Of a stretch of DNA of 56,882 bases, positions 1 through 56,882 are shown one piece after another; positions within the stretch are counted from its first letter, which is position 1, and every line of letters starts with the position of its first letter. The translations under genes and the position numbers were made by a program. The notes under the pieces were generated by a model. The model had not been told where the DNA came from and searched no databases. It was given only the letters and a program-made list of their open reading frames with translations. Location of the stretch: the IMG/VR virus record IMGVR_UViG_3300007514_000698, positions 1 through 56,882 of that record, one strand, 5' to 3'. The stretch comes from a virus (Duplodnaviria; Caudoviricetes).

Positions 1-52
1 CTTGCAAAGATGCATTTGTTTAATGTTGTATAATGATAGAGGACATTACATT

Positions 53-910
53 ATGAAAAAAGTATATGATTTAATGATTTGTGATGATGGTACTACTCGA
101 GCAGTTGAGGTAGTCAATGGTGTTATGGTTGACCCAACTAAGGGTAAACCGAAAGTAGAAGAAAAAGAAGAAAAGAAAGAAAAACCAAAGGTAAATATTC
201 AACAAAGAATCAGGGAACAAGTTGAAGATTTTGTATCTGGTATTGAAGGTAAGATTGACGATTTTATCAATAGTGATTTTAAAATGAAATACGATTGTTA
301 TACCCATTTACAGGATATGGGTTGTAAATCAGTCCATGCAAGGAAAATGCGTGAACTGTATATGACATTGTACAATGAAAGTGTAGATGTTTTCAATGGT
401 GAGGATGATTACTTAAATGAAGCATTTGGTCATCTTAAACCAAAGTATCAAGAAAAGATGATGCACTTCTTTGGAATTATTATTGATGATATTGATCGTC
501 TTATTAAGAACGCAACTGCACAGAGAAAACCTAGAAAGAAAAAGGAACAATCTGCAACTCGACTTATTAAGAATTTGAAGTATCAACTGGAACATCCAGA
601 CCTTAAACTTGTTAGTATCAATGCAGAAAAGATTGTTGGTGCAAGTGAGTTATGGGTGTATAATACAAAGTATAACCGTTTAGGTGTCTATTATGCACAG
701 AATACGGTTAGAGGTCTTAGTGTTAAAGGTTGTACGATATTACACTTTGACGAAGAAACCTCAATGCAAAAAACGGCGAGGAAACCAGATGAAGCATTGA
801 GTAGTCTTAACAAACGATCTTTGCGGAAATCATTGAAAGAGATGAAAACGAAAGATCAATCTATGACAGGGAGAATTAACTCTCAAACTATATTATTAGG
901 AGCTTTTTAA
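53..910 (+). CDS. conserved T4-like phage hypothetical protein
   Basis: Long ORF. ATG at 53 follows GAGGA; the C-terminal half (IVGASELWVYNTK...GRIN) resembles proteins common in marine T4-like phages. Confidence 0.6.
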   Translation: MKKVYDLMICDDGTTRAVEVVNGVMVDPTKGKPKVEEKEEKKEKPKVNIQQRIREQVEDFVSGIEGKIDDFINSDFKMKYDCYTHLQDMGCKSVHARKMRELYMTLYNESVDVFNGEDDYLNEAFGHLKPKYQEKMMHFFGIIIDDIDRLIKNATAQRKPRKKKEQSATRLIKNLKYQLEHPDLKLVSINAEKIVGASELWVYNTKYNRLGVYYAQNTVRGLSVKGCTILHFDEETSMQKTARKPDEALSSLNKRSLRKSLKEMKTKDQSMTGRINSQTILLGAF

Positions 911-1177
911 ATGAATATGATTAAGAATTTTATTATTATTGTACAGTTTTTTATTATCTTTTCTTTGATGGTACAGAAACCAGAGAACTTAAATGTTCTT
1001 GTACATGATGCTGCTACTGCGAAGAACATGGTTATAGATGGTGCGGATTATTTGCATGAAACTTTTGATCGTGAATTCGAGGTACATACGGACGAAGAAT
1101 TCAAAAAGGAACATGGAGATCAAGTTTCTATGTTAGATGACAATACTATTCAAGAATGGACATTCTATGAAAAGTAA
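911..1177 (+). CDS. hypothetical protein with N-terminal hydrophobic segment
   Basis: ORF abutting its neighbours; hydrophobic N-terminus. Confidence 0.5.
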   Translation: MNMIKNFIIIVQFFIIFSLMVQKPENLNVLVHDAATAKNMVIDGADYLHETFDREFEVHTDEEFKKEHGDQVSMLDDNTIQEWTFYEK

Positions 1178-1628
1178 GTTTATTCGGGCGCATTTGGAAG
1201 TTGCGAGAATATACGGTGAATTATCTACCGCAGACAGACTCAAGGTAGGTTGTATCATTGTAAAGGATGATAGGATTATTTCTATCGGATATAATGGTAT
1301 GCCTTCTGGTGGTTCAAATGTTTGCGAAGAAAACAATGTTACAAAACCAGAGGTACTCCATGCGGAGGCCAATGCAATTACTAAACTTGCAAAGTCAACA
1401 GAGTCGGGTGATGATTCTTATATGTTTTGTACATATGCACCTTGCGTTGATTGTGCAAAGTTAATAATGCAATCTGGTATTAAAGAATTTCATTATGAAC
1501 ATAGGTATAAGAATAGTGATGGTTTGGACTTGTTACAAGAATATACCGATATTAAAATAGTGAAATACACAGATTATGAATCTAAAGTGGGGTATAGTTA
1601 TGACGAAGAAGCGGGAGATATTGGTTGA
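1167..1628 (+). CDS. cd: dCMP deaminase
   Basis: KVGCIIV, IGYNGMP, HAEANAI and PCVDC zinc-deaminase motifs. ORF track starts at 1137; 1167 is the more likely start. Confidence 0.93.
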   Translation: MKSKFIRAHLEVARIYGELSTADRLKVGCIIVKDDRIISIGYNGMPSGGSNVCEENNVTKPEVLHAEANAITKLAKSTESGDDSYMFCTYAPCVDCAKLIMQSGIKEFHYEHRYKNSDGLDLLQEYTDIKIVKYTDYESKVGYSYDEEAGDIG

Positions 1629-1866
1629 GGGTTTGAAACGTAATGTTATTAAAGTAACATTTACGAAGGTAAACGGTGAAGAACGTGTTATGAATTGTAC
1701 TTTGCATCAATCGGTTTTACCAGAAAAATACATTAGTGAAGATATTATTAAGAAAAAAGAAAATCCTGATGTTTTATCAGTATGGGATATTGATAAAAAT
1801 GGATGGAGAAGTTTTCGTTTAGATTCTGTTAAAGAGATAAAAGTTCTTGAGGGTGTATTGACATGA
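1600..1866 (+). CDS. WYL/Sm-like SH3-fold phage protein
   Basis: VTFTKVNGEERVMNCTL...VWDIDKNGWRSFR pattern typical of this T4-like family. Confidence 0.75.
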   Translation: MTKKREILVEGLKRNVIKVTFTKVNGEERVMNCTLHQSVLPEKYISEDIIKKKENPDVLSVWDIDKNGWRSFRLDSVKEIKVLEGVLT

Positions 1867-2720
1867 TTTTGCTTGATTTTTCAAATATAATAATCGGTAG
1901 TATTATGATTGCACATAAAACTAGCGATCAAGATACGGTGTCCGAAGATTTCATTCGACATTTGGTATTGAATAGTATCAGAAATTATCGTGTGAAGTAT
2001 CGTGCAAAATATGGAGAAATTGTCATTTGTACCGATTTCTTATCAAGCTGGAGAAAAGATGAATTTCCGTATTATAAAGCAAATCGGAAGAAAGTGCGTG
2101 AAAAACAGCAAACTCAAGATGGTATGGATTGGAAGGAACTATTTTCCATCATTAATCAGATCATTGAGGAAATAGATGAGTATTTTCCATATAAGGTGAT
2201 TTCTGTACCTCATGCTGAGGGAGATGATATTATCGCTGTTTTGAGTAAATATATTGATGAAAAGAGTATAATTATCAGTTCTGATAAGGATTTTTCGCAA
2301 TTACAGAAGTTTAAAACGATAAAACAATACTCTCCTATACAAAAAAAGATGATTACTACGTCTGACCCTTATAAATACCTCAAAGAACATATTATTAGAG
2401 GTGATAAAGGAGATGGTATTCCGAACATTCTTTCAGAGGATGCTTGCATAGTTGAGGGTGTTAGACAGAAACCAATATCTAAGAAAAAGGTAGCAGTTTG
2501 GATGAATGAACCTGATATGATAAATACTGATCCTAAGTGGAAAAGGAATCAAAAGTTGATTGATTTTGAGTATATTCCCAAAGATATTGTTGATGCGATT
2601 ATGAGAGAATACACTAAGACTAAAGATAAAGGGAATGGATTACCTGGCCGATTTACCTCATACTTTGTTAAGAACAAATTGAATTATTTAATGGAACATA
2701 AGGGGGATTTTATTCTATGA
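1863..2720 (+). CDS. rnh: T4-type RNase H / 5'-3' flap exonuclease
   Basis: MILLDFS, YKANR, EGDDII, SSDKDF, GDKGDGIPN motifs. Confidence 0.93.
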   Translation: MILLDFSNIIIGSIMIAHKTSDQDTVSEDFIRHLVLNSIRNYRVKYRAKYGEIVICTDFLSSWRKDEFPYYKANRKKVREKQQTQDGMDWKELFSIINQIIEEIDEYFPYKVISVPHAEGDDIIAVLSKYIDEKSIIISSDKDFSQLQKFKTIKQYSPIQKKMITTSDPYKYLKEHIIRGDKGDGIPNILSEDACIVEGVRQKPISKKKVAVWMNEPDMINTDPKWKRNQKLIDFEYIPKDIVDAIMREYTKTKDKGNGLPGRFTSYFVKNKLNYLMEHKGDFIL

Positions 2721-3151
2721 CTGAATACATGAGTGAGATATTTGCGAGAATTAATAATGCAAAGAGTCGAAAACAGAAAAAAGAAATATTGGAATCGGTT
2801 GCGGATAATAATATTTTCAGATTTATATTACAAGGTACATTTGACCCTAGTATAGAATGGAATATTACAAAGTTACCGAAGTACACACCTAGTAATGATA
2901 AACCGATTGATCTACATGAGTTGAATTTGAATGAGTCTGTTCCTAAATGTTCTATATTTGTTAAAGGACATAAACGGTCAGAAAATATAAGTGAGTCAAA
3001 AACTAAAGAATTAGTAATACAGATATTAGAGACAATGCATGAGGACGAATCACTAATTTTTAGTGGTATGTTAAAAAAGAAAATCAAATGTAAAGGATTA
3101 ACGGAAAAACTAGTTCTAGAGGTTTTCCCTGACTTATATAGAAAGGTATGA
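2717..3151 (+). CDS. conserved T4-like hypothetical protein (often downstream of rnh)
   Basis: FDPSIEW...IQILETMHEDE...KGLT...FP pattern; synteny. Confidence 0.6.
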   Translation: MTEYMSEIFARINNAKSRKQKKEILESVADNNIFRFILQGTFDPSIEWNITKLPKYTPSNDKPIDLHELNLNESVPKCSIFVKGHKRSENISESKTKELVIQILETMHEDESLIFSGMLKKKIKCKGLTEKLVLEVFPDLYRKV

Positions 3152-3154
3152 GTA

Positions 3155-3457
3155 ATGGACATTCAAACTGTATTGAACATTCAAATTTCTAAAAGAAAGA
3201 AAACAAAGAAAAATGCAAATGTTCTTGAAGGTTTCAAACAGAAATATATAAAAGTCGAGCTTGAAGATAATGGTGTAGATCATGTCTTTGATTTAAAATG
3301 GAATGGTTTTATGTATGAAGGACAATTCCTTGATATGGTTATGACTTGTGATTATAAAGTTGAAAGAGACTTTTCCGCAGTTAAGACTAAACAAGGTAGA
3401 ATTGAATCGGGTGTTCCAGTAGTTCTGGAAAGAAAGAAATCGGGATACCCTAAATAA
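3155..3457 (+). CDS. hypothetical protein
   Basis: ORF in operon context. Confidence 0.5.
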   Translation: MDIQTVLNIQISKRKKTKKNANVLEGFKQKYIKVELEDNGVDHVFDLKWNGFMYEGQFLDMVMTCDYKVERDFSAVKTKQGRIESGVPVVLERKKSGYPK

Positions 3458-3473
3458 CTCTATAGGGGGGGAT

Positions 3474-3872
3474 ATGACAAAAGATAATATTGTAATTCGT
3501 ACCCTGAGAGAAAACCTACATAAAAAAGAATATATAGAAACTACTAAACATCTTGTTACAAGATGGCATAACATTTTAAATCGGGAAGTATTTAATCACA
3601 GAATACATCCTTTTAAACATATAGAGATTAAAAGAAAACAAGGTTGTCATGCAGAACATATCGGGGAAACAGATGACCGTGATTATCTTTTCGGAACATT
3701 ATCTATCGCAGACCGATTTGAAAACAAATCTTACTTTATCTACACACTTGCACATGAAATGGTGCATCAATGGCAATGGATGCATTTATACAAAACAGAT
3801 CATGGGAGTACGTTTATGAAGTGGAAAAGTAAGTTAGAGAAATTCGAGATACCATTGGGGGTAAGTATATAA
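3474..3872 (+). CDS. SprT-like zinc metalloprotease
   Basis: TLAHEMVH (HExxH) followed by HGSTF. Confidence 0.85.
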   Translation: MTKDNIVIRTLRENLHKKEYIETTKHLVTRWHNILNREVFNHRIHPFKHIEIKRKQGCHAEHIGETDDRDYLFGTLSIADRFENKSYFIYTLAHEMVHQWQWMHLYKTDHGSTFMKWKSKLEKFEIPLGVSI

Positions 3873-4135
3873 TGCCTTTATACGATTATGAGTGTCAACT
3901 ATGTGAACATTCTTTTGAAGAATTCCGAACTATTGCAGAGATGGATATTCCTTTGGAGAATCCTTGTCCTGATTGTAAAAAGGGAGAAGTTAAAAGAATT
4001 ATAGGTTCTACCCGATTATCCGATCCTACATTATTAGAATCGTCTAAGGGTAGGGTTAAACCAACTTCCGAATTTAGGGAAGTGATGACTAGGATAAAGA
4101 AAAATCATCCTTCATCAAACTTTGAGGTAAGATAA
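3872..4135 (+). CDS. FmdB-family zinc-ribbon protein
   Basis: MPLYDYECQLC...CPDC. Confidence 0.85.
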   Translation: MPLYDYECQLCEHSFEEFRTIAEMDIPLENPCPDCKKGEVKRIIGSTRLSDPTLLESSKGRVKPTSEFREVMTRIKKNHPSSNFEVR

Positions 4136-4137
4136 AG

Positions 4138-4473
4138 ATGAAAAAACTGATATTTATCGGCTTGTGTTTATTATTTTTACTAGGTAATAAACCAACTACA
4201 GCCAAGCAACATGAGACAACAGTTCCATTATCCGAGATTTTGTTATATTGTAACACACCTGATTTTATCAAGGAAATGGCGGAAAACGATTATATGTTGG
4301 GATTAGCTGCAAGTGGTGTCGTTAATGACGACAGACATAGAACTTTACTATCTATGGAAATCCTAATGAATCCTAATAATAAACAATGGGCTATTATTTT
4401 TAATTACGCAAAGGGTAATTTATCTTGCATAATCGGGGGTAATAATATAAAGTTGTTCAAGCCCAAAACCTAA
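4138..4473 (+). CDS. secreted hypothetical protein
   Basis: MKK plus hydrophobic signal peptide; Cys residues that could form a disulfide. Confidence 0.55.
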   Translation: MKKLIFIGLCLLFLLGNKPTTAKQHETTVPLSEILLYCNTPDFIKEMAENDYMLGLAASGVVNDDRHRTLLSMEILMNPNNKQWAIIFNYAKGNLSCIIGGNNIKLFKPKT

Positions 4474-4541
4474 AACATAAAGAAGCCTCGTTTGCAAAGT
4501 ACGATCAAGGAAATGCAAGCTGAGATTTAAAGGAGCTTAGA

Positions 4542-5651
4542 ATGTTAAACTTAAAAAGAAATATATTATGTGTATTTTTATTTCTTTACTTGGGTGTAAC
4601 TAATATTTATGCAGAACATACTCATAAAACAAGTATCGTTAAGAAAATCCTTCCATCTGTAGTAGAAGTAATTGCGGAAAAGGATATGGAAAAACTTGAT
4701 AAGGTTTTTACAACGAAACCGAATCAACGTCAAGGGGGATTCAAATTTAGGAATCAACCTCAACAACAACCTAATCCTAGACAACAACCGCAAAGGAGAG
4801 ATGGTGATCCTAAAAAAGAACCAACACATCTTGGTTCGGGATTTGTCGTTAGTCCAACAGGTCATGTTATAACTAACGCACACGTTATAAGTAATTGTAT
4901 TGATCTTTGTTTAAAGATTACAGTTGTTTTTCATAATGAGGAATCACATGAAGCAAAATTAATAAATTATGATGAAGATTCCGATATTGCACTATTAAAG
5001 ATTATTGATACTACAAAGAACTTTGACTATTTAAAGTGGGGAAAGAAACCAGAATTAGGTGGTGATGTAATTGCGATTGGTTCACCTATGAATCAATCTT
5101 TTACAGTTACTACAGGAATCGTATCTTCTCTTGATCGGTTCGTTCCGATGGCCGCATCATTTGTTCCGTTCATTCAGACAGATACTGCTATAAATCCTGG
5201 CAATTCTGGTGGGCCATTATTTAATGAAAATGGAGAAGTTATTGGTATTAATACTATGATTATAACAGGTAGTGGTGGTGCAGGAGCAGGTAGTATTGGT
5301 ATTGGATTTGCGATTGATGGAACGTATGCACAGTCAGTAATTGAAAAATTATATCTAGGTCATAAGATAGAAAGACCTTTTCTTGGAATCATGTATCGTC
5401 CAGTTGAAACTAAGGATTATAGAGATTCCAAACACGGTTACGGTGCATATGTACAAGAGATCGTAAAAGATAGTCCTGCTTTTGGTGTTATCAAAGTAGG
5501 TGATATTATTTTAAAAGTTGATGGTGAGGAAGTTAAATGGAAAATGCTCGCATCAATCGTTAAAATGAAAACTATCGGTGATACTTTAAAATTAGAAATC
5601 TTGAGAGATGGTATGCATATACCATTGGAAATGATATTAAAAGGTAAATAA
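4542..5651 (+). CDS. degP: HtrA/DegP-family serine protease with one PDZ domain
   Basis: Signal peptide; TNAHV, DIALL and GNSGGPL catalytic triad; C-terminal PDZ (FLGI...GDIILKVDG). Confidence 0.9.
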   Translation: MLNLKRNILCVFLFLYLGVTNIYAEHTHKTSIVKKILPSVVEVIAEKDMEKLDKVFTTKPNQRQGGFKFRNQPQQQPNPRQQPQRRDGDPKKEPTHLGSGFVVSPTGHVITNAHVISNCIDLCLKITVVFHNEESHEAKLINYDEDSDIALLKIIDTTKNFDYLKWGKKPELGGDVIAIGSPMNQSFTVTTGIVSSLDRFVPMAASFVPFIQTDTAINPGNSGGPLFNENGEVIGINTMIITGSGGAGAGSIGIGFAIDGTYAQSVIEKLYLGHKIERPFLGIMYRPVETKDYRDSKHGYGAYVQEIVKDSPAFGVIKVGDIILKVDGEEVKWKMLASIVKMKTIGDTLKLEILRDGMHIPLEMILKGK

Positions 5652-6358
5652 TGAATAAAAAAGTGAAGAAGAAATTTCATCATTTAAACGATATTAATGA
5701 AAATGGATATGAACCATCTATCAGAGATGAGATAGATGGAAAGAGGGTGTATATCACACCAGCTGGTGATACATACCCATCTATAACCTCAATCCTCGGC
5801 AGTCAGTCAAAGCCGGGGATTGGGGAATGGAGAAAAAGAGTTGGTGCAATAGAAGCAAATAGAATTATACAAGATTCCAGTAAATTAGGAACTGCGGTAC
5901 ATGATCTTTGCGAGAGGTACTTATATAATAATCTCCAACCTACCTTCCAACCAGACCATCCCGAAGCGATTGAGGTGTTTAATCGTCTTAGGTTCAAATT
6001 ATCAAATATTCAAAACATATATGGGTTAGAACTTCCTTTGCATAGTGATATGTTAAAAGTTGCTGGAACTGCGGATTGCGTTGCAGAATATAACGGTGTT
6101 CTTTCAGTCATTGATTTCAAAACTTCACGCAAGTCCAAGAGAGAAGATTGGATTGAAGATTATTATATACAAACCATGTTTTATGCAGCTGCATTTTTTG
6201 AAATGACAGGTGCATTACCAGAACAAGTTGTAATATTAATTGCGGTTCGGGACTCAACTGAAGTTCAAGTTTTTACTAAACCAATTCGAGAAATTGATAC
6301 TTATATGGACAAGCTTTTAACTATTATGAAAGCAAATCCACAAGTTTTACAGCAATAG
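5651..6358 (+). CDS. PD-(D/E)XK (Cas4/RecB-like) phage exonuclease
   Basis: YPSITSIL, GTAVH, AGTADC, IDFKTS motifs. Confidence 0.85.
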   Translation: MNKKVKKKFHHLNDINENGYEPSIRDEIDGKRVYITPAGDTYPSITSILGSQSKPGIGEWRKRVGAIEANRIIQDSSKLGTAVHDLCERYLYNNLQPTFQPDHPEAIEVFNRLRFKLSNIQNIYGLELPLHSDMLKVAGTADCVAEYNGVLSVIDFKTSRKSKREDWIEDYYIQTMFYAAAFFEMTGALPEQVVILIAVRDSTEVQVFTKPIREIDTYMDKLLTIMKANPQVLQQ

Positions 6359-6362
6359 TTCC

Positions 6363-6391
6363 TTACATTTTAGTAGTTTTTTTGGTATTCT
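6363..6391 (+). promoter_or_regulatory. sigma70-like promoter (TTACAT-N17-TATTCT)
   Basis: Intergenic; extended -10 TG; 17-bp spacer. Confidence 0.6.
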
Positions 6392-6397
6392 ATATTG

Positions 6398-7516
6398 ATG
6401 ATGATACTTGACAAAAAAGATTCTATTGATGTTGCGTTGAAAATAATTGATTATTTCAAGGACTTCAAACGTATTGATGATTATTTTCGTGAACGGAAAA
6501 TAGAGAGAGTTAAAGACATTCCTCTACCTCTGCCTGGTATGGGTAGTATTGAGGATGAAATGTTTCAAGATTATACAATGCATCCAATGGAGATGAACTT
6601 CCAAGTATGTCAAATTCCTTTAATCAATTTCGATACCATGTTGGAAAAGACCGCATCTTTTTCACCAGACGAAAATCCTGGCAAAACATTAAAACTAGTA
6701 GTAAAGGAAACCAACACTAATACAGTCGTTGGTTTTATTCGTTTTGGTTCACCTTTAATTAATTCTAAACCACGCAACGATTTTCTTGGTGGTGTACCTG
6801 ATCTGGATATATTTAACAAACGTGCGATAATGGGATTTAATATTGTTCCAGTACAACCATTTGGATTTAATTATCTAGGGGGTAAGTTACTTGCATCTAT
6901 TTGTTGTTCCCATGCATCTAGAAAAATGTTAAATAAGAAATACGATACAGAGTTTTGTTTGTTTGAAACTACATCTTTATATGGAAACATAAAGGGTGGA
7001 AGTATGTATGATGGTATGAAACCTTATTTAAGATATAAGGGTGATACTGAATCAAAGTTCCTATTGACGTTAGGTGAGGAAATATACAAAGAGTTGAAGG
7101 ATTGGTTTACTGATAGGAATGATGGAGAGGAATTAATACATAAGGGAGCATCTAGTAGAAAATTGAAGATGCAAACTAAAATGGTTGGTATTGTGAAATC
7201 TTCACTAAAGAAACACGATACTAAAGCATATGATATGTTTGTTAAATGCATGGAAGATGCAACTGGTGTTACTACACAAAAAAGATTTTATATGAGTGAG
7301 TATGGTTATCGTAATGTAAAGGATGTTTTGTTAGGTAAGACAGATAAGTTAGAGGTATCTGATAATTTTGAGAAGTATGAATTCGAGAATGTGATTAAGT
7401 GGTGGAAGAAATATGCAACTAAAAGATATGATAAGTTAGTTAAAGAGAATAGGTTGCGTACTAAGTTAGAAGTTTGGAATTCAAAAACCATGAAGGAGAT
7501 TGATATAATAAGATGA
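6398..7516 (+). CDS. DUF4338 / Druantia DruA-like protein
   Basis: PFGFNYLGGKLLA and ETTSLYG resemble DruA-family motifs (recalled, not searched). Confidence 0.55.
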   Translation: MMILDKKDSIDVALKIIDYFKDFKRIDDYFRERKIERVKDIPLPLPGMGSIEDEMFQDYTMHPMEMNFQVCQIPLINFDTMLEKTASFSPDENPGKTLKLVVKETNTNTVVGFIRFGSPLINSKPRNDFLGGVPDLDIFNKRAIMGFNIVPVQPFGFNYLGGKLLASICCSHASRKMLNKKYDTEFCLFETTSLYGNIKGGSMYDGMKPYLRYKGDTESKFLLTLGEEIYKELKDWFTDRNDGEELIHKGASSRKLKMQTKMVGIVKSSLKKHDTKAYDMFVKCMEDATGVTTQKRFYMSEYGYRNVKDVLLGKTDKLEVSDNFEKYEFENVIKWWKKYATKRYDKLVKENRLRTKLEVWNSKTMKEIDIIR

Positions 7517-8058
7517 AACAAGTAAATAAAAAACAAATTAATGAGTGGGGTGGTGATTTTTCTGATAGAAAGAATAACTTTGATGATAGTCCTGATGTTA
7601 GGGCATTTATTAAACATACTCTAAATGATACGAAATTGCAACAATATCTATTAAATTACATACCAGATGGTATAGCTTGTAAATGGCAATATCATCCAGA
7701 CGATAAATATGGAATTGATGTTGCGTTGGTAGATGAAACAGGTAAAAAACATTTACTTATTGATTTAGAAAGATGGAAACAATGGGATGATGAATGGCCT
7801 GATAAGTATAAGTATATCTCTTTTCTTGCAAGAAAAAGTCATTTCTTAGAAGAAACTGTACCATTCCTTATGGTATTCATGTCGAATAGACTTAATAAAC
7901 TTCTCATAGTGGATAAAGAATCAATAAAAAAATATAAGATAGTTGATAAGGATTTTGTGAAATGGGGTAAAAAGGATAAGGTAAGAAAGTTGGAATTTAA
8001 TGAAGGTAATTTATTTGGAACTAATACTACTGATCTAGAAAGAAATCTTTTCGGATGA
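7513..8058 (+). CDS. hypothetical protein, possible restriction-endonuclease-like fold
   Basis: YGIDVALVD...LIDLER could be a D...(D/E)xx catalytic pattern. Confidence 0.4.
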   Translation: MKQVNKKQINEWGGDFSDRKNNFDDSPDVRAFIKHTLNDTKLQQYLLNYIPDGIACKWQYHPDDKYGIDVALVDETGKKHLLIDLERWKQWDDEWPDKYKYISFLARKSHFLEETVPFLMVFMSNRLNKLLIVDKESIKKYKIVDKDFVKWGKKDKVRKLEFNEGNLFGTNTTDLERNLFG

Positions 8059-9038
8059 AAATTACTATTGCAAGATTACGTTCAAACGTAAAATATAATG
8101 GGCCATTAGAAACCGTATTGGATAGTTTTTTTGAGAACTATGTAAGATGGATGAATAACAATCCACAATATGAATATGATACTTATAATGTTTCCTTTTA
8201 TAGTGATGATAGACCCAAGAGAACTCCCGAATCAATTAAAGATGCAGATGTAATAGTAATCCCTAGTGATTCAGAATTTCGTTATCATGGGGAATTGCAA
8301 ATGAATCCAAAAGACCTTGCGAAGTCTGAATCTCATATAGATAATATAAGACCATATTTTGAAGGTAAGAAGGTTATTATGTGGAGATCGGATAGAGGTG
8401 ATACCGAAGAATTATATAGGACAGAAACTTTAAAGGGTGTTGATTTAGATTCATTTCATACTATTGATGAAATAGATTTCTCAGGAAATATTCATGGTAT
8501 GAAATATCATTTTATACAGACCCTAACAAACCCTCTTGCAGATATGATGGGTAATGAAAAAACTATTGATTTTGCGTATTGGGGTAGAATGAAACACGGA
8601 CACGATAGAGAAAAAACTATTCGTAAAATTTATAGGGATAAAGATATTTCCACAGTATTAGTTGGTGGATTTCCTTCTGGTGTAAAGAGACAGTCTGCAT
8701 GGATTAAAGATTGGAAACAATTATATCCAATGTTGAAACCTGCTAGATGTACTTTGTGTTTTAATTGGTTAGACCCAAAAGCTACTACCTCTAGGTATCC
8801 CGAAGCTTTATCTATTGGTATGGTGCCGTTTGTTTGGAGAGATTATGATAGCAATAATACATATAACATTGATTCATGGCAAAGAGTAAATACCTTTGAG
8901 GAATTTAAGGATAAGGTCATGTCTTTGGATGATTCAAAGGTTGACGAGTATAGAGAGAATTATAAGAAAGTTTTACTTTCAGAGGATCAATATTATGAAA
9001 AGTTTAGTGAAATGATGGATGGATTTTTAAATGATTGA
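8055..9038 (+). CDS. T4 beta-glucosyltransferase-like (GT-B) DNA glycosyltransferase
   Basis: KTIDFAYWGR...DREK and TSRYPEALS...DYD...RVNTFEEFKDKV align by eye with T4 beta-GT segments (KTLDVIYGG...QRES; TLRVWET...VNNRAELIDRV). Confidence 0.65.
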   Translation: MKITIARLRSNVKYNGPLETVLDSFFENYVRWMNNNPQYEYDTYNVSFYSDDRPKRTPESIKDADVIVIPSDSEFRYHGELQMNPKDLAKSESHIDNIRPYFEGKKVIMWRSDRGDTEELYRTETLKGVDLDSFHTIDEIDFSGNIHGMKYHFIQTLTNPLADMMGNEKTIDFAYWGRMKHGHDREKTIRKIYRDKDISTVLVGGFPSGVKRQSAWIKDWKQLYPMLKPARCTLCFNWLDPKATTSRYPEALSIGMVPFVWRDYDSNNTYNIDSWQRVNTFEEFKDKVMSLDDSKVDEYRENYKKVLLSEDQYYEKFSEMMDGFLND

Positions 9039-9810
9039 TAGAATTTATATTCCAACTTTAGGTAGAAGTCATAATCAAATTACATTTGACAATATGACAA
9101 AGAACGCACAAGAAATAACTCGACTTGTGGTACAACCTAAAGAACAAGATTTATATCCAAATTATCCAATAATTGTTTTACCTGACAATGATATTGGAAT
9201 TACTGCAACTAGACGTTGGATATATAATTACGCAAGATGTCAAAAATATGGTGTTTTTGATGATGATCTTAAATTTATTGAAAGAACACCTAATGGGGAG
9301 AAATCTAAGAAACCAGTAGATTCGGATGGTTGGGATTACCTTATAAATACTACAAGTGATTGGTTAGATGATTTCCCTTTTTCTGGATTTCGTCAAGGAA
9401 ATTTGCCACCTACAGGAGTTGAGTATATAGATTCTGCTGCTGTTAATTGTGGTTTCTTTTTCAATGATAATTTATTACCAAGTGATGAAGAACTTGATTG
9501 GTCATTACCTGTATGTGAAGATATACATATGGTTTTACAGTTCTTTAAAATGGGTTTCAATAATCGTGTATGGGATCGGTTTGGGTATATAAGTAAAATA
9601 TTAGTAGAGGGTGGATGTAATGAATGGAGAACTTTAGAACTTATTAATGATACACACGCAAAACTTATTGAGATGTACCCTAATTATGTTTCATGGAATG
9701 GGATTAGAGAAAACGTAATGGGTGGTGATTTTAAAAAGATTAAGATAAAATGGAAAAAGATGTTTACTGATAATCAAGGTTCTACATTAGAGAATTTTAT
9801 AGGGGAATAG
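9031..9810 (+). CDS. GT-A glycosyltransferase (TET-associated / beta-alpha-glucosyltransferase-like)
   Basis: IYIPTLGR, FDDDL (DxD), CEDIHMVLQ, GGC motifs. Confidence 0.75.
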   Translation: MIDRIYIPTLGRSHNQITFDNMTKNAQEITRLVVQPKEQDLYPNYPIIVLPDNDIGITATRRWIYNYARCQKYGVFDDDLKFIERTPNGEKSKKPVDSDGWDYLINTTSDWLDDFPFSGFRQGNLPPTGVEYIDSAAVNCGFFFNDNLLPSDEELDWSLPVCEDIHMVLQFFKMGFNNRVWDRFGYISKILVEGGCNEWRTLELINDTHAKLIEMYPNYVSWNGIRENVMGGDFKKIKIKWKKMFTDNQGSTLENFIGE

Positions 9811-9812
9811 AT

Positions 9813-10184
9813 ATGGCAGATAAACAAGAAGTAAATATTTCAGATTATGATGAATTTGATTTTGGATTTTCAACTGTTGATGAAGCAGAGGTTGAAGAAT
9901 TTGAATCAAAAGTTCGATCAAAAGTTGCGGAAGAAAGTGCAAGTATCTCAAATGATCTTGAACAAAAGATTAATAAACTTTTAGAAATAAGAAGTGGTGA
10001 TACTTCTAAAGTGCAAGAATTGGAAAAGAAACGTAAGGATGACTTAATAAATGTAGAAAAGATCATTATGCCATTATTGAGGAATCTACAAAAGAATCCT
10101 GACGACATCTATATAAAATGGCCAAATAGGAAGGATGTAATCGAAAAACAAATAAAAAAGATTGTCGCAATTACTAGGAGTTAA
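9813..10184 (+). CDS. conserved phage hypothetical protein
   Basis: FDFGFS...IMPLLRNLQKNP..YIKWPNR, a pattern common in marine T4-like phages. Confidence 0.6.
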   Translation: MADKQEVNISDYDEFDFGFSTVDEAEVEEFESKVRSKVAEESASISNDLEQKINKLLEIRSGDTSKVQELEKKRKDDLINVEKIIMPLLRNLQKNPDDIYIKWPNRKDVIEKQIKKIVAITRS

Positions 10185-10188
10185 TCTT

Positions 10189-10515
10189 ATGGACTTTGTA
10201 ACTATTACTAATGATGCAGATTTACAAGTGAAAACTTTGTTAAATTCGTTACCTGATGATGTTGGGTTACGACTCGCAGTAAAAGGTGGTGGTTGTTCGG
10301 GTTTGTCTTATGATTTACAATTTGGTAATGAAGAAGAAAATGATACTATCTTGGAAAAGGATGGTTATAGTGTTTACATAGATCAAAAGAGTATGATCTA
10401 TCTTAAAGGAATGTCCTTAGACTTTGATTCAAGTTTACAAGGAAAGGGTTTTGTTTTTGTTAATCCCAATGCAACTCAAACTTGTGGTTGTGGGGAGAGT
10501 TTTTCAATGACTTAA
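10189..10515 (+). CDS. iscA: IscA/HesB-family Fe-S cluster carrier
   Basis: GGGCSGLSY and NPNA..TCGCGESF; AGGAG RBS before ATG 10189. Confidence 0.93.
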   Translation: MDFVTITNDADLQVKTLLNSLPDDVGLRLAVKGGGCSGLSYDLQFGNEEENDTILEKDGYSVYIDQKSMIYLKGMSLDFDSSLQGKGFVFVNPNATQTCGCGESFSMT

Positions 10516-10529
10516 ATAAGGAGTTTATT

Positions 10530-10714
10530 ATGTCTATTTTATTAATGATTGTTGGATTGACGTTTGGTTCTTATTTAATCGAACCAGACTTGTTTAAAGA
10601 AGAAACCTATGTTGCAATATCTAAACATGAAACATTAAAACAATGTAAAGTAGTACAAAAAGAAAAACAAATATGTGTTGGTGATGAACCATCCTTTTTA
10701 TATGTAAGGAGTGA

Positions 10715-10718
<4 letters not shown>
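10530..10718 (+). CDS. small membrane/secreted hypothetical protein
   Basis: AGGAG RBS; hydrophobic N-terminus; two Cys. Confidence 0.5.
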
Positions 10719-12535
<1,817 letters not shown>

Positions 12536-12536
<1 letters not shown>

Positions 12537-12727
12537 TGTTCTTTAAAACTATTATAATTGTATTGATGTTGTCGGGTGGCAAAGCTTATGTTGATGTTCC
12601 ATACAAGGGTTATCCTGATATTAAAGCTTTATTTTTGAACGAATATCATTGTGAAGAAGTTAAAACTAACAACGAACAATGTGTTCGTATCAATAAAGAA
12701 TATGTAGGTTTAATAGAAAGGAAATAA
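12536..12727 (+). CDS. small membrane/secreted hypothetical protein
   Basis: Hydrophobic N-terminus; Cys pair spaced like the protein at 10530. Confidence 0.45.
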
Positions 12728-12728
12728 A

Positions 12729-13553
12729 ATGACTGATTATTATTTAGATAATCCTGACCATCCTTTGAATGGAAAGTTCCGTTCTGAAAAGGATTGGGGA
12801 ACTGATATTTTTGCAATTAATTTTAATTTACCAGAAGAAACTAGGTATAGTTTAATTAAAACTATTGCGAAACACGCATATCAGGAATATGATGATTATA
12901 GACCTGATGGTAGGAATAGTGGATATTCCAGTAGACATCATTATAATATGTTTGGAACGCCTGAATGGAAAAGTGATGTTAACGATTATAAAGAAATTGC
13001 GAATGAGTTAATTCGTTATTATGTTGCAAATGCTTGGGATGTTGAAGATGTTGAGAATATGGTTATAAAAGCTAAATGTTTTGGTAATATTCAAACATAC
13101 GGTCAACGTACTTATCCACACTATCATCATGGTTTTGATGGTGTTTTGATAACTTATCTTACAGTTGGTGAAGAATTTACAATTAGTAAGGAATGTATGG
13201 ATAATGGTGATTGGGATAATTTTGTAGGTGTTTTAGAAAAACCCGAAATAAAAGAAGGTTATGCAAGTATTAATGTGAATGATATGATGAACGCACAAAC
13301 ATTTAGACCCCCAAGTACACATCCTAAAGAATTTGAAAAAGGTGGAAATATGTTGTTACTAGACCCACTATCTAGGTCATATCCCTATAATAGAAAAGCA
13401 AGAGCAATTACACCAGAAAACGGATTGAGTGTATTACATCCAGGCTATTTGTACCATGAATCGAATACTTATACTGGTGCTGGGATTCGTGTAGCAATTA
13501 TTATTAATTTTAATGTACACAATAGTTCCGCAGACTCATTGACTGACTTATGA
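12729..13553 (+). CDS. putative 2OG-Fe(II) oxygenase (TIGR02466-like)
   Basis: PHYH...YL...LLDP...HPGYLYHE...RVAIIINF. Confidence 0.7.
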   Translation: MTDYYLDNPDHPLNGKFRSEKDWGTDIFAINFNLPEETRYSLIKTIAKHAYQEYDDYRPDGRNSGYSSRHHYNMFGTPEWKSDVNDYKEIANELIRYYVANAWDVEDVENMVIKAKCFGNIQTYGQRTYPHYHHGFDGVLITYLTVGEEFTISKECMDNGDWDNFVGVLEKPEIKEGYASINVNDMMNAQTFRPPSTHPKEFEKGGNMLLLDPLSRSYPYNRKARAITPENGLSVLHPGYLYHESNTYTGAGIRVAIIINFNVHNSSADSLTDL

Positions 13554-14179
13554 ACACAAATTTGATTAAACTTTTTCCTACAACGATTTCGATAACAGAA
13601 AACTTTTTAACGAATGATGAGTTAGAATTTCTTTTGAAAGTGGTGAGAGATTTAGAGACTGATAAACATGAGGTAATATTAGGAAAAGGTGTTTCAAGTA
13701 ATACTGTTAAAGATTATTTTCCATTTGATCGTGGGGTGAAAGATAAGTTAGTAGAAAAAATAAATGAGTATACAGATACTATGGGTTTGTATAGAGTGTC
13801 GATAGATAATTCTTGGTTTAATATACAATACCCTGATAGTCATTTAGAGATTCACAATCATCCAAATTCAAAAGTTTCTGGTGCATTGTACTTGAAGATT
13901 GATGAAAAAAGTAGTGAACTTGTTTTCCATGATGCACATCCATATCATACTTGGAGAGAACATACTACCAATAATAATTATAATGGTGATAAGTGTTCAA
14001 TAAAACCAAGTGTCGGTATGTTAGTTTTATTTCCATCTTGGTTAAAACATTCGAGTAATATTAATAAATCTAGTGAAAGAATTGTTATTAGTTTTAATAC
14101 AAATGATTTGGACTTGCCATTAGTTCAATATAGAACTTTACCTGGCGAAAGAATGAAAACTAAGAATTTTCAAAAATGA
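13550..14179 (+). CDS. putative 2OG-Fe(II) oxygenase (TIGR02466-like)
   Basis: SWFN, HNHPNS.VSGALY, FPSWLKH, RIVISFN. Confidence 0.88.
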   Translation: MNTNLIKLFPTTISITENFLTNDELEFLLKVVRDLETDKHEVILGKGVSSNTVKDYFPFDRGVKDKLVEKINEYTDTMGLYRVSIDNSWFNIQYPDSHLEIHNHPNSKVSGALYLKIDEKSSELVFHDAHPYHTWREHTTNNNYNGDKCSIKPSVGMLVLFPSWLKHSSNINKSSERIVISFNTNDLDLPLVQYRTLPGERMKTKNFQK

Positions 14180-14182
14180 TTT

Positions 14183-14258
14183 GCCCTCGTAGCTCAGTTG
14201 ATAGAGCACCTGATTTGTAATCAGGATGTCGGGAGTTTGAACCTCTCCGAGGGCTCCA
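14183..14258 (+). tRNA. tRNA-Thr(UGU)
   Basis: GCCCTCG/CGAGGGC acceptor stem, CCTGA-TTTGTAA-TCAGG anticodon arm, encoded CCA. Confidence 0.92.
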
Positions 14259-14271
14259 AAAAGGAGAAAAA

Positions 14272-14643
14272 ATGAAAGTTAATCATGTAACCCATACACC
14301 ACAGTCTTTTAATTCTCTACACGGTAAACAATATCCTAGACCATACGATAATGTAATGTTATATTGTCGTTATTGTCAAACAAGGATAGAGATTAAAGTT
14401 TATCACCCTACCGCACAACTGGAACATTACCAGTTAATCAACCTACCAGAAAGAATTGCAAAACATATGGAAGATCGTAAGGTACATTGTAAAACTTGTG
14501 ATAAGGATTTTCTTCTTGAGAAACAACATAAGGAAGAAAAGTTTGACTTTCATTTAAAATTAGACTGTTCTAATATGTCGGGTGGAATGGAAGAATGGTA
14601 CGAAGATTCTATTCCAAAATACTCTAATGATACTTACGCATGA
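14272..14643 (+). CDS. hypothetical Zn-binding protein
   Basis: CRYC...CKTC; AGGAG RBS. Confidence 0.55.
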   Translation: MKVNHVTHTPQSFNSLHGKQYPRPYDNVMLYCRYCQTRIEIKVYHPTAQLEHYQLINLPERIAKHMEDRKVHCKTCDKDFLLEKQHKEEKFDFHLKLDCSNMSGGMEEWYEDSIPKYSNDTYA

Positions 14644-15653
14644 TAAAATCTTTCTTTGCAAGTAAAAAATGGGCATTATGGGCATATGGTGGTTTATTGT
14701 TCATATTGGTATCTATGTGGGCACAAGTATCACTTACTGTTGCAATCAATGAATGGTATGGTGGGTTCTATGATCTCATGCAAAAGTCAGGTGAGTATGT
14801 TAATAACCCACAAGTCGGGATAGATTTATTTTATGAAAGGTTAATATCATTTGACCTAGAGGATAAGTCATTCTTTATGCTTGCAATGCCATTCATGCTT
14901 ATTCAAACTTTTACTGATTATTTTATAAGATGGTATGGTTTACGCTGGAGAGAATCTTTGACATTTTACTATATGCCACAATGGATGAATGTTGAGGAAG
15001 AAATTGAAGGTGCATCACAGAGAATACAAGAAGATATAAAACGATTCATAATGATACTAGAAAATCTTGGTGTCAACCTTATTCGTACTGTAATGGTTTT
15101 GATTGCATTTATTCCTTTGTTGCATGGATTAAGTGAAAAAGTAATTATTCCTTATTATGGGAGATTTGACGGAAGTTTGGTTTGGATTGCATTTGGAATA
15201 TCCATTGGTGGATTGATTATTACATGGATTGTGGGTTCAAAACTCCCAGGCCTTGAATATAACAATCAGAAGGTTGAAGCTGCATTTCGTAAAGAATTGG
15301 TATTTGCAGAGGATGATAAAAAGAATTACGCAAAACCTGATACGATACTGGAATTGTTTACTGGTATCAGAATTAATTATCAGAGACTATTTAATCATTA
15401 TGGATATACCGAAGGATGGATAAATGCATATAATCAATTTATGGTTATAGTTCCTTACCTATTAGTTGGTTCGGGATTGTTTACAAAATTAATTACACTT
15501 GGGGTTGTAGTTCAAGTTTCTAATGCGTTTGGTAAAGTACATGAAGGACTCGCATTTTTCCTGTTTCGTTGGGTTTTGATAACTGAATTCCGATCCATAT
15601 ATAAGAGATTATCCGAATTTGAGGGGAATTTAAGACGATTTAAGACCAAATAA
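14640..15653 (+). CDS. sbmA: SbmA/BacA-family peptide transporter
   Basis: MIKSFF, INEWYGGFYDL, IEGASQRIQED, KLPGLEYNNQKVEAAFRKELV; multiple TM segments. Confidence 0.88.
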   Translation: MIKSFFASKKWALWAYGGLLFILVSMWAQVSLTVAINEWYGGFYDLMQKSGEYVNNPQVGIDLFYERLISFDLEDKSFFMLAMPFMLIQTFTDYFIRWYGLRWRESLTFYYMPQWMNVEEEIEGASQRIQEDIKRFIMILENLGVNLIRTVMVLIAFIPLLHGLSEKVIIPYYGRFDGSLVWIAFGISIGGLIITWIVGSKLPGLEYNNQKVEAAFRKELVFAEDDKKNYAKPDTILELFTGIRINYQRLFNHYGYTEGWINAYNQFMVIVPYLLVGSGLFTKLITLGVVVQVSNAFGKVHEGLAFFLFRWVLITEFRSIYKRLSEFEGNLRRFKTK

Positions 15654-15718
15654 TGGCGTGGCGAATACCCTAGTAAGGCATTAATAATTTAACCTCAAAT
15701 CGACTCTGAGAGAGTCAA

Positions 15719-15768
15719 AAAGTCCTTTAGAATCAATAACTTATAACCCATTGATTTTAAAGGATTTA
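15719..15768. repeat. inverted pair of 25-bp quasi-palindromic elements
   Basis: AAAGTCCTTTAGAATCAATAACTTA directly followed by TAACCCATTGATTTTAAAGGATTTA; relatives at 45153, 49556 and 49617. Confidence 0.7.
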
Positions 15769-15776
15769 ACTTTTCC

Positions 15777-15805
15777 TTACATTCCTGACCTTTTTTTGGT
15801 ATATT
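15777..15805 (+). promoter_or_regulatory. sigma70-like early/middle promoter (TTACAT-N17-TATATT)
   Basis: Same CCTTACAT-N17-TGnTATnnT layout at 6363-6391 and 38788-38816. Confidence 0.6.
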
Positions 15806-15835
15806 ATTAACAGAATATTAAAATTGGAGCAAATT

Positions 15836-15952
15836 ATGGAATCTATTTTTAAGATGATTACTGGAATATTCTTTGTAACATTTGTACTTTGTTATTTCCT
15901 TGCGGCTGTATTTGCACCATTTGGTATTGTTTGGTTAGTCCTTGCACATTAA
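15836..15952 (+). CDS. small hydrophobic protein (38 aa)
   Basis: GGAG RBS; MESIFKMITGIFFVTFVLCYF...; below the ORF-track cutoff. Confidence 0.5.
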   Translation: MESIFKMITGIFFVTFVLCYFLAAVFAPFGIVWLVLAH

Positions 15953-15968
15953 TAAGTGGAGTTGAAAA

Positions 15969-16148
15969 ATGAAGAAACTTTTTAAAGTTGGGAAGGAATA
16001 CTTTGAAAAAAAGTCTGATGCAAAATTATATCGGAATAAGTTAGAGGGTTATACTCCTACTCCCGATAAAGACGGAAAGTACCCTGACCACAAATGGAAG
16101 TATGAGATTAAACGTGGCCCAGACCATTGGAAAGGGGAATCAAAATGA
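15969..16148 (+). CDS. small hypothetical protein (59 aa)
   Basis: GGAG RBS; MKKLFKVGKEYFEKK...RGPDHWKGESK; ATGA overlap with the next gene. Confidence 0.55.
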   Translation: MKKLFKVGKEYFEKKSDAKLYRNKLEGYTPTPDKDGKYPDHKWKYEIKRGPDHWKGESK

Positions 16149-16726
16149 AACCATTTCCTATTTGCGGTTGGGTAAATCAAAATGGTGATCCTGCTATTAT
16201 TGGGTTTGCAGGAAAAGCAAGAAGTGGTAAAGATACTGCTGGAAAATATCTAGTAGATACTTATCAGTTTCAACATTATTATTTCGCAAAACCTCTTAAA
16301 GAGGGTGTGAATAAAATGTTCAATCTTACCGAAGAACAGATAAAGAACAAAGAGAAGGTTGTAGAGCCTTGGGGTAAGTCTCCAAGAGAACTTTATCAGT
16401 TATTGGGTACAGACGTTGCAAGAAAGATTGACCCGAATGTTTGGATAAAAAATGCAGAAATGTTTCTAAAGAGATGTTCTGGATTTTCTGTTGCGATTAC
16501 TGACGTTAGGTTCGCAAACGAAGCAAAATGGATTCGGGATAAAGGTGGTGTCGTTGTATTTCTTACAAGTGAGACAAGAGGTATAACAGACCATACAAGT
16601 CATGCATCTGAAAACGGTTTAACTGGTGATGATGTTGATGTTGTTATTCAGAATGATGGTACAATCGCTGGTCTTTATGCACAATTAGAAGGTTTAAGGA
16701 GTGAACAAAATGAAGTCATGCAGTAA
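16145..16726 (+). CDS. gp1: deoxynucleoside monophosphate kinase (T4 gp1-like)
   Basis: IIGFAGKARSGKDT P-loop, FAKPLK, SPRELYQLLGTD, ITDVRFANE, HASE. Confidence 0.92.
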   Translation: MKPFPICGWVNQNGDPAIIGFAGKARSGKDTAGKYLVDTYQFQHYYFAKPLKEGVNKMFNLTEEQIKNKEKVVEPWGKSPRELYQLLGTDVARKIDPNVWIKNAEMFLKRCSGFSVAITDVRFANEAKWIRDKGGVVVFLTSETRGITDHTSHASENGLTGDDVDVVIQNDGTIAGLYAQLEGLRSEQNEVMQ

Positions 16727-16833
16727 ATTTGAAACAGTTTGTTGGTTTGCACTAGGAGTTGTTTGTGCAATATGTTTGATATTCGCATTTCAAGGAGTTG
16801 CGGATTTACTTTATTAATTAGGAGTGTTTTACA

Positions 16834-18027
16834 ATGAAACATCTTGCGTTGATCGCATCCTTCTGGATGTGGAGCATATCGGTTGCATTTGCGACTGATA
16901 CATTTGAAGATCGTTTTTTAAATCTTGGTGTTGATGAAGATTTCACAAAGTTAGAACGTGGAATGATTAAAGACCAAGTTAAAAACTTTATTCCCCCTTT
17001 ACTAGTTCCTGCCGTTACTGGACACGCATACGTCCTACCGCCAGGTCTATTCAATTTTTCTACAAGTTTTAAATTTGTTAATGTTGATGAAGATGATTGG
17101 TATAAAGATGGTGTTAGTAGTGATCCTATTCATAGAGAGAATCAGGTTCAACGCCGTTTTTTAACGTCATCCTTAAAATATGGTTTTGATCTTAACCGAA
17201 AATACTTTCACAGTTTTACTGCGGTTGTTAACTTAACATACGAAAGTTCTGTTAATAGAGGCCCAGTACGTTTACCTGACATTGGAAACAATGCAAAGTC
17301 TGTTTTTAATACAGGAACATCCGAAGGGTTGCAAGACCTCAATATTATGATTAAGAAGAAAATTTGGGATCAAGGTAATAAACCTCTAGGATGGGCGATT
17401 GCGTTTGGAGTGTACTTACCTACTGGTGATAACAATTCTAAAGCGGGTGATAATGGTGTCATCTCTGTTAAGGATGATACAACTGGAACGGTTACTAAAC
17501 CTACATTCAAAAGATTTACTGATACTGGTGAATTACCAGCAGGGAGACAATTAGGACAGGGTAACATTTCTTATAAATTTGCATCTTTTTGGACTAGACA
17601 AATGTTGCCTGGCGATATGCCCAGTTTCCTAGAAGGTACAGTATTCGATAGAATGGCCGTACATTGGGGATTTGCGTATCGTTGGAATTCTGAACATGAA
17701 GGAGTAGATGCTGGTGATACTGCAACAATCTTTGCATCAACAGTTGTTCCAGTATATAAAGATTATTTGTCTTTACAGATGTCTCAAGTGCATAAATGGC
17801 AAGAGAACGATAGTTATGATGGAGACTTTAAATTTCCCAATGCGAGTACCGCAAAACCTAGACCCGATTTTCGAGGGGGTTGGTTGAGTTTGGTAGGGCC
17901 CAGTATAATATACAGTCCTGACCCATTGGTTCGATTTACTGCATCATACTTACATAGACTACGTGCTCCTGATTTGGGGCCAAGTCCAAGTTATGTTGTA
18001 AACTTTAGTGCTGCTGTAACTTTCTAG
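16834..18027 (+). CDS. putative outer-membrane beta-barrel protein
   Basis: Signal peptide ending AFA; alternating amphipathic strands; LPTG motif seen in MetA-pathway-type barrels; C-terminal YVVNFSAAVTF beta-signal. Confidence 0.7.
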   Translation: MKHLALIASFWMWSISVAFATDTFEDRFLNLGVDEDFTKLERGMIKDQVKNFIPPLLVPAVTGHAYVLPPGLFNFSTSFKFVNVDEDDWYKDGVSSDPIHRENQVQRRFLTSSLKYGFDLNRKYFHSFTAVVNLTYESSVNRGPVRLPDIGNNAKSVFNTGTSEGLQDLNIMIKKKIWDQGNKPLGWAIAFGVYLPTGDNNSKAGDNGVISVKDDTTGTVTKPTFKRFTDTGELPAGRQLGQGNISYKFASFWTRQMLPGDMPSFLEGTVFDRMAVHWGFAYRWNSEHEGVDAGDTATIFASTVVPVYKDYLSLQMSQVHKWQENDSYDGDFKFPNASTAKPRPDFRGGWLSLVGPSIIYSPDPLVRFTASYLHRLRAPDLGPSPSYVVNFSAAVTF

Positions 18028-18038
18028 GAGATTATATA

Positions 18039-20864
18039 ATGTTTAAATTGATTTTCACAATCCTGTTTTTGATACCATCTTTAGTGAGTGCGGAATATAT
18101 TATGAACGCACCAGATGGTAGGAGATTACATCTTAAAGAGGGAACTTTTCAACCTGATCTAAGTCCGTACCGAAGTAAACTTCCAGAGGTAAAAATTCTG
18201 GATAGAACTTTTAAACCAAAATACCAACAATGGGCGGCAAATGAGGAATTCGAGATTTCTCAAACTGGTTTGAATAACATGGTTCGTGCATCATTACCCC
18301 TTGCACATAACTCTGCATTTATTTGGATGACAAACCAACAAATGTATTGGAACGCAAGGAATAATTTGGGATTTGGGTTTGCTGCTAGTCATGCTGGAAT
18401 TAATTTTGTAAACGGCCCTTATTTCACTTTAAAAGCAATAGAGTTGTCAAAGTATAATCGACTCTATCGGGATAGAGGGGAACGTACTTTGTCTAATAAA
18501 GATGTATTGTTACAATGGTACTTACCTCTAGTTTGGAAACGTGTTGGTATTCCAAGATTCCCTGATGATGGTTCTCCATCCTATTTGGAATTTGAAAGTG
18601 GTGATCCTCATTTCGTTGCACCTACTCCGATTGAAGATACGTTTAATGATCCTCAATCTGGAAAGAATGGTAAGTGGGGTGTACCAGAATATTTCCTACA
18701 AAATCGACAATGGAGATGGGATAGGGATGGAATGTCAAAATATCTTGACATGGGTAGTATTGGTATTATGTTGAAACGTGCTAGTATGTGGGTTGATTAT
18801 ATGTGGAAGTCAACCCATAGTGGAAAATCACCTACAACTCAAGATGCACGAATTACTCTAGCGGGTAATGATGCGGAAGAAGGGTTTAGAGGAATGGCAC
18901 TTGCAACAACTAGGGTGAATCAGGTACTTGCATTGAAATCACAGTTAGTTGCAGATGAACATGGAAAACTTGGTGGGGTTAATCCTAAGACGTATGACCC
19001 AAGAAACGGACTGAAATATTTTCCTCATAGAATATGGCCCAATTTACTACTTGCTGGAGATTTACCAGAAAGACAATGGGATTTTGAAATTGATGACCCT
19101 CGAAGTCTTTTGTTCGATCAGTCTGCATTACTTTGGGGTAATGCACATTTCTTTCAATCAACATATCGAATGACTGAAATGTTTACAGACAATCCCCCTG
19201 TAGATGGTGGAATTCTTGAAAAGAATCTTGGTGCAGTACCACACTATCTTGCAAATATGCAGATAAAGAATATTGTGCAGATGCATACAAGGGATGATCT
19301 TTTAGTTTCAGAATGGGATAAGGGTACAAAATGGGAGATGAAACTCATTGATGTCGGATTGACGTTTATTGCTATGAAAGAGTATGTTGACCGTATGCGT
19401 GATCCTCAAGCATTATTGGGAAAAGATGTAGATGACCTTGAACCTGTACTAACTAAAACTGCAACAAGAATCGTTACAAGAAATGCAGATTATCTATTAA
19501 AGTTACAGGGTGAGGATGGATCGTTTTGTCAGTCTTATGATGTTATGACCAATGATCCTATTGGTGCGTGTAACAAGTCAAGACCGAACTTTGTCGGTAT
19601 CTTTGCGTTACTTGAATCGCATAAACTTACACAAGAAACCAAGTACATTGAAGGTGCAAGAAAGACTTGGAACTATGTATGGGAAAACTATTGGGATGAA
19701 CCATCAGGATTATTCCGTAGTACATTAGGTGATGATACAGTTATCATTCATGCATTGGATGTTACTGCACAATTACGAGCATATAGAGAGATGTTGTTCG
19801 CAACACCTATCCATATGTCAAAACCATTTATTACTAAATTTTCTCGGTGGGCAGTACAAACTTTGATGATGTCGGGAATGATTCAATCTGAGGAAAATCG
19901 TAGTGGTGAACTCGGATTAGGTATAGGCACAGCAGATTGGGATAATGATGGTGTGCCGTGGTTAGGTAAGGGTGATGGTGAATTCGGTATTGCACCAACA
20001 CTTGCGTTAAAAGTTGCAGTTAACATTGGTAGGGTTGGAAATAATAAATCCTTCAATGCATTGAATGGACAGAAACATTATGCAGAGATGTATGGTGGTA
20101 AGATTAAATATGCATATCAAACATCTTCCATTGATGGAATGAAATTACCAGTTAAAATGGATATGGAAGATTGGGTAGAACGTGATGAGTTTTTAAGATG
20201 GGATGGTACAGTTATGATGTTACCCCCATCTAAAAAGTTTGAACGTGGTAGTGATTTGTCAGGGAGACAAATATTCGAGATGAATTGTGCTCATTGCCAT
20301 GGATATACTGGTGAGGGAATTACTGGAATATCTTATGCTTCGGACTCTTTGGTGAGAACTAGAGATGATATGTTTGAAGTTCCTAACAATGGAAGATTTA
20401 CTCGACTGATGCCAGAGTGGGGTATTGGTAACAGGGATGAACATGGTGGGGTATTAACCAAAGATGAAATCTATAAAATAGTTGATTACATTCAGAGTGA
20501 TGGATTTAAGAAAGTATTTAAGGATGTTCAAAAGGGTTATGCATTACCTAATTATCCCCCTAAAGACCCTTACTTCTTTATCTCTAGGTCTTATGATATG
20601 GGTAAGAAGAAACCAGCAACAAAAGAGGATATTGCATTAATTATGAATTTGCAAAGAGATGTCTCTAAAACTGGTAAACCTGTTAATATCATTAAACGAC
20701 TTATTGATGCAGAACATAATGGGGGTGCAAAAGGTCAGGTAAAAACTGCGACAGGATGGAATGATGAAAGTTATGGTGCAATTCTATCCTACGACAATAA
20801 GTTACAAATGCATTATGCAACAAAACCATTAATTATTATTGAGGAGACAGAAGAAGATGAATAA
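18039..20864 (+). CDS. large secreted protein with putative alpha/alpha-toroid region and C-terminal class I cytochrome c domain
   Basis: Signal peptide (VSA/E); GRQIFEMNCAHCHG heme motif (20286-20300) with downstream MPEWG axial Met; YIEGARKTWNYVWENYWD..GLF helical-toroid-like repeat. Confidence 0.7.
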   Translation: MFKLIFTILFLIPSLVSAEYIMNAPDGRRLHLKEGTFQPDLSPYRSKLPEVKILDRTFKPKYQQWAANEEFEISQTGLNNMVRASLPLAHNSAFIWMTNQQMYWNARNNLGFGFAASHAGINFVNGPYFTLKAIELSKYNRLYRDRGERTLSNKDVLLQWYLPLVWKRVGIPRFPDDGSPSYLEFESGDPHFVAPTPIEDTFNDPQSGKNGKWGVPEYFLQNRQWRWDRDGMSKYLDMGSIGIMLKRASMWVDYMWKSTHSGKSPTTQDARITLAGNDAEEGFRGMALATTRVNQVLALKSQLVADEHGKLGGVNPKTYDPRNGLKYFPHRIWPNLLLAGDLPERQWDFEIDDPRSLLFDQSALLWGNAHFFQSTYRMTEMFTDNPPVDGGILEKNLGAVPHYLANMQIKNIVQMHTRDDLLVSEWDKGTKWEMKLIDVGLTFIAMKEYVDRMRDPQALLGKDVDDLEPVLTKTATRIVTRNADYLLKLQGEDGSFCQSYDVMTNDPIGACNKSRPNFVGIFALLESHKLTQETKYIEGARKTWNYVWENYWDEPSGLFRSTLGDDTVIIHALDVTAQLRAYREMLFATPIHMSKPFITKFSRWAVQTLMMSGMIQSEENRSGELGLGIGTADWDNDGVPWLGKGDGEFGIAPTLALKVAVNIGRVGNNKSFNALNGQKHYAEMYGGKIKYAYQTSSIDGMKLPVKMDMEDWVERDEFLRWDGTVMMLPPSKKFERGSDLSGRQIFEMNCAHCHGYTGEGITGISYASDSLVRTRDDMFEVPNNGRFTRLMPEWGIGNRDEHGGVLTKDEIYKIVDYIQSDGFKKVFKDVQKGYALPNYPPKDPYFFISRSYDMGKKKPATKEDIALIMNLQRDVSKTGKPVNIIKRLIDAEHNGGAKGQVKTATGWNDESYGAILSYDNKLQMHYATKPLIIIEETEEDE

Positions 20865-21744
20865 CATTTTGAAGATTTTACTACAATCTATTGCTATCAT
20901 TGGACTCATTTTTGTAGCATTTAGTATATCGGATGCAAAACCGAAATACAAAGAAATTGAGATAAAAAACGGTACTACTCTAAAAGGTAAAGTAACTTGG
21001 ATGGGTAAGATTCCAACACTACCGAAGATCACCGTATTCAAACATATGGATAAGTGTGGTCAAGAGGTTGTAAATCCAGCACTACAAGTCAATCCTTCTA
21101 ACAAGGGAGTAAAGTTTACCGTTGTCTATCTTGAGAAAGTTAAAGAGGGTAAACCACTAAATCAGGATAAACTCAAGGTTGGGAGACAAGGGGTACTTCA
21201 TGCTGGATTGGACAAAAAACAGCAACCTGATAGTCAGTTGTGTAATTTCCAAGAACACGTTTTTGCATTTGTAAGAACAAAAAGAATTGGAATGTATAAC
21301 ATGGAAGATTTACTACATAATCCTCATGCATTTGGTTCTAATGGTGCAACACTTTTTAATGTTCCATTACCTGATAGGAATAGAATGACTAAGAAGAAAT
21401 TTAAACGTGTTAAAGGTGTCAACCGATACCAATGTGATACTCATATTCATATGAACGGTTGGATGCATGGATTCGATCATCCTTACTTTGCGGTTACTGA
21501 TGCGAATGGGAACTATGAAATCACAGATGTTCCGAATGGTGAGTATAACCTAATTACATGGCATGAAGGATATAACATTGAATCTTTTGCAGAGGACAAA
21601 AGACCTGTATATGATGCACCTCATGTTATAAATACAAAAATAAATGTTAAGGATGGGGAAGTATTGAAATTTGATTTTCAACTACCAGTTCGAGAGGTAG
21701 AGGTTAATCAAAAGAAAATGTCCAGACAAGTTTCTGGACATTGA
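20857..21744 (+). CDS. secreted cupredoxin-like (MauL-like) protein with carboxypeptidase-regulatory-like domain
   Basis: N-terminal signal/anchor; HNPH...CDTHIHM (His/Cys/His/Met type-1 Cu ligands); HPYFAVTDANGNYEITDVPNGEY..ITWHE. Confidence 0.72.
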   Translation: MNNILKILLQSIAIIGLIFVAFSISDAKPKYKEIEIKNGTTLKGKVTWMGKIPTLPKITVFKHMDKCGQEVVNPALQVNPSNKGVKFTVVYLEKVKEGKPLNQDKLKVGRQGVLHAGLDKKQQPDSQLCNFQEHVFAFVRTKRIGMYNMEDLLHNPHAFGSNGATLFNVPLPDRNRMTKKKFKRVKGVNRYQCDTHIHMNGWMHGFDHPYFAVTDANGNYEITDVPNGEYNLITWHEGYNIESFAEDKRPVYDAPHVINTKINVKDGEVLKFDFQLPVREVEVNQKKMSRQVSGH

Positions 21745-21769
21745 TTGTCGTATATCTGTTATATTTGAA

Positions 21770-21983
21770 ACATATTGGACAGGGGTTCGATTCCCCTCTC
21801 CTACACCAAAACCTACAATATGTGGGAGAATTGGTTTCGACAGTATGAGGGAGAATATCACGGCGACAGGATGTGAGTGTGGCATCCTAAAAACACTCAA
21901 CAACTAAACGCAAACTCTAACGAGTATGCATTGGCTGCGTAAGTAGTCGGAGTCCGAGGGTACTTGGCAACAGAAACCCTCAC
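21770..21983 (+). ncRNA. ssrA: circularly permuted (two-piece) tmRNA
   Basis: Acceptor piece ...GAC-AGGGG-TTCGATT-CCCCT-CTCCTAC-ACCA ends at 21808. A 13-nt spacer follows, then the coding piece GTGGGAG (21822) pairing with CTCCTAC, including G3-U70. pk1 is AGGATG/CATCCT plus GAGTGT/ACACTC. Tag ANSNEYALAA* at 21910-21942. Outer ends approximate. Confidence 0.92.
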
Positions 21984-21996
21984 AGCTATAGAATTA

Positions 21997-22071
21997 GCGG
22001 GTGTAGCTCAGAGGCAGAGCAGTACGTTGCCAACGTACAGGTCAGGATTTCAAAATTCCTCACCCGCTCCA
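21997..22071 (+). tRNA. tRNA-Gly(GCC)
   Basis: GCGGGTG/CACCCGC acceptor, GTACG-TTGCCAA-CGTAC anticodon arm, CCA; atypical T-arm. Confidence 0.88.
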
Positions 22072-22091
22072 GATTACAGGGAAAAAGTTCC

Positions 22092-22120
22092 TTGTATTTA
22101 CAATCAGTTTATGATAAGCT
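22092..22120 (+). promoter_or_regulatory. sigma70-like early promoter (TTGTAT-N17-TAAGCT)
   Basis: TAAGCT -10 variant also at 45092-45120 and 49486-49514 (minus strand). Confidence 0.65.
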
Positions 22121-22165
22121 GGTTATGTTGTTAAATTGAATTTTTAATTTTGAGAAGGAGATTGT

Positions 22166-22378
22166 ATGTCAAAGACAATGGGAAAACCGAAAGTCGGTAT
22201 GAAGAAGGCTCGTAAAATTACTCGAGCGGAAGCGGATGCTACAGGATTGCCACGTTGGGTGGAAATCTATACTTCACCAGCAACTGGTGAAACTGCGTTC
22301 AAAAATTGTCAACTACAGGGTGGTGCAAAAACTGTATTTGCTTGTCGTAGGGCGTTGAATAAATATTGGGGTGTGTAA
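22166..22378 (+). CDS. basic hypothetical protein, monocistronic
   Basis: AAGGAG RBS; has its own promoter and terminator. Confidence 0.65.
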   Translation: MSKTMGKPKVGMKKARKITRAEADATGLPRWVEIYTSPATGETAFKNCQLQGGAKTVFACRRALNKYWGV

Positions 22379-22395
22379 ACTCTAATAAAACTTTT

Positions 22396-22424
22396 AGGGG
22401 TATGGGAAACCATACCCCTTTTTT
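22396..22424 (+). terminator. rho-independent terminator
   Basis: AGGGGTATGG-GAAA-CCATACCCCT-TTTTT. Confidence 0.85.
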
Positions 22425-22428
22425 AATT

Positions 22429-22929
22429 ATGAAATACTTATTGATTGTTATTTCCTTTTTGTTCTTGACAGGATTTTCTAAACAAGAAACTACTTGTCTT
22501 GCACAAAACATCTATTTTGAAGCAAGAGATCAAAATATTAAAGGACAAATTGCAGTTGCATTAGTTACTATAAATAGAGTAAAGAGTAAAAGATTTCCAA
22601 ATACGTTTTGTAAAGTAGTAAAACAAGCAAGATATAGGAATGGTAGGTTAGTTAAACATAAGTGTCATTTCAGTTGGTTTTGTGATGGTTTATCTGATAT
22701 ACCTAAAGATAGGATTGCATGGAAAGTCTCTTTAACTATTGCAAATGCTATGTTAGAACATTCTGGTTCTCATATATCAAAGAACGGTACAAAATGGAAG
22801 GTCAATGATTTTTTGAATGGTGCAACACACTATCATAGATCAGACGTTAATCCATATTGGAATCGTAATATGTTAAAAGTTGCAGAGATTGGGAATCACA
22901 TATTTTACATTGATCCATATAGATTTTAA
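22429..22929 (+). CDS. SleB-like cell wall hydrolase (Hydrolase_2)
   Basis: CLAQNIYFEAR, VALVTINRV, FPNTFCKVV, FSW, GATHYH, IGNHIFY. Confidence 0.92.
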   Translation: MKYLLIVISFLFLTGFSKQETTCLAQNIYFEARDQNIKGQIAVALVTINRVKSKRFPNTFCKVVKQARYRNGRLVKHKCHFSWFCDGLSDIPKDRIAWKVSLTIANAMLEHSGSHISKNGTKWKVNDFLNGATHYHRSDVNPYWNRNMLKVAEIGNHIFYIDPYRF

Positions 22930-22946
22930 CTGTCGAGGAATGAAAT

Positions 22947-23501
22947 ATGTCAGAGAAAAAAGAAAAACAATCATTAACTCCCGAAGAAAAGGGTGTTTAC
23001 CTTTTCATGGAAGAAGTAAATACAGAAACGTGCAAAGAACTTATTTCGTTTATTCTTACTAAAAGTTTTCAAAGACCAAGACCTAAGAGTTTACAGATTA
23101 TTATTAATTCGCCTGGTGGTGATTTGAATGCTGCTTTTGCAGTTATAGATATTATGAGGGGTTGTCCTATACCAGTTCATACAGTTGGTTTAGGACAAAT
23201 TGCATCCGCTGGGTTTATGATGTTTATTGCTGGGAAAAAGGGTGAAAGGATTTTAACTCCTAATACTTCTATTATGTCTCATCAATGGAGTTGGGGTTCA
23301 TGGGGTAAAGAACATGAATTGGTTGCAGTAAGTAAAGAACATGACTTAACATCTCAAAGGATGGTCAATCATTATAAAAAATGTACTGGTATGACTGAAC
23401 AGAAAATACGAAAATATCTATTACCCGCTACAGATGTTTGGATGTCTGCGAAAGAAGCATTAAAACTAAAATGTTGCGACAAAATAAAGGATTTTAAATG
23501 A
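22947..23501 (+). CDS. clpP: ClpP-like protease
   Basis: INSPGG, GQIASAG (Ser), IMSHQ (His), TDVWMSAKEAL (Asp). Confidence 0.88.
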   Translation: MSEKKEKQSLTPEEKGVYLFMEEVNTETCKELISFILTKSFQRPRPKSLQIIINSPGGDLNAAFAVIDIMRGCPIPVHTVGLGQIASAGFMMFIAGKKGERILTPNTSIMSHQWSWGSWGKEHELVAVSKEHDLTSQRMVNHYKKCTGMTEQKIRKYLLPATDVWMSAKEALKLKCCDKIKDFK

Positions 23502-23707
23502 GTATAGATGTTAATGCGACTATTGAGAAATTAGTTATTGAAAAGAAAATATCATATATGGATGCGGTTGTTCATTATACAGATGATGTTGATTGTGAGA
23601 TTGAAATGGTTGCAAAAATGTTGAATAGGTCTATTAAGGATAAACTGGAAGCAGAAGCACAAGACTTGAATATGATGAAAAAGAAATGTTCAAGACTTCC
23701 TTTGTAA
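23498..23707 (+). CDS. gp33: late-promoter transcription coactivator gp33
   Basis: IEKLV...SYMDAVVHY..IEMVAKML..SIKDKLEAEA.DLN..LP; upstream of gp32. Confidence 0.85.
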   Translation: MSIDVNATIEKLVIEKKISYMDAVVHYTDDVDCEIEMVAKMLNRSIKDKLEAEAQDLNMMKKKCSRLPL

Positions 23708-23730
23708 TGTATTGTGATGACCGTTTGTAA

Positions 23731-23760
23731 TTATACAACGTAATATAACGTAATATAACT
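23731..23760 (+). repeat. 3x 10-nt tandem repeat in the gp32 leader
   Basis: TTATACAACG TAATATAACG TAATATAACT immediately before the AAGGAG RBS. Confidence 0.7.
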
Positions 23761-23778
23761 ATCTAGAAGGAGTAAAAT

Positions 23779-24678
23779 ATGGCTACAAATTTTGCAGATT
23801 TAAAGAAGAACAAAGCAAATAAGTTTGAATCTTTGGTTCAACAATCAGAGAAGTTGAACGAAAAAGTATCATACGTTGATGAACGTATCTGGAAATGTGA
23901 ACGTGATAAGAACGGTAATGGATATGCAGTTATTCGTTTTCTTCCCGAATGTAAGGGTGAGACAAATGATTTTGTTACAATGTTCACTCATGGGTTTAAA
24001 GGGCCTGGTGGGTGGTATATTGAGAATTGTCTAACGACACCAGTTAAAGGGGCACCAAAAGGATTTGATGATCCTGTTGCACAATCTAATAGTAAGTTGT
24101 GGAATTCTGGTATTGAGTCAGATAAAAATATTGCGAGAGATCGTAAACGTAAACAGAATTTCTATTCTAATATTCTGGTTATCGAAGATTCCGCAAATAA
24201 AGAGAATGAAGGTAAAGTCTTTTTGTTTAGGTATGGTAAGAAGATTTTCGATAAGACACAACAAGTATTAAAACCCGAATTTGCAGATGAAGTTGGTTTT
24301 AATCCATTCGACTTTTGGGATGGTGCAAACTTCAAGATCAAAATCCGTCAGGTAGATGGATATGCGAATTATGATAAGTCTGAATTCTGCGAACCATCTG
24401 CATTGTTTGATGGGGATGAAGAAAAGATTAAGAAGGTTTGGGAATCACAATATTCTTTGGAAGAACTGTTGAGTCCTGATAAGTTTAAATCTTATGCAGA
24501 ATTAAATGCAAGGTTTAAAACTGTTACTGGTGGTCATAGTGCGGATTATGCTGAGACTATTGAGGAAAGTGCAGAACCAGTTGCAGTATCTTCAAACTCT
24601 GCACCGTCAGAGAATTCTGAAAGTGAACCGAATAATGATGAAACAATGGATTACTTTAAGAAACTAGCAGATCAGTAA
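23779..24678 (+). CDS. gp32: single-stranded DNA-binding protein gp32
   Basis: GNGYAVIRFLP, GGWYIENC, YGKKIFDK, PFDFWDGANFKIK, acidic tail ending YFKKLA. Confidence 0.96.
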   Translation: MATNFADLKKNKANKFESLVQQSEKLNEKVSYVDERIWKCERDKNGNGYAVIRFLPECKGETNDFVTMFTHGFKGPGGWYIENCLTTPVKGAPKGFDDPVAQSNSKLWNSGIESDKNIARDRKRKQNFYSNILVIEDSANKENEGKVFLFRYGKKIFDKTQQVLKPEFADEVGFNPFDFWDGANFKIKIRQVDGYANYDKSEFCEPSALFDGDEEKIKKVWESQYSLEELLSPDKFKSYAELNARFKTVTGGHSADYAETIEESAEPVAVSSNSAPSENSESEPNNDETMDYFKKLADQ

Positions 24679-24684
24679 ATAATG

Positions 24685-24785
24685 AGGGGGAGTGTCTATT
24701 ACAATATTGGTGTATCACCAATAGTATGAATGAATGACCTAGGCATCGCTGTGAAATCCGTTAGACGGTGATACTCCCCCTTTTT
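24685..24785 (+). terminator. terminator-like long-range stem enclosing a structured loop
   Basis: AGGGGGAGTGTC (24685-24696) pairs with GATACTCCCCCT (24770-24781), followed by TTTT; lies between convergent genes. Confidence 0.6.
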
Positions 24786-27201
24786 ATCTTTGTTGTGGTG
24801 ATAATCCCTTAAACTCGTTATTGTCTGCACTTTTTATTCCCGAATCAATTTTTACATCACTTGTACTGAAGGAGTAACTATCTTGCGAACCATTATTATT
24901 CATATAAACATTACCCCCTTGTTTGCCCGCAAATTGATAATCAGGTAGTACAGGGGCGATATTCATCCCTCTTTGTTTTGAGTATGCACCTTGTAATAAT
25001 GTAAGATTTTCAACAGCTCTTTTTCCAACATCCATAAAATAATCACTAGGCCCATCACCTTTAGTATTCCATAAAACACCCATATTAAGATTATACCCCG
25101 GCCCACTATCATTTCCATCTAAGATTGCTTTCTTTAAACCTGGCCAGTTGCCTTGTGTATAAAAGCTAGAACCCATATTGTATGCCATATCTGTTAATGC
25201 AACTTTCGCAGAACCAGTTAAACCTCTCCAATTATCTTCACCTATCCACTTCTTGGCCATTGCTTGAAAGAATGGCCATTCAAGTCTCATTAATGCTCGA
25301 CCTTCTGTTTCGCTTATTCCTCTTTTACCGTCATATAATTCTTTTAAGGTTCTATCGGTGATTCCAACAAATTTTAATTGGTCTGCGGCACCATCTTTAT
25401 CTAAATTGAAACCATAACCAATACTCTTACCTATTGATCCATCTTGTCGTTTATCGTCATAAGAGAATGTTCTAAATTGTTCATAACCCATAGTATTTTT
25501 AATACCAAGAAATATATCATCACCTACGACTGTTTTAAAATCATCTTTGAGTGCTTTACCAATCGATCCTTCACCTAAAACATTAGCAACTTTTCTAGTG
25601 GATTCCCCTAGTGCAGCCTTGATGTCAAGAAAATCTTCTCCGATTTTTGGTTGATCTGTTTTACTAATAAATGCTACATTCTTTTTTAAGATTTCTAGAT
25701 TTTTCTTTGCTTTCTGTAAATCCTTTTCTGCTTTATTTAATGTTGATTGATCTTCATCAGGATCAAACAATTTTCCTTTACCTAATTTCTTCCCTTCAAA
25801 TTGGTTGCCTCCTGGGCCAGACATTTGTTTCCATAGTTTTAAATCTTTTACTCGTTTTTCTAAATTAATTGCCTTCTCCTCTGCCTCTTGAATCATTTTT
25901 TGATTACCTTCATCATAATTAAATGCTCCACGAGGCGCCTTTCTTTTCCATCCTAAAAATTCGGCACCTTTCGGGTATTTATCCATAATCCAATTATGTA
26001 TTGAATCTGTATAACTCAAAAAGGTATGCGCCATCAACTGCAAAGTTTCATCTACTCCTCTTGTTACTTCATGTCTGTAGTGCCAAGCGAGTGCGGTCAG
26101 ACCGACAGCAATACCGATAGGACTCAAAGCAAGTCTTACTGCACCTATAAGTAACATGATACTACCACGAAGTAATGCACCGACTTTTGTAACAAAAGAT
26201 TTTGTTGACATACCAAATATTTTTGAGATAAGAAACATCCCAACAATGGTATTAAGAAATGATGTGAAACCCTCTGTAAGTGTGGGGCCAAACCAACTGG
26301 TAAACACCTTATTAATATCTTTTGTTAATGTTCCATCATATCCAAATATAGCAGTTGCAACCCAATTTGCCATGTTTTTAAAAAAGTCAAGTGCAAACTC
26401 TCCAATACTTTCTATTGATTTTGTAATACTCCACATTTTTGCAAAAAAATCACCTTCTTGCCAACCTTCAAAGTCTTTCGTTAAATTATCCATTAACTTT
26501 TTTAGATCATCCATTGTGTCCATGAAAAAATTGAAAGTTGCTGGGAGAGTATACTTCTTGAACCAATCAACAAAGGGTGTCATAAACTCAATCATTTTAA
26601 AGAATAATTCTTTCATATTGGTAAGAAACTTTTTTGTATTTTCCCATAGTTTCTTTATATCACCAACACTTAGATTTTTACCGAGTGCAAAAGCAGTCAT
26701 AATTCCTAAGAACCACATAAAATATGTTTTGATTTTATCCCAAACTTTTTTCATACCATCCCATATATTATCTCGTTTTTGTATCATCCAATCTTTCAAT
26801 CCCATCCAACCTGACGAAAACTTTTCACCCAATTTTTCAAACATCTTTTTGAGTTCTTTTTTAGTCTCTGATTCTTTTTCTACTGTTTTCATTCCAAGTT
26901 GTGCATTAATATCACTTGTTTTTTTAGTTTCTTCTACAATTTCTTTAGTTTGTTCTTTCGTTTGTTTTTCAATATCTTTAGTTTGTTTATCTGTTTTTTC
27001 TTTTAGATCATCTCGTAACCCTTGTAGTTCTTTAACAACTGCGGCCAATCCTTCTTTATTATCTTTTGCTTGCATGAGTCCGATTGCCCAACCATCTGCT
27101 CCTTTGGACATATCTAAGCCACCAGAAGATTTTTGTTGTCCTTCTTCTCCTACTCCTCTTGGATCGGGTGGTGTTCCCCCTTTACTGGGTGGTTTTTTCA
27201 T
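24784..27201 (-). CDS. tape-measure/gp29-like virion protein with C-terminal lysozyme-like domain
   Basis: Long helical, Trp/Phe-periodic region with hydrophobic segments; E-x8-D...SIGYGFNL and ALTDMAYNMG GH24-like motifs; follows gp26/gp51. Confidence 0.7.
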   Translation of the reverse strand: MKKPPSKGGTPPDPRGVGEEGQQKSSGGLDMSKGADGWAIGLMQAKDNKEGLAAVVKELQGLRDDLKEKTDKQTKDIEKQTKEQTKEIVEETKKTSDINAQLGMKTVEKESETKKELKKMFEKLGEKFSSGWMGLKDWMIQKRDNIWDGMKKVWDKIKTYFMWFLGIMTAFALGKNLSVGDIKKLWENTKKFLTNMKELFFKMIEFMTPFVDWFKKYTLPATFNFFMDTMDDLKKLMDNLTKDFEGWQEGDFFAKMWSITKSIESIGEFALDFFKNMANWVATAIFGYDGTLTKDINKVFTSWFGPTLTEGFTSFLNTIVGMFLISKIFGMSTKSFVTKVGALLRGSIMLLIGAVRLALSPIGIAVGLTALAWHYRHEVTRGVDETLQLMAHTFLSYTDSIHNWIMDKYPKGAEFLGWKRKAPRGAFNYDEGNQKMIQEAEEKAINLEKRVKDLKLWKQMSGPGGNQFEGKKLGKGKLFDPDEDQSTLNKAEKDLQKAKKNLEILKKNVAFISKTDQPKIGEDFLDIKAALGESTRKVANVLGEGSIGKALKDDFKTVVGDDIFLGIKNTMGYEQFRTFSYDDKRQDGSIGKSIGYGFNLDKDGAADQLKFVGITDRTLKELYDGKRGISETEGRALMRLEWPFFQAMAKKWIGEDNWRGLTGSAKVALTDMAYNMGSSFYTQGNWPGLKKAILDGNDSGPGYNLNMGVLWNTKGDGPSDYFMDVGKRAVENLTLLQGAYSKQRGMNIAPVLPDYQFAGKQGGNVYMNNNGSQDSYSFSTSDVKIDSGIKSADNNEFKGLSPQQR

Positions 27202-27219
27202 TTTTTAAATCCTTATAGG

Positions 27220-27408
27220 TTACTTGTTACGTTGTTGTTCTTGTTGTTTTCGTTCTTCTTCTAAATGTTGACTTAATAATTGTAAATATATTTCTTTTTC
27301 CCAAGGCAACATACCTTCAACCTCAGATAATGACCATTTGTGATGGTGTATCAGACTAAAATTTGTATTATAATAGTTCTGTAGACTTTCACTACTGAGG
27401 CTTAACCG
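27220..27408 (-). CDS. gp51: gp51-like baseplate hub assembly factor (no in-frame start; probably reached by -1 frameshift from gp26)
   Basis: Frame reads RLSLSSESLQNYYNTNFSLIHHHKWSLSEVEGMLPWEKEIYLQLL...NK*; absent from the ORF track. Confidence 0.75.
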   Translation of the reverse strand, partial: RLSLSSESLQNYYNTNFSLIHHHKWSLSEVEGMLPWEKEIYLQLLSQHLEEERKQQEQQRNK

Positions 27409-28142
27409 AAAAAAGACTGTAGACCCTCCAAGACTTTTTTATCTTTCCATCCACAGACTTTTTTATCTTTTCCCTTACCTGTTTTAAAATTACATTTAAG
27501 TTCAACTTCATGTGATAATTTTGGCATTGTATTAAAGAATTCTTTGATCTTCTGAAACTCTGTATCGGGTAATGATTCAAAGAATTCATGTAATTCTTCT
27601 TTCGTATGATCTTTAGCAGGATATGTACTATCTTTATCCCATATAGTTTCTAGACAACTTACTAATGAAGTGAATATCATTTCTACATCTGAATCTGATC
27701 CATTTTCTTCCATACCTATTTTACTTTCAATCGAAGGGTATTTCATTATTATACCAATGTTATCAGTTAATTCAATTTTATTAGTATGTTCCTTTTCAGT
27801 TTTAACACCTACATTCATTAAATTGACATTGAAACTAATTGGATTTTTACATTCTTGACATTCTATTTCTAAATCTATTTCTTCACCTTTAGATTTTGCT
27901 CTTAATTGTAAAAAGATATACTCAAGATCAAACATTGGTAAAGTTTTTGCATTGACTTTTTCTGATACACAACTATCAATAATATCTGCTACAGCATTCA
28001 TTATAGTTTCTTCTTTTTCTGTCTCTAATGCTAAAAGAAGTATTTTTTCTTCTTTAACTAAGAAGGGTCTGTAGTTTAACACGTTCCCTGTTGAGGGTAA
28101 GGTTAATTGATATTTTGGTGTAGTTATTCTTGGTAATGCCAT
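27402..28142 (-). CDS. gp26: baseplate hub subunit gp26
   Basis: MALP...LPSTG...RPFLVKEEKILL, FDLEYIFLQLRAKSKGE, FFNTMPKL, LEGLQSFF. Confidence 0.92.
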   Translation of the reverse strand: MALPRITTPKYQLTLPSTGNVLNYRPFLVKEEKILLLALETEKEETIMNAVADIIDSCVSEKVNAKTLPMFDLEYIFLQLRAKSKGEEIDLEIECQECKNPISFNVNLMNVGVKTEKEHTNKIELTDNIGIIMKYPSIESKIGMEENGSDSDVEMIFTSLVSCLETIWDKDSTYPAKDHTKEELHEFFESLPDTEFQKIKEFFNTMPKLSHEVELKCNFKTGKGKDKKVCGWKDKKVLEGLQSFFG

Positions 28143-28189
28143 TTCATGTCTCCTTTAATTTAATAATATAAAATTATGTATTAATCTTA

Positions 28190-29149
28190 TTATGCTTCGA
28201 ATACGTCTAAATTAGAATTATTTCCTCTGGTATTTACTCCCTTTGGTGGATCATTGTTTACGCCAGGTTGTCGTCTATCGGTCAGTCTCTTTTGGAGTTC
28301 TTCAAATTCTGAAAACGCATCATCAGATTCTATGTTACTTAAATCGGGTAGAGGTGAATTAGGTATATCTTCAAATATCTTTCCCCCTGACAATCCCTTG
28401 CGAGGTTCTACTATCATATCTCTAAAAGTCCAATTTACTGTCATCCTTTGGATAGTATTTGATGCACTATAATCTAGTTGCAAAGGTGAAAGTAGTTTTG
28501 GGTATGCATCAACTAATGTATATTTACACACACTTCCTATATCACTAGTTGTAGCAAATTTTTGATGTTTAGATAATTGATGTATTTCTAATGTTCCAAC
28601 ATATTCATTAAACCAACCAACACTTTGATTTGGTTTATACATTAGGTCTTGCCAAGTTTCAAAGAAATGATACTCATCCATTGATTCACTCACATAAAAT
28701 GATGATGAAATTTCATCAAAGAGTTTATCGTATACATATTCCTTTTTAAGTCCATATGTCTTGAGTGCTTTAGTTGCTATATTATTGCCAGGTATAGAGA
28801 TTTGATGACAATTAAATCCAATCTGTCTAAGTTTAGAAAGTCCCCATTTTTTTATTAATTTTGAAGCAGGAGTCATTACAATTTTAAATAAGGAAGGTCT
28901 TGCCCACAATCCTGATTCATTACCAATATCCCTGACGAATTTACTAAGTGTATTATCATGCGTAGTTCTCGCATCACCTACATCTGGATTTACAACTCTA
29001 CTGAAACCTATAGGAATATTTGTTCCAATAGTAATTCCTGGCCCAAAAACACCAGAACCGCCCCCTCCGAAGATTCTTTGGAGATTTAGATTTCCCCCAA
29101 CACCTCTACCTCTTTGGTTAAATATATTTCCGCCTAGTCTTATAGCCAT
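28190..29149 (-). CDS. tail-tube-like / gp54-like baseplate-tail tube initiator
   Basis: ARPSLF, FFETWQD, Y.LVDAYPK.LSPL.L, VNWTFR; synteny between gp2 and gp26. Confidence 0.7.
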   Translation of the reverse strand: MAIRLGGNIFNQRGRGVGGNLNLQRIFGGGGSGVFGPGITIGTNIPIGFSRVVNPDVGDARTTHDNTLSKFVRDIGNESGLWARPSLFKIVMTPASKLIKKWGLSKLRQIGFNCHQISIPGNNIATKALKTYGLKKEYVYDKLFDEISSSFYVSESMDEYHFFETWQDLMYKPNQSVGWFNEYVGTLEIHQLSKHQKFATTSDIGSVCKYTLVDAYPKLLSPLQLDYSASNTIQRMTVNWTFRDMIVEPRKGLSGGKIFEDIPNSPLPDLSNIESDDAFSEFEELQKRLTDRRQPGVNNDPPKGVNTRGNNSNLDVFEA

Positions 29150-29673
29150 TAGTTGTTAGTTCCTTTTAGTATTTTTAATCGTTGTTGTTCCCAAATGAGT
29201 TCACTTTTTACTGGAACTCTGTTTTTTGTTATTAGGTTAGTTCTAAAGAACATTTCATAAGAACTTCTCATTACATTTTCCCATTCATCATCATAAATTT
29301 GAATTAATGGAGTTTGTAAATTATCATATCTATAACTACGCATACAAACTAATGCTGATCGCCATGGTCTTTGTTGCAATACTCTTAGAAATCCTTTATA
29401 CTCGAAGAATCTTAAATTACCTCTTACCCGAAAGAATCTACTCAAAGATTTTATTAGATCATCTCTCATATCATTTTTAAGGTAATTAAAATTTAATCCT
29501 TGAAATCCCCCTTGAAACAAGCGAGTTACCAAGACAACAGGGTACATATCCCAATAGGGTATACTGTCTTTTGTAACAGTTGTAGCAATATACCTATAAG
29601 TGTATAGTCTGCCCCTTAAAGCGACTCCTACTGGATTACCCAGTTTCATTAATTCTGATGGTGAGTTTAACAT
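29149..29673 (-). CDS. gp2: DNA end protector gp2
   Basis: GRLYTYRY, PYWDMYP, GFQGLNFNYL. Confidence 0.82.
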   Translation of the reverse strand: MLNSPSELMKLGNPVGVALRGRLYTYRYIATTVTKDSIPYWDMYPVVLVTRLFQGGFQGLNFNYLKNDMRDDLIKSLSRFFRVRGNLRFFEYKGFLRVLQQRPWRSALVCMRSYRYDNLQTPLIQIYDDEWENVMRSSYEMFFRTNLITKNRVPVKSELIWEQQRLKILKGTNN

Positions 29674-29679
29674 TTCTTT

Positions 29680-29687
29680 TATTTATA
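29680..29687 (-). promoter_or_regulatory. T4-type late promoter TATAAATA
   Basis: Exact motif 6 nt upstream of the gp2 ATG. Confidence 0.75.
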
Positions 29688-29690
29688 AGG

Positions 29691-30140
29691 TTAATGCTTG
29701 ATTCCTAGTTCTTTTTCTGTAATAACTACAAATTTCCAATCTCTTTTTTCTGCATATAAGTACGCAGCTCTCCATTTTGCCTGATTTACCATGTATGCCA
29801 TGACTGCTTCTCTATAACCTTTCGTCTTTCTAACTGGTTCTTTAGGTGGGAAACATTGATTACTGGGTTTGATCTCAATAATGTATTTTTGTACTTTTGA
29901 ATGTTTATCCCTAACTTTTACATAAAAATCCACTAGGTATTTCCTAGTTTTCTTTTCTACTGGATTATAGTAGGGTATTCTGATTGTTTCTGATCCCCAT
30001 TCCAATACGAATGGATTATTATCTAGGTATTTCATGTAAATTAGTTCCCATCCAGAGCGATGTTCACATTCTTGGAGATTTCCTACATATTTCTCTTTAT
30101 TCTTTACTTTATATTTTCCAACTTTAGGATATTTTTTCAT
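29691..30140 (-). CDS. gp4: head completion nuclease gp4
   Basis: KYVGN, RSGWEL, WGSETIRIPY, YLVDF, IEIKP, NQAKW, ITEKEL. Confidence 0.92.
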   Translation of the reverse strand: MKKYPKVGKYKVKNKEKYVGNLQECEHRSGWELIYMKYLDNNPFVLEWGSETIRIPYYNPVEKKTRKYLVDFYVKVRDKHSKVQKYIIEIKPSNQCFPPKEPVRKTKGYREAVMAYMVNQAKWRAAYLYAEKRDWKFVVITEKELGIKH

Positions 30141-30148
30141 AAAACTCT

Positions 30149-30185
30149 TATAAATACTGTTATAGAATATATAGTAGTATTTATA
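30149..30185. promoter_or_regulatory. pair of opposed late promoters (TATAAATA + at 30149-30156; - at 30178-30185)
   Basis: Exact motifs between the divergent gp4 and gp48 genes. Confidence 0.8.
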
Positions 30186-30199
30186 ACAGGGAGAAGCAA

Positions 30200-31474
30200 A
30201 TGGCAGAAATTAGACCAGACGGTACTGTTGTTTTGGACGAAGTAGTGGTACAGGGTAAGGCAGAGACTAGTAGACTTAGTAGGGGAGCTTTTAAATCGAA
30301 TAATGCGACTATTCATAAGTACCCATTATTTCTAGATAGGGGAGCACCAGGCCCAGAAAAACAAAGAAGAATTGAAGAACGATCTAGGGAATGTATAAGA
30401 TTTACTGCTATTAGACAGCCTGGTCTTACTCTAAGCAAGAAGGATATAGAAGCAATTCGTTTAGCTGTTCTGCAAGGGAAAACACAGAAACAAAAACAGA
30501 TTGCAGCTACAGAAAGACAACTTAATGGTGTTGATTTTCTGGAACAACAAGGAGTTCGTACTGAGGCAGAATCAAAACAGTTAAGGGATAAATTGATCTC
30601 GCAATTAGCTCGAGAAAAAGGAGAAAGATCAGATATTGATAAATTTCTACAAACTGGTGGTGCAGAAGGAAGTATAGATGGTTTGAAACTTCTCGAATCT
30701 CTTGGTTTTGGAATTGAAGCTTTTATTGACATAGGTAGAACTCAACTCAAACAACCCTCGGTTGCGTTAGAACATTGTTTTCTTTATATGCCCGCATCTG
30801 TCGTTTACAATGAAAGTGCAACATGGAATACGGAAGGTATAGGTGCTTTGGGTCAGGGGGTTAGAGAACTTATCAAGAGTGATGCTGGTATAAGTGATAT
30901 AATGAAAAGATTTGGTTCTGGAATTGTAACAAATCTTGCAAAAACTGCTGCTGTTGCTGGTGGTGCTATGATCGCTGGTACATTTGGTGCAGTTGCAACT
31001 GCGCTCGGTGGTGGTGGTGTTACTAGTGCGATTGGTCAATCTTTTAGACTTGCACAGAATCCTTATGAAGAACAATTATTTCAAGGTATTCCATTTAGAG
31101 TGTTTAATTTTACTTTTGATTTTATTGCAACATCAGAAACAGAATATCTACAAGTTCAGAAGATAATTAAAATGTTTAGGAAACATTCTAGACCAACATT
31201 TGCAATAAATGATGGTAGTGGAACTCAAAACGAAGCACTTTACAGTTACCCTAATGAATTTAATATTGAGTTTATGCATTTAGAGGATGATGTATACCAG
31301 ACAAATCCTCATTTACCTAGATTGCACAATACTGTATTAACAAACATTACAACTAACTTTGCACCTGATGGATGGATTGCACATGACAAAGGTGAACCAC
31401 TTTCTATTGTTGTCCAAATGGCATTTACCGAAGTTAGAAAGAATACAAGTGAAGATATAGATAAAGGTTACTAA
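30200..31474 (+). CDS. gp48: baseplate tail-tube cap gp48
   Basis: LYMP, NPYEEQLFQGIPFRVFNFTFDF, YPNEF, VLTNITTNFAP, FTE; synteny with gp53. Confidence 0.82.
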   Translation: MAEIRPDGTVVLDEVVVQGKAETSRLSRGAFKSNNATIHKYPLFLDRGAPGPEKQRRIEERSRECIRFTAIRQPGLTLSKKDIEAIRLAVLQGKTQKQKQIAATERQLNGVDFLEQQGVRTEAESKQLRDKLISQLAREKGERSDIDKFLQTGGAEGSIDGLKLLESLGFGIEAFIDIGRTQLKQPSVALEHCFLYMPASVVYNESATWNTEGIGALGQGVRELIKSDAGISDIMKRFGSGIVTNLAKTAAVAGGAMIAGTFGAVATALGGGGVTSAIGQSFRLAQNPYEEQLFQGIPFRVFNFTFDFIATSETEYLQVQKIIKMFRKHSRPTFAINDGSGTQNEALYSYPNEFNIEFMHLEDDVYQTNPHLPRLHNTVLTNITTNFAPDGWIAHDKGEPLSIVVQMAFTEVRKNTSEDIDKGY

Positions 31475-31484
31475 GGAGATACTA

Positions 31485-32024
31485 ATGTCATATTTTAATA
31501 GGTTTCAACTCATAGGTTATGATATTGAAGGGAAAGAGGATCAACTTAATGTCAAACCGATAACAAATATACTGCAAAGAGTAAGAATGAAGATGGATTT
31601 TATTAAGAATAGAGTATTATATGTGGATTTTTCTATTACTGATGGTGATACACCTGAGTCTATTTCTTATGATTATTATGGTACTAGTGGTTTGCATTGG
31701 ATTGTTTTATTTGCACAACAAATTACCAATCCATATTATGAATGGCCCTTAACATATTATGATTTGAATAGATATGTTGACAAGAAATATGGTTCAACTA
31801 AACTTGACCCTCATCATTACGAAGATACGGATGGTAATATAGTTAATGAACCAGGCACACCTATTGGAAATGGTACTACGGATGTTTATGGTAATGCGAC
31901 TACCATAAGTAATATGAAATATGAAGAACTGGAAAATGATAAACGTAGACTCATAAATCTTATCAAACCAGAATATACTGGTGGAATTGAAAAAGAATTA
32001 AGTAACCTATTATCGAAACCATAA
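31485..32024 (+). CDS. gp53: baseplate wedge subunit gp53
   Basis: MSYFNRF, DGDTPESISYDYYG..LHWIVL..NPYYEWPL, ENDKRRLI. Confidence 0.9.
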   Translation: MSYFNRFQLIGYDIEGKEDQLNVKPITNILQRVRMKMDFIKNRVLYVDFSITDGDTPESISYDYYGTSGLHWIVLFAQQITNPYYEWPLTYYDLNRYVDKKYGSTKLDPHHYEDTDGNIVNEPGTPIGNGTTDVYGNATTISNMKYEELENDKRRLINLIKPEYTGGIEKELSNLLSKP

Positions 32025-32025
32025 A

Positions 32026-33447
32026 ATGCCAAAATCACCAGTTACATTTAGAGCGTCTGATGTAGACATAGAATTCATGGAGTTGTTGACCGCAAGTGGA
32101 ACATTCGAGATACTTCCACAAGCTATATCTTTGAATTTATATGAAGATATATACAGACCTAACATTAGTATTGAAATTGGAATGAATGATTCTAAGGATA
32201 TTCCTTTTTTAGGCCCAATCGTGGGTGAAGAATATTTGAATATGAGATGGGCAACAAAATCAACAGGTGGTATGGACACACAATCAGAAGTTTGGCCTGG
32301 TGATATGCATTTGACAAGTATTAAACAAAGACGTATAACAAAAGATCGTCAACAGATATATGTTCTTGAGTTTACTTCTAACCAATCAATAATAAATCAA
32401 AATAGTAAAATTAGTAAATCATATAAAGGAAAGAGAATAGATCAGATTGTATCTGATATTGTTGATAATTGGTTGGATTTAGATGGTCATGCAGATAATG
32501 TTGTTATAGAAGCAACTAAGGGTATAGAGAACATTGTAATACCGAACTGGAAACCATTTGATGCGATTAACTGGTTATGTAAACGTGCAATCAATGAAAA
32601 TAATGTTCCGAACTTTATGTATTGGGAATCTAATGGTGTATATTACTTTAGAAGTATAGATACGTTATTGAAAGCACCAACTGTACAAAAGTTTAGATTG
32701 AATCCAATATCTACTGATTCTACTAAATTGCAAAGTGCAAAAGAAGGTGTAATGGAACTAAATAATCTTGAAATTGCTAGTCAATTTGACGTTATAAGTA
32801 ATGTAAGGAATGGTATGTATGCATCAAAGTTAATTACCCATGATATTACTAAAAAGAAAATAGAAGAAAGAGTATTGGGTTTGGAAGAACTCTATAATAA
32901 TCATATAAATCATGCAGACCCATTTATGCCTATAAGTTTTTCGGAAACAGAATTTACAGTACAAGATAGATATGAGTTTGCAAATTCTATTAGTCCTAAT
33001 AAAAAGAGTGGTGGTCAATTTCAAAGATTCTATGATAGTAACATTAGTTTTTATCCAAAACACGATCAGATGTATGCAGAAAGTGTGAATGATCTTTATG
33101 ATAATAATGTTGAGGAATGGTACTTGAAAAGAAATGCATTGATGAGTACACTAAATCAGATAACATTGAATATTCGGTTTCCTGCTATTTCTGGTTTGCA
33201 AGTTGGACATATGGTTGAAATTGATGTTCCTGCGGCGAGTAAGGTATTGAAGGATTCAAGAGGTAGAGTTGCAAATCCAGAAGATTTAAGAGATAAGTTT
33301 TTGTCGGGTAGATATATCATAACAAAAATAAATCATCATCTTGATATGGTTGATGCTATAGCTCCTATAAAATATACAATGTCTGCACAATTAACAAAAG
33401 ATGCGGTTGGTAGTCCGATACCAGGCACATCAATACCTAAAGGTTAG
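32026..33447 (+). CDS. baseplate hub protein (gp27/GPD-like)
   Basis: LNLYEDI, PIVGEE, IPNWKPFDAINWL, LSGRYII; lies between gp53 and gp5. Confidence 0.7.
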   Translation: MPKSPVTFRASDVDIEFMELLTASGTFEILPQAISLNLYEDIYRPNISIEIGMNDSKDIPFLGPIVGEEYLNMRWATKSTGGMDTQSEVWPGDMHLTSIKQRRITKDRQQIYVLEFTSNQSIINQNSKISKSYKGKRIDQIVSDIVDNWLDLDGHADNVVIEATKGIENIVIPNWKPFDAINWLCKRAINENNVPNFMYWESNGVYYFRSIDTLLKAPTVQKFRLNPISTDSTKLQSAKEGVMELNNLEIASQFDVISNVRNGMYASKLITHDITKKKIEERVLGLEELYNNHINHADPFMPISFSETEFTVQDRYEFANSISPNKKSGGQFQRFYDSNISFYPKHDQMYAESVNDLYDNNVEEWYLKRNALMSTLNQITLNIRFPAISGLQVGHMVEIDVPAASKVLKDSRGRVANPEDLRDKFLSGRYIITKINHHLDMVDAIAPIKYTMSAQLTKDAVGSPIPGTSIPKG

Positions 33448-33454
33448 ATAGACT

Positions 33455-34852
33455 ATGATGAATATATGGCAAGGTGTAGTTGAAGATAGATATGACCCAT
33501 TGAAGTTGGGTAGATGTCGAGTGCGTATTCTTGGATTGCATACTACAAATAAGATAGATGGTGAAGGAATACCAACAGAACATTTACCGTGGGCAACTCC
33601 AAGTCAACCGATAACATCTGCAGCTATGAATGGTATTGGTACGACACCAATGGGGCCTGTTGAAGGTACTTGGGTGTTTGGTTTCTTTCGTGATGGTGGT
33701 AATGAACAAGAACCAGTTATGATTGGAACATTCGGGGGTATTCCCGAAAAGGATTATAAACATGATCCCCAAAAAGGTTTCAATGATCCTTTTGGTACTT
33801 ATCCATTAACTACTCATCTTGGAGAACCTGATACAAATAGAGCAGCAAGAGGTGGTGGTGCAATACCAGTACCGTTGCCTGGTTCTTTAGATACGCCTGG
33901 TTCAGAGGATTCACCACACTTAGTTAAGAAACGGAAGGTAAGGAACAAAGGAATTCCTACTGCTGTTGCAGGGGATATTTCAGCAGCTATTGCAAATACT
34001 GGTAATAGTGGATTGTATGGTTTTTCGCCTTGGAACGAACCTAATCCTAGATATGGTGGGGTAAGTGATAGTGATACTGAATATAATATATCAGGTGGTA
34101 TCAGTTCTCTTTATCCATTCAATCATGTTCGCATGAGTGAATCGGGTCATGTTGAAGAATGGGATGACACACCATCTGCGGAGAGGATGCACCGTTATCA
34201 CAAGTCAGGTACGTTTGAAGAAATACAACAGGACGGAACAAAGATTGTTAAGGTAGTGGGTAATGATTATGAAATCATCTTGGGAGATAATGATGTTTAC
34301 ATAAATGGAGTTTGTAATGTTACTATTCAAGGTGATTGTCGTATGTTATATCAAGGTGATCTTGTCCAAGAGGTTTATGGTGATTATCATTTGAACGTAC
34401 AGGGTGATATGAGAACAAAGATAACTGGAAATTGTGCAACTGAAATGTTAGAAGATAGAAAAACTATCGTCAATGGTTTTGATGATCTATTGGTTGGTGA
34501 TGATGCATTATTGAATGTTGGTGGGAATCAACAGATAGGAATAGGTGGAGATATATCAGAGGTAGTTTCGGGAGATGTACAGAATGTCTATCTTGGTGGT
34601 TGTACGGAAACAACTGGTCTTGGTGGACATCGCCTGTTAAGTGCTGGAAGTATAGATATTTCTGCATTGATGAATTTAGGTTTATCATCTATTCTTAATT
34701 ACAATCGAACTACTATGGGATTATCAACAGAAACCACAACATTATTGCATAGTGAAATATGTCTAGGTGGTAGAGCTGAAGCAACTACTGGTTTTAGTAA
34801 TGTATTCGCAGGCACCTATATTAACAGATCAGGAACAATTAATTTGAACTAA
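33455..34852 (+). CDS. gp5: baseplate hub spike gp5 (OB-fold plus beta-helix, no lysozyme domain)
   Basis: GVVEDRYDPLKLGRCRVR, LPWA, GTWVFGFF, YPFNHV..SESGHVEEWDDTP, VxG repeats. Confidence 0.92.
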   Translation: MMNIWQGVVEDRYDPLKLGRCRVRILGLHTTNKIDGEGIPTEHLPWATPSQPITSAAMNGIGTTPMGPVEGTWVFGFFRDGGNEQEPVMIGTFGGIPEKDYKHDPQKGFNDPFGTYPLTTHLGEPDTNRAARGGGAIPVPLPGSLDTPGSEDSPHLVKKRKVRNKGIPTAVAGDISAAIANTGNSGLYGFSPWNEPNPRYGGVSDSDTEYNISGGISSLYPFNHVRMSESGHVEEWDDTPSAERMHRYHKSGTFEEIQQDGTKIVKVVGNDYEIILGDNDVYINGVCNVTIQGDCRMLYQGDLVQEVYGDYHLNVQGDMRTKITGNCATEMLEDRKTIVNGFDDLLVGDDALLNVGGNQQIGIGGDISEVVSGDVQNVYLGGCTETTGLGGHRLLSAGSIDISALMNLGLSSILNYNRTTMGLSTETTTLLHSEICLGGRAEATTGFSNVFAGTYINRSGTINLN

Positions 34853-34862
34853 GGAGTATATA

Positions 34863-35846
34863 ATGCCAATTACATTTACAGAAGGGTTAACACCTAATTT
34901 TCCCCCTGACAGTTTTGATACTGAACGTGAACATATCAAATTGTTGTATCAACAAGTTATAATAGGTGGTGCATATGTTAATCCACTAGAACCAGAAGTA
35001 ACTACGTTAATTACAAAGATTAAAGATCGCAAGACTGAATTGACTAATGCAAAAACTACGGTTGATGCAAATATAGTAACTTTGGAAGGATATGTAGTTC
35101 CAGTTGATCCTCCGACCAATCCTCCGACTACTAATCTTCCTCCTTGTTGGGAACAAGCTGGATTTGGTACAAGTGGTATTAATACAATTATAAGTGCATT
35201 ACAATCATTGTCTAGTTCATTACAAACTGGGATTGATACAACAGAAGCTTTGAGAAATGAACTTGAGACTGTTGATATTAACAATTTCAAATTGCACATG
35301 GAATTATTATCGGGAGTGGATGAATTACCCCCATTTGATATTATTAAACCAAATCAACAAGAACTTATGGGTTTAGTTCGTGCGATAACAGATATTGAAC
35401 ACCGATTCGGTGTTACGTTTACAAATTATTTGGTACTGGTATTCGAGACATTATTTCTTGCAGACTTAACTGTTGCAAATGCACAGACATCAGTAAATGT
35501 AGACCCTCTAAGTGGTACTTACCCTGACGTAATCACTAGAGTCAATGCGTGTCCTACTGAAGCAAATGCACCAACTAATATTTCTAATGATATAAATGCA
35601 TATGCAACTCCCCTTAATGCATGGAATACTGACGTTGCAACACACAAACCGATTTTTGAACAACATATTGCAGATGATACTGCGGAGTATGATTCGTTGA
35701 GAGATAAACTTGACCGATATATTCAAGCATATAATATATCACAATATATTACTGACCCTTACTATGCGTTCATGTATACAGATGTTTTTGGTAGTAGTGC
35801 GGTCATAAATATTATTAATCAATTACAATCAGGGGAAATACAATAA
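34863..35846 (+). CDS. hypothetical (probably virion) protein
   Basis: AAGGAG RBS; located in the gp5-PAAR operon. Confidence 0.55.
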   Translation: MPITFTEGLTPNFPPDSFDTEREHIKLLYQQVIIGGAYVNPLEPEVTTLITKIKDRKTELTNAKTTVDANIVTLEGYVVPVDPPTNPPTTNLPPCWEQAGFGTSGINTIISALQSLSSSLQTGIDTTEALRNELETVDINNFKLHMELLSGVDELPPFDIIKPNQQELMGLVRAITDIEHRFGVTFTNYLVLVFETLFLADLTVANAQTSVNVDPLSGTYPDVITRVNACPTEANAPTNISNDINAYATPLNAWNTDVATHKPIFEQHIADDTAEYDSLRDKLDRYIQAYNISQYITDPYYAFMYTDVFGSSAVINIINQLQSGEIQ

Positions 35847-36283
35847 TGTCATTTAATCCAACTGATAGTCTTTCAAATGCAACTACAGTAACTATAATGG
35901 GTCAAGAGTTTACCTTACCATTTGCTACTGGTCTTGGTTTGGCTGAAACTTTTGCAAGTGGTACTTTTGGCCCGCAAGGTGGTCGATCTGCAGCTAGATT
36001 TATGGATAAGGATGGAGTCCATTGTATTGGACACCCTCGAAGATTAATTGTTCAAGGTACGGTTTTCATAAATCAACGACTTGCTTCTACATTTGCCGCT
36101 CCTAATACACCACATCTTAGACCAGCTTCGTGTCCAGTTTGTTGTACTATACATTCTGCACCTTTGATTCAAGGTAGTAGTACGGTGTTTATTGGTTCTT
36201 TACCAGCAGGTAGATGGTTAGATAGAGTTTCTGGTTGTACTTATGTTGCATCTGGAAGTATGAATGTTTTTATAGGGGGGTAA
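35846..36283 (+). CDS. PAAR-like spike tip protein (gp5.4-like) with N-terminal extension
   Basis: AAR..D, H/C ligands, GSSTVFIGSLPAGR.LD.V.GC...GSMNVFIG. Confidence 0.78.
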   Translation: MSFNPTDSLSNATTVTIMGQEFTLPFATGLGLAETFASGTFGPQGGRSAARFMDKDGVHCIGHPRRLIVQGTVFINQRLASTFAAPNTPHLRPASCPVCCTIHSAPLIQGSSTVFIGSLPAGRWLDRVSGCTYVASGSMNVFIGG

Positions 36284-36433
36284 CATGAATAATAGTAGTA
36301 ACTGGTTACTATTATTATGTGCAACAATGATGATTGGAGTCTTATTATTTTTCACAATACCGAGTTGTATAGGTAAAGATTTACATTGGGGTAGTTTGCA
36401 TAGTAAATCTCAATTTAAATAAAGGAGTATAAA

Positions 36434-37213
36434 ATGGCAAATCCAATATGTAATTTATCTGCGGATTTAAGTAAACTTACAAGTGCTATAGGAGAGGGGA
36501 TTGGTGATCTACTAAACTTTTCTGGTCTATTCGGGACACCCGCTGGTTTGTTAGCATTACAAGCAAGATTAGCATCTACTCTAGCTACGATTGGTGCTGA
36601 TTTATCCAAACTACTTCCCGATATACCATTCTCGAAACAGTTTGAAAGTTTAGCAGATACGTTAGGTGATCTCGCAAATGGAATTGGTGGTGGTCTTACT
36701 TCCGTACTTAATAAGTTTGGTGATCTTCAAAATCTTATAGGAACATCCATAACCGATCTTGCAAATGGGGCACTTAATGCAGTCGGTGGTCTTTTAAACT
36801 TTAACCCATGTGGTGATGGTAGTGCGATTCCTAATATTGCAAGAGACTTAGCAACTGGTCAACTTATACAAAGACCGAACATAGGGATAAATAGAGGGTT
36901 GACTAATTTTGCTGGAAGAATAGCATTAGGAAGGCAACTATTCAATAATCCTTTGAGTATAGTTTCAAGTGCAAACATCAATCTTGGAAGTATCACTAAT
37001 GTATTAGATGGTGCAAATGCATTAAAGAATAATGTCATGGGTTCAATTACTGGAATGGGTAACGCAATAGTAAAGTTACCAAGTGGTGAAGAAATATTCC
37101 AAACACAAGATCAGTATATTTCAAGACTTAAAAAACTTGCAGAAGATAGGTTACTTGAACAAAACAAACCAAAGATTACAACAACCGAGAATACTGTATC
37201 AACACAAGTATAA
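36434..37213 (+). CDS. hypothetical (probably virion) protein
   Basis: G/A/L-rich amphipathic helices; NPC...IPNI. Confidence 0.5.
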   Translation: MANPICNLSADLSKLTSAIGEGIGDLLNFSGLFGTPAGLLALQARLASTLATIGADLSKLLPDIPFSKQFESLADTLGDLANGIGGGLTSVLNKFGDLQNLIGTSITDLANGALNAVGGLLNFNPCGDGSAIPNIARDLATGQLIQRPNIGINRGLTNFAGRIALGRQLFNNPLSIVSSANINLGSITNVLDGANALKNNVMGSITGMGNAIVKLPSGEEIFQTQDQYISRLKKLAEDRLLEQNKPKITTTENTVSTQV

Positions 37214-37222
37214 GGGGGTAAT

Positions 37223-37450
37223 ATGAATAGTCATCATGCTAACTGGTCAACTGATTCACAGACCCACACTCAAATATGCATACTCGAATCACAGATCGGT
37301 GTTAAAGACAATACGATAAAGGATTTGAAAGAGAAGAATGATTTGTTGGAGTTAAAACACATGGAACTCAAGGATGAGGTAGATAGATTAAACAACTTGG
37401 TTCGTACCCTTACTGTAGGTGGTACGGACGTATTAGATAGATTTAAATAG
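37223..37450 (+). CDS. small coiled-coil hypothetical protein
   Basis: Heptad pattern; RBS present. Confidence 0.5.
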   Translation: MNSHHANWSTDSQTHTQICILESQIGVKDNTIKDLKEKNDLLELKHMELKDEVDRLNNLVRTLTVGGTDVLDRFK

Positions 37451-37459
37451 AGAGGACTT

Positions 37460-37888
37460 ATGAAAGACTATAGTTATTTTATCGGAGAAGCTCTTGGAGT
37501 ACCAGAAACGATTAAGGGTCTTGGTAAACGATTTCGAGGTATGAAACAAATCAAGAGAGATAAACCTAAGATGGGTAGGTTGAAGGGTACTGTTGCAAGT
37601 GGTTACACTATCCCTAAAGTCAAATCCCAAGATGTTAGGGATTATCTCTTGGGATTAGGTTACAAGGTTGAAGAAGAATTTGATGGGTTTATTGATATGT
37701 ATTGTACCATTCATAAACTAGGTATCAATTATAAAGCAACTATAGTCCAAATGGAGAAAGACGTAGAGGTTCGTCTTTCTAGTCATCAAAAGGGAAAGAG
37801 TAGTAAGGAATTTAGGAAGGACACATTTAGTCAATCATCCGCTATAGCAGGTAACAAGTTTAGTGGTAAATCACCTAGATATAGGTAA
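37460..37888 (+). CDS. hypothetical protein
   Basis: GAGG RBS; ORF in operon. Confidence 0.5.
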   Translation: MKDYSYFIGEALGVPETIKGLGKRFRGMKQIKRDKPKMGRLKGTVASGYTIPKVKSQDVRDYLLGLGYKVEEEFDGFIDMYCTIHKLGINYKATIVQMEKDVEVRLSSHQKGKSSKEFRKDTFSQSSAIAGNKFSGKSPRYR

Positions 37889-37899
37889 AGGAGAGTGAA

Positions 37900-38682
37900 A
37901 TGAAAAAGATTATATTGATGTTTGCGTTGTTATTTTGTTTGACAACAACTACTGCATATACTGCTGAGTTGTTGATGTTCTCAATGAAGTCTTGTCGTTA
38001 TTGTCGATCCTACTTAAAAGAAGTTGCACAAGAATACAAGAACACAGAATACGCAAAGGTATTACCATTACGCATTATCTCTATGGATAGGACTAGTGCT
38101 CCAAAATGGTTTGATCTCGCATATGACCAACAAAGGATTGATCCTATTCGTGGAACACCTACGTTTATTGTTTGGGATAATGGTCAAGAGGTTGCGAGGT
38201 TGATTGGTTACAATGGTAAACAGAAATGGTATGATGACATATCAAGGTTTATCAATGACAATAGACAAAAACTAACGGAACGAATAGGTCGTAACCCATT
38301 AGTGTTTGAACCAGAAACAGAAATGACTCCCGAATTTGCATTGAAGGAATCATTGGGTGATGTACCAGATCAAACTGGTGGTGGTTTCGCACCAAGAAGT
38401 GAGGGTAGTGGTACTAAACATATGGGTAAACCATCTTCACAAATGCAACATCCTACTGTTCCATTCTTTGCACCCCCATTAGGTGCAGAGAAACAGAAAC
38501 CTAAAGTGAAAGAAGTACCTGAGAAGAACGAAGATGGAGTATTCATGTCTGATGATATAATGGATCATATCTACGATACGCATGAAGAAGCAATTAAAGC
38601 CGCATTGTGGTTTGGTTGTGAAGGAGTGCATACTCACAAAATGAATGGTAAACTGATCTGGATGCCATGTCGGATGGAATGA
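37900..38682 (+). CDS. secreted SoxS-like thioredoxin fused to a C-terminal DUF3721-like domain
   Basis: Signal peptide; ELLMF..CRYC; GTPTFIVWDNGQEVARLIGY; C-terminal YDTHEEA..A...GCEGVH.H...WMPC. Confidence 0.72.
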   Translation: MKKIILMFALLFCLTTTTAYTAELLMFSMKSCRYCRSYLKEVAQEYKNTEYAKVLPLRIISMDRTSAPKWFDLAYDQQRIDPIRGTPTFIVWDNGQEVARLIGYNGKQKWYDDISRFINDNRQKLTERIGRNPLVFEPETEMTPEFALKESLGDVPDQTGGGFAPRSEGSGTKHMGKPSSQMQHPTVPFFAPPLGAEKQKPKVKEVPEKNEDGVFMSDDIMDHIYDTHEEAIKAALWFGCEGVHTHKMNGKLIWMPCRME

Positions 38683-38787
38683 TGAAAGAGACAAGCTACG
38701 AATGGTTAATACCAGAAGCACGCTTTGAAATGGAGCAAAGACTCCCAAATGACGATCCTAACAGTCTTTGGGGGTTTGGTCTTTTCC

Positions 38788-38816
38788 TTACATTTCGCTG
38801 GTATTTTTGATATACT
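38788..38816 (+). promoter_or_regulatory. sigma70-like promoter (TTACAT-N17-TATACT)
   Basis: Extended -10 TG; 17-bp spacer. Confidence 0.65.
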
Positions 38817-38833
38817 ACAATGGAGACAAAACA

Positions 38834-39118
38834 ATGGGCAAAATTGATATGAAGGGATTGGAGACTACCGCATGGTGGAAGAATCTAGTTCCTGTAATAA
38901 TGGGAGTGATACTGTCAGGATTGGGTACTCTCACTAATTTCGCATATGACCGAATAGATGAATTGCATAATGAGGTTGTTGAACACCGAATGATGTTATC
39001 GAAATTGGTAACACCTGATGGTAAGGTGATTCAATCTGCAAAGTCAAATGAATCAAAACAGAAGTTATCGGAACGGATAACTGTACTAGAAACTAAGATG
39101 GAATACTTGGAGAAGTAA
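38834..39118 (+). CDS. single-TM plus coiled-coil hypothetical protein
   Basis: GGAG RBS; TM segment LVPVIMGVILSGLGTL. Confidence 0.55.
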   Translation: MGKIDMKGLETTAWWKNLVPVIMGVILSGLGTLTNFAYDRIDELHNEVVEHRMMLSKLVTPDGKVIQSAKSNESKQKLSERITVLETKMEYLEK

Positions 39119-39294
39119 GATGGACAATGATATGACATATGATGATAAATTGATGGGGGTTATAAATCAACCCGAAGTGATTAACAACACTATTTTCGAT
39201 ATGAACTTGACGACTAACACTACACTATGGATTTCGATTGGTGCAGTTATTTTATTAGTAACGTGTTTGAGGGTAGTAGTGAAACACTATTAAT

Positions 39295-39302
39295 TATAAA
39301 TA
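39295..39302 (+). promoter_or_regulatory. late promoter TATAAATA
   Basis: Exact motif upstream of the ORF at 39334. Confidence 0.7.
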
Positions 39303-39333
39303 AATGTATGTACAACTGTAATAAGAGGGAAAC

Positions 39334-39570
39334 ATGGAATATCTAATAGCTATAATCATTGGTATCGGATTATATTTCATTACACCATGCAATCTGATGG
39401 ATAAGTTTAAGAAGGATAGAGATGCAAAATTAGATGGTGGTTACTTTGGTAAGAAACCTAAGTCAGTTAAGAAAAAGACTCGAAAGAAAGTCGCAAAGGT
39501 ACGCAAACCAAAGTCTGTTAAAAGAAAAGTAGTTAAGAAGAAAACTACAAAGAGGAAATCTAAAAAATAG
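39334..39570 (+). CDS. membrane-anchored Lys-rich protein
   Basis: N-terminal TM segment; KPKSVK repeats. Confidence 0.55.
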   Translation: MEYLIAIIIGIGLYFITPCNLMDKFKKDRDAKLDGGYFGKKPKSVKKKTRKKVAKVRKPKSVKRKVVKKKTTKRKSKK

Positions 39571-39865
39571 AGGTGCAAATGAACCATGCAACCAAGACAT
39601 ACATTCGGTGAATGGTTTATGATGATCGTATCAATGATATTTATTATTAGTTTATTATTGCGTATAGGTAATATGTAAGGAGTTGTTATGTCTAGTGAAA
39701 ACAAAATAGTCCTACGTTATATGGGGAAGGAAACTTCCCCTATAGTCTCTACCACAATCCCTAAGCAAAAAGAATGGAAATTCTTTAATGAATACTTTAT
39801 GAAATATAGGAGAAAACGTAATGGTGAGTCCCATCAGTTATTTTAAACCAGAAGGAGAGGATGAT

Positions 39866-40642
39866 ATGAATGTAGCAGAAATGTTGGAAGTCAGGGATGG
39901 AGTAACACAGAACCTATTGTACGAAGGTAAAGCAAAACGTATATATGAGACAAATGACCCAAATGTGTATCGCATGGTATTTAAGGATGATATAACGGCG
40001 GGTGATGGTGAGAAAAAGGACACTCTACTGAACAAGGGAAAACTCAATCAAACAATATCCAAGAAGATATTTGAACATCTCCATAGTAAACAAATAGGGA
40101 GAGATGGTTCTACTATGAAAACACACTACTTGTCTAGTCCTAGTGTTAATGAACAACTAGTCAAGAATCTTCACATCATTCCAGTTGAAGTGATTGTTAG
40201 GAATTTTGCAGCTGGATCATTTTGCAGACGATATGGTATTGAAAAGGGTTTGAAGTTTAGTACACCACTACTCGAATTGTTCTATAAGAATGATGACTTG
40301 CATGACCCACTATGTAGTGAAGCTGTTGCGATTGAAATGGGTTGGTGTGATCCATCACAACTTAGACTTATAAAAGAACAAGCACATATACTCAATTTCC
40401 AGATGTTACATTTCTGGGCAAAATATGGACTTACACTAGTCGATCAGAAATTTGAGTTTGGTATGGATAAGGAAGGAAACCTAATGTTAGCAGATGAGAT
40501 AACACCCGACTCACAACGTCTTTGGGATAAGGATGGAAAATCCTTAGACAAGGATGTATTTCGTAAGGGTGATAATATGCAAGATGTTTCGGATGTCTAT
40601 AACTACGTTCACAAATTAATTGGTGCAGACCCAATAGACTAA
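39866..40642 (+). CDS. purC: SAICAR synthetase
   Basis: LLYEGKAK, FKDDITAGDG, IPVEVIVRN.AAGS, YKNDDLHDP, LVD.KFEFG, LADEITPDS.RLWD, DKDVFR. Confidence 0.95.
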   Translation: MNVAEMLEVRDGVTQNLLYEGKAKRIYETNDPNVYRMVFKDDITAGDGEKKDTLLNKGKLNQTISKKIFEHLHSKQIGRDGSTMKTHYLSSPSVNEQLVKNLHIIPVEVIVRNFAAGSFCRRYGIEKGLKFSTPLLELFYKNDDLHDPLCSEAVAIEMGWCDPSQLRLIKEQAHILNFQMLHFWAKYGLTLVDQKFEFGMDKEGNLMLADEITPDSQRLWDKDGKSLDKDVFRKGDNMQDVSDVYNYVHKLIGADPID

Positions 40643-40724
40643 TGGACTATTTAGTGTTTTGGATTGCACCTATAATATGTCTGATAATATTTACGGACAA
40701 CCCTATAATGAAAAGGATTGACAG

Positions 40725-41540
40725 ATGGATGAAAGAGTAGTGGACAAGACAAGGATTAATCATTCAGAAGAAACGGATGAGAGATATTGGATAACAAAGG
40801 AAATCGCAAAAGTCAAGGTAAATGACAATCTTGGGGAGATATGGACATATCCAGCAGTTCATATTTTTCATGGTAAAATGTCTGCGGATATTATCAGGGA
40901 TGTAACTGAATACTGTAATATGACTAATGATAACTCGGCCGCAAATAAACTAATTGCGAACATAGAAGGGTTACAAGACAACTTGGACGTAAACCATCCC
41001 CTTATGAAAGGGTATGTAGATATAATGATGCGGTCTGCGTGTACATTTGTTGAGAATTGTCAAATGGATCATGGGGGTAAATCAGAAAAGAGAGTTGAAA
41101 TACAAGAGATATGGGATGTAAAGATGAAACCTGGCGATTACAACCCAATGCATATACACGGTACTGCATCAACTGAAGGATTGTCTAGTATATTCTATCT
41201 TAAAGTACCGCATCAATTTGCAAAAGCTGCAGACAGAGGTGAGAATGACCCTAAGTATTCATATTCTTTCAAACGTGATGGATGGTTAAAATTCTTGTGG
41301 GGGTTATCAAAATATGAAAATTCAGATCATTTTTCGTGTGCGACTAATGCGTATATACTACCGAGGATAGGAGATTTCTACATATTTCCTAAATCACTAA
41401 ATCACATGGTATATCCATTTCGTGATAAAGAGGATAGGTGGTCTGTACAATGTAACTTCAATGTTTGGGAAAAGGGTGAGGAAGAAGCATATGAGATAAT
41501 GAAAGAGAATGGTGTTCTTAGGGGAGGGCTATTTAAGTAA
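40725..41540 (+). CDS. putative 2OG-Fe(II) oxygenase (TIGR02466-like)
   Basis: GDYNPMHIH, SSIFYLKVP, FPKSLNHMVYPF, RWSVQCN. Confidence 0.8.
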   Translation: MDERVVDKTRINHSEETDERYWITKEIAKVKVNDNLGEIWTYPAVHIFHGKMSADIIRDVTEYCNMTNDNSAANKLIANIEGLQDNLDVNHPLMKGYVDIMMRSACTFVENCQMDHGGKSEKRVEIQEIWDVKMKPGDYNPMHIHGTASTEGLSSIFYLKVPHQFAKAADRGENDPKYSYSFKRDGWLKFLWGLSKYENSDHFSCATNAYILPRIGDFYIFPKSLNHMVYPFRDKEDRWSVQCNFNVWEKGEEEAYEIMKENGVLRGGLFK

Positions 41541-42223
41541 TGCATAATGTAACCGAAACAGAAACTATGACAGGTTACACTATAGAGAGTCATCCTTCTG
41601 TACATATCATGCATGGACGATTATCTGATCTTGCATTAAAGAAAACATTGGATTTCGTAACAACTTTGTCTGAATCTAACGCAACTACCTATTCACTAGA
41701 CAATATCAATCCGCCTAGTATACAGACATGGGTGGACTATGGAAATGAAATGATGAAACCCTATGTAGATGAAACCGAAAATGCAATAAAGGAATACATC
41801 TCACATTGTTGCGATCCACTAAATCCGAAATACCAACAAAAACTGGAAAGAACTATTACCATTCAAGACTGTTGGTGTATTAAAATGAACAAGGGTGATT
41901 ATATGCCCATGCACTCTCATAGGACAACTGCAAAGACAGGAATATCTACGGTACTCTACTTAAAAGTACCTGATAAACTCGCAGACCCTAAGAATCAATA
42001 TGCATCCATTGGTGGTGGACTGACATTATCCTGGCCTTCAAATAACGTATCAGTAATGGAAGATGATGTTAACCCTTCTAACGCAAGACACATTTATCCA
42101 GTAGTAGGTGAGTTTTGGATATTCCCTAAATGGTTATCCCATGTTCTTAATCCATATAGGTTCGAGGGTGAGAGATGGGGAATGGCCTCTAACTGGAATA
42201 TCTGGATGGAAGATGGAAGATAA
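41540..42223 (+). CDS. putative 2OG-Fe(II) oxygenase (paralog of 40725)
   Basis: GDYMPMHSH, STVLYLKVP, FPKWLSH.L.PY, RWGMASN. Confidence 0.8.
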   Translation: MHNVTETETMTGYTIESHPSVHIMHGRLSDLALKKTLDFVTTLSESNATTYSLDNINPPSIQTWVDYGNEMMKPYVDETENAIKEYISHCCDPLNPKYQQKLERTITIQDCWCIKMNKGDYMPMHSHRTTAKTGISTVLYLKVPDKLADPKNQYASIGGGLTLSWPSNNVSVMEDDVNPSNARHIYPVVGEFWIFPKWLSHVLNPYRFEGERWGMASNWNIWMEDGR

Positions 42224-42225
42224 CC

Positions 42226-42681
42226 ATGTTGGAGATTCGAGAAAATTTTATCTCACTATATGATTGTGAGATGATGATAGCATATTACGAAGATAACAAG
42301 GACAAGTCATATCATTGGCAACCCAATGACACAAGACCCCTAGACATAATTCACAAGTTCCCCGAACTGGATGCGAAGATCATGTCATGGGTTACTGAGT
42401 TGGATGATGCATATTTGTATATTGCAACAAATGAGATAGTGAAGTGGGTTACAGGGAATAAGATGCATTTGCATTTAGACGCACCTTGCGATTTTTGGTC
42501 TGCACTTATATATCTGAATGATGATTTCACAGGTGGAGTAACGATACTGGAAGATGGAACACAAATCATCCCAAAGACAGGGAAGTGTGTGTTATTTAGT
42601 GGTAACAAAATTAAACATGGAGTAACTATGGTTCAAGGAATGAGATACACTCTACCTTACTGGTTAAGGAGATACGCATAA
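42226..42681 (+). CDS. prolyl-4-hydroxylase-like 2OG-Fe(II) oxygenase
   Basis: HLD, IYLNDDFTGG, HGV, RYTLPYW. Confidence 0.88.
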   Translation: MLEIRENFISLYDCEMMIAYYEDNKDKSYHWQPNDTRPLDIIHKFPELDAKIMSWVTELDDAYLYIATNEIVKWVTGNKMHLHLDAPCDFWSALIYLNDDFTGGVTILEDGTQIIPKTGKCVLFSGNKIKHGVTMVQGMRYTLPYWLRRYA

Positions 42682-42875
42682 TGACTGTATATAGTGAGAC
42701 TGTTATAGAGGATTTGAGAAAACAAGTAGAGGATAAGGATAAAGAGATACAAAGGCTAGAAAAAATTATCACTAAGTTTAAGAAATTTTATGATAGTTGG
42801 CCTAAATTCATCACTCAACTAGGACTCGAAACCAATGATCCCAAACAACAAGAAACCGATAGAAAGAGGGTTTGA
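42681..42875 (+). CDS. small coiled-coil hypothetical protein
   Basis: Translationally coupled ORF. Confidence 0.45.
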   Translation: MTVYSETVIEDLRKQVEDKDKEIQRLEKIITKFKKFYDSWPKFITQLGLETNDPKQQETDRKRV

Positions 42876-43215
42876 GGATAATCAATACTATATACCGAGA
42901 GAGACATTTAATGAAATACCGAACTGGAAACCGACATTCAATTACGCACATCCCCCACTATTCACGGAAGGACATAGATACGAACCAACTGAAGCGATTG
43001 AACGTCATATCAAACACAACGATTGGGAGACAGGAATCAAATTTGTGAATGAAGTGTCAGAGTGTGCGATAAAGTATAATCATCACCCGAAGATCATTAT
43101 CAACTACGATATTGTAACGGTGCAATACTATACCCATACAAAATCGTGTACTATTACCAATAAAGACCTATTCATGGCAAAGAAGATAGATGAGATAGTC
43201 GCAAAATATGAATGA
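42835..43215 (+). CDS. pterin-4a-carbinolamine dehydratase
   Basis: FVNEV...NHHP.I...V.V.YYTH...IT.KDL.MA..ID. Confidence 0.85.
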   Translation: MIPNNKKPIERGFEDNQYYIPRETFNEIPNWKPTFNYAHPPLFTEGHRYEPTEAIERHIKHNDWETGIKFVNEVSECAIKYNHHPKIIINYDIVTVQYYTHTKSCTITNKDLFMAKKIDEIVAKYE

Positions 43216-43534
43216 TATAGACCTATATAACAAGATTGAGGAATACTTCACGGACTTGGTTAGACCCCTACTCCATGCAGACGGTGGTGATATAACCCTC
43301 TTGGAAGTAGCATATCCAAAGGTTATCGTACAATTTAGTGGTGCGTGTGGTACTTGTCCATCCTCAGCGGGTGGTACACTAAGGGGTATTCAGAGAGGTG
43401 TCGAGACTATTGATCCCGAACTCCTGTTAGTACCCATTGAACCCGAAATAACATCCCCGAATACTGGTCAAGTTCATCCTTTCGGGGGTGAAACATACAA
43501 TGAAACTCTTAAACGTAAGGAGAATCGTACATAA
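43208..43534 (+). CDS. nfuA: NifU C-terminal / NfuA-type Fe-S carrier
   Basis: VRPLLHADGGDI...GACGTCPSS..TL.GI. Confidence 0.88.
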   Translation: MNDIDLYNKIEEYFTDLVRPLLHADGGDITLLEVAYPKVIVQFSGACGTCPSSAGGTLRGIQRGVETIDPELLLVPIEPEITSPNTGQVHPFGGETYNETLKRKENRT

Positions 43535-43920
43535 TGAAAACCATATATCGTGGAAAAGGAGAGGTTATAGTCTCCGAAGGTGAAGAAACGGATGATGCAT
43601 ATGTCATACTGGATGGTGAAATTGAGGTATTCAAACACAATCAACTAGTCGCAACTCTCCGAGAGAACCAAATATTCGGTGAAATTGCGTTAGTGGATCA
43701 ACGTCCTAGAACCGCAACGTGTATTGCAAAGACCCCTGTAACACTAGGACAAGTAACACGAAAAAACTACTTATCACTACTGAAACACAGACCAGAAGCA
43801 ATTAACCCTATACTAAGGATAGTTGCAGATCGTATGAGAAACTTAATGGAAATGGTAGAGGAGATCGCAACTGCAAAGAAAGACTACCATGAACAACCAA
43901 GAAAGACAGGACAAGAGTAA
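43534..43920 (+). CDS. stand-alone cyclic-nucleotide-binding domain protein
   Basis: GEVIVSEGE..D.AYVILDG.IEV, IFGEIAL...PRTAT. Confidence 0.9.
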   Translation: MKTIYRGKGEVIVSEGEETDDAYVILDGEIEVFKHNQLVATLRENQIFGEIALVDQRPRTATCIAKTPVTLGQVTRKNYLSLLKHRPEAINPILRIVADRMRNLMEMVEEIATAKKDYHEQPRKTGQE

Positions 43921-44356
43921 GGAAATAACCTTACACTTACTACGTTCTGATATGTACACTAAATGCAACTCCGTACATATCTTCAATTCCCTCAAGGATG
44001 AACCTGATACCCAGTATATCCTAAACCATATCAAGAAATCCTCAAGGGATTACTACACTCCAACTGCATTTCCTGAAGATAACCCCAAAACCGATATAGT
44101 CCTTGTGCCGGGTACAAAATTCGATAGACATATGAATAGGAAGGGTAGAGGGGGTGGTTACTATGATCGCTTTTTAAGTGGTGCTTCGGGGATAAAAATA
44201 GGAATTGCGTATTATTCTCAGTTATACTCTAAATTAACAGCAATTAACGATTGGGATGTAAAAATGGACTATATCATTACTGAGAGAGGATTGCTACAAA
44301 AAAGGGATGCGAATGAATCACATCCCTTTGGTTATCCTTTCTGGACTTTTTACTGA
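43889..44356 (+). CDS. 5-formyltetrahydrofolate cyclo-ligase
   Basis: EPDT, DIVLVPG..FD...RKGRGGGYYDRFL, WDV.MD.IITE. Confidence 0.88.
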   Translation: MNNQERQDKSKEITLHLLRSDMYTKCNSVHIFNSLKDEPDTQYILNHIKKSSRDYYTPTAFPEDNPKTDIVLVPGTKFDRHMNRKGRGGGYYDRFLSGASGIKIGIAYYSQLYSKLTAINDWDVKMDYIITERGLLQKRDANESHPFGYPFWTFY

Positions 44357-44529
44357 TTTGTAATGGTATTAATCATACCCTGTACCATACGAGTCTTTTC
44401 TGTTTCTTCTGCATACTTATAGGTATAATACTGTCTTAGAAATTCATCCTGTACATGGTCAGGTTCAACGATTTCTGCATATTCATAGATTAAATCTTTA
44501 ACATTTCTCATTGTGAAGGTTTTTGTCAT
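44350..44529 (-). CDS. hypothetical protein
   Basis: AAGGA RBS before MTKTFTM; the longer ORF-track call overlaps other genes. Confidence 0.45.
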   Translation of the reverse strand: MTKTFTMRNVKDLIYEYAEIVEPDHVQDEFLRQYYTYKYAEETEKTRMVQGMINTITNQ

Positions 44530-44735
44530 TATATAGTGTCCTTTCGGTTGTTTAGTGATGTATATAGTGGTTCTGAATGGTGCGAAGTGTTGCAAAGTGT
44601 CGAATAGTGGTGTTTCATGGAGAATAGTTGATGTTGAATCGAAACTATCAGACTTAGTGAGGACGCATTTTTCAACGGTGATGCTGTTAATTTCTGCAAT
44701 CCTCTGAAATTCTCTATGTTTCTCAACGTATTCAC
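44529..44735 (-). CDS. hypothetical protein
   Basis: Tightly packed minus-strand ORF; frame ambiguous with the overlapping ORF. Confidence 0.3.
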   Translation of the reverse strand: MNTLRNIENFRGLQKLTASPLKNASSLSLIVSIQHQLFSMKHHYSTLCNTSHHSEPLYTSLNNRKDTI

Positions 44736-45085
44736 GAATAATACTCCAAGTTTTCCACATCAACTTCTTTAATTGACCCATTATAAGAGTCAATATCCCT
44801 ACCGTCTTTATCCTTGCGTACCGTAGGATATACAGGAGTACATAGAATGGTTTCCATATTAAACGGTGCAAATGTTACATGACAGGGATTCCAATAATGA
44901 CGAGGCCCACCATTCACGATATTATACAGACCCATCAGTTTTTTCTTACGACTCGCACCATAAGAAGTATAGATAACATTCGCAATAAAACTCAGAGGCG
45001 AGTTGGGTTCTTTCGTCAAACTTCTGTAAATATCTGTTAACTTTCGAGGTATCATCTTATCTCCAATTTTGTTATTAATCATCAT
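44732..45085 (-). CDS. hypothetical protein
   Basis: Follows the promoter at 45092-45120; GGAG RBS precedes the internal MIPRK. Confidence 0.5.
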   Translation of the reverse strand: MMINNKIGDKMIPRKLTDIYRSLTKEPNSPLSFIANVIYTSYGASRKKKLMGLYNIVNGGPRHYWNPCHVTFAPFNMETILCTPVYPTVRKDKDGRDIDSYNGSIKEVDVENLEYYS

Positions 45086-45091
45086 AGGTAT

Positions 45092-45120
45092 AGCTTACCA
45101 AAATGCTACATATTTGTCAA
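45092..45120 (-). promoter_or_regulatory. sigma70-like early promoter (TTGACA-N17-TAAGCT)
   Basis: Perfect -35, extended -10. Confidence 0.75.
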
Positions 45121-45152
45121 GTATTATCTGAGGCCCTCTGTCGTTTTCTGAG

Positions 45153-45177
45153 GAACTCGTTATTTTACAAGGATTTA
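45153..45177. repeat. 25-bp quasi-palindromic element
   Basis: Reverse complement TAAATCCTTGTAAAATAACGAGTTC matches the family. Confidence 0.6.
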
Positions 45178-45291
45178 GTCAGGCCACTCAAAGGACAGTA
45201 TATTGAGAATAGGGGCGGGCTAATTGAGAAACCCTACACCGATAGATATAAATGGGTTCTCAACTTTTTCCCTACGGTTTTCCGAATAACC

Positions 45292-45534
45292 CTATAATAT
45301 AGTCAATCCGAAAATTTTCCCCAGCAAAAAATCTACTATCATAATCCCGCCAGACGCAACCCAGCAGAATACAATAACCAGCAGTATGCATTGGATGCCA
45401 ACTCCACAGCAGAGACAAGCATACTGCCACATTTTCATATCGTGCTTGAGAGTATTCCAGTTATAAAACTCCCCTGTAATTCTCCCTGTCTTTTTTCCCT
45501 TACCTACTCTTTTACTAGCATTCTTCATGTTCAT
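45292..45534 (-). CDS. hypothetical membrane protein
   Basis: Cys-rich hydrophobic C-terminal half. Confidence 0.45.
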   Translation of the reverse strand: MNMKNASKRVGKGKKTGRITGEFYNWNTLKHDMKMWQYACLCCGVGIQCILLVIVFCWVASGGIMIVDFLLGKIFGLTIL

Positions 45535-45721
45535 TCTCAGCTCTTTCTAATAGTTCTCTAGGAGTAGTGATGTTTTTGCATACGTTACATATTAGGACTT
45601 CGTTGGGGATGTCGGCCCTGTATTCTATATCTATTGGCGAGTCCATGAAATTGATATAGTTATGGATTCCTAATTGACAGCGGCGTTCTTGGAATGATTT
45701 GTCGAATATGGATTTCTTCAT
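45515..45721 (-). CDS. small hypothetical Zn-binding protein
   Basis: C..G.H...CNVC. Confidence 0.5.
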   Translation of the reverse strand: MKKSIFDKSFQERRCQLGIHNYINFMDSPIDIEYRADIPNEVLICNVCKNITTPRELLERAENEHEEC

Positions 45722-46209
45722 GCTATTCTATTTCCTTCATAATAAGTTCTTTGGGTTTGAAGCGATCCATCTGGATTGTATATTAAATATTCACCGTGGC
45801 GCTTACCGTGTTCATAGGTATAGATGTATTCAAGAGAACCGTCTTTTCTCCAGCTCGTTTGTTTCCCATGGCGTTTAGCGTCATGGTAGGATAGAGTATA
45901 ATGCAATTCTCCATTCGGAAACCAGGCGGTTGAAGTTCCATGGCGTTCACCATTCTTATAGTGCTTCTCGAATTTTTTAAAACCAGTATCAGGATAATAC
46001 CCTGTACCTAGTCCATGACGTTCACCGTTGACGTATTCGTATTTCCATTGTAGTTTACCTTCCTCGGAATACTCTAGTTGTGTACCATGTTTTTCTTCGT
46101 TGAGGAACTGGTATCGGGTTTTGATGTTACCGTTTGGCCAATGGGATTCGTGAAGGGTTAAGGAATCTTTAAAGCGTTGGTATTGGTGATTTAATATTCT
46201 ATTCGTCAT
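45718..46209 (-). CDS. MORN-variant repeat protein (YwqK-like)
   Basis: Repeated Y.NG..HG....(W/Y)..NG units. Confidence 0.88.
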   Translation of the reverse strand: MTNRILNHQYQRFKDSLTLHESHWPNGNIKTRYQFLNEEKHGTQLEYSEEGKLQWKYEYVNGERHGLGTGYYPDTGFKKFEKHYKNGERHGTSTAWFPNGELHYTLSYHDAKRHGKQTSWRKDGSLEYIYTYEHGKRHGEYLIYNPDGSLQTQRTYYEGNRIA

Positions 46210-46309
46210 TGTTATTGTTCCAGTAATCGGTGATAACCCATAGGGTTAGAATAATAAACGGTGTGAGTTGTAATCCCATTATCAATGTTTCTTTGTATGC
46301 ATCCATCAT
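46199..46309 (-). CDS. 36-aa single-TM peptide
   Basis: AAGGAG RBS; MMDAYKETLIMGLQLTPFIILTLWVITDYWNNNNDE*. Confidence 0.55.
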   Translation of the reverse strand: MMDAYKETLIMGLQLTPFIILTLWVITDYWNNNNDE

Positions 46310-46324
46310 AATTTCTCCTTTTAG

Positions 46325-46686
46325 GGTTAGGCAAAGAATGTACTTATCACAGCAATTATTTACGTTCCTCAAGGGAACATGGCTCCGAACTCTTATCCTA
46401 CCCCGAAAGGCAGTTTACTTACCACTAAGATACAGGTCTGCATCTCTGGCGTTTCAACTGAAACCCATAGGAGCGCCCAATAGGTTATAGGTTAAGAGAA
46501 AACTTCCAGAGGCGGAAGCTATCCACTTACCTCGCTGCTGTACATCCTACTAACGACAATGCCGTGCCGATCTTATCCCCGATAAGGAATCGCTGTTATT
46601 AATCAAATAACTTCTCATCATGTGCGACACACTAGGCGCTGACTAAACGCCACGTCTATTTGAAGCGAAAACCGAGCGAACAAATC
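46325..46686 (-). ncRNA. candidate structured non-coding RNA (family unassigned)
   Basis: GC-elevated gap with no convincing ORF and at least 8 hairpins, including CUGCCU-UUCG-GGGUAG; G-U wobbles favour the minus strand. Confidence 0.5.
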
Positions 46687-46839
46687 TTATTTCAAACCCT
46701 GTTTTACTTTTAGTTTATGTACAGCAAGGTTCACTTCATATTTGTTTGCGATACGCAATCGTTTACGGTTTGCGTTTCTTTCTACTCTTTTTCGATTTAG
46801 TTTCGCCAGACGTTTCCTGACTAGGTTTCTCTTATTCAT
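46687..46839 (-). CDS. 50-aa highly basic protein
   Basis: AAGGAG RBS; MNKRNLVRKRLAKLNRKRVERNANRKRLR... Confidence 0.55.
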   Translation of the reverse strand: MNKRNLVRKRLAKLNRKRVERNANRKRLRIANKYEVNLAVHKLKVKQGLK

Positions 46840-47045
46840 AAGCTCTCCTTTACATAACCGACATACTTTAATGCTTCTTTAATATCTGTTTCAACATCAT
46901 CAAGGATGGGTCTGCCCGCACAAACCTTGAGTAAGTCCTTGAGAGTATCTTCAACGTGAATCATCATATCCATTGGACTTGGTTCACATTCCCAACCTTC
47001 TTTTTTATATTCTTCACCGATTACGTCATCATTATATATAGACAT
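46836..47045 (-). CDS. hypothetical protein
   Basis: Coupled ORF in the early cluster. Confidence 0.5.
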   Translation of the reverse strand: MSIYNDDVIGEEYKKEGWECEPSPMDMMIHVEDTLKDLLKVCAGRPILDDVETDIKEALKYVGYVKESL

Positions 47046-47344
47046 TAGTTTAATTTATCCTTATCAATTTTGGGTTCACCGAATTCAACTTCATACCCTT
47101 GCTCATGTATAAGTTGTTTCACCATCGCTTCCAATACTTCCAATCGTTTGTGCAGACCGATACAAGTTCCAGCTACTGTATCAATAGCATCCATAACCTG
47201 TATACGTTCCTGTTTCTTTTTCTCTGCGACTTCTTCGAGAGACTTTTCAAGTTGCTTCAAAGATTTGTCTCGGAACTTTCTAATATCTTCCATTGACATA
47301 CTTTGCATTTCTTCATAGGTAATTTCTACTGGATGTTCTTTCAT
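47045..47344 (-). CDS. coiled-coil hypothetical protein
   Basis: AGGA RBS before MKEHP; the upstream part of the ORF-track call overlaps another small TM ORF. Confidence 0.5.
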   Translation of the reverse strand: MKEHPVEITYEEMQSMSMEDIRKFRDKSLKQLEKSLEEVAEKKKQERIQVMDAIDTVAGTCIGLHKRLEVLEAMVKQLIHEQGYEVEFGEPKIDKDKLN

Positions 47345-47622
47345 ACTTTCCTTTCTAAAACCAAAGATAGATCGCTCCCCAAATAAGACCGCCCAGTAAT
47401 GTCGCATCTGCGACAATGCACCAAGCGATATAAACTTTGAGAAGCGTTTTGGAATGTTTACTCTTTTTAATTTTATCAACCAGCCCATACATTATCTCGC
47501 TCCAGGCTTTCGATAGATACGAGGCATGGGTACAGGTTTTGGTTTACGCATTTCGTATCGTGTAACCTTTACACCATTCTCTTTATACTCTTTGATTATT
47601 TTTGGTTTTGAATATACTGGTT

Positions 47623-47886
47623 TCATACGTTCACCTCATATTGTTTAATGTTGCGTGGCAGGAAAATTTGCGTAATGATATGAGTCGCTCTAAACTTTTT
47701 AGGTATTGCTTTGTTTTCTTCTTTAGATGCATACTTACTATATCGTAAACGCTGTTCTTCACTCATCTTAAATGTAACCGTATCTTTCTTGGGATCGAAT
47801 TTAATAAACCAGACATCATCCCATTCAAAAGCATTCGCCAATCTATCGTATTGGTTTCTCGGTATTTCTAAAACGTACTCTTTCAT
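47623..47886 (-). CDS. hypothetical protein
   Basis: ORF in the early cluster. Confidence 0.5.
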   Translation of the reverse strand: MKEYVLEIPRNQYDRLANAFEWDDVWFIKFDPKKDTVTFKMSEEQRLRYSKYASKEENKAIPKKFRATHIITQIFLPRNIKQYEVNV

Positions 47887-47894
47887 TATTTATA

Positions 47895-48113
47895 TTACCT
47901 TGTTAAAGTATTGTTGATAATTTGATAATCATAATTGGAAGGTAAACCATTTAGGATATTTTGAAGTTCATCTTCTTCATAATCCTGTTCCAGTAATGAA
48001 ATCCGGCGGGTGTTGATTAACTTCATAACCCTGTATATGGGTTTGCCATTTTTAACTCTATTCAATTTTGATATTACAATTTTTGCTTTTCCGCTCATCT
48101 TATTAACTCCCAA
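47895..48113 (-). CDS. hypothetical protein
   Basis: ORF in the early cluster; MSGK start more likely. Confidence 0.5.
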   Translation of the reverse strand: MGVNKMSGKAKIVISKLNRVKNGKPIYRVMKLINTRRISLLEQDYEEDELQNILNGLPSNYDYQIINNTLTR

Positions 48114-48322
48114 TCAAAGTTTTTATCGTGAAAGCGTTGAATCCAACGCCCGTTTTTAGGATTGTCTATCGACTGTAAATCAATCCAATCTTTTCCCTCA
48201 TCAAACATAACTGTTTCCGAAAACGATTGAACCTTGAAAAGACAGCCATCCCTATGGATGACTTGTTTCGCCTTTCCAGTTTTCGGATGTAATTTAACTG
48301 TATCACCTTCAAGGATTGTCAT
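48095..48322 (-). CDS. hypothetical SH3/KOW-like small protein
   Basis: GDTVKL; beta-rich pattern. Confidence 0.45.
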   Translation of the reverse strand: MTILEGDTVKLHPKTGKAKQVIHRDGCLFKVQSFSETVMFDEGKDWIDLQSIDNPKNGRWIQRFHDKNFDWELIR

Positions 48323-48525
48323 TTTTCTGCGAGCTCCTTTAATTCTTTAAAGGACATATTATCTACAATGTCCATTAGTTCAGCCAGGGTTACAATTTTT
48401 CCAGAATAATCTCTCCATGAGATATATCCGTTGGTATAGTTGGGCATACGTTTCATGCCCTGTACCGTTACCAGTTTATGAACATAACCCATTTGAGACA
48501 TCATAGGTGTATAAGAATTATTCAC
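48319..48525 (-). CDS. hypothetical protein
   Basis: AGGAGG RBS, GTG start. Confidence 0.5.
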   Translation of the reverse strand: MNNSYTPMMSQMGYVHKLVTVQGMKRMPNYTNGYISWRDYSGKIVTLAELMDIVDNMSFKELKELAEK

Positions 48526-48624
48526 TATAGCCTCCTAAATAAAGTACCAATAAAGTTTGAAACAATGCTCCTGCAAGAGCACAACCGATAAAACTACATA
48601 TAATAATTTTAAGTGCAGTTAACA

Positions 48625-48918
48625 TTAGTACATCGCCTCCTTCCGCATCTCCCGCTCATATTCTCTTTCGAGATACAGTTCCAGATCAGCAACGGTATGA
48701 ACACCATACTCTGCCCAATGATGAATATCATTAGTCAGCATACCGATAAAAAGATCAGGATTATTATCCATCTCTTTTTGGGATTCAAGATTGATTGAAT
48801 CAATATGTTTCACAAGCAGTTCTGCTTGTTCCGCATACCATTCATTAGCGGATTCAATCATATAGTTAACGTGTTGTGATTTCATATATCCCATATTAAC
48901 ACCTCGCTTCTGCTTCAT
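48625..48918 (-). CDS. hypothetical protein
   Basis: GMLTND..HWAEYGV.T pattern; GAGG RBS before MGYMK. Confidence 0.5.
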   Translation of the reverse strand: MKQKRGVNMGYMKSQHVNYMIESANEWYAEQAELLVKHIDSINLESQKEMDNNPDLFIGMLTNDIHHWAEYGVHTVADLELYLEREYEREMRKEAMY

Positions 48919-49087
48919 TAATAAGACGGTTCATCATTTCATCTTCAGAGATTCCAGATTCCCAATCTCTATCGCCTTTCGTTATAGCAACCCAACCTTT
49001 ATGACCCCAGCCTTTTTTCTGGCATTTCACAAAGCGGACTTCTATTAATTCTTTTAAAATTGATTCTGATTTTTTAGAAAGTTTCAT
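48896..49087 (-). CDS. hypothetical protein
   Basis: AGGAG RBS. Confidence 0.5.
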   Translation of the reverse strand: MKLSKKSESILKELIEVRFVKCQKKGWGHKGWVAITKGDRDWESGISEDEMMNRLINEAEARC

Positions 49088-49097
49088 TATATAGCTC

Positions 49098-49367
49098 CTA
49101 CCAATTATCGTCAGTTGACATTAATTTAAAATTTTCCTTTGCGATTTTCGCATTAGGATATTTCCAAGATTCAAAAGGATTTGAATGTTCACAATGTTTA
49201 TATTCACCTAATATCCAATTTTCAGAAATCCAATATTTATTTCCATTAGGTTTAACCATATACATTGTACAGTTATCCATAATTTTTCGATAATGCTTCG
49301 CATTATCTAATAGGGGTTTAACCATCTTTTTTAAATTCTTTTCAGTAGTAGTATCTAACATATTCAT
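49098..49367 (-). CDS. hypothetical protein
   Basis: AAGGA RBS. Confidence 0.5.
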   Translation of the reverse strand: MNMLDTTTEKNLKKMVKPLLDNAKHYRKIMDNCTMYMVKPNGNKYWISENWILGEYKHCEHSNPFESWKYPNAKIAKENFKLMSTDDNW

Positions 49368-49485
49368 TCCTTATAAACACATCATTAAAATTATTGTTAT
49401 TGCAAGACCAGCAAAGAGTAGAAGGTCAGTTATTAAGTCCATTAAGTTCATTTATTAAATCCTTATTAATTATTAATACAAGACC

Positions 49486-49514
49486 AGCTTATCAGAAAAC
49501 CCCATATATGTCAA
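49486..49514 (-). promoter_or_regulatory. sigma70-like early promoter (TTGACA-N17-TAAGCT)
   Basis: Perfect -35, TG extended -10, A-rich UP region; heads the minus-strand small-gene cluster. Confidence 0.8.
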
Positions 49515-49555
49515 GAGAAAAATGCACTTTTTTTCATTTATTTTTACTATGTCGC

Positions 49556-49641
49556 TAAGTCCTTTAAAAACAAGGAGTTATCCATTCGCCTTTTATTCTC
49601 CCCCCTATAATTCCCCTAAGTCCTTGTATCTAAAGGGGTTA
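49556..49641. repeat. two 25-bp quasi-palindromes between divergent promoters
   Basis: TAAGTCCTTTAAAAACAAGGAGTTA (49556-49580) and TAAGTCCTTGTATCTAAAGGGGTTA (49617-49641). Confidence 0.75.
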
Positions 49642-49673
49642 CGGAGAAAACGACGGGCCGCCACGCTTTTTCC

Positions 49674-49702
49674 TTGTATTAATTGGTAGAATAGTATAGG
49701 CT
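49674..49702 (+). promoter_or_regulatory. sigma70-like promoter (TTGTAT-N17-TAGGCT)
   Basis: Same layout as 22092-22120. Confidence 0.6.
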
Positions 49703-49706
49703 GAGT

Positions 49707-49904
49707 ATGTTAATAATAATTGAGGTAATTGATATGAAGTCTATGGTGAATGTTTTTAGATGGAATGAAAATCGCAATACCAGTTGTGTCGAAAAACGTG
49801 AGTATGATAGTTCTCGAAAAACTACCCTAGAGGATATTGAGAAAAGGCGTAGAATGAGAGATAAGAAGAATGTACAAAAGAGTTTTGTCGTTACATATAA
49901 TTAA
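49707..49904 (+). CDS. hypothetical protein
   Basis: GAGG RBS before the internal MKSM. Confidence 0.45.
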   Translation: MLIIIEVIDMKSMVNVFRWNENRNTSCVEKREYDSSRKTTLEDIEKRRRMRDKKNVQKSFVVTYN

Positions 49905-50149
49905 GTATGTAACAATCCCCTGTAACTTAAGCGAAAGGAATTATAATGCAATTAATGAAAGAGATTAAACAAGAGGTTTACCCTTTGACTGCTGAAGAAT
50001 TCAAACAGACTGAGAAGATTACCAATCAGGATGTTTTGATTATCATTAATGAAGCGGATGTTGAAGTAGAGTAAACAAGTGAAATTTACCGAAGTAAAAT
50101 CCCTTGAGTTGATCGTCAAGGAATGTAGGTAAGCTGAAATCACAAATAT

Positions 50150-50195
50150 AGGGAGATGGGGAATTGCACACGAGGCCGCCCATCTCCCTTTTTTT
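50150..50195 (+). terminator. rho-independent terminator
   Basis: AGGGAGATGGG-N18-CCCATCTCCCT followed by a T-run. Confidence 0.75.
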
Positions 50196-50280
50196 ATTTA
50201 ATGTATTCCTGCCATAGCAGATAACAATTTTAAACCGTAGTATAGAACAACCCCTATTCCTACAATCCACAATATAGTTT

Positions 50281-51015
50281 TCATGGACACCCCCATACGT
50301 TAAGTGTTATTAACCAGAATTTCCTACCCCCCGAAACATGAGGATTATCCCAACCATCTATAACGTATGGTTCTGGACACGGATTCCCTTCTTTATTCAT
50401 TGGTAATTTAAATCTGTATTTGCTTTTCTTTGTATAGATTAGATTATTGACATTTAAATCTTCATCATCATATCTAGTATATTCATAAGGACTTAATATA
50501 TTTTCTATACTTGATATAGATGGCAAACTACCTACCCCATTCATAGGGCCGTGATATATGTGATGAGGATGATAATCTTTTATTTGAAAACAAATGTCGT
50601 GGGAGAATTTATTTACAGCAGTTTCAAAAGCAACATATTGTTTAGAACTGTTAATCGTATTAACTAAGTCTCTTTTCCAGTTCCTTAAATTATAAGACAA
50701 TCCAAAGTGAATCACTAGGTCATATTGTTCTTTGAATTCCCAATGACCATCTTGGTCGAGAAGTGTTATGTTGGCATCGGGGTCTTTATCTAAAATAACT
50801 TCTAAACATTCAGCACGAGCATCGGTCATGGTAACGTCTGCACCTAGGCTCTTAAAGTATAATCCTACATTTCCAAATCCAGCACCTAGTTCTAAAATTG
50901 ACTTTCCTTCAAACCAATCTTTACCTAGAATGTTCTCTAGTTTTTTAACTCTTACTTTTCGCCACTCATTAAACCATCCGCCAAAGACTTCATTTTCTTC
51001 ATCTAGTATATTCAA
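50281..51015 (-). CDS. class I SAM-dependent methyltransferase
   Basis: SILELGAGFG, TDAR, YDLVIHFGLSY. Confidence 0.85.
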   Translation of the reverse strand: MNILDEENEVFGGWFNEWRKVRVKKLENILGKDWFEGKSILELGAGFGNVGLYFKSLGADVTMTDARAECLEVILDKDPDANITLLDQDGHWEFKEQYDLVIHFGLSYNLRNWKRDLVNTINSSKQYVAFETAVNKFSHDICFQIKDYHPHHIYHGPMNGVGSLPSISSIENILSPYEYTRYDDEDLNVNNLIYTKKSKYRFKLPMNKEGNPCPEPYVIDGWDNPHVSGGRKFWLITLNVWGCP

Positions 51016-51419
51016 TAAACAAAAACTCCATTTGGTTTTTCACCATCAACGTCAACGTGGATAAACTCTTTGTGTACACCTAGTCTTGGAAAATACTTTA
51101 AAAGGATTTCTAGTAATTGTTTTCTTTCTTCCATACCGACACAACCCACATCAGCTGCTACACATTTAATATGTGAAGATGTATCTCTGCTTCCTATGGA
51201 ACGATTATGTTCTAAGCATCTTATGCCACTATTAATTCTGATAGGTTGTTTATAATCTCTACGAGCCATTTCTAGTTTTTGTACCAGTACCATATTTATT
51301 TGACCAGTACCACAGCCACATTGGCAATCGAATTCTTTTTTATTAAAATGCTCAGTTAATCTTCCTTGCCGTAGTTCTGTTTTGTTTCCTTCCATATCAT
51401 ATACGAAAGCGTTGGGCAT
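51012..51419 (-). CDS. peptidase M15A (endolysin-like D-Ala-D-Ala peptidase)
   Basis: HF..EFDCQCG, INSGIRC.EHN..GS...SSH....ADV, FIHVD. Confidence 0.9.
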   Translation of the reverse strand: MPNAFVYDMEGNKTELRQGRLTEHFNKKEFDCQCGCGTGQINMVLVQKLEMARRDYKQPIRINSGIRCLEHNRSIGSRDTSSHIKCVAADVGCVGMEERKQLLEILLKYFPRLGVHKEFIHVDVDGEKPNGVFVY

Positions 51420-51674
51420 TTATCGTGCCTTCTTGGATGCAAGTTCTAATGCTTTACTTGGAGATTTCTTATCAGCGTATTTGACTTTCTTTCCTGATTT
51501 GACAACCCATACCTCATAACCACTAGATGTCAAATTGAACTCCTCTATTTCCCATCCCTTTTTCTGTAATTCCTTGACATACTTTTCGTCAGACTTTTCG
51601 AGCATACCAAGAGTTACCGCCGCCTTGAAATTGAACTTTGCTTTTTCACTCATTAAATCTTTATACGTTTTCAT
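51420..51674 (-). CDS. late-expressed hypothetical protein (MKTYK-type)
   Basis: Late promoter at 51706-51713; AAGGA RBS. Confidence 0.55.
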   Translation of the reverse strand: MKTYKDLMSEKAKFNFKAAVTLGMLEKSDEKYVKELQKKGWEIEEFNLTSSGYEVWVVKSGKKVKYADKKSPSKALELASKKAR

Positions 51675-51705
51675 AGGATTCCTTTTAAACTATTAATGAT
51701 ACTAG

Positions 51706-51736
51706 TATTTATAATCTCGAAAAAGTCTTATAAATA
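51706..51736. promoter_or_regulatory. divergent late promoters (TATAAATA - at 51706-51713; + at 51729-51736)
   Basis: Exact motifs. Confidence 0.8.
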
Positions 51737-51741
51737 GTTCC

Positions 51742-52191
51742 ATGAAATTATCACAAGCAATCAAACAATTTAAATCTGCGGATACTTATAAGAATCAGGG
51801 TAGTATTCATTGGTTCGTATGGTTATTAGAAAACCCGAACTCACCTATTGCTATGGCGGGTGCTGTGGATTTATATAACCATGATATTATTCATATCTTG
51901 CTGGATAGGGGCATGAACACCAAAGATGAAGCTATGGTCATAGGGTTTACAATGGGGAATTCAGATACTACCTCAGAATGGGTTAAGCGTTTGTTCTTAT
52001 TTTGTGCGAAATGGTTATATCCTGATGGGTATAGATTTCTGGAAGATGAGATTATCGAATACGAGAGGGGCTATGCTTATGGTCAATCTTTGAAAAGGCG
52101 GAACATTCATCTAGAAACATTTAACACCAGCGAGGATATTCGGGATATTAGAAAGCGATTTGGGATTAATTACATAGAAACAAGGAATTAA
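51742..52191 (+). CDS. Coq4-like metal-binding protein
   Basis: HDIIHILL...DEA.VIGFTMG resembles the Coq4 HDxxH-x11-E motif. Confidence 0.55.
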   Translation: MKLSQAIKQFKSADTYKNQGSIHWFVWLLENPNSPIAMAGAVDLYNHDIIHILLDRGMNTKDEAMVIGFTMGNSDTTSEWVKRLFLFCAKWLYPDGYRFLEDEIIEYERGYAYGQSLKRRNIHLETFNTSEDIRDIRKRFGINYIETRN

Positions 52192-52224
52192 TTTAAATAT
52201 GCTATTAAAAATTAAGATAAGTTT

Positions 52225-52232
52225 TATAAATA
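52225..52232 (+). promoter_or_regulatory. late promoter TATAAATA
   Basis: Exact motif upstream of the baseplate operon. Confidence 0.75.
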
Positions 52233-52247
52233 AGAAGGTAACGTCAG

Positions 52248-52382
52248 ATGAAGGCAAAAGAGTTTACTAGAAAAGAGAGAATCAGGAAAGTTACATCTAT
52301 TGGGAATTCTGTTCGCTCATGTCCAAAGAACAAGCATAAGAGAAGATGTTGGAAAAGGTATAGAGGACAAGGCAGAAGATAA
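52248..52382 (+). CDS. 44-aa basic protein ending YRGQG (seen upstream of gp25 in T4-like phages)
   Basis: MKAKEF...KVTSIG...NKHKRRCWKRYRGQGRR*; below the ORF-track cutoff. Confidence 0.65.
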   Translation: MKAKEFTRKERIRKVTSIGNSVRSCPKNKHKRRCWKRYRGQGRR

Positions 52383-52450
52383 TACTTGACCCAGCCGACA
52401 AGCATAAGCTAACATAAATCAAAATCGAATGTAAGGAAAAAGTTAATAAA

Positions 52451-52864
52451 ATGCCTATTTTTACCAAACCATTAAGTACGACAAATCGGACTTGGAGCGA
52501 TATAGATTTAGATTTTACATCCCATCCAGTAACAGGGGATATTAATAGGAAAAGGGGCGTAGAAGCTATTAAGAGATCAGTAAGAAATCTGATTTTGACC
52601 GATAAGTATGAACGTCCATTTAATCCAGAACTGGGAAGCGGATTGGCTGGATTATTGTTTGAGTTGGTTACACCGACAACAGCAACTGTTATTAAATTGC
52701 AGATTAAGGAATTACTAGAGAATTATGAACCTAGAATTATTCTTGATGATATTAAGATACAAGGTGATATAGACAGAAACGGATATTTCGTTACTTTAAA
52801 ATTTACACCAATTAATACAATACAGCCAGTCGTATTAGAGCTGTTCTTGGAGAGACTACGATAA
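52451..52864 (+). CDS. gp25: baseplate wedge subunit gp25
   Basis: SDIDLDF..HP, AIKRSVRNLILT..ERPFNP.LGS, NYEPR. Confidence 0.93.
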   Translation: MPIFTKPLSTTNRTWSDIDLDFTSHPVTGDINRKRGVEAIKRSVRNLILTDKYERPFNPELGSGLAGLLFELVTPTTATVIKLQIKELLENYEPRIILDDIKIQGDIDRNGYFVTLKFTPINTIQPVVLELFLERLR

Positions 52865-54693
52865 TGCCAATATCAAATAAACTACGGATTACAGATTTAG
52901 ATTTTGAACAGATTAAAATAAACTTGAAGGAATATCTGAGAGCTCAAACTGAATTTGAAGATTATGATTTTGAGGGAAGTGGTCTAGCGATCCTTATTGA
53001 CCTTCTTGCATACAATACTCATTACATGGGTTACTATGCTAATATGCTTGCGAATGAAATGTTTTTGGATTCTTCCGCATTAAGAGAGTCTATCCTATCT
53101 CACGCAAAACACCTCAACGTATTTCCAACATCCAGACGTTCCGCATCTGCAATGCTAAACATGACCTTCTCTCCAAGTGGTGCTCCAACCGCTTTACTAA
53201 TCGACAAAGGAACAAGATTCACAACAAGTATTAATGGAATTAGATATGGATTTCTGACTCCAACATCTACTACTGTTCCGAGATCAGCAACTGGAACTTA
53301 CTCTGTTACAAATTTAAAAATAGTCGAGGGTCAGATATTACGAAGATCGTATGTTGTAAATGGTGCCGATCCAGAACAAAGATTTATACTTCCAAATACA
53401 AATGTAGATACCACAACTATTACTGTAACGGTACAAAAATCAGCAAGTGATACTACGTTAACGACATATAAAGATGCAACCAGTTTGGATGTTAATACTG
53501 TTAAGTCATCAGACAACGTATTCTTTTTAGAAGAAATAGAAGGAAGTACATACGAACTTTTCTTTGGTGATGGTTCTGTTGGTACACAGGTTGAGGATGG
53601 TAATATTATTTTTATTGAATATATTACAACTTTAGGAGCTGCAGCGAATCAAGCAAATGTATTTACTGCTGTTGGTACTGTTGCATCTTTAACATCTAAT
53701 CAATATATTTTAGAAACTTCTGTTGCGGCAACTGGTGGGAGTGAGAAACAATCAGATCGTTCTCTTAAATTTCAAGCACCTAAACTTTATTCCGCACAAA
53801 GACGTGCTACAACAAAAGAAGATTATAAAGCAATTATATTAGAACAAAGACCTGACATAGAATCTATAACTGTTTATGGTGGTGAGGATGCAGACCCAGT
53901 ACAGTATGGAAAAGTTTTTGTTGCTGTCAAACCATCTGGTAATAATACATTTAGTACAACAACAAAGGATGAAATCAAAACTACTATTCTTGATAAGGTG
54001 AATGTTGTTACAGTACAACCTGAGATAATTGATCCTATATTCTTTTATCTTCTAATAGATGCTACGGTAAACTATGATCCTGTTAAACTCTTAACTGATG
54101 CGGCATCACTTGAAATAAATATTGATACTTCTATCCAAAGTTATTTCCAAACAGATTTGGAAAAGTTCGATCAGAAGTTTAGATACTCACAGTTAGTTCA
54201 AGACATTGATCTTACGGATAGTGCTGTTAGGAATAATAAAACGAATATAAGATACCAACAAAGAATTGTACCAAATAATTTTAGTGTTGCTCAAACATTT
54301 ACGCAATACTTTACTAATGCATTGAAGAAGGGAAGTTTTGTTTCAACTTCATTTACAGGTGCTGATGGTAATACATATTCTTTGGTTGATGATTCTTCAG
54401 GAAATATTAAAGCTGCAAGAACAACAAGCGGTGTAGTAGATAGTCCTGCTGTATATTTAACACAACCAGACGGTACAAAGAATCAGGGAACGATTGATTA
54501 CGATACTGGAAAAGTAGAATTGAATGGATTGATTATTGCAACGATTTCGGATGGAACACAGACGGTTCGATTAACCGTTACACCCGAAGTAAACAATTCT
54601 GATATTATACCATTGAGGGAACAGGTTTTAACTTATGATGTTACAGATACAGAATCTATTAAAATAACCATGAACTCTGAGACAATAATCTAA
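52864..54693 (+). CDS. gp6: baseplate wedge subunit gp6
   Basis: LDFEQIK, DYDFEGS, LAYNTHY, NEMFLDS, FGDG, AQRRATT.EDY, YGKVF. Confidence 0.95.
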   Translation: MPISNKLRITDLDFEQIKINLKEYLRAQTEFEDYDFEGSGLAILIDLLAYNTHYMGYYANMLANEMFLDSSALRESILSHAKHLNVFPTSRRSASAMLNMTFSPSGAPTALLIDKGTRFTTSINGIRYGFLTPTSTTVPRSATGTYSVTNLKIVEGQILRRSYVVNGADPEQRFILPNTNVDTTTITVTVQKSASDTTLTTYKDATSLDVNTVKSSDNVFFLEEIEGSTYELFFGDGSVGTQVEDGNIIFIEYITTLGAAANQANVFTAVGTVASLTSNQYILETSVAATGGSEKQSDRSLKFQAPKLYSAQRRATTKEDYKAIILEQRPDIESITVYGGEDADPVQYGKVFVAVKPSGNNTFSTTTKDEIKTTILDKVNVVTVQPEIIDPIFFYLLIDATVNYDPVKLLTDAASLEINIDTSIQSYFQTDLEKFDQKFRYSQLVQDIDLTDSAVRNNKTNIRYQQRIVPNNFSVAQTFTQYFTNALKKGSFVSTSFTGADGNTYSLVDDSSGNIKAARTTSGVVDSPAVYLTQPDGTKNQGTIDYDTGKVELNGLIIATISDGTQTVRLTVTPEVNNSDIIPLREQVLTYDVTDTESIKITMNSETII

Positions 54694-56768
54694 TGGCAAA
54701 GGTAAATCCGAATCAACCATTTCATCCTACGTTTGATGAACGGATAAGTGTCAAGGTAGAGAATCAGCTTCCTGCTTTTATTACACAGGATCATCCTACC
54801 TTTATATCGTTTATGCAAGCGTATTATGAGTATATGGAACAAAAGGGGAAACCCTATGAGATCATTGGTAATTTAAATAATTACGCAGACCTCGGAAAAA
54901 CTACGGATGAATTTTTAAAGTATTTTAAAAGTCAGTTCGCAGTAGATATTCCAGAGATTGCATTTAACTCTGCTAACAAACCTCTTGCATTAAAACGATT
55001 AAGAGATTTCTATCGTGCAAAGGGTAGTGAGAAATCATTTGATTTTTTCTTTAGGTTATTATATAATCAGGAAATTGAATTGTACTATCCCTCTGTTGAT
55101 ATACTTAGAACCTCGGATGGTAGATATGATAAAAGTCAAATTGTTAGGTGTGTTGATGCGAGTGGTACAGACCAAGTATTTAATTTAATTGGAAAGAAAA
55201 TTACTGGATCGGTTTCTGGTGCAACTGCTCTTGTTGAATCTATATTAAAAGAGAGTGTTGGTTCTACATTGGTTTCAACAATTTATCTTTCTGGAACGAT
55301 TGGAATTTTTGTAGGTGGTGAAACAATAACAGATGGTAATATTACTTTTGATCTTGGAAAGATGTTAACGGAAGTAGAAGTAGTTGTTGCTGGAAATAAT
55401 TATCCTCTTGGGGCTACAGTTCCCATTAGTGGTGGTGGTGTCGTAAACTCTGGTGCTGTTTGTAAGATTGCAGAATTGAGTGAAGGATCAATACTGACTG
55501 TTACGATTGCTGATGGTGGAAGTGGTTATATTGTCGGTGATAAGTTTACAGTTGACGATACAAATGTTCTATCTATTAATGGTAGAAGCGCTAGTGTTAT
55601 TGTTAAAGCGGTAGATGGTTCTGGTGCAGTTACCGAAGTTGAATTGGAAAATACTGGAAGGGGTTATACTGGTATACCAGTTCTTACTGGTGGGAGTGGT
55701 GTTGGTTTTATTCCTACTATAGTTGGTTGGGATATTGGTGGTATTAAAAAGATAAGTATAGATAACAATGGTTTTGGATTTACCTCAGAACCAGATTTAG
55801 ACTTAACAGGACTTGGAGATGGAAGTGCATCTGCATTTGCTAGTGTAGGTGCTTATGTTGGAAATTATAATGTCGGGTTTACTGGTGATAAAGGATTTTT
55901 ATCTGCTAATAAATATATCCAAGATAGTAGTTATTATCAACTATATTCTTATGTAATTACTTCTGGCGAAACAATCGACAAATGGCGTAATTTTGTAAAG
56001 AGAGCAATACATCCTGCTGGTTTAGCATTGTTTGGTAGGTATCAATTAATATCAAACTTAAAAACTAATTTACGAATTACTGGAATACCACAGACATCTA
56101 AATATAAAATTATTTTCCATGATGGTTCGATTGAACCGCCAAAAATATTAAATTTGAAAATAGATTCATGCGAAGGTGTAACGTGGGTTGTTGATGGTGA
56201 AGATTATGATTTAATAGCTAATGCTGTAACTGAAACCGAGGATGATGGTTTACTAACTGGAATTATAGATGATGGTGAAGATTTTGAAACCATCACCGAG
56301 TTTGTTGGTGTTTATATTGAACCAACTAAATGTCAGATTTATGAGCAAGACTTAGGTATTCAGAAATTAGTTGATGGGGGATTTGATGATTATCTTTTTG
56401 TCGATATAGTTGCTACGAGGATGGGTAATTTTGGATTGATAGATGAAGCAACTACTAATCCACAAGACTATGGTTGGCTTGGACAAACCATGTCTTTTGA
56501 ATCACAGTTGAGGTTAGGCCCAATCAAACGAAGTTTAGATAGACTGAAATTTAATATGCAAGGTGGATATAGTCAGAAGTGGGGTGTTGTGGTAAATGGG
56601 TGGCAACAATCAGGAACATCTATTGAGTCTTTTAAGAATGACAAGGTTTCAGATTATATATTCTTTGCTGGAAGTAAACATAAGAAAGTAACAAACGCTA
56701 CAATAACACAGTTCGTAACGGCAGATGAGGCAAGTTGGCCTGCAAATACTACTCTGCCATTTTCATAA
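54693..56768 (+). CDS. gp7: baseplate wedge initiator (gp7-like)
   Basis: QLP.FI, FYRAKGSEKSF, IQDS.YYQLYSY, HPAG; follows gp6. Confidence 0.78.
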   Translation: MAKVNPNQPFHPTFDERISVKVENQLPAFITQDHPTFISFMQAYYEYMEQKGKPYEIIGNLNNYADLGKTTDEFLKYFKSQFAVDIPEIAFNSANKPLALKRLRDFYRAKGSEKSFDFFFRLLYNQEIELYYPSVDILRTSDGRYDKSQIVRCVDASGTDQVFNLIGKKITGSVSGATALVESILKESVGSTLVSTIYLSGTIGIFVGGETITDGNITFDLGKMLTEVEVVVAGNNYPLGATVPISGGGVVNSGAVCKIAELSEGSILTVTIADGGSGYIVGDKFTVDDTNVLSINGRSASVIVKAVDGSGAVTEVELENTGRGYTGIPVLTGGSGVGFIPTIVGWDIGGIKKISIDNNGFGFTSEPDLDLTGLGDGSASAFASVGAYVGNYNVGFTGDKGFLSANKYIQDSSYYQLYSYVITSGETIDKWRNFVKRAIHPAGLALFGRYQLISNLKTNLRITGIPQTSKYKIIFHDGSIEPPKILNLKIDSCEGVTWVVDGEDYDLIANAVTETEDDGLLTGIIDDGEDFETITEFVGVYIEPTKCQIYEQDLGIQKLVDGGFDDYLFVDIVATRMGNFGLIDEATTNPQDYGWLGQTMSFESQLRLGPIKRSLDRLKFNMQGGYSQKWGVVVNGWQQSGTSIESFKNDKVSDYIFFAGSKHKKVTNATITQFVTADEASWPANTTLPFS

Positions 56769-56783
56769 ATTTTAAAAAAGTAT

Positions 56784-56791
56784 TATAAATA
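56784..56791 (+). promoter_or_regulatory. late promoter TATAAATA
   Basis: Exact motif. Confidence 0.75.
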
Positions 56792-56824
56792 TACAAAGAC
56801 AAACATTAAAAGGAAAATGTAATT

Positions 56825-56882
56825 ATGAGTGCTATAATCCATAACAGTTTTAGAAAATACAATGCAGATAACTTTATCACAT
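56825..56882 (+). CDS. gp8: baseplate wedge gp8-like, N-terminus (truncated by window end)
   Basis: MSAIIHNSFRKYNADNF; synteny after gp7. Confidence 0.65.
   Translation, partial: MSAIIHNSFRKYNADNFIT

Follow-up and report, generated by a model that had tools for sequence, protein, structure and literature searches.

A restriction-site footprint suggests sparse, sequence-specific DNA modification at GC[C/T] in an uncultured marine T4-like phage

A cassette of modification-type genes

The stretch of DNA analysed here (the window; 56,882 nt, positions 1–56,882 of IMG/VR record IMGVR_UViG_3300007514_000698, Caudoviricetes) covers about 33% of the genome of an uncultured T4-like phage from the ocean. 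We scanned its 56 ORFs for gene families and derived expected word counts from 1,000 shuffles of the window that preserve all proteins and codon usage. Raw site counts were taken on the + strand of the window, and a site is called shielded if the C of a GCC or GCT step (GC[C/T], or GCY), read on either strand, lies inside it. The main features are as follows.

1–56882: footprint in composition; some 40 short words of restriction type purged, 18 of these to zero
6395–7516, + strand: DruA/DUF4338-family protein (373 aa) with a predicted GNAT fold; first gene of the cassette and candidate non-methyltransferase DNA-modifying enzyme
7513–8058, + strand: 181-aa ORF in the cassette; kept in the related L012 (82% identity, tblastn), missing from most related cassettes
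8055–9038, + strand: GT-B glycosyltransferase similar to both DNA glucosyltransferases of T4, beta (BGT) and alpha (AGT)
9031–9810, + strand: TET-associated glycosyltransferase (TAGT family) of the GT-A type
42226–42681, + strand: 2OG-Fe(II) oxygenase (151 aa; PF13640, E = 4.8 × 10−8), one of five in the window
50281–51015, − strand: generic class-I SAM methyltransferase (244 aa; Methyltransf_23/16/25), the sole SAM methyltransferase of the window

The protein at 6395–7516 scores below the Pfam cut-off for DruA (PF14236; E = 6.8 × 10−5, 22.6 bits, cut-off 27), which its HTVC008M homologues exceed. It matches PHROG 19197 (E = 1 × 10−149), and its nearest Atlas clusters carry PF14236 at 0.97–0.98, with the family in 74–99% of their members. 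Its AF2 model (pLDDT 86) resembles phage Mu Mom (8bv8; Foldseek probability 0.99, TMt 0.55; VIA Z 8.2, r.m.s.d. 4.3, 174 aligned), a score that other GNATs tie at Z 8.0–8.5, and a homologue (52% identity) from a cultured cyanophage is labelled ‘methylcarbamoylase mom’. The following 181-aa ORF has no Pfam, PHROG or NCBIfam match. The next two genes encode glycosyltransferases. For the one at 8055–9038, Atlas clusters carry PF09198 at 0.96–0.97, and the best 10 Foldseek PDB matches of its model (AF2 pLDDT 69.5) are all T4 BGT or AGT (E = 1.7 × 10−5 to 1.1 × 10−4, TM 0.38–0.53); the one at 9031–9810 matches PF20691 (E = 3.2 × 10−15, 57.1 bits, cut-off 27.5) and PHROG 842, ‘beta-glucosyl-HMC-alpha-glucosyltransferase’ (E = 5 × 10−22).

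The window also encodes a dNMP kinase and a dCMP deaminase. Neither C5-methyltransferases (C5-MT; PF00145) nor the TGT/DpdA family (PF01702) gave a match at E ≤ 1 in this third of the genome, QueC/D/E and FolE were absent from the 56 ORFs scanned, and dCMP hydroxymethylase of the thymidylate synthase family (PF00303) matched neither the window nor the DruA-bearing phages G006–G009. The oxygenase at 42226–42681 was rejected as a TET enzyme, its only Tet_JBP signal (PF12851) being E = 0.0096 and 10.4 bits (cut-off 34.9); the methyltransferase at 50281–51015 was rejected as CmoA or a DNA methyltransferase, neither being among its weak, generic NCBIfam matches.

Survival of purged sites follows GC[C/T]

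The first-pass annotation had noted that GGNCC, CCWGG and CCGG survive almost only where they overlap GpC. The pattern is real: no shuffle of the 1,000 reaches the observed values, and all positions that it listed hold. Raw counts are GGWCC 0, GGSCC 29, CCWGG 28, CCGG 4 and CGCG 0. GGWCC is indeed missing (28.8 ± 3.6 expected), and GGSCC stands at 29 against 8.2 expected. The total of CCWGG shows no overall depletion (33.4 expected); unflanked copies (HCCWGGD) number 1 against 24.6 expected, and those flanked by G or C number 27 against 8.9 when pooled (GCCWGGD 11 against 4.3, HCCWGGC 15 against 4.3, GCCWGGC 1 against 0.3). A 5′ G or 3′ C is thus present at 27 of the 28, the exception being the one already named in the annotation. 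CCGG is depleted (42.2 expected), with no unflanked HCCGGD against 34.3 and 4 flanked copies against 7.9, all in the two contexts that had been described. Individual survivors are the following.

25811–25815: sole CCWGG without an internal GCY cytosine (TCCTGGG); a GCC step directly adjoins it (coding strand GGC CCA GGA)
5813–5816 (GCCGG), 25098, 44108 and 48003: the four surviving CCGG, all GCCGG or CCGGC
33618–33623, 35988, 41227 and 53639: the four surviving CTGCAG, all with a 5′ G or 3′ C that yields GCT

Survivors cluster where the central C:G pair of 5′-GC[C/T]-3′ falls inside the site. Among the training sites, unshielded copies number 1 against 88.1 expected and shielded copies 31 against 17.2. 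For 37 other purged sites, the observed/expected ratio (O/E) is 0.058 (36/617) for copies without GpC, 0.084 (12/142) for those with GCA or GCG only and 0.58 (61/105) for those overlapping GCC or GCT; the last class holds 61 of the 109 survivors against 28.0 expected (P = 3 × 10−15). Sorted by the base 3′ of GpC, O/E is 0.64 for C, 0.53 for T, 0.056 for A and 0.088 for G. Sites with GCA or GCG only are therefore purged as strongly as GpC-free ones, and the shield context is GC[C/T] rather than any GpC, so the context proposed in the annotation stands for GCC and GCT and fails for GCA and GCG. Individual words in this class include CGCG (0/27 observed/expected), GTGCAC (0/5.6), G-prefixed CASTG (0/12.8) and CAATTG (0/9.5), and the internal GCA of CTGCAG gives no protection, as its A-only class stands at 0 against 9.0 expected. 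With an objectively picked list of 40 sites, the best model is again GC[CT] (P = 6.7 × 10−11; P = 8 × 10−9 without CCGG and GGWCC).

Purging of unshielded copies with tolerance of overlapped ones, as the annotation had proposed, is one rule common to at least 13 unrelated cores (CCWGG, CCGG, CCWWGG, CCTCC, CCCGT, CTGCAG, CTGGAG, CTGAAG, CTTAAG, GAATGC, ACCTGC, GCGC and CATCG). A single sequence-specific mark is a far better explanation for this than 13 enzymes with an identical flank preference. C is the only base of the motif that always lies within the site: the G falls outside in GCCWGG and GCTGCAG, and the Y in GAATGC-T and ACCTGC-T. The footprint identifies a base pair only, such that C and its paired G, or C5 and N4, look alike. 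GCY cytosines are sparse, at 863 in the window (4.3% of all C, about 1 per 66 bp).

Protection is incomplete and enzyme-dependent, as the shielded O/E is 0.58 and not 1; GCT-prefixed CTCTTC stands at 0 against 3.3 expected, and GACGC and GCAATG are not enriched. In a blind scan of all 32 trinucleotides over the window with CCWGG excluded, GCT ranked first (P = 1.3 × 10−4) and GCC third (P = 5 × 10−3), with CCG/CGG between them; from this ranking, the GCY signal is moderate outside CC-type sites.

Codon choice at forced sites

All 22 Gly-Pro pairs use GGG or GGC, as had been noticed, although these make up only 205 of the 1,237 Gly codons. Because Gly-Pro must read GGNCC, avoidance of GGWCC alone forces GGSCC; its survival needs no shield, and GGNCC is not evidence for one. 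Of the 28 CCWGG, 24 are unavoidable Pro-Gly codons, in which the shield comes from a preceding G or from the rare Gly codon GGC. Pro-Gly occurs 27 times. In 14 pairs the codon before Pro ends in G, and Gly is written with its usual codons (GGC once in 14); in the other 13 pairs GGC appears 12 times (Fisher P = 1 × 10−5 versus the G-preceded pairs; binomial P = 2 × 10−15 given GGC in 60 of 1,237 Gly codons overall). Three of the four surviving CCGG are likewise Pro-Gly codons, CCG GGN with G before.

The same footprint in relatives

Judged by baseplate gp6 (39% identity), Methylophilales phage Melnitz EXVC044M (MZ577097.1) is the closest relative in culture. Its gene order is DNA polymerase, C5-MT (187 bits), TET (44 bits), and unlike the window it has no DruA, BGT-like or TAGT gene. 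It carries the same GCY-shield footprint and shares the purged words CGCG, AACGTT, TACGTA, TCATGA, TTCGAA, GGWCC and CCGG. Its first 50 kb contain 0/23 (observed/expected) GGWCC, 0/19.7 unshielded and 18/8.2 shielded CCWGG, and 1/82 GCA- or GCG-only sites (GC[CT] model, P = 7.7 × 10−16). The Melnitz paper itself suggests that the methylase may protect against restriction (PMC9004378). Across 40 non-redundant MT-bearing contigs (364 kb), CCWGG is 2/124 unshielded and 90/64.5 shielded, and CTGCAG 6/40.9 and 31/22.8.

We also pooled 24 non-redundant contigs of the window’s own clade that carry the DruA cassette (235 kb). These were picked after their per-locus CCWGG, CCGG and GGWCC counts were known, so CCWGG (4/107 unshielded, 120/45.6 shielded) and CCGG (0/66, 14/35) are to be read as selected, and only the other sites as independent: CCTCC (18/147, 21/24.9), CCTGAA (14/104, 16/16.3), CTTAAG (0/32.9, 5/12.8) and GCGCA (0/34.6 without Y, 25/38 with Y). 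The negative controls HTVC008M, Mosig, G006, G007 and G008 have unflanked CCWGG and GGWCC at expectation.

A proposed mark and its alternatives

On the strength of these patterns, the phage DNA probably bears a modification that is sparse (about 4% of cytosines), specific to the middle C:G pair of 5′-GC[C/T]-3′ and able to shield restriction sites. Restriction is the presumed selective agent: hosts with many type II restriction enzymes would have eliminated all unprotected copies of some 40 target words, and a copy would be tolerated if, on one strand or the other, a cytosine within it is the central base of a GCY step, as the mark is proposed to block cleavage. At sites forced by the protein, the shield would be built by synonymous codons, with Pro-Gly written as CCNGG after a codon ending in G or with Gly as GGC. 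The marked base is presumably the C and not its paired G, and the mark is most likely a glycosylated 5-substituted cytosine, completed by the two glycosyltransferases at 8055–9810. The annotation’s interpretation as GpC modification is partly supported.

Flank dependence could also arise with no modification, from host enzymes whose recognition sequences are longer or degenerate, or from many 6–7-bp enzymes with common cores. GGSCC survival is explained in this way, and the pooled relatives show that it is feasible: TCA/TGA scores equal GCC there because RGATCY- and CGATCG-type words share GATC, so flank-dependent survival without any mark is possible where several 6-mers share a core. However, the at least 13 unrelated cores would all have to obey the same rule (G at −1 or C at +1, next base C or T only), asymmetric type IIS-like words (GAATGC, ACCTGC and CTGGAG) as well as palindromes; a single flank suffices, with the double-flanked GCCWGGC not favoured, and the rule coincides with a known enzyme specificity. 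We therefore regard this explanation as very unlikely. It is also highly improbable that the footprint was inherited from an MT/TET ancestor, the present phage no longer marking its DNA, or that the GCY mark is made by a host enzyme. Swapping of cassettes among close relatives would leave the pattern for a time, but in unmarked DNA the 27 CCNGG sites dictated by Pro-Gly would be exposed to enzymes that purged all other copies, and the footprint is equally sharp in DruA-type contigs with DNA polymerases only 60–70% identical to each other. A mark on the guanine of the complementary 5′-RGC-3′, for example a 7-deazaguanine made by a DpdA-type transglycosylase, would produce the same footprint at the level of base pairs, and preQ0 in phage CAjan reportedly occurs at GA and GGC motifs. 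This appears extremely improbable for a window with no TGT/DpdA, QueC/D/E or FolE match, in which the modification genes are glycosyltransferases of the hydroxymethyl-pyrimidine type.

Among known systems, the cytosine mark proposed here is close to phage hypermodification by C5-MT, TET (5mYOX) and glycosyltransferases (Burke et al. 2021, PMC8256090; bioRxiv 10.1101/2023.12.21.572611), with which it would share a GpC[C/T] context excluding GCA and a sparse, post-replicative nature; TAGT-family and BGT-like glycosyltransferases occur in both, and both come from marine viral metagenomes. Its TET-associated methyltransferases are reported to be specific for GpC[C/T], clade I enzymes being described as not targeting GpCA (PMC8256090). 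The preprint deems broad protection by GpC-limited marks unlikely (bioRxiv 10.1101/2023.12.21.572611), whereas the codon choices in the window argue that the mark protects. The chlorella virus enzyme M.CviPI is a further case of a virus methylating cytosine in a short motif, believed to guard against restriction (PMC8256090), but it methylates every GpC, whereas GCA and GCG give no protection here. Synechococcus phage S-B43, also T4-like and marine, uses CmoA/CmoX/CmoY to make 5-carboxymethylcytosine, a C5 modification described as a handle for further decoration at a motif given as GC, without the C/T restriction (PMC12783734); CmoX is a C5-MT homologue, none of which was found in the window, and the window’s SAM methyltransferase does not match CmoA. 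T4 shares with the window the BGT-like fold, dNMP kinase and dCMP deaminase, but differs in its gp42 dCMP hydroxymethylase of the thymidylate synthase family; full replacement of C as in T4 fits poorly because it would make the purge of CCGG, CGCG, GGWCC and other words unnecessary.

Candidate writers of the mark

The C5-methyltransferase/TET/glycosyltransferase system that the annotation had invoked is borne out for TAGT, which is encoded in the window; neither C5-MT nor TET is. A Melnitz- or Burke-type C5-MT and TET may lie in the other two thirds of the genome, in which case the BGT-like and TAGT enzymes would glycosylate the resulting 5hmC at GC[C/T]. The published MT specificity (PMC8256090) is identical to the shield motif, Melnitz and the 40 MT-bearing contigs have the same footprint, TAGT is TET-associated by definition and genes related to the window’s TAGT (27–30% identity) lie downstream of MT-TET in 5 of 80 MT loci; in the window, about 33% complete, the DNA polymerase slot is out of view. 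Against this, the two cassettes are mutually exclusive across the loci and records checked: DruA or BGT-like genes occur in 0 of 80 MT loci (±10 kb), and MT or TET in 0 of 74 DruA/TAGT loci. All fragments, the 27 own-clade records and 10 other DruA-bearing records, including 5 larger ones (up to 140 kb, 77% complete), lack PF00145, and the 27 and those 5 also lack TET/JBP (PF12851). DruA-BGT-TAGT fills the entire slot from DNA polymerase to MazG-RecA in L010, where Melnitz has MT-TET; the complete Melnitz genome has no DruA, and the complete HTVC008M genome has two DruA genes and no MT/TET. Given this exclusivity, the writer may not be an MT/TET pair, and we consider that origin rather unlikely.

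Slightly more likely, though still below even odds, is that the writer is the DruA-family GNAT at 6395–7516, or a non-methyltransferase partner linked to the cassette, which with the BGT-like enzyme would make a glycosylated base at GCY in place of MT/TET in the same slot. A BGT-like gene directly follows DruA in most of 64 DruA loci. Close relatives with either cassette in that slot keep the footprint (L005, DruA type, and L130, MT type; DNA polymerases 89% identical). The modelled GNAT fold has Mom among its best matches, and Mom is described as a DNA-base-modifying GNAT (PMC7261163, PMC13219725). Sequence identity between the two is 12%, however, and Mom modifies adenine N6 rather than a C:G pair; many ordinary acetyltransferases match the fold equally well. 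We know of no biochemical precedent for a DruA-type writer, and both glycosyltransferase families are known to us only with hydroxymethyl-pyrimidine acceptors, which counts against it. DruA alone does not predict the GCY shield (HTVC008M, G006–G008), the association of DruA clades with particular motifs cannot be separated from phylogeny and host, and an unrelated enzyme with exactly the MT specificity would be a coincidence. The remaining probability lies with other writers or with explanations lacking a phage-written mark.

In DruA-bearing phages without C5-MT, the shields follow other short motifs: TCC/GGA in HTVC008M, Mosig, G008 and G009, and ACC/GGT in G006 and G010. This suggests that non-MT writers exist in this group. 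It is conceivable, if doubtful, that marine T4-like phages have a second, MT/TET-independent writer of sparse three-letter-motif marks, in which a DruA-family Mom-like GNAT and a T4-BGT-like glycosyltransferase occupy the MT/TET slot after DNA polymerase, with motifs that vary by clade (GCY in the clade of the window; TCC in HTVC008M, Mosig and G008; ACC in G006 and G010). If so, the survivors among the purged restriction sites could directly reveal the motif of such a mark.

Restriction-site purge in the window

Full counts returned no GGWCC, 29 GGSCC, 28 CCWGG and 4 CCGG sites, and a 5′ G or 3′ C flanks 27 of the 28 CCWGG and all 4 CCGG sites; the counts and flank pattern that the first-pass annotation had sampled by eye therefore hold across the window. 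As a null model, we used the codon-preserving shuffle proposed there (1,000 shuffles permuting synonymous codons, with every protein and the codon usage kept). GGWCC was expected 28.8 times and GGSCC 8.2 times. CCWGG shows no overall depletion (28 versus 33.4 expected), but its unflanked copies number 1 versus 24.6 and its one-side-flanked copies 26 versus 8.6; these sites are shifted into flanked contexts, not removed. For CCGG, unflanked copies number 0 versus 34.3 and flanked copies 4 versus 7.9. The observed GGWCC, CCWGG and CCGG values were reached in none of the 1,000 shuffles. About 40 words of 4–6 bases stand at no more than 35% of expectation, and 18 purged words are at zero, including CASTG, GTSAC, CGCG, GATATC, TGATCA, AACGTT, TCATGA, CAATTG, CTCTTC, AGTACT and AGATCT. 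GGCC is enriched (49 versus 29), and TGCA is over-represented (363 versus 302 per strand, z = 5) despite the purging of GTGCAC and CTGCAG.

Codon choice at forced sites

Most CCWGG sites (24 of 28) are in-frame Pro-Gly dipeptides which, being encoded by CCN GGN, make CCNGG unavoidable. Fourteen of the 27 Pro-Gly pairs are preceded by a G-ending codon and use ordinary Gly codons (GGC in 1 of 14); the other 13, with no preceding G, use GGC in 12 cases, compared with 60 of 1,237 Gly codons overall (Fisher P = 1 × 10−5; binomial P = 2 × 10−15). A single flank suffices and a double flank is not favoured, and this either/or logic identifies selection for a G before or a C after the site, not mutational bias. 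All 22 Gly-Pro pairs are written GGS CCN, but plain avoidance of GGWCC accounts for this usage, which carries no information on shielding; GGNCC, offered at first pass as evidence of a shield, is thus not diagnostic.

The shielding motif is GC[C/T]

To define the protective context, copies of each purged word were classed by their internal GpC cytosines on both strands and by the base 3′ of these, both for the window itself and for 200 shuffled versions. The table covers 37 words and leaves out the three of the first-pass annotation (GGNCC, CCWGG and CCGG).

Copies of 37 purged words by GpC class (observed / expected; O/E)
No GpC: 36 / 617; 0.058
GCA or GCG only: 12 / 142; 0.084
GCC or GCT: 61 / 105; 0.58

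Copies with GC[C/T] (GCY) make up 61 of the 109 survivors versus 28.0 expected (P = 3 × 10−15), and O/E by the base 3′ of GpC is 0.64 for C, 0.53 for T, 0.056 for A and 0.088 for G. Individual words behave in the same way (observed/expected). CTGCAG with its internal GCA only is absent (0/9.0) and is retained with a GCT flank (4/3.5); unshielded versus shielded copies are 0/12.1 versus 7/5.5 for CTGGAG and 0/19.0 versus 11/6.7 for CCWWGG; T follows in all 4 surviving GAATGC sites; and ACCTGC followed by T stands at 6/5.7, with 0/9.6 in the class labelled A only. Neither CGCG, with GCG inside (0/27), nor GTGCAC (0/5.6), G-prefixed CASTG (0/12.8) or G-prefixed CAATTG (0/9.5) survives.

Because four of the 37 words had been added by hand, the test was rerun on a rule-chosen list of 40 words, for which GC[CT] was the best of eight models (P = 6.7 × 10−11), with O/E of 0.039 without GpC, 0.108 with other GpC and 0.369 with the shield; it still holds when CCGG and GGWCC are removed (P = 8 × 10−9). 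When every one of the 32 trinucleotides was scanned blind in the window, excluding CCWGG, GCT ranked first (P = 1 × 10−4) and GCC third (P = 5 × 10−3). The marked position is assigned to the central C:G pair, because the C is the sole motif base that always lies within the site; the base at −1 shows no preference. GCY cytosines number 863 in the window, or 4.3% of all C. Shield strength is uneven (0 of 3.3 expected shielded copies for CTCTTC, and no effect for GACGC and GCAATG), and protection by GCY is partial and word-dependent. Flank dependence can also arise from 6-mers with a common core, such as the GATC words in pooled relatives.

Broader, narrower and shifted motifs were rejected. Copies with GCA or GCG only are as purged as unshielded ones, which excludes any GpC as the shield; GCC alone fails because GCT rescues CTGCAG, CTGGAG, GAATGC and ACCTGC; HaeIII-type GGCC methylation fails because most CCWGGC survivors lack GGCC; and a CviJI-type RGCY motif is excluded by TGCC-type survivors and the absence of a −1 preference. 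The first-pass observation is real and strong, and its interpretation as GpC-specific modification is right in kind, in that a context-specific DNA mark can be read from surviving restriction sites; the motif is narrower than proposed.

The genome fragment and its putative modification cassette

The window is a complete IMG/VR record (56,882 bp, 35% G+C; completeness ~33% by CheckV) and is a piece of a marine T4-like myovirus genome. It carries T4-like genes (gp5, gp6, gp25, a baseplate wedge protein, gp32, RNase H, dNMP kinase and dCMP deaminase) and many auxiliary genes, including an aldehyde dehydrogenase, five 2OG-Fe(II) oxygenases and purC. By gp6, the closest cultured phages are Melnitz, an OM43 phage (39% identity), and two pelagiphages, HTVC008M and Mosig; 4 kb of the window had no megablast match among cultured phages. 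The left end (1–60) is intergenic, with a promoter-like TTGCAA...TATAAT, and the first gene probably starts at ATG 53, not TTG 2. In a relative that extends beyond this end (L074), the additional region encodes an RNR fragment, a PDDEXK endonuclease and GAPDH, and a search of it for a writer found none.

A single four-gene cassette occupies positions 6395–9810, after RNase H, HtrA and an exonuclease and not at the DNA polymerase slot.

6395–7516, DruA/DUF4338-family protein with a GNAT fold in the model (pLDDT 86)
7513–8058, 181-amino-acid ORF of no known family
8055–9038, GT-B enzyme for which T4 beta- and alpha-glucosyltransferases make up the top ten PDB matches
9031–9810, GT-A enzyme of the TET-associated glycosyltransferase (TAGT) family (57 bits)

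Mom of phage Mu is among the best structural matches of the DruA-family protein (Foldseek probability 0.99; VIA Z 8.2), with a score tied with those of ordinary acetyltransferases. The 181-residue ORF is conserved in L012 (82% identity); most related cassettes lack it. Profile searches found no C5-methyltransferase or TET in the window, where the sole Tet_JBP signal is a 10-bit match to a small oxygenase, and no TGT, thymidylate-synthase-type hydroxymethylase or CmoA.

The footprint in relatives and cultured phages

A DruA-like or TAGT gene was found in forty non-redundant IMG/VR loci. From these we pooled 24 loci, totalling 235 kb, that belong to the window's clade by having either TAGT or a DruA of at least 67% identity, a set chosen after the per-locus table was seen and leaving out L031, L033, L034 and 13 loci of a group with ~50% DruA identity. 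In the pool, CCWGG stands at 4/107 unshielded and 120/45.6 shielded, and CCGG at 0/66 and 14/35; the independent words CCTCC (18/147 versus 21/24.9), CCTGAA (14/104 versus 16/16.3) and CTTAAG (0/32.9 versus 5/12.8) follow, as does GCGCA (0/34.6 without Y, 25/38 with Y), and there is no rescue by GCG or GCA. The three omitted loci L031, L033 and L034 (DruA ~69% identical) have shielded CCWGG (unshielded 0 of 3.5–5.3 expected) and do not avoid CCGG (for example, 11/10.0), so that clade members differ in the words purged but share the shield rule.

Melnitz (MZ577097.1), the cultured positive control, encodes a C5-methyltransferase (187 bits) and TET (44 bits) directly after DNA polymerase. Its first 50 kb hold GGWCC at 0/23, CCWGG at 0/19.7 unshielded versus 18/8.2 shielded, and GCA/GCG-only copies at 1/82 (GC[CT], P = 7.7 × 10−16); forty non-redundant contigs with a Melnitz-type methyltransferase share the footprint. 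The window's fingerprint of 18 zero words had no match among 39 methyltransferase loci of at least 7 kb (lowest O/E 0.28). In L133–L139, a Melnitz-type methyltransferase gene lies downstream of RecA and follows an ATP-grasp gene; no TET homologue was found in the locus, which would make this a methyltransferase-only variant.

Unflanked CCWGG and GGWCC are at expectation in the ~50% DruA group, HTVC008M, Mosig and the larger records G006, G007 and G008. AGC/GCT is far below shuffle expectation in the window (526 versus 782, z = −14; AGCC/GGCT at 0.35), a group trait common to HTVC008M and G006–G008; in the window, avoidance of AGCT alone is insufficient to produce it. We dropped the explanation of this depletion as a 5mC-deamination scar, since HTVC008M and G006–G008 have equal or stronger GCT depletion, tied there to avoidance of AGCT and AGCC, without a GCY shield.

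Candidate writers of the proposed mark

The slot between DNA polymerase and MazG–RecA holds the methyltransferase/TET pair in Melnitz and a cassette of DruA and a T4 beta-glucosyltransferase-like gene (DruA–BGT) in the relative L010. Comparison of positions 4083–12300 of L010 with 1415–9915 of MZ577097.1 gives the alternative contents as C5-methyltransferase plus TET, or DruA plus a BGT-like gene plus a variable glycan-tailoring set (FkbM methyltransferase, GT4-like enzyme, TAGT). The two cassettes co-occur in none of 154 loci: DruA or BGT-like genes lie within 10 kb in 0 of 80 methyltransferase loci, and methyltransferase or TET genes occur in 0 of 74 DruA/TAGT loci. PF00145 is absent from all 27 clade records and from 5 larger DruA-bearing records, all of them fragments. 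DruA is missing from the complete Melnitz genome, and the complete genome of HTVC008M encodes two DruA proteins but neither methyltransferase nor TET. The two types interleave by DNA polymerase: that of L005, of the DruA type, shares 89% identity with that of L130, of the methyltransferase type, and the GCY footprint is kept in both types. Mutual exclusion, the common slot, the interleaved polymerases and the footprint in both types favour a DruA–BGT cassette functionally equivalent to methyltransferase/TET.

A writer linked to the DruA-family cassette is accordingly a possible, still tentative, assignment: such a cassette fills the methyltransferase/TET slot in L010 and has never been seen together with that pair, yet the window's own copy sits elsewhere. 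A methyltransferase/TET pair in the same genome, beyond the sequenced third, is only slightly less probable: the polymerase slot lies outside the window, as do two thirds of the genome, although the pair was never found with DruA–BGT in the loci and records surveyed.

Comparison with published systems

Phage C5-methyltransferases that accompany TET ‘mainly recognize a GpC[C/T] consensus’, and Burke et al. 2021 (PMC8256090) give clade specificities of GpC[C/T] only (IIa), GpC[C/T/G] but not GpCA (I) and any GpC (IIb); the window's footprint corresponds to the narrow GpC[C/T] form. In a T4-like cyanophage, a further system, CmoA/CmoX/CmoY, is described as marking the cytosine of a GC motif, and it too uses a C5-methyltransferase homologue (PMC12783734). 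A follow-up preprint states that broad protection by GpC-limited marks seems unlikely (bioRxiv 10.1101/2023.12.21.572611), whereas the window's codon choices argue for protection in this lineage: exposed sites were removed by selection, and the cost of rare codons was borne to put a GCY cytosine into sites that could not be removed. Marking ~4% of cytosines would suffice, given that the remaining genome is edited to match. The literature searched, which did not extend to subscription journals, yielded no account of restriction sites being purged conditionally on GCY or GpC.

The GCY rule offers a cheap computational read-out, from sequence alone, of both a phage's modification motif and the restriction specificities that it has met. 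It predicts that enzymes specific for CCWGG, CCGG and CTGCAG should fail to cut native Melnitz DNA, and it singles out the widespread DruA–BGT cassette, carried by myoviruses that are among the most abundant in the ocean, as a possible, hitherto unknown system for writing DNA marks.

Other possible shields in DruA-bearing phages

We extended the blind trinucleotide scan to DruA-bearing phages without a C5-methyltransferase. An ACC/GGT shield appears in G006 (L076–L082; P = 8.8 × 10−26) and G010 (L184–L187; P = 3 × 10−11), where the sole surviving forms of GTWAC and GTTAAC are GGTNAC/GTNACC; with two cores, the case for a shield is weak, and a methylase or enzyme of longer specificity explains the pattern equally well. 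A TCC/GGA shield is seen in HTVC008M, for which shielded versus unshielded copies are 24/38.5 versus 0/66 for GATC, 11/13.3 versus 0/57.4 for GAATC and 5/5.8 versus 3/71.4 for GATGC, and also in Mosig, G008 (P = 7.5 × 10−64, at least six cores) and G009. Its occurrence with DruA genes and without a C5-methyltransferase is a hint of another DNA mark with a short motif. In HTVC008M (L094, KC465899.1 1–50000), MT647606.1 50001–100000 (L179), G008 (L083–L087) and G009 (L180–L183), GA-initial purged words survive nearly only after G; the shielded words are GATC, GANTC and GATGC, with GACGTC, CCCTGA and CTCTTC in addition in G008.
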